Source of the DNA: a virus
Taxonomy: Duplodnaviria; Caudoviricetes
Length of the DNA: 64,000 nucleotides
Direction: 5' to 3' (one strand)
IMG/VR virus record: IMGVR_UViG_3300031998_000031
Location: 1 to 64,000 of that record
The translations under genes were made by a program, and so were the position numbers. Positions 1 to 64,000 of this stretch are shown here, one piece after another. How positions within the stretch are numbered: position 1 is the stretch's first letter; each line of letters begins with the position of its first letter. Under the pieces are notes generated by a model. The model was not told the origin of the DNA, did no database searches, and was given only the letters and a program-made list of their open reading frames with translations.

Positions 1-87
1 GCGATTAGTATGTTCTATGCCATAAAAGAAAATATCGAAGCGATAGAAAAGTCGACTATAGACCTGTGCGAAACTATAATAAAGTAG
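1..87 (+). CDS. 3' end of an unidentified gene (partial)
   Basis: Frame 1 is open (AISMFYAIKE...ETIIK) to TAG at 85-87 and is followed by a terminator. Confidence 0.5.
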   Translation, partial: AISMFYAIKENIEAIEKSTIDLCETIIK

Positions 88-93
88 GCGATT

Positions 94-127
94 GGAAGCC
101 TGCCTTTTCGGCAGGTTTCCATTTTTG
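94..127 (+). terminator. Rho-independent terminator
   Basis: GGAAGCCTGCC-loop-GGCAGGTTTCC then ATTTTTG. Confidence 0.75.
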
Positions 128-156
128 TTGGCGTCTTTTTGCCGTTTTTAACGGGT

Positions 157-421
157 GTAAACCAAAAATAAACCAAAAAAGCTGATTGGAAATTAAGTTT
201 TGCAAAAAGCGACAGGCTGTGAAGCCTTGAAATATAAGACTCTTGCGGAGGCGCTCTGAATTGCCTGTATAGTATATTTTATTCTAAATAGCGCGATTTG
301 CGAGGGTCTGTAAAGTCTTGCAAGCGTTGATTTTTGGACATTTTTATCAAACCATATTTTCATAATTTCCAGCGACTTTTGGCTTGTTTTAATATGCGTA
401 AACCAAAAATAAACCAAAAAA
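157..421. other. attP-like site with two integrase arm-type repeat blocks
   Basis: Identical 24-mer GTAAACCAAAAATAAACCAAAAAA at 157-180 and 398-421 flanking an AT-rich centre, directly downstream of the integrase. Confidence 0.7.
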
Positions 422-427
422 CTCGTC

Positions 428-1861
428 TTATAAGATTCCATTTTTATGGTCTATCAGAGCGTCTGCCACTTCGAGCGAAAGCTCCTCTGCCGATTCAATC
501 ACATGGGAATATATATTGGATGTCGTCGATACGTCCGCGTGACCAAGGCGTTTCGACACGATGACCAAGGGTGTATTATTTGCTAACATCAAAGATGCAT
601 ACGTATGCCTCAAACTGTGCGGGTGAATCTCAGGGTAGCCGTACTTATCCGCGAAGGAGCGCATATGTGATGTGACCGTATTCGCGATGACAGGTGAGCC
701 ATCGTCGTAAACAAAAATGCGGTCTAAGCTGTTATTCCATACGTCTCCGAGCTTTCGTGCCTGCTGGTCCTGCCAAATCCTCAGCTCTGTGAGTATCGCA
801 AAGGCCGAGTCCGACAGCTTCAGCGAACGTACTGAATTCTTACTTTTAGGGGTGTCGATATACCAGCCATCTTCCGGGGTGTAAGCGGCAGTATGCCTTA
901 CGTTTATCATCTGGGAGCCCTTGGACAAATCGGACCAGCAGAGTGCGACTATCTCCGATTTTCGCAGGCCGGTGAGCAGGTCAAAGAGTACGAACGCTCT
1001 AAACCACATGGGCTCCTCTGCAAGGTGCCCGATGAAGTCTTTGACCTCATTTTCGTCAAGGTATGCCGCTTCTGTTTTCGTTTTTTTTGGCGGTTCGGCT
1101 CTTTTTGCCGGATTAGAATCAATATATCCCCATTTGCATGCGCTGCCGAGCATTGATTTGATGCATGCGTGGTATCTCAGGATGTAATTTGATGAGAGGA
1201 TATCGTCTTCCTTATCGCGTACAAAGAGGGTTTCGACCGGCACTTCAAAGTAAGCGCAAATCTTTTTTGCTATATCTTCAGTAACTGACTTGCCGTAAAT
1301 GATTCTGTATAGCGTCGATTGGCTGATGCCCATAAGTGAGGCTAATTCGGATTTAGACATTCCAGCTTTGCCGATATACTCCTTTGCCTTAGTGGGGCGC
1401 ATACGCTTCATAACAGGTATGCCAGCTTCGGCAAGATTCCTGTAAAACTCATTCAAGTGGCCGGCCTTAAGCTCTCGCAGTTTTATTCCTCCAATGGCGG
1501 TTTTTATTCTTGGTAAGAGCTGATTGTATGTATGGATGGTGCTCTTCTTGCAATTCCGTCTGACATGGTCCCTCATCCATATATCGATGAATTCTCCTGT
1601 GCGGATATTACTGGCGTTGACTGCTCCGCCACGGAACTTATCCTCAAAATCAAAGGCTATACGGTGAGCTTCGTTGTCAGCTCTCTTTTCGCTCATTCCT
1701 TCCGGGGGAGTCCATGTCATAGACGTCCGCTGCTGCTGTCCGTATTGGTCGTATCCATTCGATACGCGAATGTAGTAGGATGTTTTGCCGTTCTTATTTA
1801 TTCTCTTACGTATCTCAGGCATGTCTTTTCCACAGACTTTCCACGGAATTTCCGCAGACAT
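428..1861 (-). CDS. int: Tyrosine integrase with an inserted XRE-type HTH (alternative start 1822)
   Basis: TGLRKSE, TPK, HSLRHT, LGHAD..TT.NIY catalytic motifs; N-terminal arm-binding region. Confidence 0.95.
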   Translation of the reverse strand: MSAEIPWKVCGKDMPEIRKRINKNGKTSYYIRVSNGYDQYGQQQRTSMTWTPPEGMSEKRADNEAHRIAFDFEDKFRGGAVNASNIRTGEFIDIWMRDHVRRNCKKSTIHTYNQLLPRIKTAIGGIKLRELKAGHLNEFYRNLAEAGIPVMKRMRPTKAKEYIGKAGMSKSELASLMGISQSTLYRIIYGKSVTEDIAKKICAYFEVPVETLFVRDKEDDILSSNYILRYHACIKSMLGSACKWGYIDSNPAKRAEPPKKTKTEAAYLDENEVKDFIGHLAEEPMWFRAFVLFDLLTGLRKSEIVALCWSDLSKGSQMINVRHTAAYTPEDGWYIDTPKSKNSVRSLKLSDSAFAILTELRIWQDQQARKLGDVWNNSLDRIFVYDDGSPVIANTVTSHMRSFADKYGYPEIHPHSLRHTYASLMLANNTPLVIVSKRLGHADVSTTSNIYSHVIESAEELSLEVADALIDHKNGIL

Positions 1862-1900
1862 TCCGCAACTAACCGTACCGTATCGTACCGTATCCTATCT
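1827..1900 (+). repeat. Four tandem 11-bp units plus CGTA(C/T) pentamers; partial copy of the 44.4-44.9 kb array
   Basis: TTTCCACAGAC TTTCCACGGAA TTTCCGCAGAC ATTCCGCAACT then AACCGTACCGTATCGTACCGTATCC. Confidence 0.9.
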
Positions 1901-1904
1901 TTAT

Positions 1905-2270
1905 CTAATCTGTTATTAATCTAATATCGGGATTCGCGTCAGGCTCATCTTCATTCAGCTTTATGAGAATGGTGTTTGGTGATAAGCATCCTTCTATAGT
2001 GCGCTTTAGTACAGGCGCATCACCGAATGGGTAGCCAACTTCTTTAGCCATGACGTCGATTATGCGCATCGGCTGGCCATACTTTGCGCTGGTGTACATC
2101 TCACAGATTCTTTCCAGTACATCGTATGAGATTTTGTCTGACGCATCGAAAAAATCTGTGAGAGATTCTTCTGCTACTTCAAAGGTCACTTTCCCCGACT
2201 TGGTCAGGTAGATTCCTTTAATGGGAGCATTGTCTATGGCAATATCGCGACCTATGCATATTGAGCTCAT
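1905..2270 (-). CDS. Hypothetical lysogeny-module protein
   Basis: 121-aa ORF between repressor and integrase, same strand. Confidence 0.7.
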   Translation of the reverse strand: MSSICIGRDIAIDNAPIKGIYLTKSGKVTFEVAEESLTDFFDASDKISYDVLERICEMYTSAKYGQPMRIIDVMAKEVGYPFGDAPVLKRTIEGCLSPNTILIKLNEDEPDANPDIRLITD

Positions 2271-2276
2271 TACGAA

Positions 2277-2609
2277 TCACCTCTTATATTTTTGCAGTAT
2301 AGAATTGATAGCTTGCCGGTCTTCTGTGCGTGCCACAGCATAAAGTGCTATAAGGTCATATGCCTCTTTCGAAAAAGAATCCTTTTCGTCTGACAGGCCA
2401 ATTAACCAGTCGACTGAGACGCCAAAGCCTGTGGCAATCTTTAAAAGTGAGTCCATCTGAGGCATGCGCGTCTCCTTTAAGAGTCGGCCCAAGGATATGG
2501 GGTGCATGTCTATATCGATGGCCGTTGCTCTAATCGATTTGCCCCGTGTGTCAACAAGGTAATTAACGCGCTCGTGAAACTTATTCCCATAGTATTCGAT
2601 GTTATTCAT
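2277..2609 (-). CDS. CI-like XRE HTH repressor
   Basis: P.MDSLLKIATGFGVSVDWLIG HTH_3 signature; divergent from a Cro-like gene. Confidence 0.88.
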   Translation of the reverse strand: MNNIEYYGNKFHERVNYLVDTRGKSIRATAIDIDMHPISLGRLLKETRMPQMDSLLKIATGFGVSVDWLIGLSDEKDSFSKEAYDLIALYAVARTEDRQAINSILQKYKR

Positions 2610-2683
2610 GTGTAGGCTACCCCTTTCAAAACATATAATAACATTGTATTGAATAATTTTTGCAACATTTTGTACAAAATCTA

Positions 2684-2712
2684 TTTACAATGCTGCCAGA
2701 AGTGTGTATAAT
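2684..2712 (+). promoter_or_regulatory. Rightward early promoter with a candidate operator in the spacer
   Basis: TTTACA-17bp-TATAAT; spacer contains CCAGAAGTGTG, with variants at 2953 and 16207. Confidence 0.7.
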
Positions 2713-2746
2713 GACAATGCAAGTTAGATATTGGAGAGTGTTGAAC

Positions 2747-2974
2747 ATGAAATCGAGCATTTTACGAGCAGCAAGAATCGAAAAGGGACTGTCAAGACGT
2801 CAGATGGCCGATGCCCTTGGGATGGCAGAGTATACTTACGGCAGAAAAGAGCGGGGCGAGGGGGACTTTTCACTTGACGAGATAAAAATCGTAGCCAAGC
2901 TCCTTGACTTTGATATGCACAGAGTGAACGTGGTTTTTTTTGATTCCGTGCTACCAGAAGTATGCGTAAAATAA
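2747..2974 (+). CDS. Cro-like HTH regulator
   Basis: LRAARIEKGLSRRQMADALGM..YTY.RKERG; ATG at 2747 follows GGAGAG. Confidence 0.88.
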   Translation: MKSSILRAARIEKGLSRRQMADALGMAEYTYGRKERGEGDFSLDEIKIVAKLLDFDMHRVNVVFFDSVLPEVCVK

Positions 2975-3047
2975 ACAAAATGTATCACCTCCGAAAGTTA
3001 TTGGTCTGCATCTAACTGGATTATATGAATTTGGAGTCTGAAGATAA

Positions 3048-3563
3048 ATGGGTCGTTCTGCAACAAAAGCCTCAGATAACGTGTATTACCAAGCGCGAAT
3101 AGAGGCCGCAAAATACAATGACAAACTTTTTAGTAGGGAGGGTGCCGCTGAGCTACTTGGGATGTCGCCTTCAGCAGTGGCTGATGCGGAGCTTGGGTTA
3201 AACAAAGTGATGCCTGTAGATAAGGCAGTGATGATGGCTGAGGTCTACAACGCGCCGCAGCTCCTCAATTATTACTGCTTAAACGAATGTCCGATAGGCA
3301 AGCGTTTGCCTATATCGGATGAGGTGAAGCCGATTGAACAGAGCGTTCTTTCGCTTATCAATCTATTGGAGGACGGGCAAATGCTCGATTCCAAGCGAAG
3401 ATTGGTGGCTATAGCAATGGATGGGCGAATAAGTCCCGGTGAAAGAGTCGCAGCAAAAGAGCTGGTTGACTTTTTCGAAGATGTATCCAAAAAGGTTAGC
3501 GAGATAAAGATATTTTTAGAAAAAAGTGCGGAGGTGGAAAATGAAACAAAAAAAGGGGCCTGA
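3048..3563 (+). CDS. Phage HTH regulator (CII-like)
   Basis: SREGAAELLGMS.SAVADAELG HTH and C-terminal DGRIS..E motif; position after cro. Confidence 0.7.
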   Translation: MGRSATKASDNVYYQARIEAAKYNDKLFSREGAAELLGMSPSAVADAELGLNKVMPVDKAVMMAEVYNAPQLLNYYCLNECPIGKRLPISDEVKPIEQSVLSLINLLEDGQMLDSKRRLVAIAMDGRISPGERVAAKELVDFFEDVSKKVSEIKIFLEKSAEVENETKKGA

Positions 3564-4251
3564 CATCTTAGTGATAATGCTGATAGTTCTGGCTATTCTT
3601 GTAGTCTGGGCTATCGTGCAGACCATAGGCTCATATCACTACAGGGCGGCGTTATTGCAGGAGATTCGAGAGAGACAGCGTGTCGAGCAGCTTAACAAAG
3701 AGACTACCGAAGAGGTTGTCTTAGAGGAGCCTGAGGTTAGCGAGGAGCCTGAGGTTATCGAGGAGCCTGAGCCTGAACAGCCTGAGGTGTTGGTCCAGAC
3801 TGTATATCAAAAAACGTCGAGCTATCTTACCGACGATGTGCCAGCAGATGAGGATGTCCAGTATTGTATCAACACATGGTGCGAAACATATGGCGTTCCA
3901 TATACATTAGCACTGGCAGTCATCCAAACGGAAAGCTCATTCAGGGCTGATGCTGTCAACAGCGCAAACACCTGCTTTGGATATATGCAGATTAACATCT
4001 GTAACGAAGAATATCTAAAAAAGACTCTTGGAATAAAAACAATCAAGGACCCGTTTGATAACTTGCAGGCTGGAATTTACATGCTCAGTCGATATATCGA
4101 CAAGTATGACGACTTGGAGATGGCCTTGGTCGCGTATAACTGTGGGGATGGTGGTGCGCAGAAGAATCACTTTTCAAAAGGCGAGTATTCGACAGGATAT
4201 AGCCGAAAGGTGATGGAGCGTAAAGCTGATTGGGATGCTTTAATCGGATAA
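3541..4251 (+). CDS. Membrane-anchored lytic transglycosylase (SLT domain)
   Basis: N-terminal hydrophobic helix, EP-rich linker, IQTESS, GYMQI and AYNCG SLT motifs. Confidence 0.85.
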   Translation: MKQKKGPDILVIMLIVLAILVVWAIVQTIGSYHYRAALLQEIRERQRVEQLNKETTEEVVLEEPEVSEEPEVIEEPEPEQPEVLVQTVYQKTSSYLTDDVPADEDVQYCINTWCETYGVPYTLALAVIQTESSFRADAVNSANTCFGYMQINICNEEYLKKTLGIKTIKDPFDNLQAGIYMLSRYIDKYDDLEMALVAYNCGDGGAQKNHFSKGEYSTGYSRKVMERKADWDALIG

Positions 4252-4258
4252 GGAGGGC

Positions 4259-4486
4259 ATGATGTGTAAGGTGTGCCTGCCGGGGCCAAATTGTGGAGGT
4301 TGTCCGCACGAGCCGGAGCCAGAACCTGTATATGTATGCTTAGAATGTGGTGAGGGCATATACCCCGGAGATAAATACTATCGGCCCTATAGCGGAGGAT
4401 ATGTTTGCCTTCACTGTCTCGAAGATAAGAGCGTGGAAGAGTTACTTGCACTTGCAAGGGAAGCACTGGAGGTGGCTAATGTTTGA
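4259..4486 (+). CDS. Small Cys-rich zinc-finger protein
   Basis: Several CxxC pairs; GGAGG RBS. Confidence 0.7.
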   Translation: MMCKVCLPGPNCGGCPHEPEPEPVYVCLECGEGIYPGDKYYRPYSGGYVCLHCLEDKSVEELLALAREALEVANV

Positions 4487-5066
4487 TGACCTGCAATTTG
4501 ATGAAAAAACGCATGTGTACAAGGTGGGTGGTGAGGTATTTCCAAGTGTCACCACCATTATGAAGCCGCTCTCCAGAAGCTATTACGACGGCGTCAGTGA
4601 AGAGATGTTGAATAATGCGGCAAATAGGGGGCAAATCGTCCACAACGCTATCGAGGTATGGAATGACTTTCAGATAGAGGATATCCCCAGCGAGCTTTGC
4701 GGATACTTCACTGCGTATAAGGATTGGTTCGAGAAGAATAATCCCGTACTTAAGGCGAGCGAGATGCGCATGTATCACCCCTTGCTCAGGTACGCAGGTA
4801 CGTGTGACCAACTGTGCGAGATTAATGGCGAACTGGTCCTTATCGACTATAAGACTTCAAGTAACGTCATTGACATGATGTACGGCGTGCAACTTGAAGC
4901 CTACAGCCAGATGCTTAAGGCAGAGGGCATAAATGTTGACAAAAAGCTTGTATTGCACCTGAAAAAGGACGGGACCTACAAGGAACACTGGTATCCAGCA
5001 AAAGACCCGGAAAGATGGCGCGTGTTCAACGCACTTTTACTTATTTACAACTACAGCAAAGCATAA
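4479..5066 (+). CDS. PD-(D/E)XK exonuclease
   Basis: PSVTTI, G..VH, AGTCD, IDYKT and QLEAY motifs. Confidence 0.85.
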   Translation: MFDDLQFDEKTHVYKVGGEVFPSVTTIMKPLSRSYYDGVSEEMLNNAANRGQIVHNAIEVWNDFQIEDIPSELCGYFTAYKDWFEKNNPVLKASEMRMYHPLLRYAGTCDQLCEINGELVLIDYKTSSNVIDMMYGVQLEAYSQMLKAEGINVDKKLVLHLKKDGTYKEHWYPAKDPERWRVFNALLLIYNYSKA

Positions 5067-5072
5067 GGAGGA

Positions 5073-5783
5073 ATGGTGATGCAGGGAGATTCTATGGCAG
5101 TTGAAAAGTATAACGAGATGAGTGAGAGCTCAAACATGGCCGGAGCTGTAAATCAGCTAAGCGTTATGGCTAATGAGCTGGTCATCAACAACAACGATGA
5201 TTACCAGCTTGCGGCGGAACAGGCCAAGCGGGTCCGGGCAATGATAAAGACGGTCACTGATTATTACGAGCCGATGCGTAAGAGCACGTATGATGCTTAT
5301 CAGAGCGTCATGGCAAAGAAAAAAGAGATGCTTGCTCCTCTGGAAAAGGCAGATGGCGTCATCACTAAGAAGCTAAAGGCTTACAACATGGAGGTCGAAC
5401 GCCTGCGTAGGGAGCGTGAAGAGGCTCTCAGGCGAATGGCGCGTGAAGAAGAGGAGCGCAGGCTTGAAGAGGCTGCTAAGGCTGAAAGCGAAGGCGATGC
5501 TATCGGGGCAGAGATGGCCATGGCTGAAGCTGAAGCTATGGAGTCCGCCGCCATGACAGTAAAGGTGAGCACTGACAAGCCCAAGGCTGAAGGGGTGGGC
5601 ACCGTGAAGAACTGGGTAATCAAATCCATCGACAATCAAACAGTCCCTGTATTCTTCAACGGGATGGAATTTAGGCCGGTCGACAGTAAGGCCGTCCTCA
5701 GATATATCAAGGCGACCAAGGGCACCGTCCAGATACCCGGTGTAGTTTTTGAAGAAGAAGTAAGCATGAGAATCAAGCTTTAG
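5073..5783 (+). CDS. Coiled-coil recombination-module protein
   Basis: E/A/R-rich coiled coil, C-terminal IPGV; lies between nuclease and recombinase. Confidence 0.7.
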   Translation: MVMQGDSMAVEKYNEMSESSNMAGAVNQLSVMANELVINNNDDYQLAAEQAKRVRAMIKTVTDYYEPMRKSTYDAYQSVMAKKKEMLAPLEKADGVITKKLKAYNMEVERLRREREEALRRMAREEEERRLEEAAKAESEGDAIGAEMAMAEAEAMESAAMTVKVSTDKPKAEGVGTVKNWVIKSIDNQTVPVFFNGMEFRPVDSKAVLRYIKATKGTVQIPGVVFEEEVSMRIKL

Positions 5784-5798
5784 CGGAGGTGTAGATAA

Positions 5799-6704
5799 AT
5801 GGCAAATAGTGCAGCGGAAAAGAACGCGCTTCAGGTCCAGTATGAAGTGGCTGGGAATCCTGTAGTATTGGACATGGACTTTGTGAAAAAATATCTCGTT
5901 AGAGGTAGTGCGAATCTTGTGACTACGCAGGAAGTCCTTTTCTTCATGAACACGTGCAAGATGCAGCGCCTCAATCCCTTGGTCAACGGGGAAACTTATC
6001 TAATTAAGTATGATGAGAAGCAGCCAGCAAATATGGTGGTCGGGAAGACTGCGTACTTGAAGCGTGCCTTTGAACATCCCGAATACATTTGCAAAGAGGA
6101 TGGAATCATCGTGGAAAAGGGCGATGAGACCTACGCAAAAGAGGGCACGTGCCTATATAAGGGCGAAACACTTGTCGGCGGATGGTGCAGAGTCCACTTC
6201 ATGAGGAATGGTGCTGAAAGAACTGCTTATAAGGAAGTCTCGATGTTGGAGTACGGCAAGAATCAGGCTACATGGAAGAACCTGCCTGCCACTATGATAG
6301 CGAAGGTTGCTATCTCTCAGTGCGTAAGGGAGGCGTTCCCGAAAGATTATGAGGGACTATACTCTGAGTATGAGATGGAGGCGTCAGGCGCAATCCCGGA
6401 CAATGCCTTTGTCCAGAGTAAAGCGGAAGAGGACCCGATTATCACTCAGGAAGAGCGGTTAGACCTTTTCAACAACGCGAAGGGTGACCTTGGAGATAAT
6501 TATCAAGACACGCTTAAAGAGATATTCGACAAATATGGAATCGAGTCTTCTGCGACAATGAAAAAATCTGAATATGTCAAGGTCGTGGATGATATCGCTA
6601 AGATAGTCAAGGAAAGGGCTAAGGCCAATGTAATAGATGTCGAGGCTATACCTGTAGCCGAGCCCGCAGATGCAGAACCTCCTTGGGACGAGGGCGAGAA
6701 GTAA
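5799..6704 (+). CDS. Bet/RecT-family ssDNA annealing protein
   Basis: CK.QRLNP...E.YLIKY, GGWC.V, W...PATMI.KVA.SQC.REAFP. Confidence 0.88.
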   Translation: MANSAAEKNALQVQYEVAGNPVVLDMDFVKKYLVRGSANLVTTQEVLFFMNTCKMQRLNPLVNGETYLIKYDEKQPANMVVGKTAYLKRAFEHPEYICKEDGIIVEKGDETYAKEGTCLYKGETLVGGWCRVHFMRNGAERTAYKEVSMLEYGKNQATWKNLPATMIAKVAISQCVREAFPKDYEGLYSEYEMEASGAIPDNAFVQSKAEEDPIITQEERLDLFNNAKGDLGDNYQDTLKEIFDKYGIESSATMKKSEYVKVVDDIAKIVKERAKANVIDVEAIPVAEPADAEPPWDEGEK

Positions 6705-6741
6705 GCTTTTCTTAAGTCAGTCTATAAATAAGGAGTCCCAA

Positions 6742-7512
6742 ATGGCGTGGATTGCAGTTCACGAGGAGGTCCCTAAGCATCAAAAGTTTAGGGACCTATA
6801 TAAAAATATAGGGTGCAATGAGTTCGAAGCACTCGGAATACTTGTCTCTGTATGGCAATGGGGGCTATACAATGCTACCCCGGACGGAATTATTCGCAAT
6901 GCTGACAAAGACGATATAAGTTGCTGCTTGAGGAGGGCAAGCGTCAAGTCAAAGCACGACGCTGATAAAATTGTCGAGGCATTGATAAAGTCAGGGTGGA
7001 TTGATGAGGACGGCGATACACTAATCATCCACGATTGGGGATATTGGCAGGGCGCATGGTTCAAAGCTTTAGAACGTCGCGAAAAGGATAAGGCACGCAA
7101 ACAGCGGAACAAAGAGTCTCATGATACCGAGGGAACGACGGAACTTCAGGCCGAAGTAGCTATCCCAGAAGAACAGCCGAAGCCTGAGCCCAAAGCTCAG
7201 AGCTCGAAGACTCTGAGGGAATATTCTCCGACGTTCGAGGCATTCTGGAAAGCGTATCCGAGGCATAAGGAAAAGTCGGGTGCATATCGGGCGTATCAGG
7301 CGAGGATAAAAGATGGGTTCTCCGCCGAAGAGATGATTGAGGCGGCTACGGCATATGCCAATGATTGCGTCAAAAAGCATACTGAAGAGCAGTATATAAA
7401 GCTTGCGGCCACTTTCATAGGGCCAGCCACTCCGTTCCTTGATTATCTGAAAAAGGATAAGCCTCAGCCAGAGATGCAGAACGGGTTATTTACTGAATGG
7501 GGTGAGATGTAA
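6742..7512 (+). CDS. Phage replication initiator / replisome organiser
   Basis: MAWI.VH, IHDW..WQ, C-terminal FEAFWKAYPR...YIK.AATF; directly upstream of the loader. Confidence 0.85.
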   Translation: MAWIAVHEEVPKHQKFRDLYKNIGCNEFEALGILVSVWQWGLYNATPDGIIRNADKDDISCCLRRASVKSKHDADKIVEALIKSGWIDEDGDTLIIHDWGYWQGAWFKALERREKDKARKQRNKESHDTEGTTELQAEVAIPEEQPKPEPKAQSSKTLREYSPTFEAFWKAYPRHKEKSGAYRAYQARIKDGFSAEEMIEAATAYANDCVKKHTEEQYIKLAATFIGPATPFLDYLKKDKPQPEMQNGLFTEWGEM

Positions 7513-8342
7513 TGGATTTGAGCGGGGTGATAGCGAGCATCACGGGAAATCAGAGTAGGCAACGTAATGATTATTATGACGCCGACGGTTTTCTGGTGTG
7601 CGGCAAATGTGGCACTCGTAAGGAGATATATCTTCCTTTCCTTGACCAGAAGGTCCCCGTGATGTGTCATTGCAGGCAAGAACAGCTCTTGGCCGAGGAA
7701 GCCGCGGAAAGAGAGAAGCGCAAGCTGCTGAAGATTGAGGATAACAAGAATCGCAGCATGATGAATTCCAGATATGCGGACCTTAGATTCGGTAATTTCA
7801 CGGTAAATGAATACAACGCGAAGCCGATGGCTATCTGTAAAAGGTACGCCGAAAAGTTCTCGGATTTTGCTGTAAGGAACTACGGCATTTTGATGTGGGG
7901 TGATGTCGGCACAGGTAAGAGCCATACCGCCGCATGTATTGCTAACTACTTGCTCGACCAAGGTTATTCTGTGCTTATGGCAAGCATCGCGGAACTGCTT
8001 CGCATAATGTCTATGGGCGATGCCGAAAGTCAGGCGCTGATGCACAGGATAGATTCGGATGACCTTGTCATATTCGATGACCTTGGAACGGAACGCAAGA
8101 CAGACTACGGGCTTGAACGTCTATACGACCTCATAGACGGTCGGTATAGAAGCAAACGCCCGATGATAGTCACGACGAACCAGACCTTTGTATCCATGAA
8201 GGAAGAAGTGGACCCAAGGTACGCAAGGATAAATGACAGGATATTCGAAGTTTGCTACCCGGTGCAGTTTGTTGGGCCGAGCTGGCGGAAGAAGATATTC
8301 AACGATAAGTTCAAGGCTTTTATGGAGATAGTAGATGAGTGA
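7512..8342 (+). CDS. DnaC/IstB-like helicase-loader ATPase
   Basis: Walker A GDVGTGKS, FDDLGTE, VTTN; N-terminal zinc motif. Confidence 0.92.
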   Translation: MDLSGVIASITGNQSRQRNDYYDADGFLVCGKCGTRKEIYLPFLDQKVPVMCHCRQEQLLAEEAAEREKRKLLKIEDNKNRSMMNSRYADLRFGNFTVNEYNAKPMAICKRYAEKFSDFAVRNYGILMWGDVGTGKSHTAACIANYLLDQGYSVLMASIAELLRIMSMGDAESQALMHRIDSDDLVIFDDLGTERKTDYGLERLYDLIDGRYRSKRPMIVTTNQTFVSMKEEVDPRYARINDRIFEVCYPVQFVGPSWRKKIFNDKFKAFMEIVDE

Positions 8343-8757
8343 TGATGTCAGATTCGTCGTGCGTGGAGAGCCTATTCCCAAAGGACGTCCACGTGTGACA
8401 AAAACGGGACATGCTTATACCCCTCAAAGGACTGTGGTTTACGAAAAGCTCGTCAGGCATTCATATATTGCGCAATGCGGGGCTTTTCGGTTCCCGGACG
8501 GCTCGCCGATAGAAATCACTATAAACGGCTACTTCCCGGTGCCGAAATCCGTTAGCAAAAGGCGGGCGGCAAAGATGCAGGCTGGAGAATACAAGACCAC
8601 AAGGCCGGACTTGGACAACATAATAAAGAGCATTACAGATGGGTTAAACGGACTTGCGTTTAAGGATGATAGCCAGATTTGTGTTATCAACGCGACGAAA
8701 AGATATAGTCGTTATCCATATACCACAGTGCGTTTGCATATGCTACAGGAAGACTGA
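8335..8757 (+). CDS. rusA: RusA Holliday junction resolvase
   Basis: GEP.PKGRPR, PDLDN..K...DGLNG....DD.QI. Confidence 0.93.
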   Translation: MSDDVRFVVRGEPIPKGRPRVTKTGHAYTPQRTVVYEKLVRHSYIAQCGAFRFPDGSPIEITINGYFPVPKSVSKRRAAKMQAGEYKTTRPDLDNIIKSITDGLNGLAFKDDSQICVINATKRYSRYPYTTVRLHMLQED

Positions 8758-8769
8758 TAGGAGGTCGAG

Positions 8770-9519
8770 ATGAGTTTAAGTATCAGTATCAACACCAACA
8801 CGTTCGCGCTCATGAAGGACAATTTCGACGCGGTGCTGACGAAGACGATTACCACGATGCGCAGCAAAGATGTGGAGGACGCGGATATAGCCCTCAAACT
8901 GAAGGTGAAGCTCCATAAAGTCGAAATCCCGCGTATCGACCAAGAACCGATGATAGCTTATGTGCCTGAGTTCAAACATGAGGTGTCGTCGGCAATGACT
9001 CTTAAGGATAAGATATCCGCCGAAGATGTCTACAACGAATTCAGCGTCGAATGGGATGAGGAGGCTGGTGAGTATGTCATGAATGAGATTGACAGCGGCC
9101 AAATCAGCTTTTTCAGCAAGAAAAACGATAAGGACGATAAAGCGGTCGACAAAGAAGAAAAAACCGCTGAAATCGAAGAAAAACAGCCTGTAAACGAGGA
9201 GGTCGAGGCTTTCAAGTTTCTGAAACAGTTTGTAGGCGAAAAGATGTTCGTCACTGAGAACGAAGGCCATTACGCTGTGCGCACTGGGGAAAACAAGATT
9301 ATTCTTGTCTCGAATGCAGACCCATCATATCGGTTCTACTGTTCCCCGGAGGTCCTCAAAAAGCATGTGGGGCATGAATGCATCTGTGTTAGCTACGCAG
9401 ACCCGGATACCGGCGAGCTGTACAGCATTAGTATCGAATGCGACGATTGCAGCAAGACGGTATTCGACATGAATAATCCTGAGTTCAAGGGGCTTGAAGA
9501 AGATGAAGACGCCATTTGA
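8770..9519 (+). CDS. Hypothetical protein
   Basis: 249-aa ORF with GGAGG RBS, in operon. Confidence 0.75.
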   Translation: MSLSISINTNTFALMKDNFDAVLTKTITTMRSKDVEDADIALKLKVKLHKVEIPRIDQEPMIAYVPEFKHEVSSAMTLKDKISAEDVYNEFSVEWDEEAGEYVMNEIDSGQISFFSKKNDKDDKAVDKEEKTAEIEEKQPVNEEVEAFKFLKQFVGEKMFVTENEGHYAVRTGENKIILVSNADPSYRFYCSPEVLKKHVGHECICVSYADPDTGELYSISIECDDCSKTVFDMNNPEFKGLEEDEDAI

Positions 9520-10183
9520 TGCAGTCACTGGCAGGATAGTAGATTACGACGAGCGCACGAATGAGTTGCTTATCCGTGCGAAGTATGATGACTATCTCAC
9601 ATTGAGCAAGCGTCAGTACCGGGAATGTAAGGTCCAGCTCATCGACGGGCGCACGCTCTCAGATAAACAGCGTAGAGCGTGCTATGCCCTGCTGAGATAT
9701 ATATGCGATTACAGCGGCATGGATGTGACTGAGGCAAAGGAGTTCACAAAGATACGCTTTCTTGCCGAAAACATTGAAGATACGGCCGACAAGATATTCT
9801 CTCTGTCAGACGCTCCGATGTCACTGGTGTGTGCATACCAGCGGTTCTTGGTCCGCTTCATAATATCGAACGACATTCCGTGCGACAAACCGCTGCTGAA
9901 TTTCGTCGACGATATCCAAGACTACATATATTCCTGCCTGATACATAAAAAATGCTGTGTGTGTGGTAAGCATACACAACTGCATCACGTAGACAGGGTA
10001 GGTATGGGCAGAGACAGGGCCGAGATTATCCATATCGGCATGAAAGTGCTTCCGCTTTGTGCGGAGCACCACGGTGAGGACCATATGATGGGCGAGGATT
10101 CATTCCAAGCGATGTATCATCTTACCGATGGAATCGAGGTTGACCGAACCATAGCGAAGATTTACGGGCTGAAAGCAAAGTAG
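9503..10183 (+). CDS. Putative HNH-type nuclease (DUF968-like)
   Basis: CCVCG..TQLHH..VGMGRDR...LPLCAEHH. Confidence 0.75.
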   Translation: MKTPFDAVTGRIVDYDERTNELLIRAKYDDYLTLSKRQYRECKVQLIDGRTLSDKQRRACYALLRYICDYSGMDVTEAKEFTKIRFLAENIEDTADKIFSLSDAPMSLVCAYQRFLVRFIISNDIPCDKPLLNFVDDIQDYIYSCLIHKKCCVCGKHTQLHHVDRVGMGRDRAEIIHIGMKVLPLCAEHHGEDHMMGEDSFQAMYHLTDGIEVDRTIAKIYGLKAK

Positions 10184-10195
10184 GGAGGCGGATAC

Positions 10196-10429
10196 ATGAA
10201 GATTAAACATGTGAGAATGTGCATATGCGGAATGGAGATGCCGGATTTGCGGCTGAAATATCTGGGGCCGCAAGACGGGGGCGAAGGCTATGCGACCATA
10301 CTTTTTTCCGCGCATTGTCCGCGATGCGGTCGAAGCACGGATATGTTCCACAGCGTTAGTGGGGCTATTACTGAATGGAACAGACTACAGGACGCATTCA
10401 AGACGTGGGCGGAGGCGACGAATGGGTAG
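10196..10429 (+). CDS. Lar-like zinc-finger protein
   Basis: C.CG...CPRCG...AITEWNR pattern. Confidence 0.6.
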   Translation: MKIKHVRMCICGMEMPDLRLKYLGPQDGGEGYATILFSAHCPRCGRSTDMFHSVSGAITEWNRLQDAFKTWAEATNG

Positions 10430-10916
10430 AGTTTGGAAGGAAACGATAGCACCAGCATATTTACATGATAAGTTTGGCATCTATAAAGGCGTATGGATGA
10501 AGCAAATGGACAGGTGCTGGAACAGTGACGATGGCTTTCAGGTTACGAGCAGGTTGATAATGACCGATTGGGGCAGAGTCGAGCATGCAGCTATACATGT
10601 TATCGGTGACCCTACTTGTGACGGAGAGCATGACTTGTCTTGGGCCACCAAGATGGAGATAAAGAACGAGCTTTTCGGCGAGAAACGATTAGCCATAGAG
10701 GTATTCCCAAAACAAAAGAATCTTGTCGATGTGATGGACGTCTACCATTTATGGGTATTCGATAAGGATTTTGATTTGCCTTTTGGGATACACCCTACAC
10801 GTGATAAGCAATGCCCGCATATAAAGAGGGGCTGCCCAAAGGATATAACTGCACTGGCCGAAAACACCAAATGGATGCTGAGTAAGTTCGGGAGGTACGA
10901 CAATGAGCATGAATGA
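10422..10916 (+). CDS. Conserved phage protein
   Basis: W..KMEIKNELFG...AIEVFP...LVD..D.YHLWV; GGAGG RBS. Confidence 0.75.
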   Translation: MGRVWKETIAPAYLHDKFGIYKGVWMKQMDRCWNSDDGFQVTSRLIMTDWGRVEHAAIHVIGDPTCDGEHDLSWATKMEIKNELFGEKRLAIEVFPKQKNLVDVMDVYHLWVFDKDFDLPFGIHPTRDKQCPHIKRGCPKDITALAENTKWMLSKFGRYDNEHE

Positions 10917-11316
10917 TTGGAACGGAATTGGAAGACTGACGAAGGACCCTGAGCTGAGGACTACGCCGAACGGTGTAAGCGTATGCTCGTTCAGCATAGC
11001 TGTCGACCGGGATTACGCCGACAAAGATACAAAAGAACGCGAGGTCGACTTCTTCGATATAGTCGCTTGGCGCAACACGGCGGAATTCGTACATAAGTAT
11101 TTTTCAAAAGGCCGCATGATAGGCGTGAACGGACGCCTTCAGAACCGCACATGGGAAGATAAGCAGGGCAATAAGCGCCGCACTACGGAGATACGAGCAG
11201 AGCACTGCTACTTTTGCGGAGATAAGCCGAAGGACAGGACCGACGAAGAGTACGTGAATCAGGATGCAGGATATGACGGATTCGCAAGGCTCACCGATGA
11301 TGATATCCCGTTTTAA
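10903..11316 (+). CDS. ssb: Single-stranded DNA-binding protein
   Basis: GRLTKDPELR, GRLQ.R.W, C-terminal DDIPF. Confidence 0.96.
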   Translation: MSMNDWNGIGRLTKDPELRTTPNGVSVCSFSIAVDRDYADKDTKEREVDFFDIVAWRNTAEFVHKYFSKGRMIGVNGRLQNRTWEDKQGNKRRTTEIRAEHCYFCGDKPKDRTDEEYVNQDAGYDGFARLTDDDIPF

Positions 11317-11328
11317 GGAGGAAGACCG

Positions 11329-11550
11329 ATGAGATTAAGGACTATAAACGAAGGCTTCAGGCTCATCAAAGCTGAAGACCCGGATACGCAACTAACAAAG
11401 CACGCTATAAGGCAGATGGTCGTCGATGGACGCTTGCCATCAGTAGAAGTGGGAAACAAAAAGCTCTTCGATGTCGATGCAATCAAGGACCTTCCAAAGG
11501 CCTCACCGCCTGAGACTAAGACGGGAACGATTAGACCTGTGAAAGCCTAA
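11329..11550 (+). CDS. Excisionase-like winged-HTH protein
   Basis: AIRQMV..G.LPSV.VGNKKL HTH_17-like pattern. Confidence 0.7.
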   Translation: MRLRTINEGFRLIKAEDPDTQLTKHAIRQMVVDGRLPSVEVGNKKLFDVDAIKDLPKASPPETKTGTIRPVKA

Positions 11551-11551
11551 G

Positions 11552-11578
11552 TAAAGCCCTGCGTAAGCGGGGTTTTAT
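11552..11578 (+). terminator. Terminator ending the early operon
   Basis: AAAGCCCTGC-GTAA-GCGGGGTTTT. Confidence 0.65.
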
Positions 11579-11610
11579 AATGCATTCATCACAAAATATG
11601 ACTAATATAT

Positions 11611-11649
11611 ACTAAAACACTTGACAATATATAATGGATATGATATATT
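11611..11649 (+). promoter_or_regulatory. Repeated strong sigma-A promoter, copy 1
   Basis: ACTAAAACAC-TTGACA-17bp-(TG)TATATT. Confidence 0.85.
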
Positions 11650-11685
11650 ATAGCCGAGGGGAAACCCGAATGAAAAGGAGGGCAT

Positions 11686-11865
11686 ATGGCCTACAGAGAT
11701 TACGAAGACCCGCGTATGCTTGAGCGGATGGTAAGAGAATGCGAAGATGCTCTCAATCACGCAGAGGGCGAGGATGAATTCTTCTATTACCACGAAGAGC
11801 TTGAAGACCTGCGCCAGAGATTAAACTTTGCTTGGCAGGACGAAGAGTTCGAGATGTACGACTAA
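11686..11865 (+). CDS. Small highly acidic protein (59 aa; not in ORF track)
   Basis: AAGGAGG RBS; MAYRDYEDPR...AWQDEEFEMYD. Confidence 0.75.
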   Translation: MAYRDYEDPRMLERMVRECEDALNHAEGEDEFFYYHEELEDLRQRLNFAWQDEEFEMYD

Positions 11866-11880
11866 GATTGGGAGGGCGAC

Positions 11881-12276
11881 ATGAGAAACATTCTTGAAGT
11901 AGCAAGACTTGTAGAAGTCATTCTGGATGACTCTGTATCAGCAGAGGATAAGGTCAATCAGATAAAGATGGTCCGTGACAACGGCGATATTACGACTGAG
12001 GAGGGTGTTGACCTTGTGTTCTACTACGATTTGACTCTCCGCAGTGTAGACCTTGCTCTTAAAAAGCTGAGTCCGGATTGCAAACATTGGTTAGGCATTC
12101 ACGCTGACTTGGCCCGGAAAGCTGCGGACAAGGGCTCTTTCGAAGAAGTGACTGAAAACTGCAAAAAGATTCGTGGATTCTTGGAGTGTCTCGCCACGAC
12201 AGGAACGATATCTGAGCGCGAGATGAAGACGCTGTATCTTCACTACGTTTCAAAAATGGAGAAGATAGTGATGTAA
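11881..12276 (+). CDS. Hypothetical protein
   Basis: GGAGG RBS, 131 aa. Confidence 0.75.
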   Translation: MRNILEVARLVEVILDDSVSAEDKVNQIKMVRDNGDITTEEGVDLVFYYDLTLRSVDLALKKLSPDCKHWLGIHADLARKAADKGSFEEVTENCKKIRGFLECLATTGTISEREMKTLYLHYVSKMEKIVM

Positions 12277-12280
12277 ATAT

Positions 12281-12319
12281 ACCAAAACGCTTGACAAGAT
12301 ATAAGGTGTATGGTATATT
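12281..12319 (+). promoter_or_regulatory. Repeated strong sigma-A promoter, copy 2
   Basis: ACCAAAACGC-TTGACA-17bp-(TG)TATATT. Confidence 0.85.
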
Positions 12320-12350
12320 ATATATAGGAAAGATACTTGGAGGTGTGAGA

Positions 12351-12911
12351 ATGAAAAGTCAGGAAGAATTAAGAGCTGATTACAGAGACGCAATCGCAAA
12401 GGTGTGGTCAGACCAGAAGATGCGTGATTATTGCGACAAAACGGCTGTTCACTTTGTCGAGCTGGCCGACGGCGACTTCATGAGCATCGATAAACCGAGA
12501 ATCGAGACGAGATTCTGCTTCGGCTACGGGTACTGCGGTGTTTCGAGTGAGGAAGAATACCGGGACGCTGCCGCGATGAGTCGCCACGCCGAAACGAGCG
12601 AGGAATACTTCAAGAAAGAGAACCTCAAGGAGCTGAATGATTGGATTGCTCATCTCGGAGATAGCTCCATCAAAGCTTACAAGCGCCCGTCTTACGGCAG
12701 AGACGGAAACAGTCATCTCAAGTCGATAGCGCTCTGCCGCTACTGGGAGTCGCCGGGATATGCTGGCGCGGTAGAGATGACCGAGGATGAACGTCGCGCA
12801 ATAATCGCGGGCTATGAAGAGGTCAAAAAGGGATTCGAAAAGCGCCTGAATACTTATCTCAAGCGTTACGGACTGTCTAAGGTTCGTTCTTGGACGTATC
12901 TTTCGGATTAG
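12351..12911 (+). CDS. Hypothetical protein
   Basis: GGAGGTG RBS before MKSQEE. Confidence 0.78.
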   Translation: MKSQEELRADYRDAIAKVWSDQKMRDYCDKTAVHFVELADGDFMSIDKPRIETRFCFGYGYCGVSSEEEYRDAAAMSRHAETSEEYFKKENLKELNDWIAHLGDSSIKAYKRPSYGRDGNSHLKSIALCRYWESPGYAGAVEMTEDERRAIIAGYEEVKKGFEKRLNTYLKRYGLSKVRSWTYLSD

Positions 12912-12924
12912 CGGAGGTGAAGAG

Positions 12925-13239
12925 ATGGAATATGACGGAAAGAAAGTTCTGACGGAGGACGAGTTCAGTTATAGTACTGTGAAGATTGGCGACTATGTGG
13001 ATGCAAATGTTGTCATGGCGGCGATGGACTGTTTGCCTCCGGCGATGATGAGGTTGTCTTGCGCTCAGCTCGGAGAGCCGTACAGTCATCGGGAAGACCC
13101 GGAGACAGGCAAATGGCGGGCCACTTATCCCACGTTCAAAGCCTTAACTGGCGATTTTATCAACGGTATTTGGGAATACTGCGGGAACTGTTTTAGGGGC
13201 GAAACGTCAGAGCGTGGAAAAGACCCCGTTTACGTTTGA
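12925..13239 (+). CDS. Hypothetical protein
   Basis: GGAGGTG RBS, 104 aa. Confidence 0.78.
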   Translation: MEYDGKKVLTEDEFSYSTVKIGDYVDANVVMAAMDCLPPAMMRLSCAQLGEPYSHREDPETGKWRATYPTFKALTGDFINGIWEYCGNCFRGETSERGKDPVYV

Positions 13240-13256
13240 AAGGGAGGCTATAAACA

Positions 13257-13442
13257 ATGAATAAATCAGATGCAAAAAAAATAGCAAAGGACATAATGCT
13301 GACTGCTATAGGAACAGCGTACTACAGAGTAGCGGATAGCACAGACTATACGTTAGAGGAACAGGACTTGATAATCAAAGAGATTGACAGATATGGTGAG
13401 AGGATGGCAAAAGCAATAAACGGAACATACACGGCATACTAA
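13257..13442 (+). CDS. Hypothetical protein
   Basis: GGGAGG RBS, 61 aa. Confidence 0.7.
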   Translation: MNKSDAKKIAKDIMLTAIGTAYYRVADSTDYTLEEQDLIIKEIDRYGERMAKAINGTYTAY

Positions 13443-13466
13443 GTATAGACTTGGGGAGGTATAGGA

Positions 13467-13637
13467 ATGAAACTTTATGACTTCCGACAATGCAGTTGCA
13501 AACTGGACGGAATAACTTGCGACGAACTATACACCTCTGATTGCGAGGATTGCAAAGCCTTTAAAGAATATCAAAAGCGTATTAAATGGATAAAGATAAA
13601 AAATATCGGAGCAAAACCGCCCAACAAGGAGGAATAA
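13467..13637 (+). CDS. Small Cys-rich protein (56 aa; not in ORF track)
   Basis: GGAGGT RBS; stop abuts the next ATG. Confidence 0.6.
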   Translation: MKLYDFRQCSCKLDGITCDELYTSDCEDCKAFKEYQKRIKWIKIKNIGAKPPNKEE

Positions 13638-13919
13638 ATGGACTACATCAAACGAGAAGATGCCTTGACAGACTTTATGTGTGAGGGCGTAAGTTGTAAC
13701 GAGTGTCCGTTTAAAGAGAATGGATGCAGATTAGAGAAGTTTATAATAGCAATCCCAGCCGCAGATGTCCGTGAGAACGTGCATGGTCATTGGGTATTCA
13801 AAGACGGTAAAATCTTTTGTTCGCACTGTAATAAACCACAGTTTGAATATAGAACGATTGATTGGGATTGGGAACCAAAGTTTTGTCCTAACTGCGGAGC
13901 ATATATGAGGGAGGACTGA
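13638..13919 (+). CDS. Zinc-ribbon phage protein
   Basis: PAADV...HGHW, CSHC, FCPNCGA. Confidence 0.78.
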   Translation: MDYIKREDALTDFMCEGVSCNECPFKENGCRLEKFIIAIPAADVRENVHGHWVFKDGKIFCSHCNKPQFEYRTIDWDWEPKFCPNCGAYMRED

Positions 13920-13924
13920 ATAAG

Positions 13925-14248
13925 ATGGACGCTGAATTGTACGCAAAAGAGTTTAAGCGGATGTGCCATTGTGAGAATTGTGGTTTTCTCCATGATTTGG
14001 GAATCACAATGCCAAATGATTGTGAAGGAGCGTTATATGACTATCCCGAAAAAGCCACAGCAATCGTCGAACAATGGAGTAAAGAACATCCGATACAGAC
14101 CAACAGGCAAAAGGTTGAGGAGATGTTTGGAAGAAGGGTGAACATAAAGGCTTGTCCGCCGTTCGCCCCGGAAGAGTGGTGTAGAGGAGAGTGTATAGAG
14201 TGCGAGAAGTGGTGGGATGCACCTTACGAAGCACCAAAAGAGGACTGA
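13925..14248 (+). CDS. Hypothetical protein, paralog of 14708-15037
   Basis: Shared IVEQWSKEHP.QTNRQK and WWD.PYEAPK. Confidence 0.78.
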   Translation: MDAELYAKEFKRMCHCENCGFLHDLGITMPNDCEGALYDYPEKATAIVEQWSKEHPIQTNRQKVEEMFGRRVNIKACPPFAPEEWCRGECIECEKWWDAPYEAPKED

Positions 14249-14305
14249 TATGGAGAAGTATAACGTGACAGACCGCTCGATTATGGAGCAAGAAAGGATG
14301 TTCTG

Positions 14306-14593
14306 ATGGATATTCAGGTTTCGATATCGCTCAGCAGGGATGACATTTTGAACGGAGCACTCGGATACCAGATAATATGCGAGACCCGCGAAAGCTCTGT
14401 CTGGGATACGAGGAGATGCAAGAATCTCTGGATGTCCGAATTTGACTCTCGTGAACGTGAAGAAACTGAAGCGATATTCAAGCAATGCCATTCTTGGTAT
14501 TTGAAGAAAGGTGTGCCGCTCGAAGGCATCACGGTAAGTGTTGACAGGTTAAAGCTTTGGTACAAGATAGAGGAGTTTTGTAAAAAGATATGA
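14306..14593 (+). CDS. Hypothetical protein
   Basis: AAAGGA RBS, 95 aa. Confidence 0.7.
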   Translation: MDIQVSISLSRDDILNGALGYQIICETRESSVWDTRRCKNLWMSEFDSREREETEAIFKQCHSWYLKKGVPLEGITVSVDRLKLWYKIEEFCKKI

Positions 14594-14707
14594 AAGAAAA
14601 TGAGATGTTCAGCGTAATAGTAGATAGCGAATGGTACTACGAAGGCACTTATGAGGAGTGTTCGGGTTTAAGCCTTATACGGATATGAAATGGGAGGATT
14701 GAATAAG

Positions 14708-15037
14708 ATGGACGCTTTAATGTTTCAAAATGAATTAAGCAGAATGTGCAAAACCTTCAGCGAGTGCCTTGATGGTTGCCCCGCTTATAAGTATTGCTTC
14801 CTTCACCTGTCAGAAGGAGATAACGAAAGTCACCGCAAGCTGATTGAGATAGTAGAGCAATGGAGCAAGGAACATCCCGAACAGACCAATAGGCAGAAGT
14901 TTAAAGAGGTGTTCGGATTTGATACGACCAATAACGCTATGAAGCAGGTAGTTAAATCGGACAACGGAAATCTTTTCTACACTTTTCCTAAAAGCGATTG
15001 GTGGGATATGCCATATGAAGCACCAAAGGCGGACTGA
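14708..15037 (+). CDS. Hypothetical protein, paralog of 13925-14248
   Basis: GGAGG RBS; shared motifs as above. Confidence 0.78.
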   Translation: MDALMFQNELSRMCKTFSECLDGCPAYKYCFLHLSEGDNESHRKLIEIVEQWSKEHPEQTNRQKFKEVFGFDTTNNAMKQVVKSDNGNLFYTFPKSDWWDMPYEAPKAD

Positions 15038-15079
15038 TATGGACTCGATAATTTTTTAGCCAAAAAACGACAAATACCA

Positions 15080-15118
15080 ACCAAAACGCTTGACAAGCTA
15101 TGCGGTATGTGCTATATT
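15080..15118 (+). promoter_or_regulatory. Repeated strong sigma-A promoter, copy 3
   Basis: ACCAAAACGC-TTGACA-17bp-(TG)TATATT. Confidence 0.85.
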
Positions 15119-15158
15119 ATAAGTACGGGGGATAGCAATTTGACAAGGAGGTTTTGAT

Positions 15159-15503
15159 ATGGGATACGAAAGCAAAGTTTGTATAGTGGAAGTAACGCGC
15201 AGAGATGGTATTTATGCGGAACCCATCGCTATAGTCAACATGTGTGTGATGGAGTCGTCCTTCAAAGAACTGTTCAAGAAGGAAATCGACTATGACCTGC
15301 CTATTGACGGTAAGGCTGGCCTGACCCACGAGGATAAGTATCAGGAGCATATGAGGTCTTGCTCGGTCAACGAGGTCGTCAGGTATCTTGAAGAGCAAAT
15401 GAGGGGTTGCAACTACAGGAGACTTTCGGTCCTTCTCGGACTGCTGCGAGGATTCGACCAGCGAGAGTGGGAAAGTCTTGAGGTCGTACACTACGGATAC
15501 TAA
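15159..15503 (+). CDS. Hypothetical protein
   Basis: AAGGAGGT RBS, 114 aa. Confidence 0.78.
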   Translation: MGYESKVCIVEVTRRDGIYAEPIAIVNMCVMESSFKELFKKEIDYDLPIDGKAGLTHEDKYQEHMRSCSVNEVVRYLEEQMRGCNYRRLSVLLGLLRGFDQREWESLEVVHYGY

Positions 15504-15514
15504 GGAGGGTAATC

Positions 15515-15694
15515 ATGGCTTACACGAGAAAAACAAGAGACCGCTGGGATATAGAGACTAACTACGGCTACGGATGGGAGGTTGAGTGCAGCGAATATAC
15601 GTGGGCCGAGGCGAAAGCTCAGGCAAAGTGCTACAGAGAGAATTCGTACGGAAGATTCGCGGTGCGCGTGAAAAAACATCGTGAAGCGATTTAG
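15515..15694 (+). CDS. Small hypothetical protein (59 aa; not in ORF track)
   Basis: AAGGAGG RBS; MAYTRKTRDRWDIETNYGYGWE... Confidence 0.72.
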   Translation: MAYTRKTRDRWDIETNYGYGWEVECSEYTWAEAKAQAKCYRENSYGRFAVRVKKHREAI

Positions 15695-15708
15695 CAGGAG
15701 GATGGTGA

Positions 15709-16158
15709 ATGGCAAGTGATGCTTATGAAGCGCGTTTAGCGAAGGTGGCAGCGCTGAAAGAAAAGGTGCTTAGGGAAATCAACGAGTTCGAGGCATATCA
15801 CTTCGGCGATATGAAGTATGTGCTGGAAAAAGCTTGTGATGTTCTTGGCCAACACGACGAGTCGATTATAGCGAACATTTTGCATGATTCGCGCATGGTC
15901 ATTGCAGCAGAAGCGCTCAGGGGGTACCTTGAGAGGGACGACGCTTTTATGCAGATAAACTATGCGGATACCCTCAGGACTATCTATTGCATCAAAGATG
16001 AGACCTTGGACATCATGCTTAGTGAAGACATCGATGTGATGTTGGCGTTCTCTCTGCTGTGTGAGAATCTCCGCCTTCCCGTAAACGATAACGTATTCGA
16101 ATTTTCAATCGTCGGGCCGATAGACAGGGTACTGTACGATAAACGGAAGAAAAACTGA
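15709..16158 (+). CDS. Hypothetical protein
   Basis: AGGAGG RBS, 149 aa. Confidence 0.75.
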   Translation: MASDAYEARLAKVAALKEKVLREINEFEAYHFGDMKYVLEKACDVLGQHDESIIANILHDSRMVIAAEALRGYLERDDAFMQINYADTLRTIYCIKDETLDIMLSEDIDVMLAFSLLCENLRLPVNDNVFEFSIVGPIDRVLYDKRKKN

Positions 16159-16267
16159 AAAATCTGTCCAATTTCGCTTGTTTTTGCATCGTTGACGTTG
16201 CATTTTGCATACTTCTGGTTTAATATTTTCTGTGAAGGCTGTAGCGAGAAGTGGTGAGTCAGCGCAG

Positions 16268-16810
16268 ATGCAAGTATTAAAGAAGAATGACAAACTCTAC
16301 GAGGTTGAAAAGGTCGATAGTTGGCTGAGAGAGTTTGCTGAACAGCAACGTGAATTGGACGGACAATATGAAAGGCTTGAGCGGTTGCAGGCGCGACTCG
16401 AAAGCTATGGAGTTCAGGAGATAAGCGACATGCCAAGGTCGCCAAGTCCACCTAACGATAGGGTGTCTGTACTGATGTCTAAAAAGATAGACCTTGAGCA
16501 GAATCTGAAGCTCGATATCAAAGAGCATCAGATTACAGAACAGCGTATCGAGTATGTCCTGAATCACATAGAAAAGGCCAGAGAGCGTACGGTTATCCGA
16601 ATGCGATATATCGATGATGAGCCGTGGGATACGATAACCTTCACTCTGTTTGGGGACCTGAGCGACTACACAGATAAATATCGGAACTATATGCGACGGT
16701 CATATCTCATACATTGCGCAGCCAAACTGGACATGGCTAAATACTTTAAAGATTCGGGAGACCCGGAGGTGGAGTTCTTTAAACAGTACATCCCAAAGTC
16801 TCTGGATTGA
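16268..16810 (+). CDS. RinA/ArpU-like late transcriptional activator
   Basis: ISDMPRS, ERTVIRMRYID...W..I C-terminal sigma4-like HTH; upstream of packaging genes. Confidence 0.75.
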   Translation: MQVLKKNDKLYEVEKVDSWLREFAEQQRELDGQYERLERLQARLESYGVQEISDMPRSPSPPNDRVSVLMSKKIDLEQNLKLDIKEHQITEQRIEYVLNHIEKARERTVIRMRYIDDEPWDTITFTLFGDLSDYTDKYRNYMRRSYLIHCAAKLDMAKYFKDSGDPEVEFFKQYIPKSLD

Positions 16811-16855
16811 TTTGAGAGTTCGGTGAGACTACACTTTCTCTGTTCTTTGTGTTGC

Positions 16856-16931
16856 GGCGGGGACGAACATCGTTCTCGCCATTTTTTTATAATAAAAAGC
16901 CACCGAGAGGTAACTTAGCGGCGGCTTTTAT
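16856..16931. terminator. Two adjacent terminator hairpins
   Basis: GGCGGGGACG/CGTTCTCGCC plus T7; AAAAGCCACCG/CGGCGGCTTTT. Confidence 0.65.
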
Positions 16932-17057
16932 GAGGGATGTGCAATTTGCTGGCGGTGAGCCAGTCAGGAAAAACCTAATGGGATAAGCACATGATACCAC
17001 CGAACTTTGCGGGATGCAATAAAAATTGTTTCTCGACGTCAAAACGGATAAAAATGC

Positions 17058-17096
17058 ACCAGAAAGCTTGACAAAATATAACCCACATGATATATT
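17058..17096 (+). promoter_or_regulatory. Repeated strong sigma-A promoter, copy 4
   Basis: ACCAGAAAGC-TTGACA-17bp-(TG)TATATT. Confidence 0.8.
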
Positions 17097-17142
17097 ATAT
17101 ATGGAAGTGGTAGTACACTGATGGTGAGAAAGGACTTCAAAG

Positions 17143-17403
17143 ATGACAGACATGAGCGCTAAGACAAAAATCAATTCTTCGGTAAAAGAGTTCTACATGA
17201 ATGAATATCCTACAGACGAGCTGGGGGCACGCTTGCACGACGAAACGACGTTCAACGATGTCCTCATCGGGCTCGCGGTCGGATTCGATATCTACAAGGT
17301 CTTAGGGGCCGGGGACAGCATCATACGCGAGAGAGTCTTCAGGAAGCTCGCCGAGATACTCGGCAGGGACTACGAATTCGTTTATCGGATGTGGATATCA
17401 TAG
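17143..17403 (+). CDS. Hypothetical protein
   Basis: AAAGGA RBS; first gene after promoter. Confidence 0.75.
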   Translation: MTDMSAKTKINSSVKEFYMNEYPTDELGARLHDETTFNDVLIGLAVGFDIYKVLGAGDSIIRERVFRKLAEILGRDYEFVYRMWIS

Positions 17404-17432
17404 CATTTGAACAGGCAGAGGGGAGCAAGACG

Positions 17433-17585
17433 ATGAGACGTTATGATGTGAGTTATTGGGCAGGTTGTTCTATCTATCATTTTAGGATTTATGCAAATAC
17501 CGCAAAAGAAGCGAGAAGACAATGTAAGGAGTGCATGGGAGTAAGATATAAAGACATAATCGCAGTTGAGAGGGCAGATAGATAA
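17433..17585 (+). CDS. Small hypothetical protein
   Basis: GGGGAG RBS before MRRYDV. Confidence 0.6.
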   Translation: MRRYDVSYWAGCSIYHFRIYANTAKEARRQCKECMGVRYKDIIAVERADR

Positions 17586-17597
17586 AAGGAGGCTCAG

Positions 17598-17831
17598 ATG
17601 ATTACATACAAAGAGATTTACGATAAGGTGGTCGGCAGCGGCAAATATCACAGTCGTATGGACAAGGTTTCGGCGATTGCCCAGCTAACATTCTCTCACA
17701 AGTTCAGGGGATGCGAGACGAAGCGAGATGCAGCGTGGCTCGCTCTGGAGCTGCTGGAGGATATGACCGGCGTGTTCTATGACCCTACGCCAAGTGAATT
17801 TGAGGACGTTTTAGCGTCAATAATCGGATAA
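17598..17831 (+). CDS. Hypothetical protein
   Basis: AAGGAGG RBS, 77 aa. Confidence 0.72.
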   Translation: MITYKEIYDKVVGSGKYHSRMDKVSAIAQLTFSHKFRGCETKRDAAWLALELLEDMTGVFYDPTPSEFEDVLASIIG

Positions 17832-17837
17832 ATGATT

Positions 17838-17876
17838 ACTAAAACGCTTGACAAACCATAGCGCACATGATATCAT
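17838..17876 (+). promoter_or_regulatory. Repeated strong sigma-A promoter, copy 5
   Basis: ACTAAAACGC-TTGACA-17bp-(TG)TATCAT. Confidence 0.85.
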
Positions 17877-17898
17877 AATCATAGAGGGGGAATGAGTT

Positions 17899-18081
17899 AT
17901 GGAAAGCGAAAAAAGAGTTTTCCGGCTTGGCCGGGACCACAGTCTGGAAGTCGTAAAGATAAACGACGATTGCTTCGATGTTTCCCTGATTGAGCACTAT
18001 GAAAGCGGCAGGGACCTGAAGCTGAAAGCTGAGCGCTACAGCAAGGACGCGCTTGAATGTGAGTACGGGATAAAGATTTGA
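17899..18081 (+). CDS. Small hypothetical protein
   Basis: GAGGGGG RBS, 60 aa. Confidence 0.68.
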   Translation: MESEKRVFRLGRDHSLEVVKINDDCFDVSLIEHYESGRDLKLKAERYSKDALECEYGIKI

Positions 18082-18092
18082 GGAGGTCGCAA

Positions 18093-18662
18093 ATGGATTT
18101 TGAGCAGAGACACATAGGAAGTATCGATATCGAGGACGGCATGGTGGACATTACAGACCCGTGCTATGACCGGGATACGTGGTGCAGGATTAACGATGCT
18201 CCAGTCAAGCCCGGAAAGTATGATTGCTTTTCGGTCGTTGGCGACGATGGCTGGGGCCCAAGGCCGTATAGATGCAGGATACAGCACGAGAGCTTGGGCG
18301 GCGGCACGGTAAAGAACTTTGAGTGTTTTGGAGCGGTGGCAGTCGATGCAGGAGTTTGCGGGTTCTTCTCCCATAAGCCGAACTACAAGGAGGATGACCA
18401 GTGGGGAGATGTTTGTGGGAGATTAGATGCCCACAACAAAAGGGCGGACGTACAGGACGACGCTTATAGGGCGTATCTGTTCCATAAGGAAGATGCGGTC
18501 ATGAGATGTGAGGCATTCTTCACGGAGTCAGGCATGGGTGACGGGTACTACGAAGTCTACGCTGCAAAAAAAGAGGGGGAGATAGTCGCTCTCGAACTGA
18601 GGTTCGACTATGATGAGGAAGACGCGGCTGAAGATGGAGGATTTGACTGCGATGAGGGATGA
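18093..18662 (+). CDS. DUF4241-like protein
   Basis: DITDPCY, VAVDAG..GFF, SGMGDGYY.VY...GEIVA. Confidence 0.7.
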   Translation: MDFEQRHIGSIDIEDGMVDITDPCYDRDTWCRINDAPVKPGKYDCFSVVGDDGWGPRPYRCRIQHESLGGGTVKNFECFGAVAVDAGVCGFFSHKPNYKEDDQWGDVCGRLDAHNKRADVQDDAYRAYLFHKEDAVMRCEAFFTESGMGDGYYEVYAAKKEGEIVALELRFDYDEEDAAEDGGFDCDEG

Positions 18663-18945
18663 GGAGGCTGAGGCTTTGGCGGCTGCCATAGTAGAGCAGG
18701 CTTGCAGGGATTATGTGATAGGCCGCAGCCGGACCCTCTTCTCAAAGAATGCGGCGGTCATCAGAGGCGGTAAGAGGCTGCTGAAGTCAAGCTTAGCGTT
18801 TTTCGCAGGTGAATGGTTCAGTACCTTGAGTTGTATCAATCCGGCGTCGCTGATATCTATGCTGGACGTCGTGGCGATAGAAGAACGCGAGATGCGTCTC
18901 AGCTATGATTCGAGGGTAAATTCGTATAATAAAGTGGAGGTGTGA
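18652..18945 (+). CDS. Conserved phage protein
   Basis: LAAAIVEQA.RDY...FF.GEWF..L pattern; GGAGG RBS. Confidence 0.72.
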   Translation: MRDEEAEALAAAIVEQACRDYVIGRSRTLFSKNAAVIRGGKRLLKSSLAFFAGEWFSTLSCINPASLISMLDVVAIEEREMRLSYDSRVNSYNKVEV

Positions 18946-18946
18946 T

Positions 18947-19399
18947 ATGTCAGCATTCCTTTGTTCTAATGATACTTTCGCAGTTATCGCTCAGGAAGTG
19001 TGCGCAGTCTTAAATGATGAGAACGACAGGTCGAAGCTCAAAGATGCGCTCTCTGTTGTCTTTAGTGACTATATAGAGCGTAAAGGCTCTAAGGCCCCCG
19101 GAACTTATAGTGTCGAAAAGATACACAGAGCAATCTATTGCCTGAATGTCAGAGCGCTGATAGAACGGTATGCGGACGAAACGCCGGAAGGCAATGAGCA
19201 GTTCTACAGGCCGTATGAGCCGGTCGATATGAATCACATAGAGACGCTCAGGCGATTCACGTGTTACATCTACCAGATTAGTGACCCTATTATCGAAAAG
19301 ATGGACATCTATGATGCACTCGTTCGGCTCAGGGACCGTCTGGCCTACAGATATGTAAAGAACCTGCCTGAGTTCCGAAACAGCGAGGTCTGGGATTAG
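18947..19399 (+). CDS. Hypothetical protein
   Basis: GGAGGTG RBS, 150 aa. Confidence 0.75.
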   Translation: MSAFLCSNDTFAVIAQEVCAVLNDENDRSKLKDALSVVFSDYIERKGSKAPGTYSVEKIHRAIYCLNVRALIERYADETPEGNEQFYRPYEPVDMNHIETLRRFTCYIYQISDPIIEKMDIYDALVRLRDRLAYRYVKNLPEFRNSEVWD

Positions 19400-19403
19400 G
19401 ACC

Positions 19404-19468
19404 TTACACACTTTTACACTATTTTACACCATTTTACGTTGATTTTCATGCGCAAAGCGTGATATATG
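19404..19468 (+). promoter_or_regulatory. Candidate activator-dependent late promoter
   Basis: TTACAC at 19404, 19414, 19424 and TTACGT at 19434 (10-bp phasing), then TGATATATG; start of the structural operon. Confidence 0.65.
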
Positions 19469-19541
19469 TAAGCTGACGAGAGTTGGCGGAAGAATCCGAT
19501 GCCAGCTCTTTAGCTTACTCTAACGTAGAATCGGTGATATA

Positions 19542-20249
19542 ATGAATAAAGCAGAGCTTGATTATTACTACGCGATGTACCTTGCCATGGAAGGCGTGCC
19601 CATCTCTTCTGCCAGACTGGATGGCGAATGGGATGAGTCCCTGCACCCCAGAGATGAGGACGGTAAGTTCTCGGATGGCACAGGCGGCGGAACAAAGGCT
19701 GTACCGGCCAAGGATACGCATGCCAAGACTACAAGCCCTTCGGGAGCGGGCAGGATTAAGGTCGCGGGTCCCAAGGCGACTAAGCAGTTTATCAGCGAGT
19801 ATACGAAGGCTCATCCTGAAATCAAACAAGATGCCAAAAAGTACGCGAACGTGCTTAATGATGTGACACACTTTAAGGAGAAGTATCCGAACGCCGAGCC
19901 TAACAAGTCCTACGATGCTGTCACTGGCGAATTGGTGGATGTGAATAAAGGATACTGTGTCACGTTCCATCAGAACAAGGCTGTAGGCGACGAATACGGC
20001 GACTACGACGCAGATGACTATGCAGCCATGTGTGCTATTGCTATGAAGGAGCTTGGCGCAGATACATGCTACATAGGATATTTCGGAAATCCCGAAGTGT
20101 CTTTTAACTGCCCGGACTTCGATACGGCCAAGAGGTTTGCCATTGAGCATAACCAGCAGTCTGTGTACGACGCGGCTAATGGCGAGCTGTGGATAAATAA
20201 ATACTGGGATGAGAAGCTTAACCCCATAGCGGGTTGGGGGAGTAATTAA
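19542..20249 (+). CDS. Putative head cargo protein; C-terminal domain resembles SAM lyase/DUF3293-like proteins
   Basis: RLD followed by WDESLHPRDEDGKF; C-terminal GYF..PEVS...A..FA..HNQQSV. Confidence 0.55.
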   Translation: MNKAELDYYYAMYLAMEGVPISSARLDGEWDESLHPRDEDGKFSDGTGGGTKAVPAKDTHAKTTSPSGAGRIKVAGPKATKQFISEYTKAHPEIKQDAKKYANVLNDVTHFKEKYPNAEPNKSYDAVTGELVDVNKGYCVTFHQNKAVGDEYGDYDADDYAAMCAIAMKELGADTCYIGYFGNPEVSFNCPDFDTAKRFAIEHNQQSVYDAANGELWINKYWDEKLNPIAGWGSN

Positions 20250-20250
20250 A

Positions 20251-20547
20251 ATGAAGATTGATAGCGAGAAGTGGGAGGCGGCGTTCAAGTCGTTTACCGA
20301 GAATCCCGGCTGGGCGGCGTACTATAACAATGCGCCGTCTGACGAATGCAAGGATTATATAAAGTTCACCTTTTACAGCAGTGAGTATAACGAGCCGAAG
20401 GACCGCGATGAGCGCAAGCAGCTCAGGGACTTTTTCTACAGCAAGCTGGGTGTAAAAGACTGGAAATATATCATGGACCACGCTGGCAATTCCCCGCTCA
20501 GGGCAGTATGTCAGGCGTACATAGATAAGCTTTCCCAAAAGGCTTAA
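20251..20547 (+). CDS. Small partner/immunity-like protein
   Basis: Starts 1 nt after the upstream stop; followed by a terminator. Confidence 0.6.
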   Translation: MKIDSEKWEAAFKSFTENPGWAAYYNNAPSDECKDYIKFTFYSSEYNEPKDRDERKQLRDFFYSKLGVKDWKYIMDHAGNSPLRAVCQAYIDKLSQKA

Positions 20548-20590
20548 TGTTACACCATAAAAAGGCAGAGGCCGTTCCTCTGTGAGATTC

Positions 20591-20618
20591 GCGGGCTACT
20601 AAGGCCCGCTTTTTATTT
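20591..20618 (+). terminator. Rho-independent terminator
   Basis: GCGGGC-loop-GCCCGC-TTTTTATTT. Confidence 0.65.
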
Positions 20619-20712
20619 GCTGCTTTCGTTGGGGACGAGGCAGTTATTTTTTTACGCATGGAGGCTGGATATGACTACGAGATATTCAGGATGCGTTTAG
20701 TAGGTAGGAGAA

Positions 20713-21213
20713 ATGTCAAAACCGAGCAGATACAATCCTGAGTACCATGATAATTGGGCGTGGTCACTGGCTATCAAGGGTGCGACCGATGAGGAAATCG
20801 CTGATGCCTTTGATATGTCACGTCAGACTATAGCCCGCTGGAAGGCCAAGTATCCTTCCTTTAACGAAGCTCTTAATAACGGAAAGGATATCGCGGACTC
20901 CAACGTAGAGAAGTCTCTCTACAAAAGAGCTGTCGGATTCACGTACGAAGAGTATGAGCGTTCGAAAGAGGTCGACAAGAACGGCGAGGTAAAGACCGTA
21001 AAGAACAAGACCGTCACCAAGACCGTTATTCCGGACACTATGGCCATTATGTATTGGCTGAATAACAGGAAGCGCGGTACATGGGCACAGAAACAGGAAG
21101 TTCAGCTATCTGCCAGTGAAGAAGGCGACACGAATATCATCATATCGTTGCCGTCGAATGGAAGGCGGAGATTTGTAGATGAAGGACCTGACGAAGCCGA
21201 ACAAGAAGAGTAA
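20713..21213 (+). CDS. terS: Terminase small subunit
   Basis: GATDEEIAD.F...T..RW...YP.F HTH, VEKSLYKRA.G, PDT.A..YWL.NR. Confidence 0.9.
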   Translation: MSKPSRYNPEYHDNWAWSLAIKGATDEEIADAFDMSRQTIARWKAKYPSFNEALNNGKDIADSNVEKSLYKRAVGFTYEEYERSKEVDKNGEVKTVKNKTVTKTVIPDTMAIMYWLNNRKRGTWAQKQEVQLSASEEGDTNIIISLPSNGRRRFVDEGPDEAEQEE

Positions 21214-22618
21214 CAAGAACTTAGTCGTTATAGCTCCGCAGCCGGGGCCTCAGATGGAGTTCTTGTCTACACCGGCGGACGTTGCTATATACGGCGGCGC
21301 TGCTGGCGGTGGAAAATCCTTTGCACTACTGCTTCAGCCTCTGGCGTTCGTAGATGTGAAGGGCTTCGGATGCACGATATTCCGAAAGAATCATATACAG
21401 ATATTCTCTGAGGGCGGCCTGTGGGATGAGTCCAAGACGCTCTATGGAAAGGTCAAGAATGCAGAACCGAGGAAAGGTTCAACATCTTGGATATTCAAAG
21501 ACAAGAACGGCAACGAGATATCCAAGGTCAGTTTTGCTCATATAGAGCGAGATGAGGAACTTCCGAACTGGCAGGGCAGCCAGATTTGCATGATAGGATT
21601 CGATGAGCTGACGCATTTTTCCAGACATACTTTTCTGTACATGCTATCCCGTAACCGTTCCCTTTGTGGCGTAGAACCATTTGTCAGAGGCACATGCAAC
21701 CCGGATGCCAACAGCTGGGTCGCGGAATTCATATCTTGGTACATCGACCAAGAGACGGGATACGCTATCCCGGAGCGCAGCGGCGTGATACGCTGGTTTT
21801 TGGTGTATCAGGATGTGGTTTACTGGGCGGATACGAAGCGGGAACTTGATGAGCAGTTCGCTTTCATTCCTCCGGGCCCAGACAAGCCGATTCCAAAGTC
21901 GTTTACATTCATCATGTCGAGTGTTTACGACAACAAAGAGCTGCTTAGAGTAAACCCCTCATATATATCCAACCTTAAGTCACTGCCGCTCATAGAGCAG
22001 GAGCGCTTGCTTAAGGGCAACTGGAAAATTAAGGCCTCTGCGGGCCTGTTCTTCAAGAGGACACAGGTTGGCGAGTTCTTGCAGGTGGTCCCGGATGATG
22101 TAATCAGATGGGTGAGGTGCTGGGACTTGGCAGCCTCAGAAAAGACCGACAAGGGCGACCCGGCATTTACCGCCGGAGTCCTGATAGGCAAACGCAAGAA
22201 TGGAAGGTATATCATAGCCGATGTGATAAGGCGGCAGATGAATTCCGGCGATGTCCGCAAGACCATAACTCATACAGCCCAGCAGGATATAGCCAAGTAC
22301 AAGCGGGTGAGGATAAGGGTCCCACAGGACCCCGGCCAAGCAGGCAAAGAGCAGGCCAACTCATATATCAAGCAGCTTTCAGGATACGACGTCGTGGCCG
22401 TGCTGGAATCTGGCAGCAAGGAATCCAGAGCAGAGCCTATGGCTGCGCAATGGCAGGCGGGCAACTTCGATATCCTTATAGGACCGTGGAACGATGAGTA
22501 CCTGCAAGAGCTTGAGAACTTCCCGGATTGGAAGTTTAAAGATATGGTCGATGCGTCGGCCAACGGCTTCAACGAGATAGAGACTAAGAGCCAGTTCAAT
22601 CTGGGCAACCTTATTTAA
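21179..22618 (+). CDS. terL: Terminase large subunit
   Basis: GGAAGGGKS Walker A, FDELTHF, TCNP, WDLA, D.VDA nuclease motifs. Confidence 0.95.
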   Translation: MKDLTKPNKKSNKNLVVIAPQPGPQMEFLSTPADVAIYGGAAGGGKSFALLLQPLAFVDVKGFGCTIFRKNHIQIFSEGGLWDESKTLYGKVKNAEPRKGSTSWIFKDKNGNEISKVSFAHIERDEELPNWQGSQICMIGFDELTHFSRHTFLYMLSRNRSLCGVEPFVRGTCNPDANSWVAEFISWYIDQETGYAIPERSGVIRWFLVYQDVVYWADTKRELDEQFAFIPPGPDKPIPKSFTFIMSSVYDNKELLRVNPSYISNLKSLPLIEQERLLKGNWKIKASAGLFFKRTQVGEFLQVVPDDVIRWVRCWDLAASEKTDKGDPAFTAGVLIGKRKNGRYIIADVIRRQMNSGDVRKTITHTAQQDIAKYKRVRIRVPQDPGQAGKEQANSYIKQLSGYDVVAVLESGSKESRAEPMAAQWQAGNFDILIGPWNDEYLQELENFPDWKFKDMVDASANGFNEIETKSQFNLGNLI

Positions 22619-22630
22619 AGGAGATTTACG

Positions 22631-23461
22631 ATGGATGATACGGTGAAGAGATTCAAAGAAAGACGTGCTGCAAGGATAATGGCTCGTATGGATGATTCTT
22701 TCGATGAGGGCAGATGGGTGACCACAGAAAAGGGTGACCATGTGCACCTCAACGAAGCCGGTGAGCCTGATGCGGGCAATAAGTACGTCATCGCAGCGAT
22801 GAAGTCGTATAAAGAACGCCCCAAGGCGGGTTTAAAGATAAAGAAGCCTAAGGAGTCATATGCAGAAAGCATAGGACAAAGCTCTTTTGTTCCTCAAGTC
22901 AAAAACGGTTATGTTATAGACAAGAAGGGCAATATACACGGCACAAATGTCCATAAGGGAAAGGACGGTGCATTGCACGCAACAGGAACGAAGATGGCGT
23001 TTGTCGATGAGAACGGCGATTCGTTCTACAGACCGTCAGAGTCATTCCTTGATGAGAACGGCGACGCTATCATTCTTGACCCTCCGGGCTATGAGGATAA
23101 CGCCGAGACTGCAAAGTCCGAGACGGCAAAGTCCGAGGCTCCGAAGTTTGAGGAAAAGACCTATGACCGTATCCCGCTTACGGCATATATGGGCTCTAAG
23201 TACGCAAGCCCCGAAGACCTAAAAAAGAAGAGAGAAACAATCAAGAGGTTCATAAAGGACGCCAAGGTTGGAAATGTCTATTCCGCTTCAGGCGGATTCG
23301 GAAGTGCCGGGGATTCTCTTTTTGAGATAGTGCACTCAAACAAATCCTCGAACCACATGGCTCTTAAATGGGTAAACTCAAAATATGGGCCAGTAGTGCT
23401 CAATAGCTCGAACGTTCTATCGTTTATCAAGAACGGCGCAAAGCTCGTAGAGCAGAAGTAG
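22631..23461 (+). CDS. Putative head cargo protein of unknown function with the shared leader
   Basis: MDDTVKRFKERRAARIMARMD leader, then WVTTEKGDHVHL. Confidence 0.7.
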   Translation: MDDTVKRFKERRAARIMARMDDSFDEGRWVTTEKGDHVHLNEAGEPDAGNKYVIAAMKSYKERPKAGLKIKKPKESYAESIGQSSFVPQVKNGYVIDKKGNIHGTNVHKGKDGALHATGTKMAFVDENGDSFYRPSESFLDENGDAIILDPPGYEDNAETAKSETAKSEAPKFEEKTYDRIPLTAYMGSKYASPEDLKKKRETIKRFIKDAKVGNVYSASGGFGSAGDSLFEIVHSNKSSNHMALKWVNSKYGPVVLNSSNVLSFIKNGAKLVEQK

Positions 23462-23470
23462 GATAGAAAC

Positions 23471-25300
23471 ATGGACAAGGCAGTTTTTGAATTCAGGATG
23501 AGGAGATATCAGAGGCTGGCGTCCAGAATGGATGCAGACGATGATGAGACTGGCGGCGGCGCTATGTATCGCCTGCCGTATGGCCTTTGCAACAACGCTG
23601 GCATAGATACTACAGGAATGTCTCCGACAGATGCTTGGAATGCACTGAAGGATAAGACCGGCTTTGGCCATGATGAGGCTTTGAAGCAGCTCAAGGATAA
23701 CAGCAAGGCCAAGAGTAAGAAGATAAAGTCTTTAAGCAAATCCATAATCAAGTATCAGGAAAAGGTCGACAGCTATGGAAGCGAAGACGACTATGATACA
23801 CAGCAGCTCATCTATTACGCTGGGCACCTTAAGGAGTATCGCAAAGATTTAAAGAACGCGAAGAACAACTTAGAATACTACACCTCCGAGGCTGACTACT
23901 GGGAAAAGGCTTCACAGACAAGCTATGAGGAGTGGTACAAAAACCATGAAATGTACAAGAACCTTTGGGGCTATAGCGATGAGGAGATGCGGGCTGATTA
24001 CGACAAGAATATAGCCGACTGGACCGGCATTGCTAAGACGTACAGAGAGCGGGCGAAGGATAACGAAGAAAAAATCGCCACGCTTACACCTTTAATCGAA
24101 AAGGCCGAGAACTACGCTCACGACAAAAAGATGCTTGTCAAAAAGCAGGCGGAGCTTGAGACCTTAAAGCACACCCCGGACTACTTTAACGAGCAGACCG
24201 CGGAAAAGGGCAAAGAGGCAAAGGCAGCATACATCAGTAAGAAAAAGGGTGAATGGGATTCTAAGGTCAAATCCAAGGTCGAGGAGATGCTCAAGCTCGA
24301 TGAGAGCGAGTATTCTGGAATTTGGAAGGATAAGACCGTAAGGCCGTCCGAGTACGAAGAGTACAAAGATAGCATAGAGAAGAAACGTGCCTATTATGAG
24401 ATGAATCTGCATGACCCCGATTCGGATGCAGACAAGGTCGCACGAGCTCAGGAAAAACTGAAGCAGCTTGACGATTTTGAAGAGAAGGGCAAGCAGTACC
24501 AGCAGCTGAGTAAAGAGCTGGCAAAGACTCAGGCTAAGGCTTCTAAGTGGGGCGCTCAGACTCTGGGCATGGCCGAGAAGCGTATGAAAGATACGCCTTG
24601 GAAGACCAAGCAGGAGGCTTACGATACCCTGATAAGCGGATGTGTAGATGTCTGGACGAATGCCTCCATGGATGAGCGCAAGGCCGCGCACAGATACACC
24701 GGCAACTTCAGCCCGTTCAACGAACCATTAAGAGGCATCGAATACGGCACGAGCGAGTACAAGGGTGTAGACAATATCGACTTCGACCATATCGGCAAGT
24801 ACGACGACGGCCAGACAAAGAAAGATATTATCAATCTTACCAACATGATAAGCCGGTCCGAGTGTCCGGAAGATATGTGGCTCCAAAGAGGCGTAGGTAC
24901 CAAGGGCGCGAGCAAACTCTTGGGCGTGTCGCAGAGCTTTCTTCAGAATGCTACTACCGAAGACTTGCAGTCGCTCGTCGGCACTACCCCCACGGAGCTG
25001 GGATTTTGCAGCTGTGCAACAGCCAAGGGCAGCGGGTTTGCGTTTAAGGATGTCATTCTTAACATATTCGCGCCGAAGGGCACAAAGATGCTGTATACGG
25101 AGCCGTTCTCTCAGTACGGCTCTGGCGCTAAGTCCGTGGGCTGGGGCGGAAGCACGGGACAGTCTGATATCAGCGATGAGTGCGAAACTCTTCTTCAGCA
25201 GGGCACCAAGTTCCGCGTAGCTAAAGCGTACGTCGGTTCTAAGATATACTTTGACCTTGTAGTTATCGGAGACAACCCGAAGGACCTCACGAAGGTGTAG
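23471..25300 (+). CDS. VIP2/Alt-like ADP-ribosyltransferase with the shared leader
   Basis: C-terminal YTG...NEPLRG, LQRG, GFCSCA, PKGT, ECETLL..GTKF (R-S-ExE triad). Confidence 0.88.
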   Translation: MDKAVFEFRMRRYQRLASRMDADDDETGGGAMYRLPYGLCNNAGIDTTGMSPTDAWNALKDKTGFGHDEALKQLKDNSKAKSKKIKSLSKSIIKYQEKVDSYGSEDDYDTQQLIYYAGHLKEYRKDLKNAKNNLEYYTSEADYWEKASQTSYEEWYKNHEMYKNLWGYSDEEMRADYDKNIADWTGIAKTYRERAKDNEEKIATLTPLIEKAENYAHDKKMLVKKQAELETLKHTPDYFNEQTAEKGKEAKAAYISKKKGEWDSKVKSKVEEMLKLDESEYSGIWKDKTVRPSEYEEYKDSIEKKRAYYEMNLHDPDSDADKVARAQEKLKQLDDFEEKGKQYQQLSKELAKTQAKASKWGAQTLGMAEKRMKDTPWKTKQEAYDTLISGCVDVWTNASMDERKAAHRYTGNFSPFNEPLRGIEYGTSEYKGVDNIDFDHIGKYDDGQTKKDIINLTNMISRSECPEDMWLQRGVGTKGASKLLGVSQSFLQNATTEDLQSLVGTTPTELGFCSCATAKGSGFAFKDVILNIFAPKGTKMLYTEPFSQYGSGAKSVGWGGSTGQSDISDECETLLQQGTKFRVAKAYVGSKIYFDLVVIGDNPKDLTKV

Positions 25301-25317
25301 CATCGTGAAGAATATAT

Positions 25318-25356
25318 ACCAAAACGCTTTACAAAGCATGGCAAATGTGGTATACT
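25318..25356 (+). promoter_or_regulatory. Repeated strong sigma-A promoter, copy 6 (upstream of ART partner genes)
   Basis: ACCAAAACGC-TTTACA-17bp-(TG)TATACT. Confidence 0.82.
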
Positions 25357-25376
25357 CACTTTTGGAGGTGTGATAA

Positions 25377-25649
25377 ATGTCTGAGAATAAATCGATAGTC
25401 GACAGATACGGCGACGAAGTTCTTACGGATAACAGTAAGATAATCAAATTCAGACAATGTATCGATTGCGTACACAGGGCAGACCGTGGTACGGCTTTGG
25501 ACTGGCTGGGATTCCAGAAGCAGTTCTGTAGGCAGTTCGACGGTGAAAGGACCCCGTTCAAGCCGCTCGAATTCAGCTTGGATGAGGATGACCCTGAATA
25601 CATGGAGTGCCTTCTGTACTGCAAAGATACAGACGAAGAGAGCGAATGA
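25377..25649 (+). CDS. Small Cys-containing ART partner (immunity-like)
   Basis: C..C.H...C..F...KP...C..Y; lies between ART and ARH; GGAGGTG RBS. Confidence 0.7.
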   Translation: MSENKSIVDRYGDEVLTDNSKIIKFRQCIDCVHRADRGTALDWLGFQKQFCRQFDGERTPFKPLEFSLDEDDPEYMECLLYCKDTDEESE

Positions 25650-26482
25650 CAGGGAATAAGAAACTTAGCGACGCTATATTGGGGCTTGCCATAGGCGATG
25701 CCCTTGGAGTCCCGTATGAATTCTACATGCGGGGCGCTTTCAAGTGCTGGGATATGGTAGGATTCGGTACCCATCACCAGCAGCTCGGAACATGGTCCGA
25801 TGATACTTCGATGACCATAGCGACAGCAAAGAGCATCAAGGGCCACAACGGCACAATCGATGTCGATGATATGCGCCAAAACTTCATGGAGTGGTTCACT
25901 GAGGGCAAATTTACCCCCGGAGGCAGAGTGTTCGATATCGGCTGCACGACGATGAATGCTTTGGCATCCGGCGAGCCCGGAGTCGATGTCCGAGATAACG
26001 GGAACGGCTCACTGATGCGGATACTGCCGCTGGCGTTCACCGATTGTTCAGACGATGAGATAAGAGCGGTGTCGGCTATTACTCACGGGCACTTCTTTTC
26101 AACAGAGGCCTGTGTGATATATGTACATATTGCAAGGAAGCTGCTGGAGGGCGAGGATATAGATGCTATAATCCCAACGCTCGTTTACGAGTATCCGTTC
26201 AACAGGCTGAGCATGATTAACACCCTAAGCGAGGACGTCATATCGTCAAGTGGATATGTCGTATCGACTTTGGAAGCTGCACTGTGGGCGATAGTTCACC
26301 GGGACAAAGATGAGCGCAGTTTCAAGCAGACGGTGCTCGACGCAGTAAACCTTGGCTACGATACTGACACGGTGGCAGCTGTGACAGGCGGCCTTGCCGG
26401 TATAATATACGGACTCGACGGCGAAGATGATTGGCTATCTAAGTTGAAGGGCAAAGATATAATCATGGACTGCCTCTGGTAG
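25646..26482 (+). CDS. ADP-ribosylglycohydrolase (DraG/ARH family)
   Basis: GDALG, WSDDT, GNGSLMR, TH, DTDT.AAV.G motifs; ATGA overlap with upstream gene. Confidence 0.95.
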   Translation: MTGNKKLSDAILGLAIGDALGVPYEFYMRGAFKCWDMVGFGTHHQQLGTWSDDTSMTIATAKSIKGHNGTIDVDDMRQNFMEWFTEGKFTPGGRVFDIGCTTMNALASGEPGVDVRDNGNGSLMRILPLAFTDCSDDEIRAVSAITHGHFFSTEACVIYVHIARKLLEGEDIDAIIPTLVYEYPFNRLSMINTLSEDVISSSGYVVSTLEAALWAIVHRDKDERSFKQTVLDAVNLGYDTDTVAAVTGGLAGIIYGLDGEDDWLSKLKGKDIIMDCLW

Positions 26483-26546
26483 GACATATTCAAATGGCGG
26501 AAACGAGCTTCGAGCGAGAGCCCGGAGCTTTTTTATTGGAGACGAT

Positions 26547-29408
26547 ATGGGCGAACCTTTAATTACACCAGAGCTTCAGGCTCGATATGACAGCATCATC
26601 CGGCAGCAGACCGGCGTTAGTGATTACCGTAATGATGGTTTCGTTAACTTCGTCACCAAGTACGGGACCTACAGCGATGCCAACGAACACTACTTTTTCA
26701 TGCCGGAAGCAGATGTTTCCGACGACACGCTGACCAGATTCTATGAAGGAAATGGACTGTTCGCAAAGATAATAGATGTCCCGGCGGAAGAGGCAATGAA
26801 GCACGGGTTCACGCTTGGCGATTTGGCCGATGCCGAAATCATTGATTACTACCAGAAGATATGTGAAGACCTTGACTTGGAAGAGTCCATGACCATAGGC
26901 ATGCGCTGGGCAAGACTTTTCGGCGGTTCGATAGGCGTAATGCTTATCGACGACGGAAGGGGCATAGACGAACCTCTCGATTGGAAGCACATAAAATCCG
27001 TCGATGGCATCCGCGTTTTTGAGCGTGCGATAGTCCAGCCTGATTACCAAAGCATGTTTAGGTATCAGCACAAGGACCCGTACAGGGCCAGACGGAAGGT
27101 CATTGGCAGTCCTGAGTATTATTACGTGACGAGCAAGTACGGATATTTTGCCGTGCACGAGAGCAGGACATTGCCGTTCCTTAACGGAACACTGCCTGAG
27201 AATACATCGAACAGCGTATATCAGATTTGGGGCCTGCCTGAATACATAAGGCTCCATAGAGCCATACGCGACGCCGAGACCGCGCACGGAAGCGCGAACA
27301 AATTGCTCGATAGGTCGGTGCAGGCAGTCTATAAGATGAAGAACCTTTCCGAGGAGCTTGCGACAGAACAGGGAGAGGAAAGAGTCCTTAAAAGGCTTCG
27401 GACCATCGACATGGCGAGGGGCCTTTTAAACAGCATTACGATAGATGCCGAGGGCGAAGAGTACGACTTCAGACAATTCACCTTTACTGGAGTGTCTGAT
27501 GTAATCGACTGCACCTGCAACTTCGTTTCGGCGCTTACGAACATACCGCAGACCATACTGTTCGGGCGCAGTCCCGCCGGTATGAATTCCACGGGCGAGT
27601 CAGATAATGAGAGTTGGTACAGCTTCGTAGAGCGCATCCAAAAGAGGATGCTCAAAGGCAATCTCAGATATCTTACATCTATCATCTTTGCGGCTGGAAT
27701 AAATAGCGGCAAGCTCAAGGAATTCCCCAGCTTCGAGATAGAGTTTAACCCGCTGTGGACGCAGAGCGAAGCCGAAAAGGCTGACCTTGACCTCAAGAAG
27801 GCCCAGACGGCTCAGACCAGAGCGGCGACTGCGATGACTTATATCCAGAATGACGTAGTAACGCCTGAGGAAGTCAGGAAGAACCTTGCCGATTCTGATG
27901 AGTTCGATGTCGAAACGATGCTCGACGATATACCCGAAGATGAGCTGATGTCTGAAGATATCATGAATGACATGATGAATGCGCAGCAGCCCGGAAACGG
28001 ACAAATGCCGCCCGGAAACGCGCCGGGTGGTATAAATCCCCAACAGCCCGCAGAAAACCCCGCTATAGGGCAAGGGCAGGCTCAGGCTGCCGATTCTGAT
28101 GTAGATGCGAGCTACGAGGATATCGTCAATATGGAGACCGCGAAACGCGTCAACGAATCCATGGCCGCGGAGGAAGAACCTGAGACCAACGAAGATTCTG
28201 AGGCGGATGTCGAGCAGGCCTATGAAGATGTGGTGAATCACGAGACCGCGATACGCGTAAACGAGTCCTTGGACTACAGTATGGAGTTCGATGAGGACCC
28301 TGATACGGAGTCCCCGGTCGATGCTGAAAATTTCGGCGTCGGAATCTTAGTGATAAAGGACGGGAAGATACTTCTGGGCGAAAGGCTCCAAGGTAATCAG
28401 CCCGGAACGCTTTGTGGTCCCGGCGGACATATACACGTTGGAGAAACGCCGCTTCAGGCTGCTATAAGAGAGTCTGACGAAGAGTTCGGAATCATCCCCA
28501 CAGACCTAATGTACATCGGCTCCCTGAAGAACGAGCGCGGTAAGTCATATCAGTTCCTGTGCACCGATTACGAAGGCGAAATCACGGCCAAAGATGGCGA
28601 GATGGGCAGCCCACGTTTTGTTGACCCGCAGTGGTTGATGGAAAATCAGGACAAACTGTTCTCTCCGTTCGCTCAGGCTGCTGGCATGACATTCTATAAG
28701 ATAGGGGCCGCCGATAACAACCCCTTTAATACGGATGGAGATGAGCCTGATGGATGGATTGCAGAAGATGGTAATCGTACTTCTGCTGATAGCGACGATA
28801 ATCTTGTGGAAGGACAACCTGAGGCCGTAGAGCAGCGCCTTGGCGAAGGTATAGACAGCCGCTTGGATGGTGGCCCCGGCTCCGGCAACTTCGGACACGG
28901 AGGGAGACCCGGTGAAATCGGAGGTTCGGCTCCGAACGACAGCTCAGGCAGTGCTAATACTGAAGAAAATGCACCCAAACACTTGACAAACAAGGGCGAA
29001 CGTGATACGATTCAATCACAAAAGAGCACTAATCCCGGCCCCGTAGTTAAAATAAATTCTTCCGAACTGCGTGAAGCGCTTAAGAGCGGAAAGATAAGCA
29101 CAAAACTGCGGATGTCTCGACAGAACAGGCATATAAAGGGGACGCCCGAATACGAGGCTGCATCCAAGACCAGAAACGTCGGATATATCACGATAACCCC
29201 TGAGGAGGTTAGAGAGATAATCGAAAAATACGCTGGCCGGGGCGCAGCTTACGGAAACGGAGTCCAGTTCAAAGAGACCATCGATGTCGGGAAGGTGATT
29301 GGCGTACACGTAAGCAGAGCGGGGAAAGAGAGCGAGACTACGAGATGCACCATCCACTATGGAGAAAAAGGTGCTCACATAGTGCCCGCGGCCCCGGCGA
29401 GGTATTAG
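26547..29408 (+). CDS. Portal protein (DUF1073-like) fused to a Nudix hydrolase and a C-terminal Ntox50-like toxin domain
   Basis: Portal motifs ARLFGGS, IPQT.LFG.SP.GMNSTGESD, F.PLW; Nudix box at 28422-28490; toxin QNRH..GT...TIHY..KGAHIVP. Confidence 0.88.
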   Translation: MGEPLITPELQARYDSIIRQQTGVSDYRNDGFVNFVTKYGTYSDANEHYFFMPEADVSDDTLTRFYEGNGLFAKIIDVPAEEAMKHGFTLGDLADAEIIDYYQKICEDLDLEESMTIGMRWARLFGGSIGVMLIDDGRGIDEPLDWKHIKSVDGIRVFERAIVQPDYQSMFRYQHKDPYRARRKVIGSPEYYYVTSKYGYFAVHESRTLPFLNGTLPENTSNSVYQIWGLPEYIRLHRAIRDAETAHGSANKLLDRSVQAVYKMKNLSEELATEQGEERVLKRLRTIDMARGLLNSITIDAEGEEYDFRQFTFTGVSDVIDCTCNFVSALTNIPQTILFGRSPAGMNSTGESDNESWYSFVERIQKRMLKGNLRYLTSIIFAAGINSGKLKEFPSFEIEFNPLWTQSEAEKADLDLKKAQTAQTRAATAMTYIQNDVVTPEEVRKNLADSDEFDVETMLDDIPEDELMSEDIMNDMMNAQQPGNGQMPPGNAPGGINPQQPAENPAIGQGQAQAADSDVDASYEDIVNMETAKRVNESMAAEEEPETNEDSEADVEQAYEDVVNHETAIRVNESLDYSMEFDEDPDTESPVDAENFGVGILVIKDGKILLGERLQGNQPGTLCGPGGHIHVGETPLQAAIRESDEEFGIIPTDLMYIGSLKNERGKSYQFLCTDYEGEITAKDGEMGSPRFVDPQWLMENQDKLFSPFAQAAGMTFYKIGAADNNPFNTDGDEPDGWIAEDGNRTSADSDDNLVEGQPEAVEQRLGEGIDSRLDGGPGSGNFGHGGRPGEIGGSAPNDSSGSANTEENAPKHLTNKGERDTIQSQKSTNPGPVVKINSSELREALKSGKISTKLRMSRQNRHIKGTPEYEAASKTRNVGYITITPEEVREIIEKYAGRGAAYGNGVQFKETIDVGKVIGVHVSRAGKESETTRCTIHYGEKGAHIVPAAPARY
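28973..29011 (+). promoter_or_regulatory. Repeated promoter, copy 7, embedded in the portal-toxin CDS
   Basis: ACCCAAACAC-TTGACA-17bp-(TG)TACGAT just upstream of the toxin-domain codons. Confidence 0.7.
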
Positions 29409-29409
29409 T

Positions 29410-29628
29410 ATGGATGATGAGAAACTGTTAGACGCGATGGCTGAATGCGAGCAGCGGACGGCTGAAGTCAAGCTGAAGGATAACAGCATTATAAAAGGAT
29501 TCGTAGATGTCTTTGAAGACAGATGCGACAACGAGGATGGCAAGGCCTCAATCTGCCTGATGACAGAAAAGGGCGGAGCCATAATCGATGAGAGTCAAAT
29601 CGAGAGTATCAGAGCTATTGATAACTAA
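29410..29628 (+). CDS. Putative immunity protein for the portal-fused toxin
   Basis: 72-aa acidic ORF 1 nt after the toxin stop. Confidence 0.7.
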   Translation: MDDEKLLDAMAECEQRTAEVKLKDNSIIKGFVDVFEDRCDNEDGKASICLMTEKGGAIIDESQIESIRAIDN

Positions 29629-29660
29629 GCCCATAGATTCCTCTTTTTGAATATCACCAC

Positions 29661-29717
29661 CACAGGTATAAGAAAGCCGAGGGGACTTCACCCCCTTCGG
29701 CTTTTGTTATGCCTGTG
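29661..29717 (+). terminator. Long hairpin terminator
   Basis: CACAGGTATAAGAAAGCCGAGGGG / CCCCTTCGGCTTTTGTTATGCCTGTG. Confidence 0.7.
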
Positions 29718-29746
29718 AAAACGGCTCACTGGGAGATGATTTACAT

Positions 29747-30676
29747 ATGAATAATCAAATATACCGGGAGACCGTAAAAAGGGTCGTACAGGACGATTTT
29801 AAGGGTCAGGAACAGGTCGCGAGCAAGAAGATGCCACGATACCCGATGTCATCCGAGCGGCAGATGCGCATGATTACTAATGCGTATATGAGAGTCCTGA
29901 ATGAGGAGCTAAAAAAAGAGCTTCCGACAATCCTTGCAGCCTACAAGGGCGAGCGAGCTGATATGCGCATGGACGACGCGTCAGACTTCAGAAGCGCGGT
30001 CCGCAGCGCGTTCTACAGGATTCTGCAACGGATGGAGAAGCGCTATTCGAATTTCGAACTTGAAGAAGAGCTGACCCGCATATCCAAGATGACCAAGGAC
30101 CGGGCCAAGCGCGAATGGCAGCAGATGATTAAGCGCACGTTCGGCGTCAATATCTTGGAGGACTATTACAGCGATGCGTTCTACCAAGACATGTTGAAGC
30201 AGTGGGTAGACGAAAACGCGGCTAAGATACAGTCGATACCCAAGGACGCCTTGGACGATATACAGGAAACGATTCTCGAAGGCTACGAAGAGGGCTTGAC
30301 CATAAGAGACATGGCAAAAGAGGTCCAGAAGGACTACGACATGTCAAAGCGTAAAGCCACGCTGCTGGTAAGGGACCAAGTAGGGACCCTGAATGCCGAT
30401 ATCACAAGGCGGCAACAGGAAGACGCCGGTGTGAGCGAGTATAAATGGTCGGATTCGCATGATGAGCGCGTCAGAGACTGCCACAGAGAGTTCAATGGCC
30501 ATATATACCGATGGGATGACCCGCCGGAAGAGTGGTACGACACCAAGAGCAGAGGCCGGGTATACACCGGGAAGTATTACAACCCCGGAGAATCACACTG
30601 CTGTAGATGCTGCGCGATACCAGTATTTAATATCAACACGTTCGATATTCCGATACAGCCCGTATTCGAGGAATAA
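29747..30676 (+). CDS. MuF/SPP1 gp7-family minor head protein (no toxin extension)
   Basis: RDQ...LN, Y.W....DERVR..H...G..Y.WDDPP, PG...CRC. Confidence 0.92.
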   Translation: MNNQIYRETVKRVVQDDFKGQEQVASKKMPRYPMSSERQMRMITNAYMRVLNEELKKELPTILAAYKGERADMRMDDASDFRSAVRSAFYRILQRMEKRYSNFELEEELTRISKMTKDRAKREWQQMIKRTFGVNILEDYYSDAFYQDMLKQWVDENAAKIQSIPKDALDDIQETILEGYEEGLTIRDMAKEVQKDYDMSKRKATLLVRDQVGTLNADITRRQQEDAGVSEYKWSDSHDERVRDCHREFNGHIYRWDDPPEEWYDTKSRGRVYTGKYYNPGESHCCRCCAIPVFNINTFDIPIQPVFEE

Positions 30677-30691
30677 AAACGATAAAAGGCA

Positions 30692-30729
30692 ACTAAAACG
30701 CTTTACAAATTAAGATAATATGCTATAAT
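30692..30729 (+). promoter_or_regulatory. Repeated strong sigma-A promoter, copy 8
   Basis: ACTAAAACGC-TTTACA-16bp-(TG)TATAAT. Confidence 0.78.
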
Positions 30730-30751
30730 GTATATGGGAGGAATGACCTGA

Positions 30752-32131
30752 ATGGATAAGGCTGTCGAAGAATACAGAAAACGTAGACAAATCCGGCTCG
30801 ATGCGAAAAAGGCCGTAGCGGACTATAAGCAGCGGCGATATGAAAGAATCATGAGCAGGGCGTTCAGAGTCGATAACTTTGCTGGCATGGTATATGCCAC
30901 GCTCAAGGATGAGGGAATCGACACTCAGGACATGGAGCTTCCCGAAGCCATCGAAAAGTTCAACGAGCTGAAAGGCAAGAACGGTGGTGGCTCGAAAGAT
31001 ACTTCTGCAAAGACCCCCAAAGAGGCAAAGACTCAGAGCGGGAGCGAACCCCCTCAAAACAAAGCTCCTGTGGCCAAGGCCTCCAAGCCGACAACAAAAA
31101 GCTCTGTGCCTGCCTCAAAGGGTCTTAAAACAGCGTCCGAAAGTTCAAAAGCGAAAAAGAGCGCCGCAAACGAAAAGCCGCAGGAGGCTAAGGGCAGTCC
31201 TGAGACATCAAAGGCGGTCGGCTATGTCAAGACCGGCAAGAACGGCAACCTTATCCCTAAGACCGAAACTGCTAAGACCATCGACGTAAAGGGCACGATT
31301 GAGCACAATAAAGACGGCAGTATCAAGCCTAACTCTCTCACAAAATACATCGATAAGGACGGCAATCTGAGCCCTGAGCGTCAGGCGGTCCACGATGAGA
31401 TAATCAAAAAGTTCTTTGCTGAAAAGGTCCCGTTCGACGGACAAGCCACTATGATAATGGCTGGCGGCGGTCCGGCGTCTGGCAAGTCCTTCATCAGTAA
31501 GGGCGCAAATTCTCAATTTGGAAAAGATACCACTGTCAAGATAGACCCCGACGAATTCAAGGCTATGCTTCCGGGATTCAAGGATATGGCTATCGAGACC
31601 GATGAGGCCGCCGGGTTCTATCACGAAGAGTCCTCCGCGCTGGCAAAGAGAGCATATCAGTTTGCTGCTGACAACAACCTGAATGTGGTGTATGATGGAA
31701 CTGGAGATGGTTCTGTAAAGAGCGTCATGAAGAAGCTCCAGACGGCACGTGATGCTGGATACAAAATCACGGGACAATACGTCACAGTCGACACGGATGA
31801 AGCTGTAAAGAGGAACCAGCAGAGATATGAGAACGCTTTAGCCAAGTACAACGCTGGAGAGAGTGAAATTCCCCCGAGACTTGTCTACGAAAATTATGTT
31901 CGCGATATACACAGCGCTGTATCAGATATTTCCATACAGGTCGCAAATCTTTATGATAGCTTCGAGCTGTATGATAACAATGTTCCGCAAGGCTCTCCAC
32001 GGATACTTATCGCAACCTGTTCAAAGGGTGGCGATTTGACCGCCGTAAAAGGGCAGGAAGATAAGCTCCAGAGGTACTTGAATAAAGGAAAGTCTGGAGC
32101 AAAGGTGGTAAATGGTGTCGTAAAGAATTGA
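30752..32131 (+). CDS. Zeta-toxin-family P-loop kinase with a duplicated shared leader
   Basis: GGGPASGKS, IDPDEFK, HEESS, VYDGT, A..RN..R motifs. Confidence 0.85.
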   Translation: MDKAVEEYRKRRQIRLDAKKAVADYKQRRYERIMSRAFRVDNFAGMVYATLKDEGIDTQDMELPEAIEKFNELKGKNGGGSKDTSAKTPKEAKTQSGSEPPQNKAPVAKASKPTTKSSVPASKGLKTASESSKAKKSAANEKPQEAKGSPETSKAVGYVKTGKNGNLIPKTETAKTIDVKGTIEHNKDGSIKPNSLTKYIDKDGNLSPERQAVHDEIIKKFFAEKVPFDGQATMIMAGGGPASGKSFISKGANSQFGKDTTVKIDPDEFKAMLPGFKDMAIETDEAAGFYHEESSALAKRAYQFAADNNLNVVYDGTGDGSVKSVMKKLQTARDAGYKITGQYVTVDTDEAVKRNQQRYENALAKYNAGESEIPPRLVYENYVRDIHSAVSDISIQVANLYDSFELYDNNVPQGSPRILIATCSKGGDLTAVKGQEDKLQRYLNKGKSGAKVVNGVVKN

Positions 32132-32142
32132 GGTGATGTGAT

Positions 32143-32361
32143 ATGAGTGTAGAAAAAAGAAAGTACACTGGTTCGGCTCGTGATGTATTTGACATGACGC
32201 GAGCGCTGAATGCTGAGCTTTCAGTTGAGGAGTGCGGCTTCGAACTGGACGAGGAGCACAAAGCGGGATATGAAAGAGACCTTAAATGGCTGAAGGACCA
32301 GAGGGCTGAAAACCCCGGCGTTCCGATAGCCTACGACGTTAAGTATTCGTATTTAGATTGA
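32143..32361 (+). CDS. Putative antitoxin/immunity protein
   Basis: 72-aa ORF directly after the Zeta-like gene, then a terminator. Confidence 0.62.
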   Translation: MSVEKRKYTGSARDVFDMTRALNAELSVEECGFELDEEHKAGYERDLKWLKDQRAENPGVPIAYDVKYSYLD

Positions 32362-32385
32362 TAAGGAGAACTGAATGTGATTGAT

Positions 32386-32415
32386 AAAAGAGCGCCTACG
32401 GGCGCTTTTTTATTT
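32386..32415. terminator. Bidirectional-type terminator
   Basis: AAAAGAGCGCC-TACG-GGCGCTTTTTT. Confidence 0.75.
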
Positions 32416-32426
32416 GGTGCCATGGC

Positions 32427-32618
32427 GTGAAAAAATTCGACATGATAAAGGCCTACATTCGATATGGGGATGGCAACAGGCCTATATGTATATGTAAGAG
32501 ACCGAACGGCAGAGCATGCCGTAAAAAATATAATTGCGAGCCTGAGGTAGTATGGCGGGACATCTACTACCGATGGGAACAGACTATGAATACGAATAGG
32601 TTTGGCAAGGACTATTAG
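32427..32618 (+). CDS. Small basic Cys-containing protein
   Basis: 63-aa ORF with GTG start and weak RBS. Confidence 0.45.
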   Translation: MKKFDMIKAYIRYGDGNRPICICKRPNGRACRKKYNCEPEVVWRDIYYRWEQTMNTNRFGKDY

Positions 32619-32645
32619 TCCCTGCCTTTTTGTTTTGGAAGGAGG

Positions 32646-32999
32646 TTGACGATGGCCATGAAAAAGAGCGTCAACATGGACGGCATGTACGACGGCAAGA
32701 TGACCGAAACAGATTATCTGCTTCAGTATCTGAGTAATGCTGCAAACGACATGTGCATGTTCAACAACAATCTTGAAGAGCTTCAGGACCAAGGCAAGGA
32801 GACTACCGATGCCTATGGGCTGACCAAAGAGATGCTGATGAATGCGCTTGGTCGCACTCAGCGCCTGCTGCTTAAGGTCACTGAGGTGTTGACAGAGACA
32901 CGAGAAGATGAATCGGCGTTTTTTGCGGGCGAGCTCACTGAGGTGAAGAAGCCCGACGTAGAACACGAGCTGCCGGTCGAAGAGGAGGCCGAGGAATAA
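32646..32999 (+). CDS. Acidic head-module protein
   Basis: GGAGG RBS; abuts the DUF2213 gene. Confidence 0.7.
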   Translation: MTMAMKKSVNMDGMYDGKMTETDYLLQYLSNAANDMCMFNNNLEELQDQGKETTDAYGLTKEMLMNALGRTQRLLLKVTEVLTETREDESAFFAGELTEVKKPDVEHELPVEEEAEE

Positions 33000-33000
33000 A

Positions 33001-34635
33001 ATGTCTGCCCCCACGTTAACAAGAGTCACGCGGCTCGATGCGATGCCGTTTGGTGCTACATATTACACGGCTGAAGGATTCCTGAGAGATAGCCCGATAC
33101 TTACCTCTACGGGAATCTTTGAGTATACGAACTACGATGGTTCGAAAAGAAGGGAGCTTCGACTTCCTGAGGATGTTTTTGACCCTGAAAGCTTGGCGAG
33201 TTACCTTGGCAAGCCTGTGGTAATCAGTCACGATGCGGGACTCATCGACAAGAATAATGTCAGTGAGAATTCAATCGGAACGATTATCAGTAAGGGTTAC
33301 CAGTCCGGCAATGACGTTCGTGCCGATATCGTAATCCACGACACGGACGATATGAAGAGTTGTGGCTTCAAGGAGCTATCCCTTGGATACAGCCTTGACT
33401 TGGATGAGACGCCCGGTGTCTGGAATGGCGAACGGTACGATGCTGTTCAGAAGAACATCCGCATTAACCATTTGGCTTTGGTGCGGGAAGCCAGAGCTGG
33501 TGAGCAGGCTCGACTGAATATTGACAGCCGAGACGCAAAAACTCTTATAGGAGGAAAAGTAATGAAGAAAAATCCCAAGAAGACCAGTCGTGCTGACGGA
33601 ATTCTCTCTCCTGAAGAGCTTGAAAAGGCCATTAAGGAGTACAAGGCAAAGAGAGCTTCCGAAGTACAGGCTGACGAAGACAAGCCTGAAAAGGCTGTCG
33701 AGTCTGTTGCGGTCGAGGAAAAAGAGGTCGCGGCGGAAGTTCCGGCTGAAGAGACCCCTGCCGTAGCAGAAGAGACCCCTGCCGAGGTAGAGGAAGAGCC
33801 CCTTGTCGTCGAGGAAGACGAAGACGATGAAGAGGAAGTCACCGAACCTGTGGAGGAGCCTGAGACCGTCGAGGAACAGGTAGCTGTTCTCAAAGAGAAC
33901 CGCGACCGTAGAGATGAGGACGGAGACCCTAAGGATGTCGACGACGCTATGGTTACCATCGCCCATCAGGACGAAGATATTCAGAAACTGTTCGATATCA
34001 TCGATACCCTTCTCGCTCAGAGAGACTTCAAGGAATCTAAGGAAGATTCTGCTGACGAAGACATCCCCGACGCTGAAAAGGGTGACGTACCGTTCGAGGC
34101 GGAGCCCAAATGTGACGGTAAGAACTGCGATTCCGAAGACGTCCTTGTAGAAGAGGAAGTCAACGAGGATGAGGACGACGAAATCGTTGAAGAGGAAGTC
34201 GTTGAAGAGCCTGTAGAGGAAGTCAACGAGGACGAGGATGAGGAGGAAGAGGACGACGAAGAGGAAGAGCTTCGCGTCAATACCGATTCTGTAGATGAGA
34301 TAGTCCGCACTAAGGTAAATCTCGGAATGCTCGGTCGCGGCCTTGGCATTGAGGGTCTTGAGAACCTCAAGATAAAGACTGCTAAAAAGGCAATCATCAG
34401 CGCAGTCAGACCCAACATGAGACTTGACGGAAAGTCCGATACCTTTGTAAACGTGGCCTTTGATATGGCCGTTGCAGAGATAGAGGCAAAGTCCGTTAAG
34501 GATACAAACTATCAACTTAAGCAGATGTTCAATTGCGACGCTGCAACCGTTAAATCCAATGACATACCCTCTGCAACTGAAGCGCGTCAGAGAATGATTG
34601 ACCGTCAGCAGAGAAAGAACAAGGAGGAAAAGTAA
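33001..34635 (+). CDS. DUF2213 prohead protease/scaffold (nested scaffold start at 33562)
   Basis: GIFEY, ELSLGY, NHLALV..ARAG; acidic C-terminal half; internal AGGAGG plus in-frame ATG. Confidence 0.88.
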   Translation: MSAPTLTRVTRLDAMPFGATYYTAEGFLRDSPILTSTGIFEYTNYDGSKRRELRLPEDVFDPESLASYLGKPVVISHDAGLIDKNNVSENSIGTIISKGYQSGNDVRADIVIHDTDDMKSCGFKELSLGYSLDLDETPGVWNGERYDAVQKNIRINHLALVREARAGEQARLNIDSRDAKTLIGGKVMKKNPKKTSRADGILSPEELEKAIKEYKAKRASEVQADEDKPEKAVESVAVEEKEVAAEVPAEETPAVAEETPAEVEEEPLVVEEDEDDEEEVTEPVEEPETVEEQVAVLKENRDRRDEDGDPKDVDDAMVTIAHQDEDIQKLFDIIDTLLAQRDFKESKEDSADEDIPDAEKGDVPFEAEPKCDGKNCDSEDVLVEEEVNEDEDDEIVEEEVVEEPVEEVNEDEDEEEEDDEEEELRVNTDSVDEIVRTKVNLGMLGRGLGIEGLENLKIKTAKKAIISAVRPNMRLDGKSDTFVNVAFDMAVAEIEAKSVKDTNYQLKQMFNCDAATVKSNDIPSATEARQRMIDRQQRKNKEEK

Positions 34636-34636
34636 C

Positions 34637-35128
34637 ATGAGTGCACAGACCACCTACAAGTTCAATCCCGTAATGGGCGCGGCTGGCGGAATCGTTGACC
34701 TTGCCCCGTATGAAGTAAATGCCTTCATCGTTGAAGAGAACACCGGCGTTATGCAGGCAGGCGTAGCTGTCGTATCTGGAACCAAGGCTGGTTCTGATAT
34801 CAAGCTGCCCACCAGCACCAGCGGCCACTTCGAAGGCATCACCACCAACAGACGTACCAATGAGCACGGCCTTGAAGGCGAGACCTACATCCGCAAGGGT
34901 CAGGCTCTTGGCGTAATGAGATACGGCAGAATCTACGGAAGAGTAAAGACTGGCGTATCCGTAGCTTATGGCGAGCAGGTTTACGTTCTCGTATCCGGCG
35001 ACGAGAAGGGATATCTGACCAATGTTTCCACCGACAACATGCCCATCAACGCTACTTTCCAGAGTGCAGTTGATAATGGCGTAGCAATCGTAGAGATTGC
35101 CAACGCTCCGTATGTTGCCAGCAACTAA
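34637..35128 (+). CDS. Capsid decoration/cement protein
   Basis: Between scaffold and MCP; G.AVV, VMRYGRI pattern. Confidence 0.72.
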   Translation: MSAQTTYKFNPVMGAAGGIVDLAPYEVNAFIVEENTGVMQAGVAVVSGTKAGSDIKLPTSTSGHFEGITTNRRTNEHGLEGETYIRKGQALGVMRYGRIYGRVKTGVSVAYGEQVYVLVSGDEKGYLTNVSTDNMPINATFQSAVDNGVAIVEIANAPYVASN

Positions 35129-35151
35129 TCAGAAGGAGGGTTTTATCTAAC

Positions 35152-36216
35152 ATGAAGACCGAAAAGGACAAGAACCAGAAATATGACAAGGCGGAAGCTA
35201 AGACTCTGCTCAACTCTGCAATCCCTGCTGCTATCATGGCTTCCGAAGGAACCCGTTTCGATAGCGCGGAAGAGGCTTCCGTATTTTTCGCAAGAGAGCT
35301 CGACCACGTAAAGAGCGAATCTTACGACGTCGAGTATCCTGAGCTTACAGCCCTGAATCTTTTCCCCATCAGCTCTGAAGTAGATGCCGGTGCAGAGACC
35401 ATTACCTACTACACCTATGACAGACAGGGCCTTGCCGATATAATCGACAACTACAGCACTGACCTGCCCAGAGCTGACGTAAGCGGCAAGCCGTCTTATG
35501 CAACCATCAAGTCCATCGGCGCAAGCTATGGCTACTCCACTCAGGAAATGAGAGCTTCCAGACTTGCCAACAAGTCTCTCGATGCTCGCAAGGGAGAGGC
35601 AGCTCGCTATGCCATCGACAACAAGATTAACCAGATTGCATGGGCTGGCGATGCAGATGCTAAGCTGCTTGGCGTTCTGTCTGATGGACAGAACATTCCG
35701 TTCTACACCATTCAGGCTGGTGCCACCTCTGGCGCTACCAAGTGGACCGAGAAGACCGCAGATGAGATTCTCGATGACGTAAACGGAATGGCCAAGCAGG
35801 TCGCTAAGGTCACCAAGAACGTAGAGAGACCTGATACTCTCGCCGTACCGGCTGACGTCTACATGCACATCAGCACCAAGAGAATCCCCGATACCGCTCA
35901 GACCGTACTCGGATTCCTCCTTGAGCATTCTCCGTATATCAAGGATATCGTAAACGCTGCCGAGCTCGACGCTGACAGTCCTGAGACCAACCCGTACGCT
36001 GAGGGCGCTCCGGGAGTTGCTCCGGATGCTGGCGTAGGCGTAGCGTTCCTTTTCAAGAATGATGCTCGCAAGCTCACTCTTGAGGACCCGATGCCTTTCT
36101 ATCAGTATCCGCTCCAGACAAGAAACCTTGAGACCGTGATTCCTTGTGAAGCAAGAACCGCCGGTGTCATCGTTTACTATCCGCTCTCCTGCCTCATCGC
36201 AGTAGGCGTTTGCTAA
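35152..36216 (+). CDS. Major capsid protein (DUF2184/encapsulin-like HK97 fold)
   Basis: FFARELD.V....YD.EYPEL, DLPRAD, E.RTAGV.VYYP; strong RBS and terminator. Confidence 0.92.
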   Translation: MKTEKDKNQKYDKAEAKTLLNSAIPAAIMASEGTRFDSAEEASVFFARELDHVKSESYDVEYPELTALNLFPISSEVDAGAETITYYTYDRQGLADIIDNYSTDLPRADVSGKPSYATIKSIGASYGYSTQEMRASRLANKSLDARKGEAARYAIDNKINQIAWAGDADAKLLGVLSDGQNIPFYTIQAGATSGATKWTEKTADEILDDVNGMAKQVAKVTKNVERPDTLAVPADVYMHISTKRIPDTAQTVLGFLLEHSPYIKDIVNAAELDADSPETNPYAEGAPGVAPDAGVGVAFLFKNDARKLTLEDPMPFYQYPLQTRNLETVIPCEARTAGVIVYYPLSCLIAVGVC

Positions 36217-36232
36217 TCTGATAGCCACCTTG

Positions 36233-36268
36233 GACCGTCTCCGGGAAACTGGAGACGGTCTTCTTTTT
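36233..36268 (+). terminator. Terminator after MCP
   Basis: GACCGTCTCC/GGAGACGGTC plus TTCTTTTT. Confidence 0.85.
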
Positions 36269-36287
36269 GGAAAGGAAGTTTATAAAG

Positions 36288-37007
36288 ATGGGCGCAGCAT
36301 TTAATGAATCCCATTCTCGCGACCTTCTCATAAAGTATGTCGCAGATATCGCTGATGCGCTTTGCGGTGAGGAGAATCCCCCGTACGCAGGCGGCGACGT
36401 CTTAAGACATTCTCTGGGCAGGATTGCAGATTCGCTTGCAACAAGTAAACCCATAACCGATGGCGCTGTGGCCAATCAGGCCCCGTCCGTCGCCACCACG
36501 GGTTCCGGCGCAGCAGACGACCTTAATAGTCTGATTATCAAACTGAAGGACGCTGGCGTAATGGTCCCTGATGAATTCACCATGGCGTTTGCATCTGTTA
36601 CTGATAGTGTTGCCGGTCATGCAGACCGTCAGTATAACACCAACAAGATTGCAAGCGTGGCTGAGAGCGACGGAACAATAACTATTACGCTCGCTGCGGG
36701 TACTAAGGTCGCAGACCTTAAGAACTTTGATGGCGGTAGTGGCTGGGGAGTTCACAAGTGGCTCGGAATCGGCGTTGGCGCTGGTATAAGTCCGATAACT
36801 GGGCTGTACTATAATGGCACGAAGCTTACGGCTGAGGATGTATCCGAAGCTACTACTTGCGGCCTTAGCGCAGGCTATTTCGTTCGCTGGGTCGCAGCGG
36901 ACCTTGTGCTGGCCGGAGATGATACTCAGAAGTCCAAGGGCAACTTTAAGCTTAGGGCTGATGGATACAAAGAGACGACCTACACGCTTAAGATAGTCGA
37001 GGGCTAA
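36288..37007 (+). CDS. Head fibre-like protein
   Basis: DLNSLIIKLKDAGVM head-fibre-type motif; position after MCP. Confidence 0.62.
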   Translation: MGAAFNESHSRDLLIKYVADIADALCGEENPPYAGGDVLRHSLGRIADSLATSKPITDGAVANQAPSVATTGSGAADDLNSLIIKLKDAGVMVPDEFTMAFASVTDSVAGHADRQYNTNKIASVAESDGTITITLAAGTKVADLKNFDGGSGWGVHKWLGIGVGAGISPITGLYYNGTKLTAEDVSEATTCGLSAGYFVRWVAADLVLAGDDTQKSKGNFKLRADGYKETTYTLKIVEG

Positions 37008-37051
37008 CAAGAGCTAAGGGCTGTTAAAGATGATTCAAATGGAGGTAAATT

Positions 37052-37411
37052 ATGAAACTCGTAAATATTGCTGAAAAGAACAAGATTGTTAGCGTCGGTT
37101 CCACGGTCCTGATGCCGGGAATGACAATGGAAATCGACGAAGCAACTGCAAATCTTCCTTCCGTCCGCGCATTAGTCGGCAAGGGATTTTTGCAGATTAT
37201 CAAGAGCGCTCCGAAGAAAACCGTAAAGGCTGAGGAGGAGGAACCCGAACTCGAACCTGAAGTGGTAGAGGAGGTAGAAGTTACTACCGAACCTGAGCCT
37301 GAAGTGGTAGAGGAGGTAGAAGTTACTACCGAACCTGAGCCTGAAGTGGTAGAGGAAGAATCCGTTCCCGCTCCGAAGCGTAAGAGAGGCCAGAGGAGCA
37401 CCAGTAAGTAA
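37052..37411 (+). CDS. Small head-associated protein with an acidic tandem repeat
   Basis: GGAGGT RBS; repeated [14 protein letters not shown]. Confidence 0.72.
37256..37356 (+). repeat. 42-bp in-frame tandem repeat, about 2.4 copies
   Basis: CCTGAAGTGGTAGAGGAGGTAGAAGTTACTACCGAACCTGAG twice plus a partial copy. Confidence 0.92.
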
Positions 37412-37424
37412 AAGGAGAATCACC

Positions 37425-37871
37425 GTGAGCTGCTGTAGTGAAACTTGCAAAGTTAAAAAGATAATCGAATTACAGGGAACGGAATTTGACGACATGTCTG
37501 AAGACGAGCTGGACGAATGGGTTTGCTTGATGAAGCCGTTCGTGAGCAAAAAGCAGTTCGGAAATCTGTATTCCCATGCTTTAGCTTATCTTATCATGCA
37601 CAAGTGGAAGATGGCAGGGCTTGGTGAGAATCCGCTTGGAGATATCGGCAAGGTCGGTGTAGGTTTTGGCATTGGAAGCGTATCGGAGGGCGGGAGCAGT
37701 ATCAGTTTTGGCGCTGGTCAGAGCTCTAACCTTGCTAACGATGCAGAACTTGGCCTGACCGCTTACGGGCTTCAGTACCTTAGTTTGAGGCGCATGTGTG
37801 TCATTCCCATACATTGCAGTGGGGAGTCAGATAATGACGAAAGTTACATTCAATTTTGGGAAAGGGTATAA
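37425..37871 (+). CDS. Head-tail adaptor (DUF4054-like)
   Basis: SVSEGG.SISF, L.LT.YG.QYL.L. Confidence 0.78.
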
Positions 37872-38352
37872 ACTGACATACGAAGGACAGGCCTACCTCA
37901 AGAGATTAAACGAGCTTTTGGAGCTGGAGGTCGCTACAGGCTTTCAGGAGGGCCAAAGCTATTATAAAGGATGTCATCACAATGCCAAGGGCGAGCCGGA
38001 TGATTCCGGCGCTGATACCTTGGAGGTGGCGATGTTCAACGAGTTCGGCACGTCCACCATTCCCGCGAGACCGTTTATGAAGAGCAGTTTTGACAACCAT
38101 CAAACTGAGATTCAACAATTCGTTGCGTCGACCGTAAACGGCGTCGCTCTTGGCGCACTGGATGTCCGGACTGCGACGAATCGCGTGGGAGTATATATGA
38201 AAGGCCTTATCCAAGAGGAAATCGTTAATGGCAATTGGACCCCCAACGCGCCGTCTACGATTAAGAAAAAAGGCTCAAGTCAACCGTTGATTGATTCCGG
38301 CCACATGCGGCAGTCAGTCCAGTATGTAGTACGTAAGGCAGGCACAGAGTGA
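37834..38352 (+). CDS. Neck/tail-completion protein
   Basis: [30 protein letters not shown]. Confidence 0.8.
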
Positions 38353-38762
38353 ATATAACCATTTTCAATAAAAAATATTGGAGACGCAGGTTTACCCCTC
38401 AGGTCTTACTTTCAAACGGCTACTACGCAAATGGCAGCTCTGATAAGGTCGTAAGTCTTGATGTGACTCCGATGGGCTCAGACCAGTTGCAGGCGTTGCC
38501 GGAAGGTGAGAGACAATTCAAACATCTTTCGGCGTACGGCACTGACGAGCTGATACCCGCCGATGAGAGCATCGGACAAAAGGGCGACTTGCTCTGGTAT
38601 CACGGTTCGTGGTACGAGTGCACGGCAGCCCAGATGTGGGACCATACCATGCTAAACCACACCAACTATACGTTGGTAGAGGTGCCGAAAGACGCCTCAT
38701 ATTCCGCCGACGTATTAAACCCGCCGACAAAGGACCCCAACACTAATAAGCCATGGAGCTAA
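38349..38762 (+). CDS. Head-closure-like protein
   Basis: LQALPEGER, GDLL.Y.G..YE; synteny. Confidence 0.7.
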   Translation: MNITIFNKKYWRRRFTPQVLLSNGYYANGSSDKVVSLDVTPMGSDQLQALPEGERQFKHLSAYGTDELIPADESIGQKGDLLWYHGSWYECTAAQMWDHTMLNHTNYTLVEVPKDASYSADVLNPPTKDPNTNKPWS

Positions 38763-38774
38763 GGGAGGAAAGAC

Positions 38775-39422
38775 ATGCGAGCAGACGATGCAAAACACCT
38801 GTTCACCTCTCTTGCGAAATGGTATTTTGCGCACGGCGCTGTTGCCACCAGTAGACAGAGTAGAGCGGCAAAATTTGAATTGCCGCTCATATCCATTACA
38901 TATGGAAACGTCACCCGGCAAAAGAGCCTGAATGAAGTGTATGTAAACGGTGAGCCAGTAGGCGCTTTCCAGCAGAAGATGGCCATAACAGTGGATATCT
39001 TCACGCATGGCAAAGAAACAAAAGAAACTGTAGACGAACAGGAATATACCACTTACGAAAACTCGGCGATGGACGACGCATTGTCTTTCGTCGACTTTTT
39101 GGATTCACACCATGCCATAGCATGGAGCCAGCGAAATGACGTAGCAATCTCGGTCGAGGGCGACGTTATGGACATGACCGGGCTGGTGAATGATTCGAAC
39201 TATGAGTATCGCGCAAGGGTAAACCTATCGTTTTACTTTACGCAATATTCGGTTGGAGCAGCGGGCGTATTGCTCGAATCCAGCCTGAAGACTTCCCAAG
39301 ACGGAAGTATGTACATCGACCCCCAGTTTGCTGTTACGACAAGCGGCGGTGGAAACCAAGAGCTTGCTGATGAGACTGTGGGTTACTTTATTGACGCAAT
39401 AATAACGGAGGAAAATGAATGA
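38775..39422 (+). CDS. Tail terminator-like protein
   Basis: Position directly before the sheath; YEYRA...L.F pattern. Confidence 0.65.
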   Translation: MRADDAKHLFTSLAKWYFAHGAVATSRQSRAAKFELPLISITYGNVTRQKSLNEVYVNGEPVGAFQQKMAITVDIFTHGKETKETVDEQEYTTYENSAMDDALSFVDFLDSHHAIAWSQRNDVAISVEGDVMDMTGLVNDSNYEYRARVNLSFYFTQYSVGAAGVLLESSLKTSQDGSMYIDPQFAVTTSGGGNQELADETVGYFIDAIITEENE

Positions 39423-40558
39423 GTAAATACTTTGACCAAGTTGCCACCGTTAGCATCGACCTCTCTACGCCTGTTTCAGACGAAGCTAATTTTGACAACG
39501 TCGTGCTGGTAGGAGCGCTTCCTGCATCCCCGAATCTGGACGGTAACAATGACCCTGTATATCCGGCAGAGTTTGCGGGCTACAGCTCTCTCGATGAAGT
39601 AATCGAGGCTGGATGGAAGGTCAGTGGCGAATCCCCGGACCCTGTAGGGCTTGCTGCCCAGACTGCTTTTGCGCAGAACCCCCGCCCGTCCAAGATTTAT
39701 ATCGCGCCCGTCCCCGAAGGTTCTGGAAAGACCATAGAGGATGCAGTCGATATAGCGGTAACATATCCCGGATGGTACGTATGCTGCCCCGCAGTCATGG
39801 TCGGAGATACTACGAACATAGCGAAGTATGCTGATATTGCTGCTAAGATTGAAGGCTACGACAAGATGTTCTGCTACACAGACCTTGCGTTCTTCACTGG
39901 CGGAACACCCGCAGTAAGCACGACGCTTATGAGGACCATGTTCGTTACTGGCAGACGCACTTCTGCTGAGGCCGACGCGGACCTTCCGAAGTACAATAAC
40001 TTTGCTAACGTCGCGATGACTGTTAAGTGGCTGTCCTATGACAGCGGCAGCGAGACCGCTGCATTCAAGCAGGTATCGCTTATCGAGCCCAGCACCTTCA
40101 GCACTGCTGAGATGAATCAGGTAGCCGCAGCACACGGCAACTATATCATCTCCATGGGCGGTAAGGTCGTGACGATGAATGGGCAGGTAGTCGGTAACGA
40201 GTGGGCTGATGTTATCAGATTCCGCGATTGGCTTAAAAACGATATGCAGGTCAGGGTCGTTAACCTGTTTATATCAAACCCGAAGATACCGTTTACGGAC
40301 AGCGGCATATCTCAGGTCCAGAACCTGATGATAGCGTCTCTGACTGACGGACAGGCAAGAGGCGGAATCGCTGAGGACGAATTCGACGCTGATGGAAACG
40401 TTAATCGCGGATTCACTACAAGCGTCCCTCTTTCGTCCGATATAACAAGCGTGCAGAAGCAGTCCAGAATCCTGAGGAATTGCAAATTCGACGCTCGCCT
40501 TGCTGGAGCGATTCACGAAGCGCACCTTAAAGGCACTCTCACCTACGAAGCCCTGTAA
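39419..40558 (+). CDS. Tail sheath protein (DUF3383)
   Basis: FAQNPRP, EWADVIRF.DWL, KIPFTD.GI, LAGAIH. Confidence 0.9.
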   Translation: MSKYFDQVATVSIDLSTPVSDEANFDNVVLVGALPASPNLDGNNDPVYPAEFAGYSSLDEVIEAGWKVSGESPDPVGLAAQTAFAQNPRPSKIYIAPVPEGSGKTIEDAVDIAVTYPGWYVCCPAVMVGDTTNIAKYADIAAKIEGYDKMFCYTDLAFFTGGTPAVSTTLMRTMFVTGRRTSAEADADLPKYNNFANVAMTVKWLSYDSGSETAAFKQVSLIEPSTFSTAEMNQVAAAHGNYIISMGGKVVTMNGQVVGNEWADVIRFRDWLKNDMQVRVVNLFISNPKIPFTDSGISQVQNLMIASLTDGQARGGIAEDEFDADGNVNRGFTTSVPLSSDITSVQKQSRILRNCKFDARLAGAIHEAHLKGTLTYEAL

Positions 40559-40574
40559 GAAAGGATGGTAAAAT

Positions 40575-40985
40575 ATGGTTAAGACTTACAACTCTAAAGA
40601 GGTCTACATAACACTTGGTCGCCATCTTGTTACGGGAACGGGTGAAGATTCGTTCGTGACCATAACTCAGAATTCTGATGGCATAACCTCATCGTCTGGA
40701 TGCGATGGAGAGGTCGTAAGGAGCATAAGCCCCGATAATACTCACACCATCAACATCACCCTGCTTCAGACTTCGCCTACGAACGGCTATCTTCAGAGGA
40801 TGGCTGACAAGGACCGCAACGATGGCAGCGGTATGTTCCCGGTTCTTATAAAGGATATGAGAGGCGGCCTGATTTTCAGCGCAAGCGATGCTTGGGTGAT
40901 GAAGCAGGCTGACCGTCAGTTCGGACGTGAAGCTACGTCGAGAAGCTGGGCCATAGGGACCGGCGACGGAAAACTTGAAGAGTAG
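40575..40985 (+). CDS. Tail tube protein (DUF3277-like)
   Basis: TYN.K.V, G.DGEV.RS, ITLLQTSPTN. Confidence 0.85.
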   Translation: MVKTYNSKEVYITLGRHLVTGTGEDSFVTITQNSDGITSSSGCDGEVVRSISPDNTHTINITLLQTSPTNGYLQRMADKDRNDGSGMFPVLIKDMRGGLIFSASDAWVMKQADRQFGREATSRSWAIGTGDGKLEE

Positions 40986-40993
40986 TTTATCTT

Positions 40994-41029
40994 AAAAGGC
41001 GGAGCGGTAAGTTCCGCCTTTTTATTTTT
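40994..41029 (+). terminator. Terminator after tube gene
   Basis: AAAAGGCGGAGC/GTTCCGCCTTTT plus T-tract. Confidence 0.8.
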
Positions 41030-41052
41030 AATGCCTGTGGGGAGGTAAATTT

Positions 41053-41541
41053 ATGAAACGTTTGGAGACCGTTCAAAAGAATATAAGTGGTATCCGATTC
41101 TATATCAGATACTTTGGCTCATTCTATGCCGCAGAGATAAGCGGAGACCTGACTAAAGTCTTCCTTCCGATATTAGCAGCGCTCTTCGGAGGTTCCGATG
41201 AGGAGAAAAGCGTGCTCGACACGGATATTGCAGAACTTGACATTGCAAAAACCATGTCGAATTTTGACGGGAAGACCGTAAGGACGCTTGTGACCAAACT
41301 CCTGATAGCCGATGAGAACATCTCATTCGACGACCCTGAGACGAAAGAGAACCTCAAGCTTGACTACGATGCAGCAGATGAGCTGTTTGCCGGTGACTTG
41401 GCAGGCATGTTCAAACTCTGCGCTGAAGTCATCAAACTCAATTACGGAAGTTTTTTCGGGAGTCTCGGAATCCAATCTGGCAACCTGCAAGAGAAGATTT
41501 CGGAGGCCATGAAAAAGACATTGCAAAATACGGGAAATTAG
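41053..41541 (+). CDS. Tail assembly chaperone (gpG-like)
   Basis: Between tube and tape measure; EVIKLNY..FF. Confidence 0.82.
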   Translation: MKRLETVQKNISGIRFYIRYFGSFYAAEISGDLTKVFLPILAALFGGSDEEKSVLDTDIAELDIAKTMSNFDGKTVRTLVTKLLIADENISFDDPETKENLKLDYDAADELFAGDLAGMFKLCAEVIKLNYGSFFGSLGIQSGNLQEKISEAMKKTLQNTGN

Positions 41542-41729
41542 ATACGTCGCAATTCTCAGAACTTGAGATGCGCATGTATATCCTCATAGAAAACGGTATA
41601 GCAAGCAAGTTCGAACTGGACAACTGTTATACGCTCGACCAAGCTTTAAAGCTATACGCACTCTGGCGAATGAGCCAAGATATTCAAATCGCTCAGACTG
41701 ACGAAGCCCGTTCGATGCGCGATAATTAA
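41532..41729 (+). CDS. -1 frameshift extension of the chaperone (gpGT-like)
   Basis: Slippery G GGA AAT at 41532-41538; the -1 frame is open for 65 codons to TAA at 41727-41729. Confidence 0.75.
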   Translation, partial: GKLDTSQFSELEMRMYILIENGIASKFELDNCYTLDQALKLYALWRMSQDIQIAQTDEARSMRDN

Positions 41730-41738
41730 GGAGGCCAC

Positions 41739-43478
41739 ATGACTGCTGCTGAATTAGTCAATGTAGTGAAATTCAATGTGGACACGGATAGTCTCCGTGC
41801 TACTGAGAGAACGGCAAAAGCGCTTCAGGGTACTCTTAATAAGTATCTTGGGGCCATCGGTATCGGCCTGAGCATCAGAAGCATCATAAAGATAGTCGAG
41901 GAGTTCAGTGAAGCCAACGATGCACTGAAGGCCGCTCTTGATACCACGGAAAAAATGGCCGATGCGACTGAGCATATCCGCAAAGCGGCCAACGAGAGCA
42001 GGCAGGAATATACGAAGCTTGCCCAGCAGGCTTCGAAGTATGCGGCGTTGGATGTATTCAACGGCGTAGGCGAAGGCGCTGACTTTTCGGCCAACGTCAC
42101 GAAGTGGCTGACGGCGCACGGACATGCCAGCAGCGATGCTACGGTCCAGTCAGCACTGAATAGGGCGATGCAGACCGGGAACATGGTCACCTTGCAGCGC
42201 CTGCTTGCTCAGACTCCTGAGATGTACAAGCTGCTTGCTCAGGCTATGGGCAAGACCACGGACCAGATTAAGCAGATGATGAAGGCGGGAACACTGACGG
42301 CAAAGAACGTCAAGGATGCGTTCCTGAATTCGACCGAAACGATAAACGAGGCATTCGAGCAGACCGATGTATCCATTTCGGACGCGATAAAACACGTTCG
42401 GAACAACTGGGGATTCTTCCTTAATGAGATTCACGAAAGCATCGGCCTCATGGATGCGCTCAGCCGGATGATTAAACGCGGCGCTGATAGGGCGCTTCAG
42501 GCGGGCAGAGCACTGATTCCAAAGATAAAAGAGCTTGTAGATAGACTTGGCGGAGTCGAGAATGTAATCCATGCTATCATGGTTTTAGCCATTCGTCTTG
42601 GTTCCGTGGCTGTAATAGGAGCCATACAAAAGTTCCTTGCAGCATTTTCGGCTATCCCAGCCCCCGTAAAAGTCGCCCTCACTTTACTCTACTCATTCTA
42701 TTTGCTTATCCAAGACCTCATCTATTTCATGAGGGGCGACGGGACAAAGACCGCTCTTGGGCAAGCGTTGGAGGAACTTGGAGTCAACGCTGATGATGTA
42801 CGGGGAAGAATTCAAAAATTCTTTGATGATGGACTTGATTTTCTTCATACGGCAGGCGACGATATTACAGAGTTATCGCAGGGCGCTTTGGGCGCTTTGA
42901 AATTGCTCTTAGATGTACTAAGCGATTTATTCGGGACCCTTCGCGAAATATACCTTACAACTTGCGACATTTTTGGCCTTACCCCAGATACGTTCTTAGG
43001 GACGTTAAAAACCATGGTCGAGGGCTTTAATAAAGCTCTTCAGACTACTATTGACCTGCTCAATCGGTTACTTGGACGCACCATGGAAAGCGATATAAAA
43101 GAGCTTGTGGAACTGGAGCGTCGCGCAGAACGGACAAAAAACGATAACGGAATAATCAGCGGGGCATGGAGGCGGAGTAACGAGCGAAAACTCGCACTTG
43201 CGCAGGACCGCGTGCTCGGCTATTTCGGCGCAGATGACCGCAGCAGCAAAGCTGCAATCGACTACTACACCTCATTAAAGTATGGTACCACACCTACAAA
43301 ATCAACCATATCCGGCGGTTTCGGAGGCGCAATGAGCGCAGCTAAGGCAAACCAGACGGTCAACACCAACGTCACTAACAACTTCAACGTAACTGAAACA
43401 GCCCTTTTGTCAAAGGCTGAAGAGGCCGGAAACACTGTAGTCGACAAGATAAGCAGAGGCGTGAGCACTTTAAGATAG
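41739..43478 (+). CDS. Tape measure protein
   Basis: Ala-rich helical protein with hydrophobic segments, after the chaperones. Confidence 0.85.
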   Translation: MTAAELVNVVKFNVDTDSLRATERTAKALQGTLNKYLGAIGIGLSIRSIIKIVEEFSEANDALKAALDTTEKMADATEHIRKAANESRQEYTKLAQQASKYAALDVFNGVGEGADFSANVTKWLTAHGHASSDATVQSALNRAMQTGNMVTLQRLLAQTPEMYKLLAQAMGKTTDQIKQMMKAGTLTAKNVKDAFLNSTETINEAFEQTDVSISDAIKHVRNNWGFFLNEIHESIGLMDALSRMIKRGADRALQAGRALIPKIKELVDRLGGVENVIHAIMVLAIRLGSVAVIGAIQKFLAAFSAIPAPVKVALTLLYSFYLLIQDLIYFMRGDGTKTALGQALEELGVNADDVRGRIQKFFDDGLDFLHTAGDDITELSQGALGALKLLLDVLSDLFGTLREIYLTTCDIFGLTPDTFLGTLKTMVEGFNKALQTTIDLLNRLLGRTMESDIKELVELERRAERTKNDNGIISGAWRRSNERKLALAQDRVLGYFGADDRSSKAAIDYYTSLKYGTTPTKSTISGGFGGAMSAAKANQTVNTNVTNNFNVTETALLSKAEEAGNTVVDKISRGVSTLR

Positions 43479-43487
43479 GAGCACGAT

Positions 43488-44081
43488 ATGATTATAGCAA
43501 GACAGCCGGTCAGTATAAACGGAGTCGAGTTCGATGCTCTGATGCAGGAAGAATTAACTCTCACTGCTGAAATCCCTGAATATAGCGTCGACTCTGGATT
43601 CAGTGTCTCTGACGCTATACTCCTGAGCGCGGATGAGCTGAAGATGACTCTTATCGCGAGTGATACTCCAGTGACATGGAGGTATCGGCACGGCGAAAAT
43701 AGGACCGCAACTGTCGTAGATGAGCTGAAGACCCTCTTCTACAACAGGACGCTCTGCACAGTCTCAACAACGAGGCGAACCTATACAAATATGGCCATCG
43801 AAAGCGTGAGCTTTCCCCGGAACGAGACTTCTGGAACGGGGATGGAGATTCCCATCACTCTCAAACAGATTCGGAATACCGCTGTCTCCACCACGACCTA
43901 CCCCGGAACCTACGGGAAATCCGGCACCACAAAAGCGGCTGCCGGGGCGGCGAGCGCAGAAAATAAAAGCGCGGACACCACAAAGGGAAGTGACCTCTAT
44001 AATTACTTCAACTCCGGGAGCAACATAGGCGACACAGCAAAGCGGGTCTATACCGACACATTAAAGGTTTTGGTGAAGTAA
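43488..44081 (+). CDS. Baseplate/tube-initiator protein
   Basis: I.GVEFDA...E, EYSVDSG..VSD, YTNMAI. Confidence 0.75.
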   Translation: MIIARQPVSINGVEFDALMQEELTLTAEIPEYSVDSGFSVSDAILLSADELKMTLIASDTPVTWRYRHGENRTATVVDELKTLFYNRTLCTVSTTRRTYTNMAIESVSFPRNETSGTGMEIPITLKQIRNTAVSTTTYPGTYGKSGTTKAAAGAASAENKSADTTKGSDLYNYFNSGSNIGDTAKRVYTDTLKVLVK

Positions 44082-44084
44082 GGC

Positions 44085-44405
44085 ATGGCTGATAAGATTG
44101 ATTACATCGTGATAAGCGTTCCTGAAATGAATGACAGCATATCAAGAATGACATTTGATAACATCGTCTATAATCTCAGACTCACGTATAATGATACCGG
44201 GGATTTTTGGACCCTTGGATTTTATAATTCGAATGTTGAACCAATAATCCAAGGCATAAAGATTGTTCCGAACACTTCACTCACTCTGCCGTATCTTACA
44301 TACGACATCCCTTTAGGGGCATTTATGGCTTATAGCAAAAAAAGCCATATAGGTCGATATGATTTTAAGAATGGTGAGGCTCAACTTATATTTATTCCGT
44401 TATAG
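44085..44405 (+). CDS. Baseplate plug-like protein
   Basis: YN....FW.L, GIKIVPN; synteny. Confidence 0.72.
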   Translation: MADKIDYIVISVPEMNDSISRMTFDNIVYNLRLTYNDTGDFWTLGFYNSNVEPIIQGIKIVPNTSLTLPYLTYDIPLGAFMAYSKKSHIGRYDFKNGEAQLIFIPL

Positions 44406-44460
44406 TAAATAATTCTATTTATGTAAACATGGAATGTTAAAAACTGGGTAAAAATGTGCG

Positions 44461-44920
44461 TGCGGAATTTCCACGGAAATTCCACGGAAAATCTGCGGAA
44501 ATTCCATGGAAATGCAAAGTTCGCGTGCTACAAACTATCAAATACCTGTAAAGCGCAGTAAAATCAACAGGTGTGGGGTTTTGCGACGTTTAATATTTCC
44601 GCGGAAATTCCACGGAAAATCTGCGGAAATTCCGCGGAATACCTTAAAATTTTATTTTTGCAGCAGCTTGTTGTGACCTGTCACAGCGCATTTTGATGCA
44701 TTATGAAATTTTAAAAATACATGCTCTAAAAACACTATAAATCAACATTTCAAAACTCCTGCAAATCGGTACAAATCGCACAAATTTCAACCACTTCAGT
44801 GTTTTAGTACATTTATAATTCCGCGGAATTTCCGTGGATTTTCCGCGGAATATCTGCGGAAAATCTGTGGAAATTCCTCAGACATTCCGCAACTAATCGT
44901 ATCGTACCGTATCTATCTAT
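44461..44920. repeat. Iteron-like array: three clusters of 11-bp quasi-palindromic units in an AT-rich intergenic gap (candidate replication origin)
   Basis: Units such as ATTCCACGGAA, TTTCCGCGGAA and AATCTGCGGAA: 4 at 44468-44511, 4 at 44596-44639, 7 at 44818-44894; then CGTA(T/C) pentamers. Confidence 0.88.
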
Positions 44921-44973
44921 ATAGTGTTATATATAATACTCACACGCAAACTGCCTGAGGTATAGAAGCAACT

Positions 44974-45951
44974 ATGAATTACAACCAGAATTTTGACAGA
45001 CAGTATAGATGCACGATTGGTAATTCTGGTGGCGCTTTTGAGATAGGCGGCGGTCAATATCCTCTTCACATAGCGTTCGACATCAAAAAGGCGGACACTA
45101 AATCAAACAACTCAGCCACAGTTACCATATGGAATCTGAATGACAATCATGTATCAGCCCTTGATGAACCTGATTGCAGATTATTGCTTAAGGCTGGATA
45201 TGGTACGAGGCTATCACAGATATTCGAGGGCACTGTCAGCTACGCATCTACTGAAATGGATGGGGGCGATAGGAAGACTGAGATTGAGCTTGTCGATGGT
45301 TATATCGCGACGAGAGATACTTACATATCTGTTTCGTATAATGAAAAGATAAGCTGGAAAAGCATCATTGATGATGTCGCGAATAAGATGGGCATGGCTG
45401 TATCTTATTCATATAACGCTTCGGAAAACATTACAGATATATCGAGCGGATTTAGTTTTGTGGGCAAAGGTATAGACGTCCTCAGCAAGGCATGCAATTC
45501 GTGTGGGCTGTCTTGGAGTATTCAGAATGGCGTCATACAAATCAAGAAACCGAACGATGTAATGAATACTCAGGTCTATGTGCTTTCTTCAGACACAGGC
45601 TTGATAGGCTGGCCTAAAAAAGTCTCTATGGAGAAGAGTAAGACTAAGGGTGCTGTCAAAAACCTTGGGTATGACGTAAATTTTTTGCTTAATGGGGCTA
45701 TTGAAGTCAATAACTACGTTAAAGTCGAAAGCAAAGCAATCACGGGATTCTACAAGGTATTCAGTATATCTCATAAAGGTGATAATGTGTCTGGGGATTG
45801 GATATCCACCGCAAGGCTCACAGAACTGTCCTCTTCGGGTTCCTCTTCGCTTGGTTCTTCGAAGGATACCACATCGGGTAAATATCATTTTCAGGGCGCT
45901 GCGTACGGAAGTGAGCGTGCCAAGAAAACGAAGCTTAATCAAGTCAAATAG
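44974..45951 (+). CDS. Baseplate hub protein
   Basis: IWNL, LKAGY, IF.G.V, WSIQNG, TGLIG.P, H.GDN...W.S. Confidence 0.82.
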   Translation: MNYNQNFDRQYRCTIGNSGGAFEIGGGQYPLHIAFDIKKADTKSNNSATVTIWNLNDNHVSALDEPDCRLLLKAGYGTRLSQIFEGTVSYASTEMDGGDRKTEIELVDGYIATRDTYISVSYNEKISWKSIIDDVANKMGMAVSYSYNASENITDISSGFSFVGKGIDVLSKACNSCGLSWSIQNGVIQIKKPNDVMNTQVYVLSSDTGLIGWPKKVSMEKSKTKGAVKNLGYDVNFLLNGAIEVNNYVKVESKAITGFYKVFSISHKGDNVSGDWISTARLTELSSSGSSSLGSSKDTTSGKYHFQGAAYGSERAKKTKLNQVK

Positions 45952-45960
45952 GGAGGCTGT

Positions 45961-46722
45961 ATGATTCAGGAATTTATGGATAATCTGACTGACCTCATAG
46001 ACGGTTCGATTCAGGGCGTTCATACAGCTATGCCGGGAGTGATTAAGTCTTTCGACCCGGCCACAGGGCTTGCGACAGTGACGCCTACCGGCACCTATAA
46101 GGTCGATGATGAGACGACCTTGCCGTACCCGGATATAAGTTCGGTCCCGGTGATAATCCCACAATCGAGCGGCCAAGGGGTCATATTCGCTTTTCCGATA
46201 AAGGCTGGGGATGGATGCCTGATTGTTTTTTCTGAGCAGTCCACAGACTTATGGCTTTACGGCCAAGAGACGGGCACAGAACTTTCACATGACCTTTCGA
46301 GCGCCATAGCAATCGTTGGTCTAACGAACAAACCGAACCCGCTCATATCTGAGGCGGCGACTTCTAATAAGGCGATAGTCGCGTCGGGCACTACGAAGCT
46401 TTCAATTGGCGGCGGCAAAGTAAGCATAGTCGGCGACCTTGAAGTTAGTGGGAGTATAAGTTCGGGGGCTGGAGTGACGGCGGGAACATCACTGAATGTC
46501 GGGACTACCATTACGTCGCCGTCTTTCAGTACGGGCTCAGGTACTGCGTCGATAACGGGTAATATAAGCGTATCGGGCAATGTGTCAGCTTCGGGTAATG
46601 TATCTGGAAATGAGGTCTCTGGCAGCACTGTGACTGCTGGTGGCGTCAACCTTAGTTCCCATACTCACCCATATTCATGGAGCGAAGGTGCTGGGAGTGG
46701 CACGACTGGTGCGCCAAGCTAA
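45961..46722 (+). CDS. Baseplate spike (Gp138/gpV-like)
   Basis: HTAMPG.I.SFD, FPIK.GD.CL.VFSE, beta-repeat region, terminal HTH metal motif. Confidence 0.85.
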   Translation: MIQEFMDNLTDLIDGSIQGVHTAMPGVIKSFDPATGLATVTPTGTYKVDDETTLPYPDISSVPVIIPQSSGQGVIFAFPIKAGDGCLIVFSEQSTDLWLYGQETGTELSHDLSSAIAIVGLTNKPNPLISEAATSNKAIVASGTTKLSIGGGKVSIVGDLEVSGSISSGAGVTAGTSLNVGTTITSPSFSTGSGTASITGNISVSGNVSASGNVSGNEVSGSTVTAGGVNLSSHTHPYSWSEGAGSGTTGAPS

Positions 46723-46827
46723 AAATCGTCGATTTGAGCGACGAAAAATATCTAAGCGTAAAACTTTCCAGTGTGGAATAAAACTTTTTGCCACGGGGAG
46801 GTTTTTGACCTCAGCTAAGGAGGAAAT

Positions 46828-47181
46828 ATGTTAGATATACTTCTCGAAAAAGATGGGGACATTGCTCTGTCGAATACGTATGACATACAGCTGACTGAGA
46901 GCAAATGTCAGGCGGCTTTGGTCCGGCTGCGGTGGATACTTAATGAGTGGCGGCTTGGTCCCGATTTCGGTTTTCCATGGCTTGAGGACATGCTGGTCAA
47001 GAACCCTAATATTCCTAAAATAAAGCAAGCTATACGTGACGAGATAATGAAAGTCGAAGGTATCGACAGTGCGTATGTCACAGATGTTGAATATGATGCT
47101 GTGAAGCGTAAAGCTTGGTTTTCCTTCAAGATAGCCGTAGGTCAAGAAACGTTTGTAGAAGAGGTGGAATTATATGCCTGA
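46828..47181 (+). CDS. Baseplate wedge gp25/gpW-like protein
   Basis: RL.....EW.L....G.PW; position before baseplate J. Confidence 0.78.
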   Translation: MLDILLEKDGDIALSNTYDIQLTESKCQAALVRLRWILNEWRLGPDFGFPWLEDMLVKNPNIPKIKQAIRDEIMKVEGIDSAYVTDVEYDAVKRKAWFSFKIAVGQETFVEEVELYA

Positions 47182-48655
47182 TACTGAATACGGAATAACT
47201 TCAAGCGGCCCGAATATCAAAAGGCTTGATGTGATACTTAACGAGATGCACTCTGACCTCTCTGACCGCTGGGGCGTCAATACGAGGACAAATAAGGAGT
47301 CGCTCCTCAATCATCTTTTAACCAACTTTGCCGACCAGATAGCCCAGCTCTGGGAATTTGGTGCTGAAGTCTATTATTCTCAGTATCCAGCCACTGCTGA
47401 AGGCATATCTCTCGATAATGCGGCTCAGGCTGCCGGTGTCTTTAGGGAGCAGGCCTCTAAGTCGATATATCCGCTTTACTGTACTGGTATCGAGGGCACG
47501 TATCTTGATATGACTACAAGAGTGTCTTCGAGCACGAGCCCTACGGTATATCTGACTATCGTTGAAGGAAGTACGATAGGTTTGGATGAGTGCTACAGTC
47601 TGGTGCTGACTATACCCGGAACGCTCGGAAGGTTTGAGAGTTTTTCTGTGAGCTATCGTATGCCTTCTGGCTCAGGGGGTGCTGGCGGGTACACTGTAGG
47701 GACGAATCCTCCGCAGACTAAGATTCCAGTGCTGAGTGGCCTGCTTGAGGCTATAGTACGAAGCAATCCTGATATATCCGGCGTGGTGGATATTGAGGCG
47801 GAAACATTGACGCTTGTATTCCCGCAGAATTATAAAGTAACTGTATCTTCGAATATGAGCGTTGGTGATGTGACCACTATAATCAACTTTGAGACAGACG
47901 ACTATGGCGACATATATCTTCCTGATAATACTATCACCAAGATAGTAAACGGTCCCCAAGGATTTACCAGCGTAACTAATTCCGGCAACTATATCCACGG
48001 AAGCGACGCTGAAACTGATGATGAATTCAGGCAGTCATACACGGAAAAGATTCTTAAGGAATCGAGCACGATGGCGGAATCTATCAAGGTGGCGCTGCTT
48101 AATATAAATGGCGTGTATAGCGCTGCTGTTTACCAAAACGATGGTGATACGACAGATTCTGACGGACGTTATCCGCACAGTGTTGAAGGCGTGGTATCTT
48201 GTGAAGCTGTCCAGTCTGTATATGAAGAGGTTGCAGCGGCCATATTCAAATATAAGGCTGCTGGCATAAATACCTATGGGAACACTGCTGAAACTGTTAC
48301 TGGAAATAATGGCGAGAGCATCACTGTGCGATTCACTATACCGACAGCGCTGTATATCTGGTGGAAACTCGATATAACCACGCGCAATGTTTCAGATGAG
48401 GTCCCCGAAGATGAGGTAAAACAGATTATCATAAGCTATATATCCTCACTTGCGAGCGGTTCTGTGGTAGTTCCTCAGGAGATGTTCGGAACGCTTTACT
48501 CAAGATATCCATTCATAACGTATATCGACGTCCTACTTTGTTCGACCGATAGTCCGACTCCTGCACCGAGCGGTGCAAGTTATACATACCGCAGCATTGC
48601 TCTGACCCAGCGCCAGAGGGCTGAAACAACCACAGATATGATAAGTTTTACTTAG
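47174..48655 (+). CDS. Baseplate J-like protein
   Basis: AEG.SLD, G.D.ETDDEFR, PHSVE, KAAGI.TYG. Confidence 0.88.
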   Translation: MPDTEYGITSSGPNIKRLDVILNEMHSDLSDRWGVNTRTNKESLLNHLLTNFADQIAQLWEFGAEVYYSQYPATAEGISLDNAAQAAGVFREQASKSIYPLYCTGIEGTYLDMTTRVSSSTSPTVYLTIVEGSTIGLDECYSLVLTIPGTLGRFESFSVSYRMPSGSGGAGGYTVGTNPPQTKIPVLSGLLEAIVRSNPDISGVVDIEAETLTLVFPQNYKVTVSSNMSVGDVTTIINFETDDYGDIYLPDNTITKIVNGPQGFTSVTNSGNYIHGSDAETDDEFRQSYTEKILKESSTMAESIKVALLNINGVYSAAVYQNDGDTTDSDGRYPHSVEGVVSCEAVQSVYEEVAAAIFKYKAAGINTYGNTAETVTGNNGESITVRFTIPTALYIWWKLDITTRNVSDEVPEDEVKQIIISYISSLASGSVVVPQEMFGTLYSRYPFITYIDVLLCSTDSPTPAPSGASYTYRSIALTQRQRAETTTDMISFT

Positions 48656-48673
48656 CGAGAATCGGAGCCTAAG

Positions 48674-49267
48674 ATGAGAAACTTTGATTATTCGAAACAA
48701 CTTATAGCCGACCTTGTGGAGCAGTTTAAGGACAAGCCCAGAATAGAGGGCCTTTGCTTGACGATAGCAAAGCAGCTTCAGGATGTCTGTGACTTTTTTG
48801 AAGAACTTGATATCGAGCGCTCTGTCGATACAGCGTTTGGGGCGCAGTTGGACCTGATAGGGGCGGCTGCCGGTATCAGCAGAGACGAGGCTCTTGAGCT
48901 TGCAAGAGAATCAAGCTTCGTTTATGAGGACGATGATGAGGCTTACCGAACATATATTAAATATATGATTTCGAGAAACTCAGCCACGGGCACGTATGAG
49001 GACCTTATGAGGTCCATAAGGATGCAGTGGAACGGAGACGTCAGTTACTCAGAGAACCCCTCTGCACCAGCCACAATCAAGCTTACGACAACAAGGTTTA
49101 CAGGCAATGACATAGCAGGCCTGCTTGATGTCCCGATAGTCAAGGCTGCCGGGGTAAAGGTAGAAACCTATACGACAGCGAGTATCGACGGCAATCTTTA
49201 TGTAGGGGTAAGCCTTATTCAGAGGCGAAGTGATTCTTTTACAATAGGCAGTGAAGAGGAGGAATAA
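48674..49267 (+). CDS. Baseplate protein (DUF2612-like)
   Basis: DTA.G.QLD.IG, DDE.YR, KAAGV. Confidence 0.8.
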   Translation: MRNFDYSKQLIADLVEQFKDKPRIEGLCLTIAKQLQDVCDFFEELDIERSVDTAFGAQLDLIGAAAGISRDEALELARESSFVYEDDDEAYRTYIKYMISRNSATGTYEDLMRSIRMQWNGDVSYSENPSAPATIKLTTTRFTGNDIAGLLDVPIVKAAGVKVETYTTASIDGNLYVGVSLIQRRSDSFTIGSEEEE

Positions 49268-49270
49268 TCT

Positions 49271-50119
49271 ATGGCTGACAATATCCTTACTATCATGACA
49301 ACGCGTGGTATTCAGATGATAACGAATTCCATAGCAGGAGATGAGGTGACGTTTACCCGTCTTGGATTCGGCGATGGGGATATGCCGCAGAATCCAGAAT
49401 CCCGTACATCGCTGGTACATGAGTGCCTTTCATCGAATATCACGGACTTTTCGAGACAGTCTAATTACGTTCGGATAAAAACGGTTTTTGACAGTACAGA
49501 TGTGGCATCCACATTCAACCTGAAAGAGATAGGCGTCTTCGGCACGAGCACTGCATATCCCACAGAACAACTTATAGCGTATATCTACCAGAGCGACCTT
49601 ACCGAAACGGTGCTTGGCGATTCGGACAATAAATTTCTTGAGAACGAGTTCGCTGTGCAGATTATCATAGACGCCTCAGCTCAGGTGACCGCTAATATAG
49701 AATCCTTGGTCTATGTCAGTGAGTCTGAATTTAATGCCCACGCTTTAGATTACAACAATCCACATGGCGTTACGGCGGCGCAGATTGGCACGCAGCGCGT
49801 CAAGACCATTACGGCCACTCTTGGAGCTTCTAACTGGAATACTGTAATCATTAGCCCGGATATTACAGTGTATGATAACTTAATCAGTTTCGGCGCACGG
49901 CCAACGCCATATAGCTCTGATTCTCCTCAGGCCATAGTTTCCTTGGCTCCGCCTCTTACGGCTAACGCCGGTGTCTATATCAACGGAGAAGATGATGCGT
50001 GGGCGTGCGTGTTTGACGCAACGATAACCATGGTCAATTCTAACTGCAATGTAACAGTTCGTGCTTCAAAAAAGCCGTCTATAGATTTGAATGTTGTAGC
50101 CACGATTATAGGGTGGTAA
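49271..50119 (+). CDS. Tail fibre/collar protein
   Basis: T.RG, FT..G.GDG, F.LKEIGVF, NPH.VTA.QIG. Confidence 0.78.
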   Translation: MADNILTIMTTRGIQMITNSIAGDEVTFTRLGFGDGDMPQNPESRTSLVHECLSSNITDFSRQSNYVRIKTVFDSTDVASTFNLKEIGVFGTSTAYPTEQLIAYIYQSDLTETVLGDSDNKFLENEFAVQIIIDASAQVTANIESLVYVSESEFNAHALDYNNPHGVTAAQIGTQRVKTITATLGASNWNTVIISPDITVYDNLISFGARPTPYSSDSPQAIVSLAPPLTANAGVYINGEDDAWACVFDATITMVNSNCNVTVRASKKPSIDLNVVATIIGW

Positions 50120-50156
50120 TGGCACGTTATTGTAAAAAGATTAAGGAGGATAAACA

Positions 50157-50585
50157 ATGGGCTTTATTATTCCTGTAAATTCGCCAGTCCTCTCCGTAAA
50201 AAGGGGCGGTACAGGCAACACTTCTGTGGATACTGCGCCTACATCAGGAAGCAGCAGGATGGTGACGAGCGGCGGTGTGTACACGGCGCTTAATGGTAAA
50301 CAAAATACGCTCACGTTTGATGAAGCGCCGACTGCTGGCAGCAACAACCCGGTCAAGTCGGGCGGCGTAAAAACGGCGCTTGACGGAAAAGCCAATTCGG
50401 CGCACACTCACTCGGCGACCGATATTGGGTCTGGTATATTGCAAGGCCAAGTGACGGCAAATGATGCGGCGCAGCAGCAGACTCAGATTGCTCAATTGAG
50501 AAACATCAGTATGGGGACTACGAGTTATATTCCGGGCACTACGAACATGGCCAACGGCCAGATTTACATCCAGTATATTCTTTAA
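50157..50585 (+). CDS. Tail fibre-like protein
   Basis: D..PT.GS.N.V.SGGV repeats, HTH motif, G.IYIQY end. Confidence 0.72.
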   Translation: MGFIIPVNSPVLSVKRGGTGNTSVDTAPTSGSSRMVTSGGVYTALNGKQNTLTFDEAPTAGSNNPVKSGGVKTALDGKANSAHTHSATDIGSGILQGQVTANDAAQQQTQIAQLRNISMGTTSYIPGTTNMANGQIYIQYIL

Positions 50586-50597
50586 GGAGGCGGACAA

Positions 50598-51854
50598 ATG
50601 CCTTTATATGTGGGGGTCGAAGGAAAGGCCAGAGAGATGGCCGCCTGTTTCGTAGGGGTCGAAGGAAAGGCCAGAGAAGTACAGGCGATTTTTGTGGGAG
50701 TCGAGGGTAAAGCTCGGTTAGTTTACTCCAGTAATATCGACCATATCGAGTGCTACGTAAAAAAAATCGGCATAGGCCAAATGGATACAGCCGGTGTAAT
50801 CACCAACATCGTTTACGATGATTATTCACAAGTGTTTGCTCACGGCGATTTACAGGTCAGCGGCAATAGCATATCCGCGCTTGGATATGCTGGATATGTA
50901 GTAGTTGCATTCATAGGGATGAATGCTGTCTATGCGAGCGGCTACAAGATGGACCTGTATAACGTTCTTGCTCAAGGTAAGACCGTAATTCTCGATGCTT
51001 CAGGCACGCTTGGTTCAGAGACCGCTCAGTATTCAGTCAGAAGCGGGATAGCCCTTGCGAACGAGACGTTATCCATTGATACGAGCGGCATGACTCCGGG
51101 AGTTGCGAGAAACACCGTCGCTCAGGTCCCACAGAACATGTCTTCGACGTGGACGGACAGTGTCTGGAGCCAGACGTTTACCGGCATGAATGACCGCATC
51201 TATCAGGGCACCGTGCCGGGGAACGGGGCATTATCTCTTGCCCTGACTGTAAACAGGGTGAATATTGACGGAACGGATTATAACGTCGTATTTGAAGCTC
51301 TTCCGTATTGGCTGGGTAACTTGTCACACTTCTTGGTCGAATGGAATGGCGCAGCGACCTACGCGGGTTCTTCAGGCTCTTCAATCAACGATGTAACCAT
51401 CGGCTCAGGGCGGAGCATCCTTCTGCAACACGGGGAATTATCCATATCCGAATCATCCGTCTATATCAAGACGAACGAGATTACGCCGTACGTATACACC
51501 ACGAATTATATTTATGGCAACATGTATGCTGTACTCAGAGATGGTTCGAGAATCGCAGTTGGTTCCCCGGCAGATATTGGTTCTTATTCGGTGGTGGCTA
51601 ATCTAAACTATTCAAATTATTCCTATAATGCAGTTGCGCCCGTCCCTTATTGTTGGGGGCTTGGAGATACTTCAGCCACGAGTATTACCTCAGGAAACTT
51701 TACGCGAGTATATTCAAACGGCGGAAGTTTTGGCCTGCGGTGTATTTGTGGTATGTGGAATGGTGTAGGAACGCAGGCTTTCAACCTAAATGCAGTGAAT
51801 GTTTCGTGCCATGGCAAGTCTTATCCTCTTAAGTTCTCGGACGCCGTGCAGTAG
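50598..51854 (+). CDS. Tail fibre-associated/receptor-binding protein
   Basis: Three N-terminal VGVEGKAR repeats, beta-rich body. Confidence 0.7.
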   Translation: MPLYVGVEGKAREMAACFVGVEGKAREVQAIFVGVEGKARLVYSSNIDHIECYVKKIGIGQMDTAGVITNIVYDDYSQVFAHGDLQVSGNSISALGYAGYVVVAFIGMNAVYASGYKMDLYNVLAQGKTVILDASGTLGSETAQYSVRSGIALANETLSIDTSGMTPGVARNTVAQVPQNMSSTWTDSVWSQTFTGMNDRIYQGTVPGNGALSLALTVNRVNIDGTDYNVVFEALPYWLGNLSHFLVEWNGAATYAGSSGSSINDVTIGSGRSILLQHGELSISESSVYIKTNEITPYVYTTNYIYGNMYAVLRDGSRIAVGSPADIGSYSVVANLNYSNYSYNAVAPVPYCWGLGDTSATSITSGNFTRVYSNGGSFGLRCICGMWNGVGTQAFNLNAVNVSCHGKSYPLKFSDAVQ

Positions 51855-51873
51855 GCGAGATAGCCAAGGTCTA

Positions 51874-51933
51874 TTCACACATTTACACGCTTTTACACTA
51901 TTATTCATCTGTTAAACGTTTTATAGTTATAAT
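51874..51933 (+). promoter_or_regulatory. Second candidate late promoter
   Basis: Phased T(T/C)ACAC boxes sharing CTTTTACACTATT with 19411-19423; TATAAT at 51928. Confidence 0.62.
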
Positions 51934-52020
51934 AAGGATATCCCAGTTTAAAGAGGCTTGCCGGTTTCTTACTACTCACTCCTTTTCCGGCAAGCTCTTT
52001 AATTTGTATAGGAGAGTCGC

Positions 52021-53967
52021 ATGAGTTGGTATAGAGGCGGTACGCCTACACAGGTTTTCAAGTTTTATCTTAAAAAGGTAACGGGAGAATGCGAAGAGGC
52101 TGAGGTCCATGTAGCGCCGTTTGACATGTCTATATTCGATGATTTTGTCATCACGTATAGTCAGAACGGCACGACTGTCATAGAAAAGCATAAGGCTGAT
52201 TGTACGGTCGACCAGAACGAGGTATCGTTCAAGTTCACGCAGCAGGAGACGTTCCTCTTCGATGCTTCCGCGCCCGCAAAGATTCAGTTCCGGGGCGTTA
52301 CCGGCAAAGGCGAAGTGGCCACTACTCAGGTCCAAAAGCGCAGTGTAAAGAACGTGCTGAATGAGCAAGTCATAGGTCACGACCTTCAGATAGATGCAGG
52401 GACCGGCTCTCCGTCGGCTTCGGATGTCGATTTCGTATTCGAGGAAAAAGAATATATCGAGATGGATTTGGAGGATATAAGCGTCCTCACAGAGACCGTC
52501 CATGACAAGCTGGGCAACAGGGATATACCCGACCAGCACCCGATATCCGCTATCACCGACCTTACAGAATCCTTGGAGGCGAGGCCGCTTAAAGAGGATA
52601 CGGTATCGTCTATCACTCTTGAGGATACGACCTTTACTGTCACGATGGCGAACGGGGATACTGAGACGTTCGACCAGAAGTGGCAACCTAACACCGCGTC
52701 TCAGGAAGGCTACGTTCCTTCAAGCGAGGGCGCGGCGAACAAGGTCTGGAAGACCGATGAGTACGGTGACCCGTCGTGGCAGGATGCTGCTCCAGAGCTT
52801 TCGGCTCAGTCGCCGATAGCGATAGTAAACGGCGATATCGTTCACGAGGACAGCAACGTTACCGCCGGAACGTATGGAGACGCAAATGCTCAGACTCCGG
52901 GGTTCGGCGGTACGTTCAAGGTCACGCGACAGACGGTGGACGCAAAAGGACACGTCACATCGCTGTCCGAGCATACGGTCACGATACCGAACGCTGTTGC
53001 GACTGACCAGAGCGATGGTCTGATGGGAGCGACAGAACATGCGTTGCTTTCAAGCCACGACCAGCAGATTGCAGACATCGAAGGCGTCATCCCAGTTCAA
53101 GCGACTGCTCAGAATCAGCTTGCAGATAAAGAGTTCGTAAACGATAGCATAAATACGTCCCTTGCTCACTTCAGAGGCTCATTTGCGACCTACGCAGCCC
53201 TGATGGCTGTGCAGTGGCAGACATCTAATCCGTCTGGCGCAAATTACGTCTCCAATAATGACTACGCCGTAATCGAAGAGGATGAGACGCATGCCGGGGA
53301 GTCTTGGAGGTACGTCTATGTCTTAGAGCAGGGCGGACAGAATAATGGCTGGCAGCCGCAGTACAAGATAGGCGGCGGCACAGGGGACATGGAGTCCTCT
53401 GTATATGACCCGGAAGGGACCGTGGCAGAGTCCGGCGGCATACCCGAATATGTGGCCGAGCACGCGCAGGCTGCACTGACGTTCGACGACAACCCGCAGC
53501 CCCAGAGCGATAATCCTGTAAAATCAAGCGGCATCTACGCATCCCTTTTGAATAGGCAGGCGTCTATCTGGTCCACGACCGTTACGCTCTCTACATCGTG
53601 GTCCGGTGACGACCCTTACTCTCAGGCTATATCCGTAAGCGGGACCACCGTGAACAGTATGGTGGACATCGTTTCCGATAACGCTCTCATCGACCAGATG
53701 ATTGCCGACGGCACCATGGCTATGTGGATTGAGAACGATAACGGGAGCCTTACAGTCAAAATCACCGGCGCAGAGCTTACAGCTGCCGTGACGCTCACAC
53801 TTGTCATCATAGAGATAGGTAGCGTCGCCCCGTCTCAGTACAACAGCAGCAACGAGGTCGTGTCGCATAAGGTGACCTCAATCACGAGTGCGTCCACAGA
53901 CGTAGAGTATCCGTCTGCAAAGGCGGTATGGACGCTGTTCAATTCGATAACCAATGCAAATGAGTAG
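52021..53967 (+). CDS. Mosaic tail fibre/structural protein
   Basis: RGGTPT, TQ.ET..F, QHPISAI..L, VDAKGHVT, DGLM, YPSAKAV fibre motifs. Confidence 0.75.
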   Translation: MSWYRGGTPTQVFKFYLKKVTGECEEAEVHVAPFDMSIFDDFVITYSQNGTTVIEKHKADCTVDQNEVSFKFTQQETFLFDASAPAKIQFRGVTGKGEVATTQVQKRSVKNVLNEQVIGHDLQIDAGTGSPSASDVDFVFEEKEYIEMDLEDISVLTETVHDKLGNRDIPDQHPISAITDLTESLEARPLKEDTVSSITLEDTTFTVTMANGDTETFDQKWQPNTASQEGYVPSSEGAANKVWKTDEYGDPSWQDAAPELSAQSPIAIVNGDIVHEDSNVTAGTYGDANAQTPGFGGTFKVTRQTVDAKGHVTSLSEHTVTIPNAVATDQSDGLMGATEHALLSSHDQQIADIEGVIPVQATAQNQLADKEFVNDSINTSLAHFRGSFATYAALMAVQWQTSNPSGANYVSNNDYAVIEEDETHAGESWRYVYVLEQGGQNNGWQPQYKIGGGTGDMESSVYDPEGTVAESGGIPEYVAEHAQAALTFDDNPQPQSDNPVKSSGIYASLLNRQASIWSTTVTLSTSWSGDDPYSQAISVSGTTVNSMVDIVSDNALIDQMIADGTMAMWIENDNGSLTVKITGAELTAAVTLTLVIIEIGSVAPSQYNSSNEVVSHKVTSITSASTDVEYPSAKAVWTLFNSITNANE

Positions 53968-53975
53968 AGTTTCTG

Positions 53976-54131
53976 ATGGCAAACGTTCTTTTTGAAGAAA
54001 ACAGTTTGAGCGCGATAGCCTCTGCGATACGTGCAAAGAACGGGCTTTCGACTACATATAGGCCGTCAGAGATGGCTGCTGCCATTACTGCGATTCCAAG
54101 CGGTGGCGGCGATGTAACGATAGAGCTATAA
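53976..54131 (+). CDS. 51-aa stub carrying a fibre N-terminal motif (possibly a truncated gene)
   Basis: LSAIASAIRAKNG...P.EMAAAITAIPSGGGDVTIEL then stop. Confidence 0.6.
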   Translation: MANVLFEENSLSAIASAIRAKNGLSTTYRPSEMAAAITAIPSGGGDVTIEL

Positions 54132-54162
54132 GGGCCATACATAAAACAAAAAGGAGCTTTTT

Positions 54163-56928
54163 ATGGGTACATCAGATGTAGTAAGGGTCACATATGGCGG
54201 CTCTCTGATATACGTGGCGGGCGCAGATACGCAGTTCAAACTGGATACTGCCAATAAGCGCTTGACTGAAGATGTCATCGTTAACGTCGGATATGCCGAA
54301 GATACGCATGACGCGACCATGGACGATGCCGCGCAGCTGCTATCTGGCATTACTGCTTACGCTGGCGGCTCCAAGTATACAGGTACACTTCAGGACTATA
54401 CCGGCTCGATAAACGGTGGAGAAGGCTACATCCCGTACTACAGCGGTGCGTACTATATCGAGCCTACGAGCGAGATTCAGTCGATTTCCACGTCCGGCAT
54501 GTTTATGTCCAGTGACATGACCATCGGACGCGGTGCGCAGCCGTCCGGGACGCTTTCAATCCGCGCAAACGGCACGTACGATGTTACGGACTACGCGAGC
54601 GCAGCGGTCTTGGTGTCTGGCTCAGAGTATTCCTTCGGGACCATCCCGGCTTTATCTTCCACGCCGTCTTCGCTTGTAGATTCAGGCGTAAATATCGGAT
54701 ATAATGCCGCCGATAGTGATTATTATTTAGCGGTCTCCTCATTGAATCTGGCAGGAAAATCAGCCTATGGATTCTATTACAAGGCGGTAGGCAGTACGTA
54801 TTATACTTTTTGCGTAGTATCAGACGAGAATCCTTCACCTGTTTATTACCAAGAAGTTATCGGTGGCACCGCAAGGGGCGTTGGTGCCAAGCAATGTAGT
54901 TATGATTCGCAGAACTATCTGTTCTACGCTTCGGGGATTGGACAGATACGCGATGAATACGTCAATTCGGCATTCCCGGTCTTTGTTGCCCAAACGCAAG
55001 AGGAGGCATTAGCGTCGGGGTTCGCGGCTTACCGCGAATTCATGAATAACACCGCAGAGAGATATTTTGAGGTGTTGATGGGCAACAAGTCCGGCAGTGT
55101 CGTATTTTCCGGGAGCGCGATACGGACGTATGCGGCATACTATGACGCTAACATAACTGCTATTGACGCAAGCTATGCTAAGACTGTAGGGACCGCCGCG
55201 TTTTCAAACTGTTATAGCCTATGTGAAGCTAATATCCCAGTTTGCAGCCAGATTGCCGCGTATGCGTTTTATGGCTGTAGAGAGCTTTCAAGTTTAAATT
55301 GCCCAGCCGTTCAAGAGATTGGCGATTTTGCGTTTTGCGCATGTTACGCATTGAGTGCCATAAGTCTTCCAAGCTGCACAGCTATTGGAAAAGCGGCATT
55401 TGCATCCTGCACCAGCCTTGCGGATATATATATGCCCATGGTTTCCAGTATAGCGAACGCTAATCAATCGACCAGCGGTGCTTTTTACAGTGTGGCACTT
55501 ACAAGTGTTGACCTTCCCGCATGTTCGTATATAGGAAACTATGCTTTTTGCAAGGGTCGTTCTCTTGTGAGCGTACGCGCTTCAGCATGTTCTGTGATTG
55601 GAAACTGCGCATTTCAAAGCTGTTCACTTTTAACTGATGTATATATGCCCAGTTGTGTGTCTGTGGGGATTTTTGCATTCGCGTATTGCTCTTCACTCCA
55701 GAGCATCGATTTACCTGTGTGTGCATCGGTGGCAGCGGGGGCGTTTTCGGTTTGCTCAAGGCTTGTAAGCGTAAGTATCCCGCAGTGTTCTTACGTGGGC
55801 GATAATGCGTTCGCCAATTGTTCCGCGCTCCAATCCATAGAGCTTTCCCTTTGTTCAAGACTCCTTGCTGGGGCCTTCTATAATTGTCGCTCGCTTCAGG
55901 ATGTATCCATACCTTTAGTGAGGTCGATTGGACAAAGCGCATTCTGGAGCGACGCAGCCTTGTCTCGCATCGAGGCTCCTCTTTGCAATACGCTTGATTT
56001 TTTTGCATTCACGTATTGCTCAATGCTTGAATATGTAAGCATGCCTGAGCTTCTGGCTACATCCAGCGGGACTAATTGGAGTACTGGCGCGTTCGCATCG
56101 ACCGGCATATCGAGCGTTGAATTTCCTGCTTTGATGAAAGTAAATGCCTACACATTTGCTTCATGCAAGAGTTTGCAGCAGATATCTTTGCAGTGCTGTG
56201 ACGCTATTATGGGAAGTTGTGCATTTCAGTCCTGTACATCACTTGAGAGCGTGTATCTATTTGGAAATAGCGTGGCTTCGCTGTCAGCAGTGAACGCGTT
56301 TGCCAGTACGCCGATGTCTCTGAGTTCTTATCTCGGCCACTTTGGCTCGATATTCGTTCCGTCAGATGTATATGCCTCCTATTTGACTGCTCAATACTGG
56401 TCGACATATTCATCGCGGCTGGTATCGTGCCCGGTAACTTACGGGAGCAACATAAGCCCGTTCGACGGGGAGGTCACCTTAGAGAATCCTCGCAACGTCA
56501 CGCTTGTGTCGGCATCTTCTACGGATAATGTCTGGAATATATCGCTCTCGGTCGTTACACAGAGCAGTGAGCATGAGGGCGTCAGCATTCCCTTGACCAA
56601 TAACAGAGAGTCTGGCAAGTGGTATCGTCTGGACTTTGACGTATTGATACCATCGGGGACGTCGATAAATGCAAATGCGAACAGACCAATCTTGGCCATC
56701 ATTGCCCATAGTATTACCACCCAAGGTAATACCGCTTATTATCAAAGCCCTGTTTATGCGACAGATACCTTTACGGCAGGGACGCCGAAGCACTATAGTC
56801 TTACCGTAAGCGGTGACGCGGATAAGAGCCTGATTCTTTATCTTGCCGGTATAGCAGATGGTCAGACCAAGACCATCGAGATTACCAACATAACCATGTA
56901 CGAGAAGACGGTAACATTACCGTCGTAA
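54163..56928 (+). CDS. Modular BspA-type LRR protein (about 17 LRRs) with an extra C-terminal beta domain
   Basis: 22-aa repeats IG..AF..C..L..I.LP.C; shared N-modules and GSI.VP cap. Confidence 0.88.
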   Translation: MGTSDVVRVTYGGSLIYVAGADTQFKLDTANKRLTEDVIVNVGYAEDTHDATMDDAAQLLSGITAYAGGSKYTGTLQDYTGSINGGEGYIPYYSGAYYIEPTSEIQSISTSGMFMSSDMTIGRGAQPSGTLSIRANGTYDVTDYASAAVLVSGSEYSFGTIPALSSTPSSLVDSGVNIGYNAADSDYYLAVSSLNLAGKSAYGFYYKAVGSTYYTFCVVSDENPSPVYYQEVIGGTARGVGAKQCSYDSQNYLFYASGIGQIRDEYVNSAFPVFVAQTQEEALASGFAAYREFMNNTAERYFEVLMGNKSGSVVFSGSAIRTYAAYYDANITAIDASYAKTVGTAAFSNCYSLCEANIPVCSQIAAYAFYGCRELSSLNCPAVQEIGDFAFCACYALSAISLPSCTAIGKAAFASCTSLADIYMPMVSSIANANQSTSGAFYSVALTSVDLPACSYIGNYAFCKGRSLVSVRASACSVIGNCAFQSCSLLTDVYMPSCVSVGIFAFAYCSSLQSIDLPVCASVAAGAFSVCSRLVSVSIPQCSYVGDNAFANCSALQSIELSLCSRLLAGAFYNCRSLQDVSIPLVRSIGQSAFWSDAALSRIEAPLCNTLDFFAFTYCSMLEYVSMPELLATSSGTNWSTGAFASTGISSVEFPALMKVNAYTFASCKSLQQISLQCCDAIMGSCAFQSCTSLESVYLFGNSVASLSAVNAFASTPMSLSSYLGHFGSIFVPSDVYASYLTAQYWSTYSSRLVSCPVTYGSNISPFDGEVTLENPRNVTLVSASSTDNVWNISLSVVTQSSEHEGVSIPLTNNRESGKWYRLDFDVLIPSGTSINANANRPILAIIAHSITTQGNTAYYQSPVYATDTFTAGTPKHYSLTVSGDADKSLILYLAGIADGQTKTIEITNITMYEKTVTLPS

Positions 56929-56940
56929 CGGTGGAGCATC

Positions 56941-57417
56941 ATGATTAGAGGCAATACTATAACCATAATAAGCAGCGGCATTACGCCATCTGGCAGCCTG
57001 AGCATCACGGAGAACGGGGCGTATGATGTAATGTCATACGCCAGCGCGATAGTAAGCGTTCCGGGCATAGATACGTCGGACGCCACGCTGTCGTCCGGGT
57101 GGCAGATGCTGTCCGGCATTACGGCTTATGCCAGCGGTATAAAATACACTGGTACGTTGGAAGACTACATGGGGTCCGTAAACAGCGGCTCTTGGAGCGC
57201 TCCGATTTACTCTGGCTCATACAGGATAACGCCGACGGATGCGACGCAATCTTTCCCGACGGCGGGAATGTTTATGACCTACGACCTGATAGTGAATCCG
57301 GCGCAGGGCACGGCGCTGAAGACCCACGAGGATTCCGTATTCGACTTTAACGAATGGACGAGGGGCAATGCGTCCGCCTTTTGGCCTAATACTACTGTTG
57401 GCGAGCTTACTGTTTAG
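56941..57417 (+). CDS. Module-only paralog of the LRR array (no LRRs)
   Basis: ITENG.YDV, DTSDATLSSG.QMLSGITAYASG.KYTG, TP....QSFPTAG. Confidence 0.75.
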   Translation: MIRGNTITIISSGITPSGSLSITENGAYDVMSYASAIVSVPGIDTSDATLSSGWQMLSGITAYASGIKYTGTLEDYMGSVNSGSWSAPIYSGSYRITPTDATQSFPTAGMFMTYDLIVNPAQGTALKTHEDSVFDFNEWTRGNASAFWPNTTVGELTV

Positions 57418-57428
57418 GAGGGTGAGAT

Positions 57429-58772
57429 ATGGTAACAAGGAATTTTAAGGCTTTATTGGGAAGAGCATTGTGTGTAGTGTCTTCTTACCCAAGTGGTTCT
57501 GAGAATAATAATAAATTTCGAACCAGTTTGCTTGTACATGATATATACAATGGGGCATATTATCTCGTCTCTGTTTCCGCGAGCGGCGTGCAGTCGTTTC
57601 CCGGACAAGTGGTAAATGCTGTGAATGTCGGTGGCAATTACGAAACCAACGGCATCTGGTTGGGTACAGGCAACCGTACGCCCTCCGAGGATGATTATGA
57701 TTTGCAAAGCACTATTACAGCTGGCATTTCAGCGTCCGTATCGGATGTCGTTCCGGGTCTCGATGAAGACGGCGACCCTTGCCTTACTTATACGATAGCT
57801 GTAACTAATACTGGGAGCGATAGCATTACTATATCTGAAGTCGGATACAGACAGAATGCTGCATGTTCGGTTATAAAGGACGTTGAGGCTACAACCAGTG
57901 TGATACGGATGGGTAGGCCCTTGTTGTTAGACCGAACCGTTTTAGAATCTCCCCTAACATTAGCCTCTAACGGAGATGCAGGGAGTATTATTTATACACT
58001 CAAAACTGCGATTAACGGTGCGAGAACAGTTAATGGCGTCAAGATTGTTAGCTGGGAATCCGGGTCCGACGAAGATGTTGCTGCCATGATTGATGCAGCT
58101 CAGCAAGGACTAATAAACCTTCAAACCGATGGCGGATGGCAGCTTGGGATGCAGAGATGGATACATTTAAACGCTTGGGAAGGAGCGAAAAACTCCCACG
58201 AAGCTGAGGATTTAGTTGTTGTTATATCAAGTTTTGATGACTATAATAACTGCGGCGCAGTGATGCAGTTCGACTTTTGCATACTGCCATATTTAGCTGA
58301 GCACATGAACTCAACAAACACAAACACCGGGGGGTATGGTGCATCTGTCATGTATACTACAACTCTTCCGGCTATGGTAAACGCACTGCCCTCTTGGCTG
58401 TCTTCAAGACTGAAGACTTTTTCGGTTCTTGCGTCTGCGGGTTCTGATAGCTCTGAAATAGCCACTGTCGCAAATAATAAATTAGCCTTGCGAAGTGAAG
58501 TGGAGATATTTAATACAACAAGCAGTTCATACCCCGGAGAAGGCTCTCAAATTGCTTTATTTTCTTCTGTGGTTGCTGCGAGCAGGGTTTCTTTGGGGCG
58601 TCTTAGGAGCTGTAAGATTTATCTGACTGCATCTGCGCTTGGCTCGATGTATTGGCTGCGGTCCCCGTCGCGCAGTTCTGTTCGTTTTGCGGTTGGTAAT
58701 GCTGATGGCCTTTCGTCGCTGGCGTATGGCGCATCAAGCAGCTACTACGTCGCCCCCTTCGGCTGTTTATAG
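57429..58772 (+). CDS. Tail-associated protein with a DUF6273/C-type-lectin-like C-terminus
   Basis: MNSTNTN.GGY, L.SEVEIF, YWLRSP...VAPFGCL. Confidence 0.72.
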   Translation: MVTRNFKALLGRALCVVSSYPSGSENNNKFRTSLLVHDIYNGAYYLVSVSASGVQSFPGQVVNAVNVGGNYETNGIWLGTGNRTPSEDDYDLQSTITAGISASVSDVVPGLDEDGDPCLTYTIAVTNTGSDSITISEVGYRQNAACSVIKDVEATTSVIRMGRPLLLDRTVLESPLTLASNGDAGSIIYTLKTAINGARTVNGVKIVSWESGSDEDVAAMIDAAQQGLINLQTDGGWQLGMQRWIHLNAWEGAKNSHEAEDLVVVISSFDDYNNCGAVMQFDFCILPYLAEHMNSTNTNTGGYGASVMYTTTLPAMVNALPSWLSSRLKTFSVLASAGSDSSEIATVANNKLALRSEVEIFNTTSSSYPGEGSQIALFSSVVAASRVSLGRLRSCKIYLTASALGSMYWLRSPSRSSVRFAVGNADGLSSLAYGASSSYYVAPFGCL

Positions 58773-58781
58773 GTATATCCC

Positions 58782-59855
58782 ATGAGCATATCAGATATAG
58801 TAAAGGTCGCTTACAGCGGCTCTGTGATATACCGAGCTGGCGGCAACAGCAGTTTTACGCTGAATACATCGCATCGCCTGCTGAAGAGCGACATCGAGTT
58901 TGAAGTCGGCAATGCGACCGATACGACAGACGCCACGCTGTCCAGCTCGATGCAGATGCTGTCTGCGGTCACCGCATACGCGAACGATGTAAAGTATACC
59001 GGCGCGATAGGGACGTATTTGGGAGCGACCAATACCGGCGCGGCGATTCCGTATTACACGGGGACGTATAGCGTTACGCCAGCTGGTGTCCAGCAGACGT
59101 TCGCGACTGCCGGGAAATACTTGTCGCAGGATGTGGTGATAGGCGCGTACTCTTCAATCGGACCGTCGGACCAGTATTTTAGGATTCTTGAAAGGATTGA
59201 CTCTGGGAGCATAGTATACGGCGGTAGCACCGTAAGGCCCTACTTAGCCTTTCAATGCGATACGCTAACCGGTTTTCAGGGGGATAATGTTACCGAGATT
59301 GGCACAAGCGCATTTGATGGATGCCGGTCATTATTTTCTGTCAGTTTTCCAAGTTGCAGGACTATTGCAGCCTATGCGTTCCATGCTTGCTTCATAAGCT
59401 CGATATCTTTTCCCGCCTGTACGAATGTTTCGAATTATGCTTTTGAGTATTGTATGTCTCTTGAGTCTGCATCATTACCTGCCTGCACAGCTCTTGGATA
59501 CTACGCATTTAATGGATGCTACAAGCTATCTTCAATATCGTTGCCTGTTTGCGTGCATGTATCGAACTATGCGTTTGCAAGCTGCTATGCGCTATCGACT
59601 ATCGCGCTTCCATCATGCGCTTCCATTGGGGCATACGTGTTTAGCCGCTGTTATAGTTTAGTGTCGCTAAATCTCTTGGGGTCAAGCATTTGTGTGCTTT
59701 CCAACTCAAACGCTTTTTATTCAACGCCTATTGCGGGTTATACCGCGTCAACGGGTGGCGTTTACGGTTCTATCTATGTTCCTGCGAGCTTGCTTGCATC
59801 CTATCAAGCAGCGACCAATTGGTCTTACTTTAGCTCTCGCTTCGTAGGCGTATAA
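58782..59855 (+). CDS. Modular BspA-type LRR protein (about 7 LRRs)
   Basis: Shared modules, LRRs and GSIYVPASLLASY cap. Confidence 0.88.
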   Translation: MSISDIVKVAYSGSVIYRAGGNSSFTLNTSHRLLKSDIEFEVGNATDTTDATLSSSMQMLSAVTAYANDVKYTGAIGTYLGATNTGAAIPYYTGTYSVTPAGVQQTFATAGKYLSQDVVIGAYSSIGPSDQYFRILERIDSGSIVYGGSTVRPYLAFQCDTLTGFQGDNVTEIGTSAFDGCRSLFSVSFPSCRTIAAYAFHACFISSISFPACTNVSNYAFEYCMSLESASLPACTALGYYAFNGCYKLSSISLPVCVHVSNYAFASCYALSTIALPSCASIGAYVFSRCYSLVSLNLLGSSICVLSNSNAFYSTPIAGYTASTGGVYGSIYVPASLLASYQAATNWSYFSSRFVGV

Positions 59856-59864
59856 GGAGAAGTA

Positions 59865-61121
59865 ATGGGTTTGTCAGATGTTGTAATAATCAAATACGGC
59901 GGTTCGACGATTCACGAGGCTGGATGCAACAGTAATTTTACTCTTAAAACGGCTCAGAAGTGGCTTTCGGATGATATTTTGGTAGAGGTCGGAAATGTTA
60001 TAGATACTTCCGACGCCACTTTGATGAGCGGCGGACAGATGCTGTCCGCCGTTACAGCTTATGCCAGCGGAGTAAAGTATACCGGCACCATCGAATCCTA
60101 CTCAGGCTTGGTTAACGGTTCGCAGTATGACCGTCCGTATTATTCAGGGGAATATAACATCACTCCGATGGCAACGGCACAAAGGCTGTCTACCGCCGGA
60201 AAGATACTGTCTGAGGACGTTGTAGTAAATGCTGTCGAGGTGGACCTATATTTTAACATCATGGCTGGTGCTTCTTATGGAAGCGTGGTGTTTTCATCTG
60301 CATATTTGCCCAGCCACTTTGCTGAGAGCTGCGTTACACTTACTGGATTTCGGGCGGATAATGTTTCGTCTGTTTATTCTGATACATTTCGGAATTGCTT
60401 TAATCTTGAGATTGTTAGTATTCCGAATTGCAATTACATTGACTGCAACGCGTTTGCTTATTGTTCCGCGCTTTCGTCGGTCGACGTCCCAGCCAATAGA
60501 ATTGGGTCCAACGCATTTTTGAGTTGTACGGCTCTTAAAAGTGTTAACTATCCGCACTGTACCATGATATCTTCTTGGGCATTTTGTGGATGTACTGCCC
60601 TTGAGGCGGTATCGTTCCCTGAGTGCGTGAGCATACAAGGAGGCGCATTTTCAGAGGCTGGCCTCAAGGAGGCCTCTTTTCCTTCGTGCACAGCAGTTGA
60701 GTCGTCTGCGTTTACGAGCTGTACATCTCTTAGCCTGATATCTTTCCCAAATTGCTTAAGGGTAAACGGAGACGCTTTCAAGCGCTGCTCGGCTTTAACG
60801 TCTGTGCATCTCCCCAAGTGCGTGGAAATTGACCAAGGGACCTTTTTTATGTGTAGCCTGCTCTCCACGCTTTCGCTTCCGGCAGCTGGGAGGATAAGTA
60901 ATTACGCTTTCCAAGGATGTTATAGGTTGTTGTCTTTGTATCTAATGGCATCGTACGTTTGTCGTATAGATGTCGGAACATTTGCGAGCACGCCAATTGC
61001 TGGCGTAACGACATATACCGGCGGGGTGTACGGAAGTGTTTATGTCCCCGCAAGTTTATTGGCCTCATATAAGGCAAATGGCAGTTGGGCAGCTTTTAGC
61101 GACCGCTTAGTAGGTATTTAA
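59865..61121 (+). CDS. Modular BspA-type LRR protein (about 10 LRRs)
   Basis: Shared modules, LRRs and GSVYVPASLLASY cap. Confidence 0.88.
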   Translation: MGLSDVVIIKYGGSTIHEAGCNSNFTLKTAQKWLSDDILVEVGNVIDTSDATLMSGGQMLSAVTAYASGVKYTGTIESYSGLVNGSQYDRPYYSGEYNITPMATAQRLSTAGKILSEDVVVNAVEVDLYFNIMAGASYGSVVFSSAYLPSHFAESCVTLTGFRADNVSSVYSDTFRNCFNLEIVSIPNCNYIDCNAFAYCSALSSVDVPANRIGSNAFLSCTALKSVNYPHCTMISSWAFCGCTALEAVSFPECVSIQGGAFSEAGLKEASFPSCTAVESSAFTSCTSLSLISFPNCLRVNGDAFKRCSALTSVHLPKCVEIDQGTFFMCSLLSTLSLPAAGRISNYAFQGCYRLLSLYLMASYVCRIDVGTFASTPIAGVTTYTGGVYGSVYVPASLLASYKANGSWAAFSDRLVGI

Positions 61122-61131
61122 GGAGGCTCAA

Positions 61132-62688
61132 ATGAGCGTATCGGATATCGTAAAAGTCAAATATAACGGCTCGGTCATCCACGTTGCTGGAGCTTCGAGT
61201 ACGTTCACCATGAATACCTCAAGCAGGCGGCTTATCGGTGATATAGTCGTGGAGGTCGCCTCTGTATCTGGTACGGGGTCCCTCATATCCAAGTCCATCG
61301 TATCCAACGGCGTATACACTGCTGCAAGCGAGGGCGCAGACGGTTATTCTGTCGTAACGGTCAGTTTGCCACCAGCTACCCTGATTTCGAAGTCGATTAC
61401 CGCTAACGGGACCTATTCCGCATCAGATGAGAGTGCGGACGGCTACTCTGTCGTGACAGTCAGCTTGCCCTCATTCGCGGGACCGTATTCTTTCGCGCCA
61501 TCCACAACGGTGCAGACGTTCGCGACCGCAGGCCTGTTGATGCAGTCCAATGTAACTATCGCGTCCTACACTCCGGGCACCGATACCACTGACGCGACCT
61601 TATCCTCCGGTGCTCAGATGCTCTCAGGCATCACAGCATATGCAAGCGGGGTAAAGTACACCGGCACCATCGAAGAGTATGCAGGCATGGTAAACAGCAG
61701 CCACGATAATATCCCGTATTATAGCGGGAGCGTAAATGGTGGTGCGCCTGATGTGCCCACTTATAGCGGGACCTATTACGCCACTCCATCCAATACGGAG
61801 CAGACGTTCCCGACTGCCGGACTTTTGATGAGTTCTGATTTTACGGTCGCTTCGGTGGCGAGCGGCGGGATAATCCCGACCGGGACCATAAGTATCACCG
61901 AGAACGGCATATATGATATATCGCAGTACGCAAGCGCTAACGTAAGCGTTCCGAGCGGGATTACACCTACGGGAACGCTGAGCATAAATGCGAATGGGAT
62001 ATACACCGTAACAGATTATGCAAGTGTTGATGTAAGCGTTCCCGGCGTGGTTCCTGTGGGAACAAAGGTCATCACGTCCAACGGAAATTATGATGTATCG
62101 AGCTTTGCGAGTGCTACTGTAAACGTCACAAGCAACAACGACGCATTTAAGTCAATGGTCGAAGGAACGCTGACGGCTGCAACGGGTTCAACGGTATCTA
62201 CTATCCGTTCAAATGCTTTTGCGGGTGCCCAGACGCTGACACTTGTAAGTTTTCCTTCCTGCACAAACGTAGGGGCAGGGGCGTTCTATGACTGCACGCA
62301 ACTTGTGTCAGTTTATCTTCCGTCTTGTATTAGCGTTAGTACGCAAGCTTTTGAGGGTTGCTCAGCTCTATCTGATGTTGAGTTACAATCTTGCCGTACA
62401 ATTGATAGATACGCATTTATGGAATGCAGTAATCTGTCAACTTTAACGATTGACGGAAGGTACATTTGGGATTCGGCGTTCCATCTATGCAAAAAACTAC
62501 AGTCTCTGTATCTGACATACGACAGCTGCGGGACGCTTTATGCGAGCAATGCGTTTAAATCAACCCCAATTACGGATTCCTCTTATACGGGTACTTTCGG
62601 CAGCATCTATGTACCAGCAAGTCTTTTAGCCTCATACAAGGCTGCAAATAACTGGTCTTACTTCAGTGATAGATTCGTAGGAGTTTAG
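61132..62688 (+). CDS. Modular BspA-type LRR protein (about 5 LRRs, expanded stalk)
   Basis: 2x LISKSI..NG.Y.A...ADGYS, 3x GT..I..NG.Y, LRRs, cap. Confidence 0.88.
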   Translation: MSVSDIVKVKYNGSVIHVAGASSTFTMNTSSRRLIGDIVVEVASVSGTGSLISKSIVSNGVYTAASEGADGYSVVTVSLPPATLISKSITANGTYSASDESADGYSVVTVSLPSFAGPYSFAPSTTVQTFATAGLLMQSNVTIASYTPGTDTTDATLSSGAQMLSGITAYASGVKYTGTIEEYAGMVNSSHDNIPYYSGSVNGGAPDVPTYSGTYYATPSNTEQTFPTAGLLMSSDFTVASVASGGIIPTGTISITENGIYDISQYASANVSVPSGITPTGTLSINANGIYTVTDYASVDVSVPGVVPVGTKVITSNGNYDVSSFASATVNVTSNNDAFKSMVEGTLTAATGSTVSTIRSNAFAGAQTLTLVSFPSCTNVGAGAFYDCTQLVSVYLPSCISVSTQAFEGCSALSDVELQSCRTIDRYAFMECSNLSTLTIDGRYIWDSAFHLCKKLQSLYLTYDSCGTLYASNAFKSTPITDSSYTGTFGSIYVPASLLASYKAANNWSYFSDRFVGV

Positions 62689-62690
62689 AT

Positions 62691-63488
62691 ATGAGTTTAG
62701 TAAACGTAGCCTATAACGGCTCAATGATTTATACGGGCGATAGTGACTTCACCCTTAATACCAAAGATACTTGGCTCGAAGGCAATATAGGGGTACAAGT
62801 GTCTGTGCCTACATATTCGGGCTCATACTCTGCTACTCCGACCAATGCTGAACAGACATTTCCCACGGCAGGGATGCTTATGGAAAGCGATTTTACTGTT
62901 GGCGCAGCGAGTGGAGGAAGTGATGATAATTTCAAAATAGCTATGGGTGCAATGAGCGGGAGTATATATGACGCGGACACCGTTTCTGTTCCCTCGTATG
63001 CTTTTAATTATAGGTCAAATCTATTTGGCGTTGAAATGCTGAACTGTATTTCCATCGGAGAGTATGCTTTTGCCAGCTGCCAATCCCTATCTTTTATAAG
63101 TTTTCCAAGATGTGCTTCTATATGCAACTACGCGTTTTATGGTTGTATCGCTTTAACTGGAGTTATCTTTCCTGAGTGCGTACGTATAGAGGCCTATGCA
63201 TTTAATTACTGTAATAATTTAAGTACTGCCATTTTTCAAAAATGCCGGTATATAGGTTCCTCAGCATTTTATAACTGCACGGCATTAAAAAGTCTGTACT
63301 TACTTGGGTCTTCTGTAATAGCACCTTCGGACATGCACACGGATGCGTTTTATAATACGCCAATATCTAAGTCTACATACTTAGGAGAGTTTGGCTCGAT
63401 TTATGTCCCTGCGTCTCTCGTAGGTGAGTATAAAGCCACAAGAGGTTGGAGCGTATATTCAAATCGCATAACCGCTTATACTGGATAA
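62691..63488 (+). CDS. Modular BspA-type LRR protein (about 5 LRRs)
   Basis: Short stalk, LRRs and GSIYVPASL cap. Confidence 0.88.
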   Translation: MSLVNVAYNGSMIYTGDSDFTLNTKDTWLEGNIGVQVSVPTYSGSYSATPTNAEQTFPTAGMLMESDFTVGAASGGSDDNFKIAMGAMSGSIYDADTVSVPSYAFNYRSNLFGVEMLNCISIGEYAFASCQSLSFISFPRCASICNYAFYGCIALTGVIFPECVRIEAYAFNYCNNLSTAIFQKCRYIGSSAFYNCTALKSLYLLGSSVIAPSDMHTDAFYNTPISKSTYLGEFGSIYVPASLVGEYKATRGWSVYSNRITAYTG

Positions 63489-63499
63489 GGAGGTCCTAA

Positions 63500-64000
63500 A
63501 TGAGCACATCTGATGTCGTAAAAGTCGCGTATGGCAGCTCAATAATCTACATGGCTGGAAGTAACACCAGCTTCACCCTGAATACATCGCAAAAGTACAT
63601 GGAGGACGATGTATCAATTGAAGTAGGGGCGTTCCCCACAGCGGCTCTCATTTCCAAGACCGTGGCCGCCAACGGCGTCTATTCTGCGTCGAATGACGGT
63701 GCGGACGGATACTCCGAGGTCACTGTCAGTTTGCCTTCATATACTGGTGCGTATACGTTTACACCGGCTACATCGCCTCAGACTATCCAGACGTCGGGAC
63801 TGCTTATGTCCTCAAACGTTACGATTCAAGCATATACTCCGGCTACTCTGATATCCAAGACCATCACCTCTAATGGTACCTATTCCGCCGTCAATGATGG
63901 CGCAGATGGTTATTCGAAGGTGACCGTAAGCGTCTCTGGCGGGCCTGATACATCTGACGCTACTCTGTCGAGCGGTGCTCAGATGCTCTCAGGTATTACA
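63500..64000 (+). CDS. Next array member (partial, runs off the window)
   Basis: AAGGAGG RBS; MSTSDVVKVAYGSS..., LISK..ADGYS twice, DTSDATLSSGAQMLSGIT. Confidence 0.85.
   Translation, partial: MSTSDVVKVAYGSSIIYMAGSNTSFTLNTSQKYMEDDVSIEVGAFPTAALISKTVAANGVYSASNDGADGYSEVTVSLPSYTGAYTFTPATSPQTIQTSGLLMSSNVTIQAYTPATLISKTITSNGTYSAVNDGADGYSKVTVSVSGGPDTSDATLSSGAQMLSGIT

Follow-up and report, generated by a model that had tools for sequence, protein, structure and literature searches.

A shared basic N-terminal leader on unrelated proteins of a DUF2213 phage as a candidate cleavable capsid-targeting sequence

Results

Gene content of the head region

The stretch of DNA analysed (the window) comprises 64,000 nucleotides of the 110,939-bp genome of an uncultured phage. 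The genes of its head region are given below; in all motifs a vertical bar marks a candidate cut position.

19542..20249, + strand: 235-aa protein with a non-basic, divergent leader (aa 1-27, 19542-19622)
22631..23461, + strand: 276-aa protein with a basic leader (aa 1-21, 22631-22693) ending R-M-D|D
23471..25300, + strand: 609-aa ADP-ribosyltransferase (ART) with a leader (aa 1-21, 23471-23533) ending R-M-D|A
25377-25649, + strand: small Cys-rich protein without leader
25607-26482, + strand: ADP-ribosylglycohydrolase (PF03747, 3.9e-57) without leader
26547..29408, + strand: 953-aa portal fused to NUDIX and Ntox50 (Pfam Phage_portal_3, NUDIX, Ntox50)
29747..30676, + strand: 309-aa MuF minor head protein (PF04233; phrog_324 positions 59-321 of 624)
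30752..32131, + strand: 459-aa Zeta-like kinase (PF06414, 2e-22) with two tandem leaders
32646..32999, + strand: 117-aa protein with the end ...E-D-E-S-A-F-F-A-G-E-L... (32913-32939)
33001..34635, + strand: 544-aa predicted prohead protease-scaffold fusion (DUF2213; PF09979, phrog_530)
34598..35128, + strand: cement (decoration) protein (PF22758, 6.5e-19)
35152..36216, + strand: 354-aa major capsid protein (MCP; DUF2184 / Major_capside, PF09950)

After its leader, the 22631 protein carries the motif W-V-T-x-x-x-G-x-H-V-x-L and a cargo portion with no match in Pfam, PHROG or NCBIfam; a homologue with the same leader and a WIT motif is present in the relative L166. In the ART, the leader is followed by an acidic linker, an LPYGLC..GI..DAW module and a C-terminal ART domain matching phrog_16625 ('Bxa ADP-ribosyl transferase', 1e-24, aa 329-607). 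The Cys-rich protein and the ADP-ribosylglycohydrolase (25377..26482), the latter probably starting at an internal ATG, are likely immunity partners of the ART, the arrangement resembling that of Bxa-Bsi-BAH (PMC11699363). The two leaders of the kinase span aa 1-17 (30752-30802), ending R-L-D|A, and aa 18-41 (30803-30874), ending R-V-D|N. The terminal motif of the 117-aa protein is a copy of the capsid protein N-arm motif and, in relatives, this motif comes after x-x-D, ahead of a leader or of a junction tag.

One leader family on unrelated cargo

A leader pattern, [FYW][RK].RR..R[ILMV], was run over the six-frame translation of the genome. Within the window it matched only at the N-termini of 22631, 23471 and 30752, with the core present twice, in tandem, in the last. 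The whole genome gave seven matches, two of them not leader-like and five being leader copies, all N-terminal and distributed over four proteins; the fourth protein lies outside the window (genome 72565-73692, TTG start after GGAGG). The leaders are basic, helix-like peptides of 16-24 residues with a net charge of +2 to +5 and the consensus (M/hydrophobic)-D-x-[AS]-V-x-x-[YF]-[RK]-x-R-R-x-x-R-[LI]-x-x-R-hydrophobic-D. An earlier note on this DNA had aligned the leaders of the three window proteins, and the pattern, a profile and the fifth copy at 72565 bear out and extend that alignment. It had also given 19542 a divergent leader; the protein does start MNKA...ARLD, but the leader HMM gave no match to it, and it has in common with the other leader proteins only the R-L-D|G ending (here A-R-L-D|G, then W-x-E-x-x-HPRDEDGKF) and the HPRDxxGKF tag. 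Similarity between the leader and a segment of the phage's own scaffold (aa 203-220) was not significant, and Pfam detected no MuF domain in the leader-bearing toxins.

Among 1.84e9 (1.84 billion) protein cluster representatives, the leader profile found 103 clusters at E <= 1e-3, in about 93% of which the leader is at the extreme N-terminus of proteins of 41-1180 aa. The cargo is varied (Zeta, ART, RelA/SpoT-like, metallopeptidase-like), most of it unassigned: Pfam matches were Zeta_toxin 4, ADPrib_exo_Tox 2, ATLF 2 and RelA_SpoT 1, and PHROG matches were mainly to 'head morphogenesis' or 'minor head protein' families. Related phages in IMG/VR contributed 33 unique leader ORFs with 43 leader copies, 38 of which begin no later than residue 40 of the called ORF; double leaders in tandem occur in 10 of the 33 ORFs, and BLAST groups the cargo into about 10 clusters. 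The last leader is followed by R-[MLFVIY]-D in 28 of the 33 ORFs, and by R-G-D in one more, with Ala next in 23. As 20 leader proteins from relatives had no significant Pfam domain, the cargo is mostly not demonstrably enzymatic.

Leader peptides are short, so their likeness might be chance or a recent, functionless duplication of gene starts. We rejected this explanation, to which we attach practically no credence: the five copies are all N-terminal and dissimilar at the DNA level, so that the resemblance is one of proteins, R11, R12, R15 (ART numbering) and V5 are invariant in 26 leader sequences from many contigs, and the profile reached 103 clusters. The comparisons thus support a single leader family sitting on unrelated cargo.

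An Asp motif at leader ends and in head proteins

The earlier note had listed R-x-D sites in the portal (R28ND, R772LD), MuF (R74MD), DUF2213 protein (R11LD, RAD, RLD) and MCP (R35FD), all of which are at the residues given, and had expected R-x-D to be enriched in head proteins. This expectation failed: generic R-x-D occurs at 4.2 per 1000 aa in the head region against 3.9 expected from composition and, in four structural proteins (portal, MuF, scaffold and MCP), 15 times against 10.3 expected by shuffling (p = 0.08). The note's cut rule, [RN]-x-D, fares better when narrowed. In the same four proteins R-[MLFIVYA]-D-[GASDN] is found 8 times against 1.19 expected, a count reached in 0 of 1000 shuffles. 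The rest of the genome (28,580 aa) shows no enrichment (12 against 10.5). The residue classes of the motif were picked after viewing the leaders, and the motif was then tested on the other proteins. The N-x-D variants are weakly enriched when a small residue follows (7 against 2.9, p = 0.025).

Several of these sites are conserved. R28-N-D|G near the N-terminus of the portal (26628-26636) is kept as R-x-D|G in 24 of 26 homologues; R11-L-D|A, R197-A-D|G and R474-L-D|G of the DUF2213 protein are kept in 18/18, 15/18 and 17/18, respectively; and R35-F-D|S of the MCP (35254-35262), directly ahead of the conserved N-arm, is [RHK]-[FL]-D in 16 of 16. In MuF, R74-M-D|D (29966-29974) is N-terminal to the MuF domain, and 12 of 19 homologues retain both the basic residue and the Asp. 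A further site, the junction tag S-R-L-D774|GGPGSGNFGHGGRPGEIGGS (28860-28937), precedes the toxin portion of the portal. Across DUF2213 phages Asp is the fixed residue, and Arg or Asn two before it is a preference only (R 5/17 and N 5/17 among the distinct junction-tag sites listed); T1 has mostly K there. In the structures of two DUF2213 phages, E217 and Pa193, the capsid protein model starts at residue 66 of 382 (PMC10329688, PMC11456595), and the same-length orthologue of phage SN reads A-M-D64-S65-N66; in XM1 the first 30 residues of the capsid protein are absent from the map (PMC10457771). Taken together, the sequence comparisons support the Asp-ending motif as the best candidate for the cut site of the DUF2213 protease.

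A predicted protease-scaffold fusion whose presence tracks with Asp

The DUF2213 protein has a protease domain at aa 1-199 (33001-33597) and an acidic arm (aa 226-430) with a net charge of -76. H77, S127 and H157 (His/Ser/His) are invariant in 20 DUF2213 sequences. The AF2 model of the domain (pLDDT 78.6) resembles T4 gp21 (Z 10.8, 129 aa, rmsd 2.8) and herpes assemblin proteases (Z 5.8-10.5), supporting assignment of the protein, on modelled structure, as a prohead protease-scaffold fusion.

In IMG/VR, the residue preceding a widespread Gly-rich junction tag varies among phages (K 63, D 51, L 20, N 16...); at loci with a strong DUF2213 match, all 19 sites have D. PF09979 was present in 8 of 10 D-type contigs versus 1 of 10 non-D contigs (Fisher p = 0.0055). 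Asp directly before the tag therefore tracks with DUF2213, an association that could be due in part to the common ancestry of one phage lineage.

These observations bear on whether the leader is cut at all. It might instead be a permanent anchoring helix that tethers the enzymes to packaged DNA, the portal/MuF complex or the capsid wall, R-hydrophobic-D being a helix-end or linker feature conserved by happenstance in this lineage. A helix so strongly basic (+2 to +5) could bind DNA, the frequent doubling of leaders would raise avidity, and SPP1-type MuF and the P1 Dar proteins are retained in heads by binding, with no cleaved signal (PMC5512222). Several findings speak against such an anchor. 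Capsid protein, portal and scaffold, all classic protease substrates, are enriched in this Asp motif and conserve it at their N-termini; the pre-tag Asp covaries with the protease family; and hydrophobic-D is found on both flanks of every tandem leader unit. We regard an uncut anchor as unlikely, though worth keeping in mind.

Cargo homologues are fused to the portal in relatives

Four of the five cargo domains have homologues at the portal C-terminus in related phages. The kinase domain of 30752 shares 53% identity with the C-terminal domain of portals of 1893-1938 aa (L010, L017, L038), ART homologues (34%) are on the portal C-terminus in L012-L014, L061, L121 and L102, and the 19542 cargo resembles the C-terminus of a portal-fused protein from L020 (33% identity). 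The 72565 cargo has 23% identity to a portal-fused homologue, and matches the C-terminal half of phrog_324, the N-terminal half of which is MuF. Bxa itself is a MuF-fused ART, and MuF is presumed to act in capsid targeting (PMC11699363). Given that relatives have homologous domains joined to portal or MuF, the capsid is the probable destination of the leader cargo.

The HMM search found varied cargo, as the earlier note had anticipated. The leader system extends beyond the head module: the 72565 gene adjoins lysis genes. Its position would suit a role inside the infected cell (nucleic-acid or ribosome binding, or localisation) for proteins that are not virion cargo, their leader being common to genes descended from one module by recombination. 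This we judge very unlikely, given the portal-fused homologues, the head-morphogenesis fusion proteins among the PHROG matches, and a homologous portal in 27 of 28 loci fetched via the post-leader module (each stretch with 6 kb of flank on either side).

Short conserved motifs (WVT, HPR, Gly-rich, LPFGLC) always come after the leader and are also found, leaderless, at portal-fusion junctions. Packaging might rest on these motifs, with the leader serving chiefly as a pro-peptide that holds toxic enzymes in an inactive or unstable state inside the producing cell and is later taken off by the protease. The cargo is indeed toxin-like (ART, Zeta, Ntox50 class), with immunity-like genes beside only some of it. 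However, a helix of 20 residues, with >100-300 linker residues between it and the enzyme domain, is an unlikely inhibitor, and about 10 unrelated cargo clusters carry the same leader; we consider this role distinctly unlikely.

Discussion

On balance we lean towards a cleavable capsid-targeting leader working like the T4 capsid targeting sequence (CTS). The leader would be a targeting propeptide for free-standing effectors, namely the ART, the Zeta-like kinase, an HExxH protein and one unassigned protein, carrying each into the scaffold core during prohead assembly. The DUF2213 protein, as a serine protease of assemblin/T4-gp21 fold on a very acidic scaffold, would cut after the Asp of R-hydrophobic-D|small, and would apply the same rule to the propeptides of capsid protein, portal and scaffold and to the junction ahead of the portal's Ntox50 toxin. 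Once freed, the enzymes would remain in the head until injected into the host along with the DNA. Relatives would bring these cargo domains to the same destination by fusing them covalently to portal or MuF. The weakest part of this scheme is the binding of the basic helix to the acidic scaffold arm. Packaging, cutting and injection are all inferred from comparison. The capsid-cargo reading of the earlier note is thus supported in part, by the leader family, the protease fold and the portal-fused homologues, and not by R-x-D in general. We found no published description of a shared cleavable leader on the cargo of DUF2213 phages.

The T4 CTS (internal proteins IPI-III, and Alt; removed by the prohead protease, gp21) is likewise a short N-terminal peptide on unrelated packaged proteins, one an ADP-ribosyltransferase, and ends in a protease consensus site, which here is predicted. 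The modelled DUF2213 fold is that of gp21, and in T4 this enzyme also breaks down the scaffold core, which we count as a further likeness. The leader has no sequence similarity to the CTS and exceeds it in length (16-24 aa); it is also strongly basic and often present in two copies. Its predicted pre-cut residue is Asp rather than the Glu of T4 (L/I-x-E|), and the DUF2213 protease is fused to the scaffold. Encapsulin cargo-loading peptides and the C-terminal capsid-targeting tail of the HK97 protease are also short peptides that direct unrelated cargo into an HK97-fold shell; they sit at the C-terminus, make direct contact with the shell or delta domain, are not removed and have no homology to the leader.

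DUF2213 proteins of T1-like phages and Pbunavirus (Pa193 gp24, PDB 9B40) have a homologous N-terminal domain (phmmer 3e-9 to Pa193 gp24), and tblastn matches extend to 1652 phage records. A scaffold role has been demonstrated for Pa193 gp24 (PMC11456595), and we found no published account of cleavage specificity in the family. Asp sites at the capsid protein N-terminus are also present in T1 (V-K-Q-D|A) and SN/E217 (A-M-D64|S), but these phages are without the basic leader family on accessory enzymes.

The MuF polymorphic toxins of temperate phages (Jamet et al., 2017, PMC5576092; Bxa, Apk2, PMC11699363) include ART, RelA/SpoT-like and other toxin classes, and are likewise head-module genes with adjacent immunity genes and a presumed capsid destination. 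They are covalently fused to MuF, whereas in this phage MuF is encoded on its own (309 aa) and a 20-residue leader takes its place on the toxins. Phage polyvalent proteins, as described in passages of Iyer, Burroughs, Anand, de Souza and Aravind (2017, PMC5512222), string effector domains on portal or MuF carriers; the terms 'leader' and 'linker' do not occur in the paper, and those passages describe no junction tag or protease-matched cut site. Both the portal-NUDIX-Ntox50 protein of the window and the portals of 1300-1900 aa in relatives belong to this polyvalent class and contain homologues of the leader cargo; unlike them, the leader proteins stand alone, each with a single cargo.

The head module and its putative cargo genes

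The record is a single contig of 110,939 bp, of which the window covers the first 64 kb. Searched by megablast, the head region had no match among cultured phages, so the phage is without a close cultured relative at the DNA level; judged on the protease sequence, the closest cultured phage is Faecalibacterium phage FP_Brigit (59% identity). Genes named by a number are given by their start coordinate. The features of the head module are as follows.

19.5-36.2 kb, + strand: head module, with terminase, putative cargo, portal, MuF, scaffold and capsid genes
22631, + strand: leader protein of 276 aa
23471, + strand: ADP-ribosyltransferase (ART) of 609 aa, matching the PHROG family of Bxa
Within 23471-26482, 3' of the ART gene, + strand: small Cys-rich protein and ADP-ribosylglycohydrolase (ARH), putative immunity
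Portal, + strand: 953 aa, fused to NUDIX and Ntox50
29747-30676: MuF as a separate protein, Pfam MuF (PF04233)
30752, + strand: Zeta-like kinase
33001-34635, + strand: DUF2213 protein of 544 aa, its middle extremely acidic (aa 226-430, net charge -76)
Cement protein, then DUF2184-type capsid protein, + strand

Putative immunity genes follow the effectors, with a 72-aa gene after Ntox50, another 72-aa gene after Zeta, and the small protein and ARH after the ART. The 23471-26482 cassette parallels the Bxa-Bsi-BAH layout of Bacteroides prophages, with one toxin and two immunity genes. The AF2 model of the capsid protein has a pLDDT of 50.9, and its N-terminal half is disordered.

A basic leader shared by unrelated proteins

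The leader is a basic N-terminal peptide of 16-24 residues with the core [FYW][RK]xRRxxR[ILMV], ending in R-hydrophobic-D. A regular expression for the core, run over all six frames of the window, matched only the N-termini of 22631, 23471 and 30752 (as a tandem pair in the last), and the shared leader that an earlier note had described on unrelated proteins is therefore real. Across the whole genome there were seven matches, comprising five leader copies on four proteins and two that are not leader-like. By BLAST, Pfam and PHROG the cargo proteins are mutually unrelated. The fifth copy opens a 375-aa gene at genome positions 72565-73692 (TTG start; L174:2066-3193), far from the head genes and adjoining a CHAP endolysin; its product has the leader, a WIT..G.H motif and, in the C-terminal domain, an HExxH, and it resembles the anthrax lethal-factor peptidase family weakly, below threshold. 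The leader copies are dissimilar as DNA, so it is on the peptide that selection acts. The product of 19542 had been put forward as carrying a divergent leader; it shares the R-L-D↓G ending (the arrow marks a candidate cut throughout), but this is the only common feature, the rest being different and non-basic. No Pfam, NCBIfam or PHROG model spans the leader itself.

Phages with related portals (41-63% identical) mostly have no leader, while two loci, L002 and L009, carry it on several proteins. A degenerate DNA pattern, MDKAV..Y[RK].RR, gave one true match in IMG/VR (L002) and two chance matches, and a word-index search with Zeta aa 1-45 returned only the Zeta protein itself. Loci were anchored on a small module that stands behind the leader of the ART, (GGHGNT)-[KR]-L-P-[FY]-G-L-C...G-I...P-x-D-A-W-x-A-L, and 28 were fetched from IMG/VR; in 27 of these a homologous portal match lies within the stretch fetched, which includes 6 kb of flank at either end. 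Together with loci fetched earlier and this genome, these yielded 33 unique leader ORFs (HMM E <= 0.01). The leader starts at residue 40 of the called ORF or earlier in 38 of 43 copies; ten ORFs have tandem doubles, with hydrophobic-Asp on both flanks of each unit. The last leader is followed by R-[MLFVIY]-D in 28 of the 33 ORFs and by R-G-D in one, and the next residue is Ala in 23. Across the 26 leaders that were aligned, V5, R11, R12 and R15 (ART numbering) do not vary. By BLAST, the cargo behind these leaders sorts into about ten clusters.

When a profile built from the 26 leaders was run against 1.84 billion cluster representatives, 103 clusters scored E <= 1e-3, 11 of them E <= 1e-10, and about 93% had the match at the extreme N-terminus; the proteins range from 41 to 1180 residues. 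Few of these proteins could be named by Pfam (Zeta_toxin 4, ADPrib_exo_Tox 2, ATLF-like 2, RelA_SpoT 1, aminotransferase 1); PHROG placed them mainly in 'head morphogenesis' and 'minor head protein' families, and further in a 'zinc-finger protease' family and among ARTs, one of them Alt-like. Pfam gave no significant domain for 20 leader proteins from relatives, the only row being a sub-threshold NDUS4. The leader thus sits on varied cargo, and it is not confined to the head module, 72565 lying next to the endolysin gene.

Modules and tags behind the leader

The post-leader module lies at 23570-23650 in the window (ART aa 34-60) and, more weakly, at aa 43-75 of the Zeta protein; it also occurs in L009 and in L144-L171, and is conserved in 37 unique ORFs of 28 IMG/VR loci. 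No Pfam model covers it. Other motifs directly follow the leader elsewhere: W-[VI]-T-x-x-x-G-x-H-[VA]-x-[ILP] in 22631 (22715-22750) and 72565 (genome 72649-72684), and W-x-E-x-x-H-P-R-D-x-x-G-K-F in 19542 (19644-19670). These WVT/WIT and HPR motifs recur in relatives and on the portal extension of FP_Brigit, where D-R-M-D is followed by an HPRDENGQF tag. In related phages, alternative leaders end in R-M-D↓GG and then run into a Gly-rich tag (for example, in the ART homologues of L004), so the address part looks interchangeable and the Asp constant.

ORF 32646-32999 repeats, at 32913-32939, the N-arm motif of the capsid protein, S-[AV]-F-F-[AEG]-G-E-L...Y-P; the capsid protein's own N-arm reads A-S-V-F-F-A-R-E-L-D...Y-D-V-E-Y-P. 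Further copies lie on accessory or portal-fused proteins (L150:9293-12133, L162:6157-8286, L165:5701-9291 and L010:9947-15529), and in relatives x-x-Asp almost always directly precedes the motif. A cut after that Asp would expose an N-terminus resembling that of the mature capsid protein, and the N-arm copy may serve as a second means of fixing cargo to the shell.

Domain shuffling and the probable destination of the cargo

The cargo domains recur as fusions to head proteins. The Zeta-like domain aligns at 53% identity over 262 residues with the C-terminal domain of portals of 1893-1938 aa (L010, L017, L038), and it also matches a 'minor head protein' PHROG of 1440 positions and, in cyanophage PSS2, the minor head protein. 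The C-terminus of the 1563-aa portals of L012-L014 is 34% identical to the ART domain, which is also present on the portals of L061, L121 and L102. The 19542 cargo matches the portal C-terminus of L020 and the 72565 cargo that of L008; the latter also matches the C-terminal half of phrog_324, the N-terminal half of which is the MuF domain. The ART's named relative, Bxa, is itself fused to MuF and is encoded beside a hydrolase and a small immunity protein; MuF is regarded as a capsid-targeting domain (PMC11699363). The window holds a Bxa-type cassette in which the leader replaces MuF. Since the portal- and MuF-fused domains are carried into the head, the free-standing leader versions most likely reach the capsid too; this shuffling of domains, read from sequence, is the best evidence for it.

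Candidate cleavage sites in the head proteins

All of the R-x-D sites listed in the earlier note exist. The generic enrichment of R-x-D was rejected, as plain R-x-D is no commoner than composition predicts. A narrower motif, R-[MLFIVYA]-D-[GASDN], was defined on the six leader endings alone and then tested on other proteins. It occurs 8 times in the portal, MuF, scaffold and capsid proteins against 1.19 expected (about 7-fold; 0 of 1000 shuffles reached 8), and 12 times in the other 28,580 residues of the genome against 10.5 expected. When each protein was compared with 16-26 homologues from related contigs, most sites were kept.

Conservation of candidate sites in the head proteins (homologues keeping the site)
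Capsid protein, [RHK]-[FL]-D at residue 35: 16/16
Scaffold, R11-L-D: 18/18
Scaffold, R197-A-D, at the protease/scaffold boundary: 15/18
Scaffold, R474-L-D: 17/18
Portal, R28-x-D↓G: 24/26
MuF, R74-M-D: 12/19

The DUF2213 domain was modelled with AF2 (pLDDT 78.6), and the model aligned best to T4 gp21 (5JBL; VIA Z 10.8, 129 aa, rmsd 2.8). Herpesvirus assemblins gave Z 5.8-10.5, against Z <= 6.0 for the best unrelated fold, MCE/MlaD. The candidate catalytic residues H77, S127 and H157 are invariant in 20 DUF2213 sequences, down to 31% identity. On this modelling the domain is a protease by fold, with predicted activity. Its Pbunavirus homologue, gp24 of Pa193, is a scaffold protein seen beneath the capsid vertices (PMC11456595).

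The portal junction before Ntox50, S-R-L-D↓GGPGSGNFGHGGRPGEIGGS, belongs to a very widespread Gly-rich junction tag, GGPGSGNxGHxGRPGxxGGS, which a degenerate DNA scan found in at least 114 IMG/VR stretches (L030-L143). Among the matches listed, the residue before the G-G of the tag was Lys at least 63 times, Asp at least 51, Leu at least 20 and Asn at least 16, with Arg and others also present; on contigs with several sites it was mostly the same at every site, a few mixing two, and the residues farther upstream varied freely. Also among the matches listed, it was Asp at all 19 sites in loci with a strong DUF2213 match. When whole contigs were searched for PF09979, 8 of the 10 of Asp type had it, and the two without it are about half complete; of the 10 of Lys, Leu or Asn type 1 had it, as a weak match (Fisher p = 0.0055, a statistic that ignores shared ancestry). 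Peptidase_S78 was found in 1 of 5 Lys-type contigs, as a weak match, and among these five the Lys type showed no simple mapping to it. N-terminal leaders ten residues long, M-T-I-T-L-L-V-R-V-K↓GG for example, are frequent in Lys-type phages among the matches listed.

Across the 17 distinct junction sites that were listed from DUF2213 phages, the position two residues upstream of the Asp is Arg in 5, Asn in 5 and some other residue in 7. With Arg or Asn at only 10 of 17, Asp is the fixed element of the candidate cut code, and the [RN]-x-D of the earlier note a preference at its first position.

Structural data from other DUF2213 phages fit a rule of cutting after Asp. The capsid models of E217 and Pa193 both begin at residue 66 of 382 (PMC10329688, PMC11456595), and the orthologue of the same length in phage SN reads A-M-D64-S65-N66, which places both model starts two residues past D64 (SN numbering). 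In XM1 the first 30 residues of the capsid protein are missing from the map (PMC10457771). The protease of coliphage T1 is of the DUF2213 family; in T1 the capsid protein reads V-K-Q-D↓A-A-A-T at residues 23-27 and the portal starts with K-H-D↓G-Y. The T1 protease-scaffold (L172 12620-13732, 370 aa) has 13 [RKHN]-x-D-small sites, dense in the scaffold half, as expected if the scaffold is degraded after assembly. PDB 9KZJ has the T1 capsid sequence, being identical over the first 120 residues and sharing a variant residue that differs in 9KMG. A full-text literature search for 'DUF2213' returned no paper on cleavage specificity, and the Pam3 paper does not mention cleavage.

A possible route and its wider reading

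In the route that we propose, the leader would co-assemble the enzyme into the prohead core, the DUF2213 protease would cut after R-hydrophobic-D, and the enzyme would stay free in the head and exit with the DNA. Charge alone (+2 to +5 for the leader, -76 for the arm) makes it plausible that the leader helix binds the acidic scaffold arm, as the earlier note had it. A complex prediction that paired the protease domain (aa 1-185), rather than the scaffold arm, with the ART leader (aa 1-40) scored 0.01 and was weighed neither way. A likeness of the leader to scaffold aa 203-220 (EKAIKEYKAKRAS) was not significant and was dropped: in the scaffolds of relatives the leader HMM scored only 8.9 bits (domain E 0.25), and it had no match in the window's own scaffold.

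Tentatively, and with rather less than even confidence, we suggest that cargo is directed to the capsids of tailed phages by a common, modular 'address and cut' code, in which the residue before the tag is matched to the phage's own protease. Interchangeable marks (the basic leader, GSGNxGHxGRPG, HPRxxxGxF and WVTxxGxH) would flag enzymes for loading, the cut residue would be Asp where the protease is a DUF2213 one, other lineages using Lys, Leu or Asn, and effector domains could pass freely between fusion to the portal, fusion to MuF and a free-standing form.

The proteins that phages inject along with their DNA are the first to act in an infection, in host takeover and in countering defence, and we know of no sequence rule for recognising them outside T4 and the giant phages. 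If true, the code would let packaged effector sets be read from sequence by rule and would open a way to load chosen proteins into capsids. The leader, if it acts as proposed, would give a signature by which free-standing packaged effectors could be read across a large group of phages of the gut and rumen, and also a short tag that might load proteins into capsids. Cutting after Asp would be the first cleavage rule for the very common DUF2213 protease-scaffold family, which takes in coliphage T1, Klebsiella siphoviruses (the commonest tblastn matches) and therapeutic Pbunaviruses.

Comparison with known systems

The polyvalent proteins, in which 2-15 effector domains are joined in one polypeptide on a phage carrier, are matched here by the portal-NUDIX-Ntox50 fusion, whereas the leader proteins, each with a single free-standing cargo, do not fit. 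In the polyvalent-protein paper (PMC5512222) the words 'leader' and 'linker' are absent, and the passages seen do not touch on the junction tag; the words linker, motif and cleavage are absent from the MuF toxin paper. MuF toxins have an N-terminal MuF fused to the toxin, whereas here Pfam MuF is found only in 29747-30676 and in none of the leader proteins; common to both are C-terminal toxins with adjacent, putative immunity genes, which here too lie in the head module. The leader would work like the capsid-targeting sequence (CTS) of T4; both systems have an N-terminal peptide shared by several proteins, a protease site (here a candidate one), ART cargo and a protease of the gp21 fold. There is no homology between the two, and the leader is basic and ends in R-hydrophobic-D, whereas the T4 rule is L/I-x-E↓; what we describe is an analogue of the T4 system, with good support from comparison.

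Follow-up and report, generated by a model that had tools for sequence, protein, structure and literature searches.

Portal gene of a gut Clostridia phage fused to Nudix and Ntox50 toxin domains, with a predicted promoter for the immunity gene inside its coding sequence

The window, the whole 64,000-nucleotide stretch of DNA that was analyzed, belongs to a complete 111-kb temperate-type myophage of gut Clostridia. Its head module contains a single 953-aa ORF (P0001, 26547..29408, + strand) in which a portal domain is followed by an acidic linker, a Nudix domain, a second linker harboring a junction motif and an embedded promoter, and an Ntox50 domain. A preliminary description had proposed this three-domain fusion, and a domain search for DUF1073, NUDIX, and Ntox50 found all three, with Pfam placing them in the one ORF above their curated cut-offs. 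The portal domain, of the PF06381/TIGR01555 type (26547..27944, + strand, aa 1–466), was identified by Pfam, PHROGs, solved portals, and AF2. Phage_portal_3 (PF06381/DUF1073) matched aa 63–423 (E 3.8e-74, 250 bits against a cut-off of 33.8 bits), phrog_15528 matched the portal part (E 1.3e-170), and the ORF showed similarity to the solved portals 9jlf (E 3.8e-25), Pam3 8hds (E 3.3e-16), and E217 8fvh (E 1.5e-11); the NCBIfam model TIGR01555 scored 155 bits on the 953-aa ORF, under its 196-bit equivalog cut-off. The AF2 pLDDT profile showed folded regions at aa 55–465, 590–722, and 838–950, with linkers below 50. P0001 gave the one PF06381 match in the whole 110,939-bp genome and is therefore the sole portal gene. 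On the basis of Pfam and PHROGs, the gene order runs from TerL (21179) through the portal, MuF, and protease genes to the major head protein. The MuF gene (SPP1 gp7-type minor head protein, 29747..30676, + strand, 309 aa) is bare, as described before, with Pfam finding the MuF domain alone (aa 170–290 of 309) and no C-terminal toxin extension. A head maturation protease/scaffold gene of the DUF2213 (Pa193_gp24) family (33001..34635, + strand; Pfam and PHROGs) encodes a candidate processing enzyme, and no peptidase domain (MPTase or similar) was detected in P0001 itself by Pfam, NCBIfam, or PHROGs.

The first linker (27945..28316, + strand, aa 467–590) is acidic and predicted to be disordered, with 32 Asp/Glu against 3 Lys/Arg at aa 471–595. 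It carries a YED.VN.ETA.RVNES module twice, at aa 523–538 and aa 559–574 with a spacing of 36 aa, and the duplication is visible at the DNA level as a 67-nt direct repeat (28098–28164 and 28206–28272, 73% identical). The duplicated module aligns with the single-copy APAATKLPQDMS motif of the relatives. The Nudix hydrolase domain follows (28317..28712, + strand, aa 591–722), with a Pfam NUDIX match at aa 597–698 (E 2.5e-13, 50.6 bits against a cut-off of 21.1 bits), AF2 pLDDT of ~85–92, and an alpha/beta/alpha pattern. Its Nudix box (28422–28490, aa 626–648) is whole, reading G HIHVG E TPLQAAI RESDEEFGI (G-x5-E-x7-REsdEEfGI), and a regular expression search recovered an intact box in the query and in nearly all of the best 120 homologues. 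The MutT and NudE equivalog models of NCBIfam matched weakly, far under their cut-offs. Both the acidic linker with its duplicated module and the Nudix box had been noticed in the preliminary description, and the residue count, direct repeat, and Pfam score agree with it.

Ahead of the toxin lies the junction motif DGGPGSGNFGHGGRPGEIGGSAP (28866..28934, + strand, aa 774–796), most likely a punctuation between cargo modules; the RLD-GGPGSG stretch that had been pointed out earlier is present at aa 772–780. In homologues the junction consensus DGGPGSGNxGHxGxPGxxGGS stands one to four times before each extra module, and longer relatives contain up to four junction-separated modules. The motif occurs in 1,137 protein clusters, with up to 10 copies per protein, including carriers of ART-PolyVal, 2H, Fic, Zeta, and MuF. 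An R-x-D leader is common to 22631, 23471, 30752, and a foreign 221-aa Ntox50 protein. However, relatives keep only the Asp of RLD ahead of GGPGSG, so R-x-D was not adopted as a general cleavage site, and no cleavage-site consensus could be derived among the relatives beyond Asp-Gly-Gly. The motif is often located within the first 50 residues of free-standing effectors, a position as compatible with a role in packaging as with one in cleavage. The searched passages of the polyvalent-protein and MuF papers contain no linker, cleavage, or motif description of the junction.

The ORF ends in an Ntox50 (BECR-fold) RNase toxin domain (29058..29408, + strand, aa 838–953), identified by Pfam, solved homologues, and AF2. 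Ntox50 (PF15542) matched aa 857–947 (E 1.4e-17, 64.6 bits against a cut-off of 22.2 bits), and the domain has AF2 pLDDT of ~90–95. Zhang et al. 2012 list a conserved H ... H ... HxVP motif for Ntox50 (PMC3482391), and the three histidines are kept here as His862 (NRHIKG), His937 (TIHYG), and His944 (His944-Ile-Val-Pro of HxVP). The portal C terminus is homologous to YxiD-CTD (9v8i_B, E 1.5e-12) and to MafB2 (8hhj_B, E 1e-5), and the mutated catalytic His528 of YxiD-CTD aligns with His944. The domain is thereby shared with other delivery systems, namely the T7SS LXG toxin YxiD and Neisseria MafB2. YxiD-CT is a metal-dependent tRNase with experimentally shown toxicity that is neutralized by its immunity protein (PMC12700104), and RNase/tRNase activity together with growth inhibition relieved by the partner has been shown for the homologues YxiD-CT (PMC12700104) and MafB2. 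What had been called an Ntox50-like domain is a predicted tRNase-type toxin, given the above-threshold Pfam match, the conserved catalytic histidines, and the solved homologue. With two effector-type domains (Nudix and Ntox50) on one virion-gene polypeptide, the portal, P0001 has the make-up of a polyvalent protein.

The 72-aa gene P0002 (29410..29628, + strand; phrog_1865) starts one base past the portal stop codon and is translationally coupled to the portal gene, its Shine-Dalgarno sequence, GAGG, lying within the last portal codons. A terminator-like hairpin with a T-run (29679..29707, + strand) closes the predicted promoter–immunity unit. Homologues of P0002 were found in 3/55 loci, only in Ntox50-bearing ones and directly after the toxin. 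The family comprises 65 clusters and trails Ntox50 in four different carrier contexts; besides the portal, the pair was seen behind a stand-alone 941-aa effector ORF (L057/58), behind an independent Nudix+Ntox50 gene (L061), and behind a 221-aa protein encoded beside PAAR and baseplate genes (L059/60). Because its family accompanies Ntox50 in every delivery context examined and covaries with toxin type, P0002 is the predicted cognate immunity gene of Ntox50, in line with the role first suggested for it. No second immunity or Ntox50 copy was found elsewhere in the 110,939-bp genome. The P0002 product is predicted to be an Sm/Hfq-like small barrel, with Foldseek returning fold-level Sm/Hfq/YaeO similarity alone (E ~1e-3, TM ~0.63), from which no function was drawn, and its family gave no sequence match to PDB chains, including YxxD and MafI2.

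The portal+NUDIX+Ntox50 architecture is common to 19 of the best 120 homologue clusters, from independent assemblies, and loci L002, L003, and L022 likewise carry it. Nudix was present in 38/44 relatives, and from these comparisons the toxin-less portal–Nudix part is the conserved core of a very large family. An assembly chimera had been flagged from the outset as a danger, and the source is a metagenome-derived virus record, in which such a chimera or a frameshift artefact could join the portal gene to unrelated downstream genes. However, numerous independent assemblies and MAGs, belonging to several families of Clostridia, contain the same architecture; FP_Brigit, an isolated Faecalibacterium phage, has an 828-aa portal with another cassette type; the reading frame is open throughout; and the linkers are conserved. 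An artefact is effectively refuted already, with a probability close to nil.

The preliminary description had also called for a comparison of portal C termini as a check on its polymorphic toxin. The C terminus was not invariant among relatives. Clustering of the last 105 aa of the portals gave four C-terminal clusters (T0, T1, T2, and T5), all borne on homologous portals, which covaried 16/16 with four clusters of downstream small ORFs; the relatives are not fully independent, as several have nearly identical spacer DNA, and represent ~9 lineages. Clustering of the last 160 aa was unusable, with all sequences merged, because junction and Nudix residues are shared. Other C-terminal ends among the best 120 homologues were ADPrib_exo_Tox (ART), Gln_amidase (glutamine deamidase), Zeta, and unknown domains, and truncated junction remnants were observed at the ends of some relatives (L004, L007, and P0026). 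With unrelated C-terminal domains on homologous portals, each having its own small gene, the predicted toxin and the putative immunity gene that follows it are exchanged together as a cassette.

A sigma-70/sigma-A-type promoter is predicted within the coding sequence (28973..29011, + strand). It is composed of the upstream element ACCCAAACAC, a −35 TTGACA (28983–28988), a 17-nt spacer, a TG (29003–29004), and a −10 TACGAT (29006–29011), agreeing at 10/12 hexamer positions, and it overprints the codons for aa 809–822 in a predicted-disordered linker, with the immunity start codon ~390 nt further downstream. The hexamers and their spacing are exactly those proposed in the preliminary description as an immunity promoter hidden in the CDS. 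A bare hexamer scan is weak evidence alone, with 15 sites in 8 kb against 8.8 ± 2.9 expected. The embedded site additionally fits, at 16/17 positions, a genome-specific 17-nt promoter family, ACYAAAACRCTTGACAA, for which 8 matches were found in the window against 0.43 expected, a number reached in 0/100 shuffles. Genome-wide there were 15 copies, all on the + strand, while the reversed-pattern control gave 0 and 1. In the other seven window members, a gene starts 9–40 nt past the predicted transcription start, and two of the further copies lie in the head module, before the ADP-ribosylhydrolase (25318) and Zeta-like kinase (30692) genes.

Among the relatives, a promoter scoring ≥10 was found 390–520 nt before the end of 13/16 cassette-bearing portal genes, with the other three lacking one at the threshold used. 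The controls gave 5 matches in 35 kb of the rest of the cassette-bearing genes, 2 in 46 kb of cassette-less portals, 4 on the reverse strand, and a mean of 1.3 (maximum of 7) in codon shuffles. The embedded promoters are encoded in two reading frames as unrelated peptides (I/L-D-K versus L-T), which points to DNA-level selection on the promoter. Because the extended 17-nt match and the comparative data place it far above chance, the promoter-like sequence is not a chance occurrence, and it is predicted to be a conserved part of the cassettes (13/16) not peculiar to the query gene. It could alternatively have arisen by chance or as a side effect of linker peptide conservation, with the immunity gene expressed solely via translational coupling, and the modest enrichment in the bare hexamer scan, the 390-nt leader, and the coupling signals at the start of P0002 are in keeping with that. 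We consider this very improbable in view of the match to the genome-specific family, the position kept in two frames with unrelated peptides, and the depletion in all four controls. No Shine-Dalgarno-preceded start for an alternative product was found between the promoter and the immunity gene. Aa 858, which is the sole in-frame Met, was rejected as a start, having no ribosome-binding site and cutting off the first residues of the Pfam-defined toxin. A MAFFT alignment (A1) in which the promoter segment appeared as a query-specific insertion was overruled by DNA comparison, in which the query spacer is homologous to the '...D-T-I-K-S...' segment of the relatives and the query is without their second junction.

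The best overall explanation, which we regard as probable, is that the phage portal gene was extended into a portal-anchored polyvalent, polymorphic-toxin protein. The predicted cassette order among the relatives is a sigma-70-type promoter in linker codons, Gly-rich junction, toxin, stop codon, and immunity gene, here followed by the terminator. In late infection, the entire fusion would be made and co-translated with the immunity protein. Established portal biology implies a dodecameric ring at one capsid vertex, and up to 12 fusion copies would thus enter the procapsid, their cargo pointing toward its inside. Cleavage in or close to the junction motif, for which the DUF2213 maturation protease is a candidate, might then liberate the cargo, which would exit with the DNA into the next cell. 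Starting at the embedded promoter, host RNA polymerase would express the immunity gene without need of the late operon, whether in a lysogen, soon after entry, or both. The delivered RNase would then spare kin lysogens, or cells in which the phage itself is establishing infection, and tRNA would be cleaved in cells with no antidote. A polyprotein with ~12 copies per virion and proteolytic release is plausible because of the beads-on-a-string model, the recurring junction, the sole portal gene, and the protease gene at 33001..34635.

The same fusion and cassette might instead provide a host-takeover or anti-defence effector, with the RNase crippling host translation or defence RNAs transiently at entry and the early embedded promoter then switching the toxin off. 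The 17-nt promoter family otherwise drives small-gene islands typical of early regions, its head-module copies precede the ADP-ribosylhydrolase (25318) and Zeta-like kinase (30692) genes, and passages of Iyer et al. suggest that BECR RNases and Nudix domains packaged in the head serve in takeover or counter-defence (PMC5512222, PMC9503650). However, strict toxin–immunity covariation marks kin discrimination elsewhere among polymorphic toxin systems, and a tRNase would also hamper synthesis of its own antidote, making a takeover role rather unlikely. It is less likely still, and in our view improbable, that the cargo is never released, either staying tethered to the portal in the capsid or acting only in the producing cell (for example, with Nudix clearing nucleotide signals), the toxin–immunity pair then being a selfish addiction-like module riding an essential gene. 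P0001 has no peptidase domain, no cleavage consensus is conserved past Asp-Gly-Gly, and the N4 virion RNA polymerase is described as packaged unprocessed in a passage of PMC5512222. On the other hand, junction–toxin–immunity units are also carried by free-standing proteins and found beside baseplate and PAAR genes, which argues for delivery; the long disordered linkers and repeated junctions fit processing; and a toxin that makes no contact with a target is not expected to diversify.

In nuclease colicin operons, a constitutive-type promoter inside the toxin gene allows the antidote to be made without the toxin. The promoter predicted here differs in lying within a virion structural gene of a phage late operon, in being conserved across four unrelated toxin types, and in overlapping disordered-linker codons in either of two reading frames. 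The internal proteins and Alt of phage T4 carry a capsid targeting sequence, are cleaved by the gp21 protease, and are injected with the DNA. DarA and DdrB of P1 are likewise head-packaged and injected with the DNA, and a passage of PMC5512222 describes P1 processing by a protease. Those T4 and P1 proteins are targeted by a short N-terminal leader or scaffold and have no immunity partner, whereas here the cargo is covalently fused to the portal.

Portal–Nudix and portal–RNase fusions are already published (Iyer et al. 2017, PMC5512222; Iyer et al. 2022, PMC9503650). As far as the passages of these papers show, portal- or MuF-fused BECR RNases, 2H, InPase, ART, and T4 NudE-like Nudix domains are predicted to be head-packed and injected, and passages of PMC5512222, PMC9503650, and PMC5576092 give precedent for head-packaged portal and MuF fusions. 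The searched passages of the two Iyer papers (PMC5512222, PMC9503650) mention no immunity genes covarying with the portal C terminus, no promoter embedded at the 5′ edge of a module, and no DGGPGSGN...GGS junction motif. What is new is the predicted arrangement of promoter, junction, toxin, and immunity gene as one cassette, the promoter being a conserved putative control feature undescribed in those passages. MuF toxins combine a conserved head-protein N terminus with a variable C-terminal toxin, Ntox50 included, and a small downstream putative immunity ORF; they occur in temperate phages of gut Firmicutes, and their model involves delivery with the DNA and lysogen protection (PMC5576092, PMC3482391). 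In contrast, the carrier here is the portal (12 per virion, essential) and not MuF (1–2 copies in SPP1), which is bare, and carrier and toxin are separated by Nudix as a constant enzymatic module. Zhang et al. 2012 list no immunity family for Ntox50 (PMC3482391). The locus resembles YxiD-CT/YxxD of B. subtilis (PDB 9V8I, PMC12700104) and MafB2-CT/MafI2 of Neisseria (PDB 8HHJ, PMC9970974) in having a homologous toxin with the conserved His and HxVP and an immunity gene directly downstream. It differs in its predicted delivery via the phage capsid in place of T7SS or Maf secretion, and in an immunity protein that is unrelated in sequence to YxxD and MafI2 and predicted to be an Sm/Hfq-like barrel.

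To our knowledge, the published prediction of head-packaged effectors has hardly been followed up by experiment in gut phages. Several parts of it become testable with this locus, which offers a defined toxin homologous to a solved tRNase, a previously unassigned candidate immunity family for Ntox50, and a candidate transcription start at ~29018 for antidote expression independent of the late operon. A literature search for FP_Brigit virion proteomics found nothing useful; such proteomics is feasible because this cultivable relative has the same design with another cassette type. The short, extremely widespread junction motif could be a processing or packaging signal of polyvalent cargo, and the promoter, overlying linker codons for a disordered segment in two frames, would be a clean natural case of coding sequence constrained by a signal in the DNA. 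Temperate phages of dominant gut Clostridia would be vehicles of kin-discriminating toxins, provided that lysogens are immune and non-lysogens poisoned. A wider reading, which we hold to be possible but doubtful, is that promoter, junction, toxin, and immunity gene form a universal mobile cassette of phage-packaged effectors, in which the junction is a capsid-targeting and/or maturation-cleavage signal releasing each module and the promoter makes every lysogen immune to its own particles; polymorphic-toxin warfare would then run in large part through the phage virions of gut Clostridia, a route not recognized before. Under that reading, portal, MuF, free-standing, and even baseplate carriers would trade cassettes through recombination at the junction.

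The ORF at 26547..29408 (+) encodes a 953-residue protein matching three Pfam families above their curated cut-offs, namely Phage_portal_3 (residues 63-423, E 3.8e-74), NUDIX (residues 597-698, E 2.5e-13) and Ntox50 (residues 857-947, E 1.4e-17). The preliminary description had read a portal, a Nudix hydrolase and an Ntox50-like toxin in this chain, and the Nudix box, the duplicated acidic module and the RLD-GGPGSG stretch that it reported are all present, the last as part of a longer junction motif at residues 774-796. AlphaFold2 modeling on a 40-sequence alignment gave confident modules for the portal (about residues 55-465), the Nudix domain (about 590-722, pLDDT 85-92) and Ntox50 (about 838-950, pLDDT 90-95), with two intervening segments (467-584 and 728-837) whose pLDDT falls below 50; the predicted layout is that of beads on a string. 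The portal region matched the solved portals 9jlf (E 4e-25), Pam3 and E217, and the C-terminal domain aligned with the solved YxiD-CTD (9v8i_B, E 1.5e-12) and MafB2-CT (8hhj_B). YxiD-CT is a toxic metal-dependent tRNase neutralized by its immunity protein at 1:1, and mutation of YxiD His528 by its authors inactivated the enzyme (PMC12700104). The equivalent of His528 in the alignment is the HxVP histidine His944, which is retained together with His862 and His937. A 188-residue antisense ORF spanning the toxin and immunity region (29016-29582, minus strand) is without homology support and was treated as spurious.

More than 6,000 database proteins matched the portal fusion. Among the best 120 clusters of these proteins, portal and Nudix were always present, 19 carried an Ntox50 C terminus, many ended in an ADP-ribosyltransferase (PF03496) and single cases ended in a glutamine deamidase (PF15644) or Zeta toxin (PF06414), with homologs reaching 1,656 residues. 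A search of data with one genome per species yielded 55 loci, almost all of them from gut and rumen Clostridia (Oscillospiraceae, Lachnospiraceae, Christensenellaceae), with a Nudix domain in 38 of the 44 full portal genes. The closest isolated phage was Faecalibacterium phage FP_Brigit, whose 828-residue portal, gp30, is annotated merely as "portal protein." On these sequence comparisons, the portal-Nudix-toxin fusion belongs to a large family and is no artefact. The polyvalent chain of some relatives is divided between two ORFs only 2-5 nt apart (L057/L058:2160-2170 and L061:2760-2770), the second of which starts with the junction motif (L058) or with an unassigned 250-residue domain (L061).

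The last 105 residues of long portals were clustered, and the coupled downstream small ORFs were clustered independently. The two sets covaried in 16 of 16 loci, pairing Ntox50 ends with the family of the 72-residue protein (four loci), DUF4258-like ends with an acidic helical family (six loci), FP_Brigit-type ends with a zinc-ribbon family (four loci) and a fourth end with its own partner (two loci). No small-gene partners of this kind were found after portals ending at Nudix. Since the C termini vary, and do so together with their small ORFs, they are not invariant among relatives, the outcome that would have counted against the preliminary description, and the portal C terminus behaves as a polymorphic toxin. 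Some relatives (L004, L007 and P0026) end about 34 residues past the start of a terminal junction, and these stubs look like scars of cassette loss.

Homologs of the 72-residue protein (29410..29628) were confined, among the 55 loci, to the three that bear Ntox50 (L002, L003 and L022), in each of which they lie directly 3′ of the toxin stop codon. A profile search extended the family (phrog_1865) to 65 clusters of 59-139 residues, mostly 67-90, with no Pfam domain in any of them. Members also followed a separate 941-residue effector ORF located after a 1,404-residue portal (L057/L058), a separate Nudix+Ntox50 gene located after a portal-glutamine-deamidase fusion (L061/L062) and a 221-residue Ntox50 protein among Dit-like, PAAR, sheath-initiator and wedge genes (L059/L060). 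Because the family follows Ntox50 in portal-fused, split and baseplate contexts, the proposed role as the toxin's immunity partner holds, and the 72-residue protein is the predicted immunity protein for the Ntox50 toxin. No immunity family is given for Ntox50 in the list of Zhang et al. 2012 (PMC3482391), and the family had no sequence match in the PDB, YxxD and MafI2 chains included. Its AlphaFold2 model (pLDDT 88.6) comprises one helix and a five-stranded barrel, a predicted fold resembling Sm/Hfq/YaeO (TM about 0.63). The junction-Ntox50-immunity unit at L059/L060:4339-5237 lies inside a tail/baseplate module next to the Dit-like, PAAR and sheath-initiator genes, and this cassette may also be loaded on the contractile-tail tip, not the head. 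In L061, a second small ORF (70 residues) directly follows the immunity gene, and a PhdYeFM antitoxin/PIN toxin pair (5630-6258) separates the Ntox50 immunity genes from MuF.

The junction is a 23-residue motif, DGGPGSGN[FH]GHxG[RV]PGxxGGS[AL]P, which in longer homologs precedes each extra module, up to four times. A search with a 41-residue window against 1.84 billion representative proteins (E <= 1e-3) returned 1,137 clusters, with up to 10 copies per protein and proteins of up to 2,574 residues; in many free-standing proteins the junction falls within the first 50 residues. Sampled carriers contained 2H, ART-PolyVal, MuF, Fic, Zeta and ADPrib_exo_Tox domains and are polyvalent phage proteins in the sense of Iyer et al. 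2017 (PMC5512222). No description of the motif was found in the searched passages of the polyvalent-protein and MuF papers. An alternative junction-like motif, HPRD-x-x-G-x-F with a Gly/Ser run, follows R-L-D in a 235-residue protein (19542-20249); it also occurs in the FP_Brigit portal (L001, residues about 675-700), after the embedded promoter, in place of DGGPGSG.

The promoter TTGACA-17-TACGAT reported at 28983-29011 is present with a TG extension. A hexamer scan alone found 15 sites of this type in 8 kb versus 8.8 expected, and the site with its TG is on its own weak evidence. The pattern ACYAAAACRCTTGACAA, allowing up to three mismatches, matched eight times in the window versus 0.43 expected, a count reached by 0 of 100 shuffles; genome-wide there were 15 matches, on the coding strand only, and the reversed control pattern gave 0 and 1. 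These 15 strand-specific copies share the form ACYAAAACRC-TTGACAA-N14-TG-N-TATAAT-like and lie in the window at 11611, 12281, 15080, 17058, 17838, 25318, 28973 and 30692, with the remainder at 76564-97351 of the genome. The 10-nt element abutting the upstream side of the -35 is conserved beyond sigma-A needs and may be an UP-like element or a shared-regulator site. In the head module, one copy precedes the ADP-ribosylhydrolase, another lies within the portal gene and a third precedes the Zeta-like kinase. The portal copy (28973-28989) departs from the pattern at a single position and has the extended -10 geometry of the other copies. The other seven window copies lie between genes, and at each of them a gene begins 9-40 nt past the predicted transcription start; the copy at 28973 sits within the portal ORF, in the second, predicted disordered linker of the AlphaFold2 model, and the next RBS-preceded start, some 390 nt further on, is that of the immunity gene. 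A terminator-like hairpin (29679-29697) follows the immunity gene.

At a promoter score of at least 10, a promoter was found 390-520 nt before the gene end in 13 of 16 cassette-bearing portal genes, covering all four cassette types, in relatives that are not fully independent and some of which share near-identical spacer DNA despite different toxins. The rest of these 16 genes (35 kb) held only five matches, and 24 cassette-less portals (46 kb) held two, one of them in L047, which in reality bears a DUF4258 cassette. Read on the opposite strand, the same segments gave four matches, and 200 codon shuffles gave a mean of 1.3 and a maximum of 7. The embedded promoter is read in two frames, as xTT-GAC-Axx (Ile/Leu-Asp-Lys) with a 16-nt spacer or as TTG-ACx (Leu-Thr) with a 17-nt spacer, the latter including the query, and the encoded peptides are unrelated. 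A DNA signal conserved in both frames points to selection for the promoter rather than for the peptide. Two free-standing Ntox50 ORFs, those of L058 and L059, contain the promoter as well, and there too it sits shortly before the junction. Taken with the controls, the comparison is the decisive evidence that the predicted promoter in the coding sequence, as first described, is more than chance. Because near-identical spacer DNA accompanies different toxins, the spacer and junction are suggested to serve as a homology arm for cassette exchange.

Two papers predict that portal-fused Nudix, ART, 2H, InPase and BECR RNase domains are packaged in the head and injected as effectors (PMC5512222, PMC9503650), and polymorphic toxins carried by MuF and followed by small ORFs have also been published (PMC5576092); the portal fusion itself is therefore of a known type. 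In the portions of the literature searched, we found no description of strict toxin-immunity covariation on a portal carrier, of an immunity family assigned to Ntox50, of a conserved promoter-junction-toxin-immunity cassette with a two-frame overprinted promoter or of the breadth of the junction motif, and it is these features, not the fusion, that would be new.

The fusion would be produced late, along with its coupled antidote, and the portal ring would be built from it with the cargo inside the capsid. Cleavage of the fusion at the junctions or close to them would follow, and the cargo would exit with the DNA; we infer a stoichiometry of up to 12 copies and proteolytic release. From the embedded promoter, host RNA polymerase would supply the antidote without the late operon. 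Such an arrangement could also suit an entry-phase takeover effector that is turned off early, a purpose in keeping with the same promoter family driving small-gene islands elsewhere in the genome. We consider this less likely and, given the toxin polymorphism and the phage's temperate lifestyle, favor kin protection of lysogens together with poisoning of cells lacking the antidote, the model of Jamet et al. for MuF toxins (PMC5576092).

The virus record, of which the window is a part, is complete at 110,939 bp with terminal repeats, and no portal gene other than the query occurs in the whole genome. The window encodes an integrase (428..1861, minus strand, phrog_1) and a structural module of contractile-tail type. 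The portal stands in a normal head module, which begins with the large terminase (21179..22618), followed by a leader-bearing gene without assigned function (22631), a leader-bearing ADP-ribosyltransferase (23471, 609 residues, phrog Bxa ART) and, directly before the portal, a Tri1/DraG-like ADP-ribosylhydrolase (25607..26482). After the portal and its 72-residue partner come the MuF gene (29747..30676), bare as originally noted, a Zeta-toxin-like kinase (30752..32131), a DUF2213 head-maturation protease/scaffold (33001..34635) and the major head protein (35152..36216). Between 23471 and 26482, the ADP-ribosyltransferase, the family promoter at 25318, a 90-residue Cys-rich protein and the Tri1/DraG-like ADP-ribosylarginine hydrolase stand in sequence, and the transferase and hydrolase look like a writer/eraser pair built on a principle similar to that of the toxin and immunity gene in the portal cassette. 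The ADP-ribosyltransferase, here a separate gene, is portal-fused in relatives. The 459-residue Zeta-like kinase (Zeta domain at residues 228-399) has a strong promoter, TTTACA-16-TATAAT with TG (30702-30729), and is followed by a 72-residue gene (region 30752-32361); in the relative P0086 the portal itself ends in a fused Zeta domain. An alignable basic leader (MDKAV..Y/F-R-x-RR-x-x-R-L/I ... R-M/L-D) opens three otherwise unrelated head-module proteins (22631-22700, 23471-23540 and 30752-30875), in two copies in the Zeta-like kinase, and may be a capsid-targeting signal for free-standing cargo. A similar doubled leader lies ahead of the junction motif in the 221-residue Ntox50 protein of an unrelated phage (L059:4339-4480).
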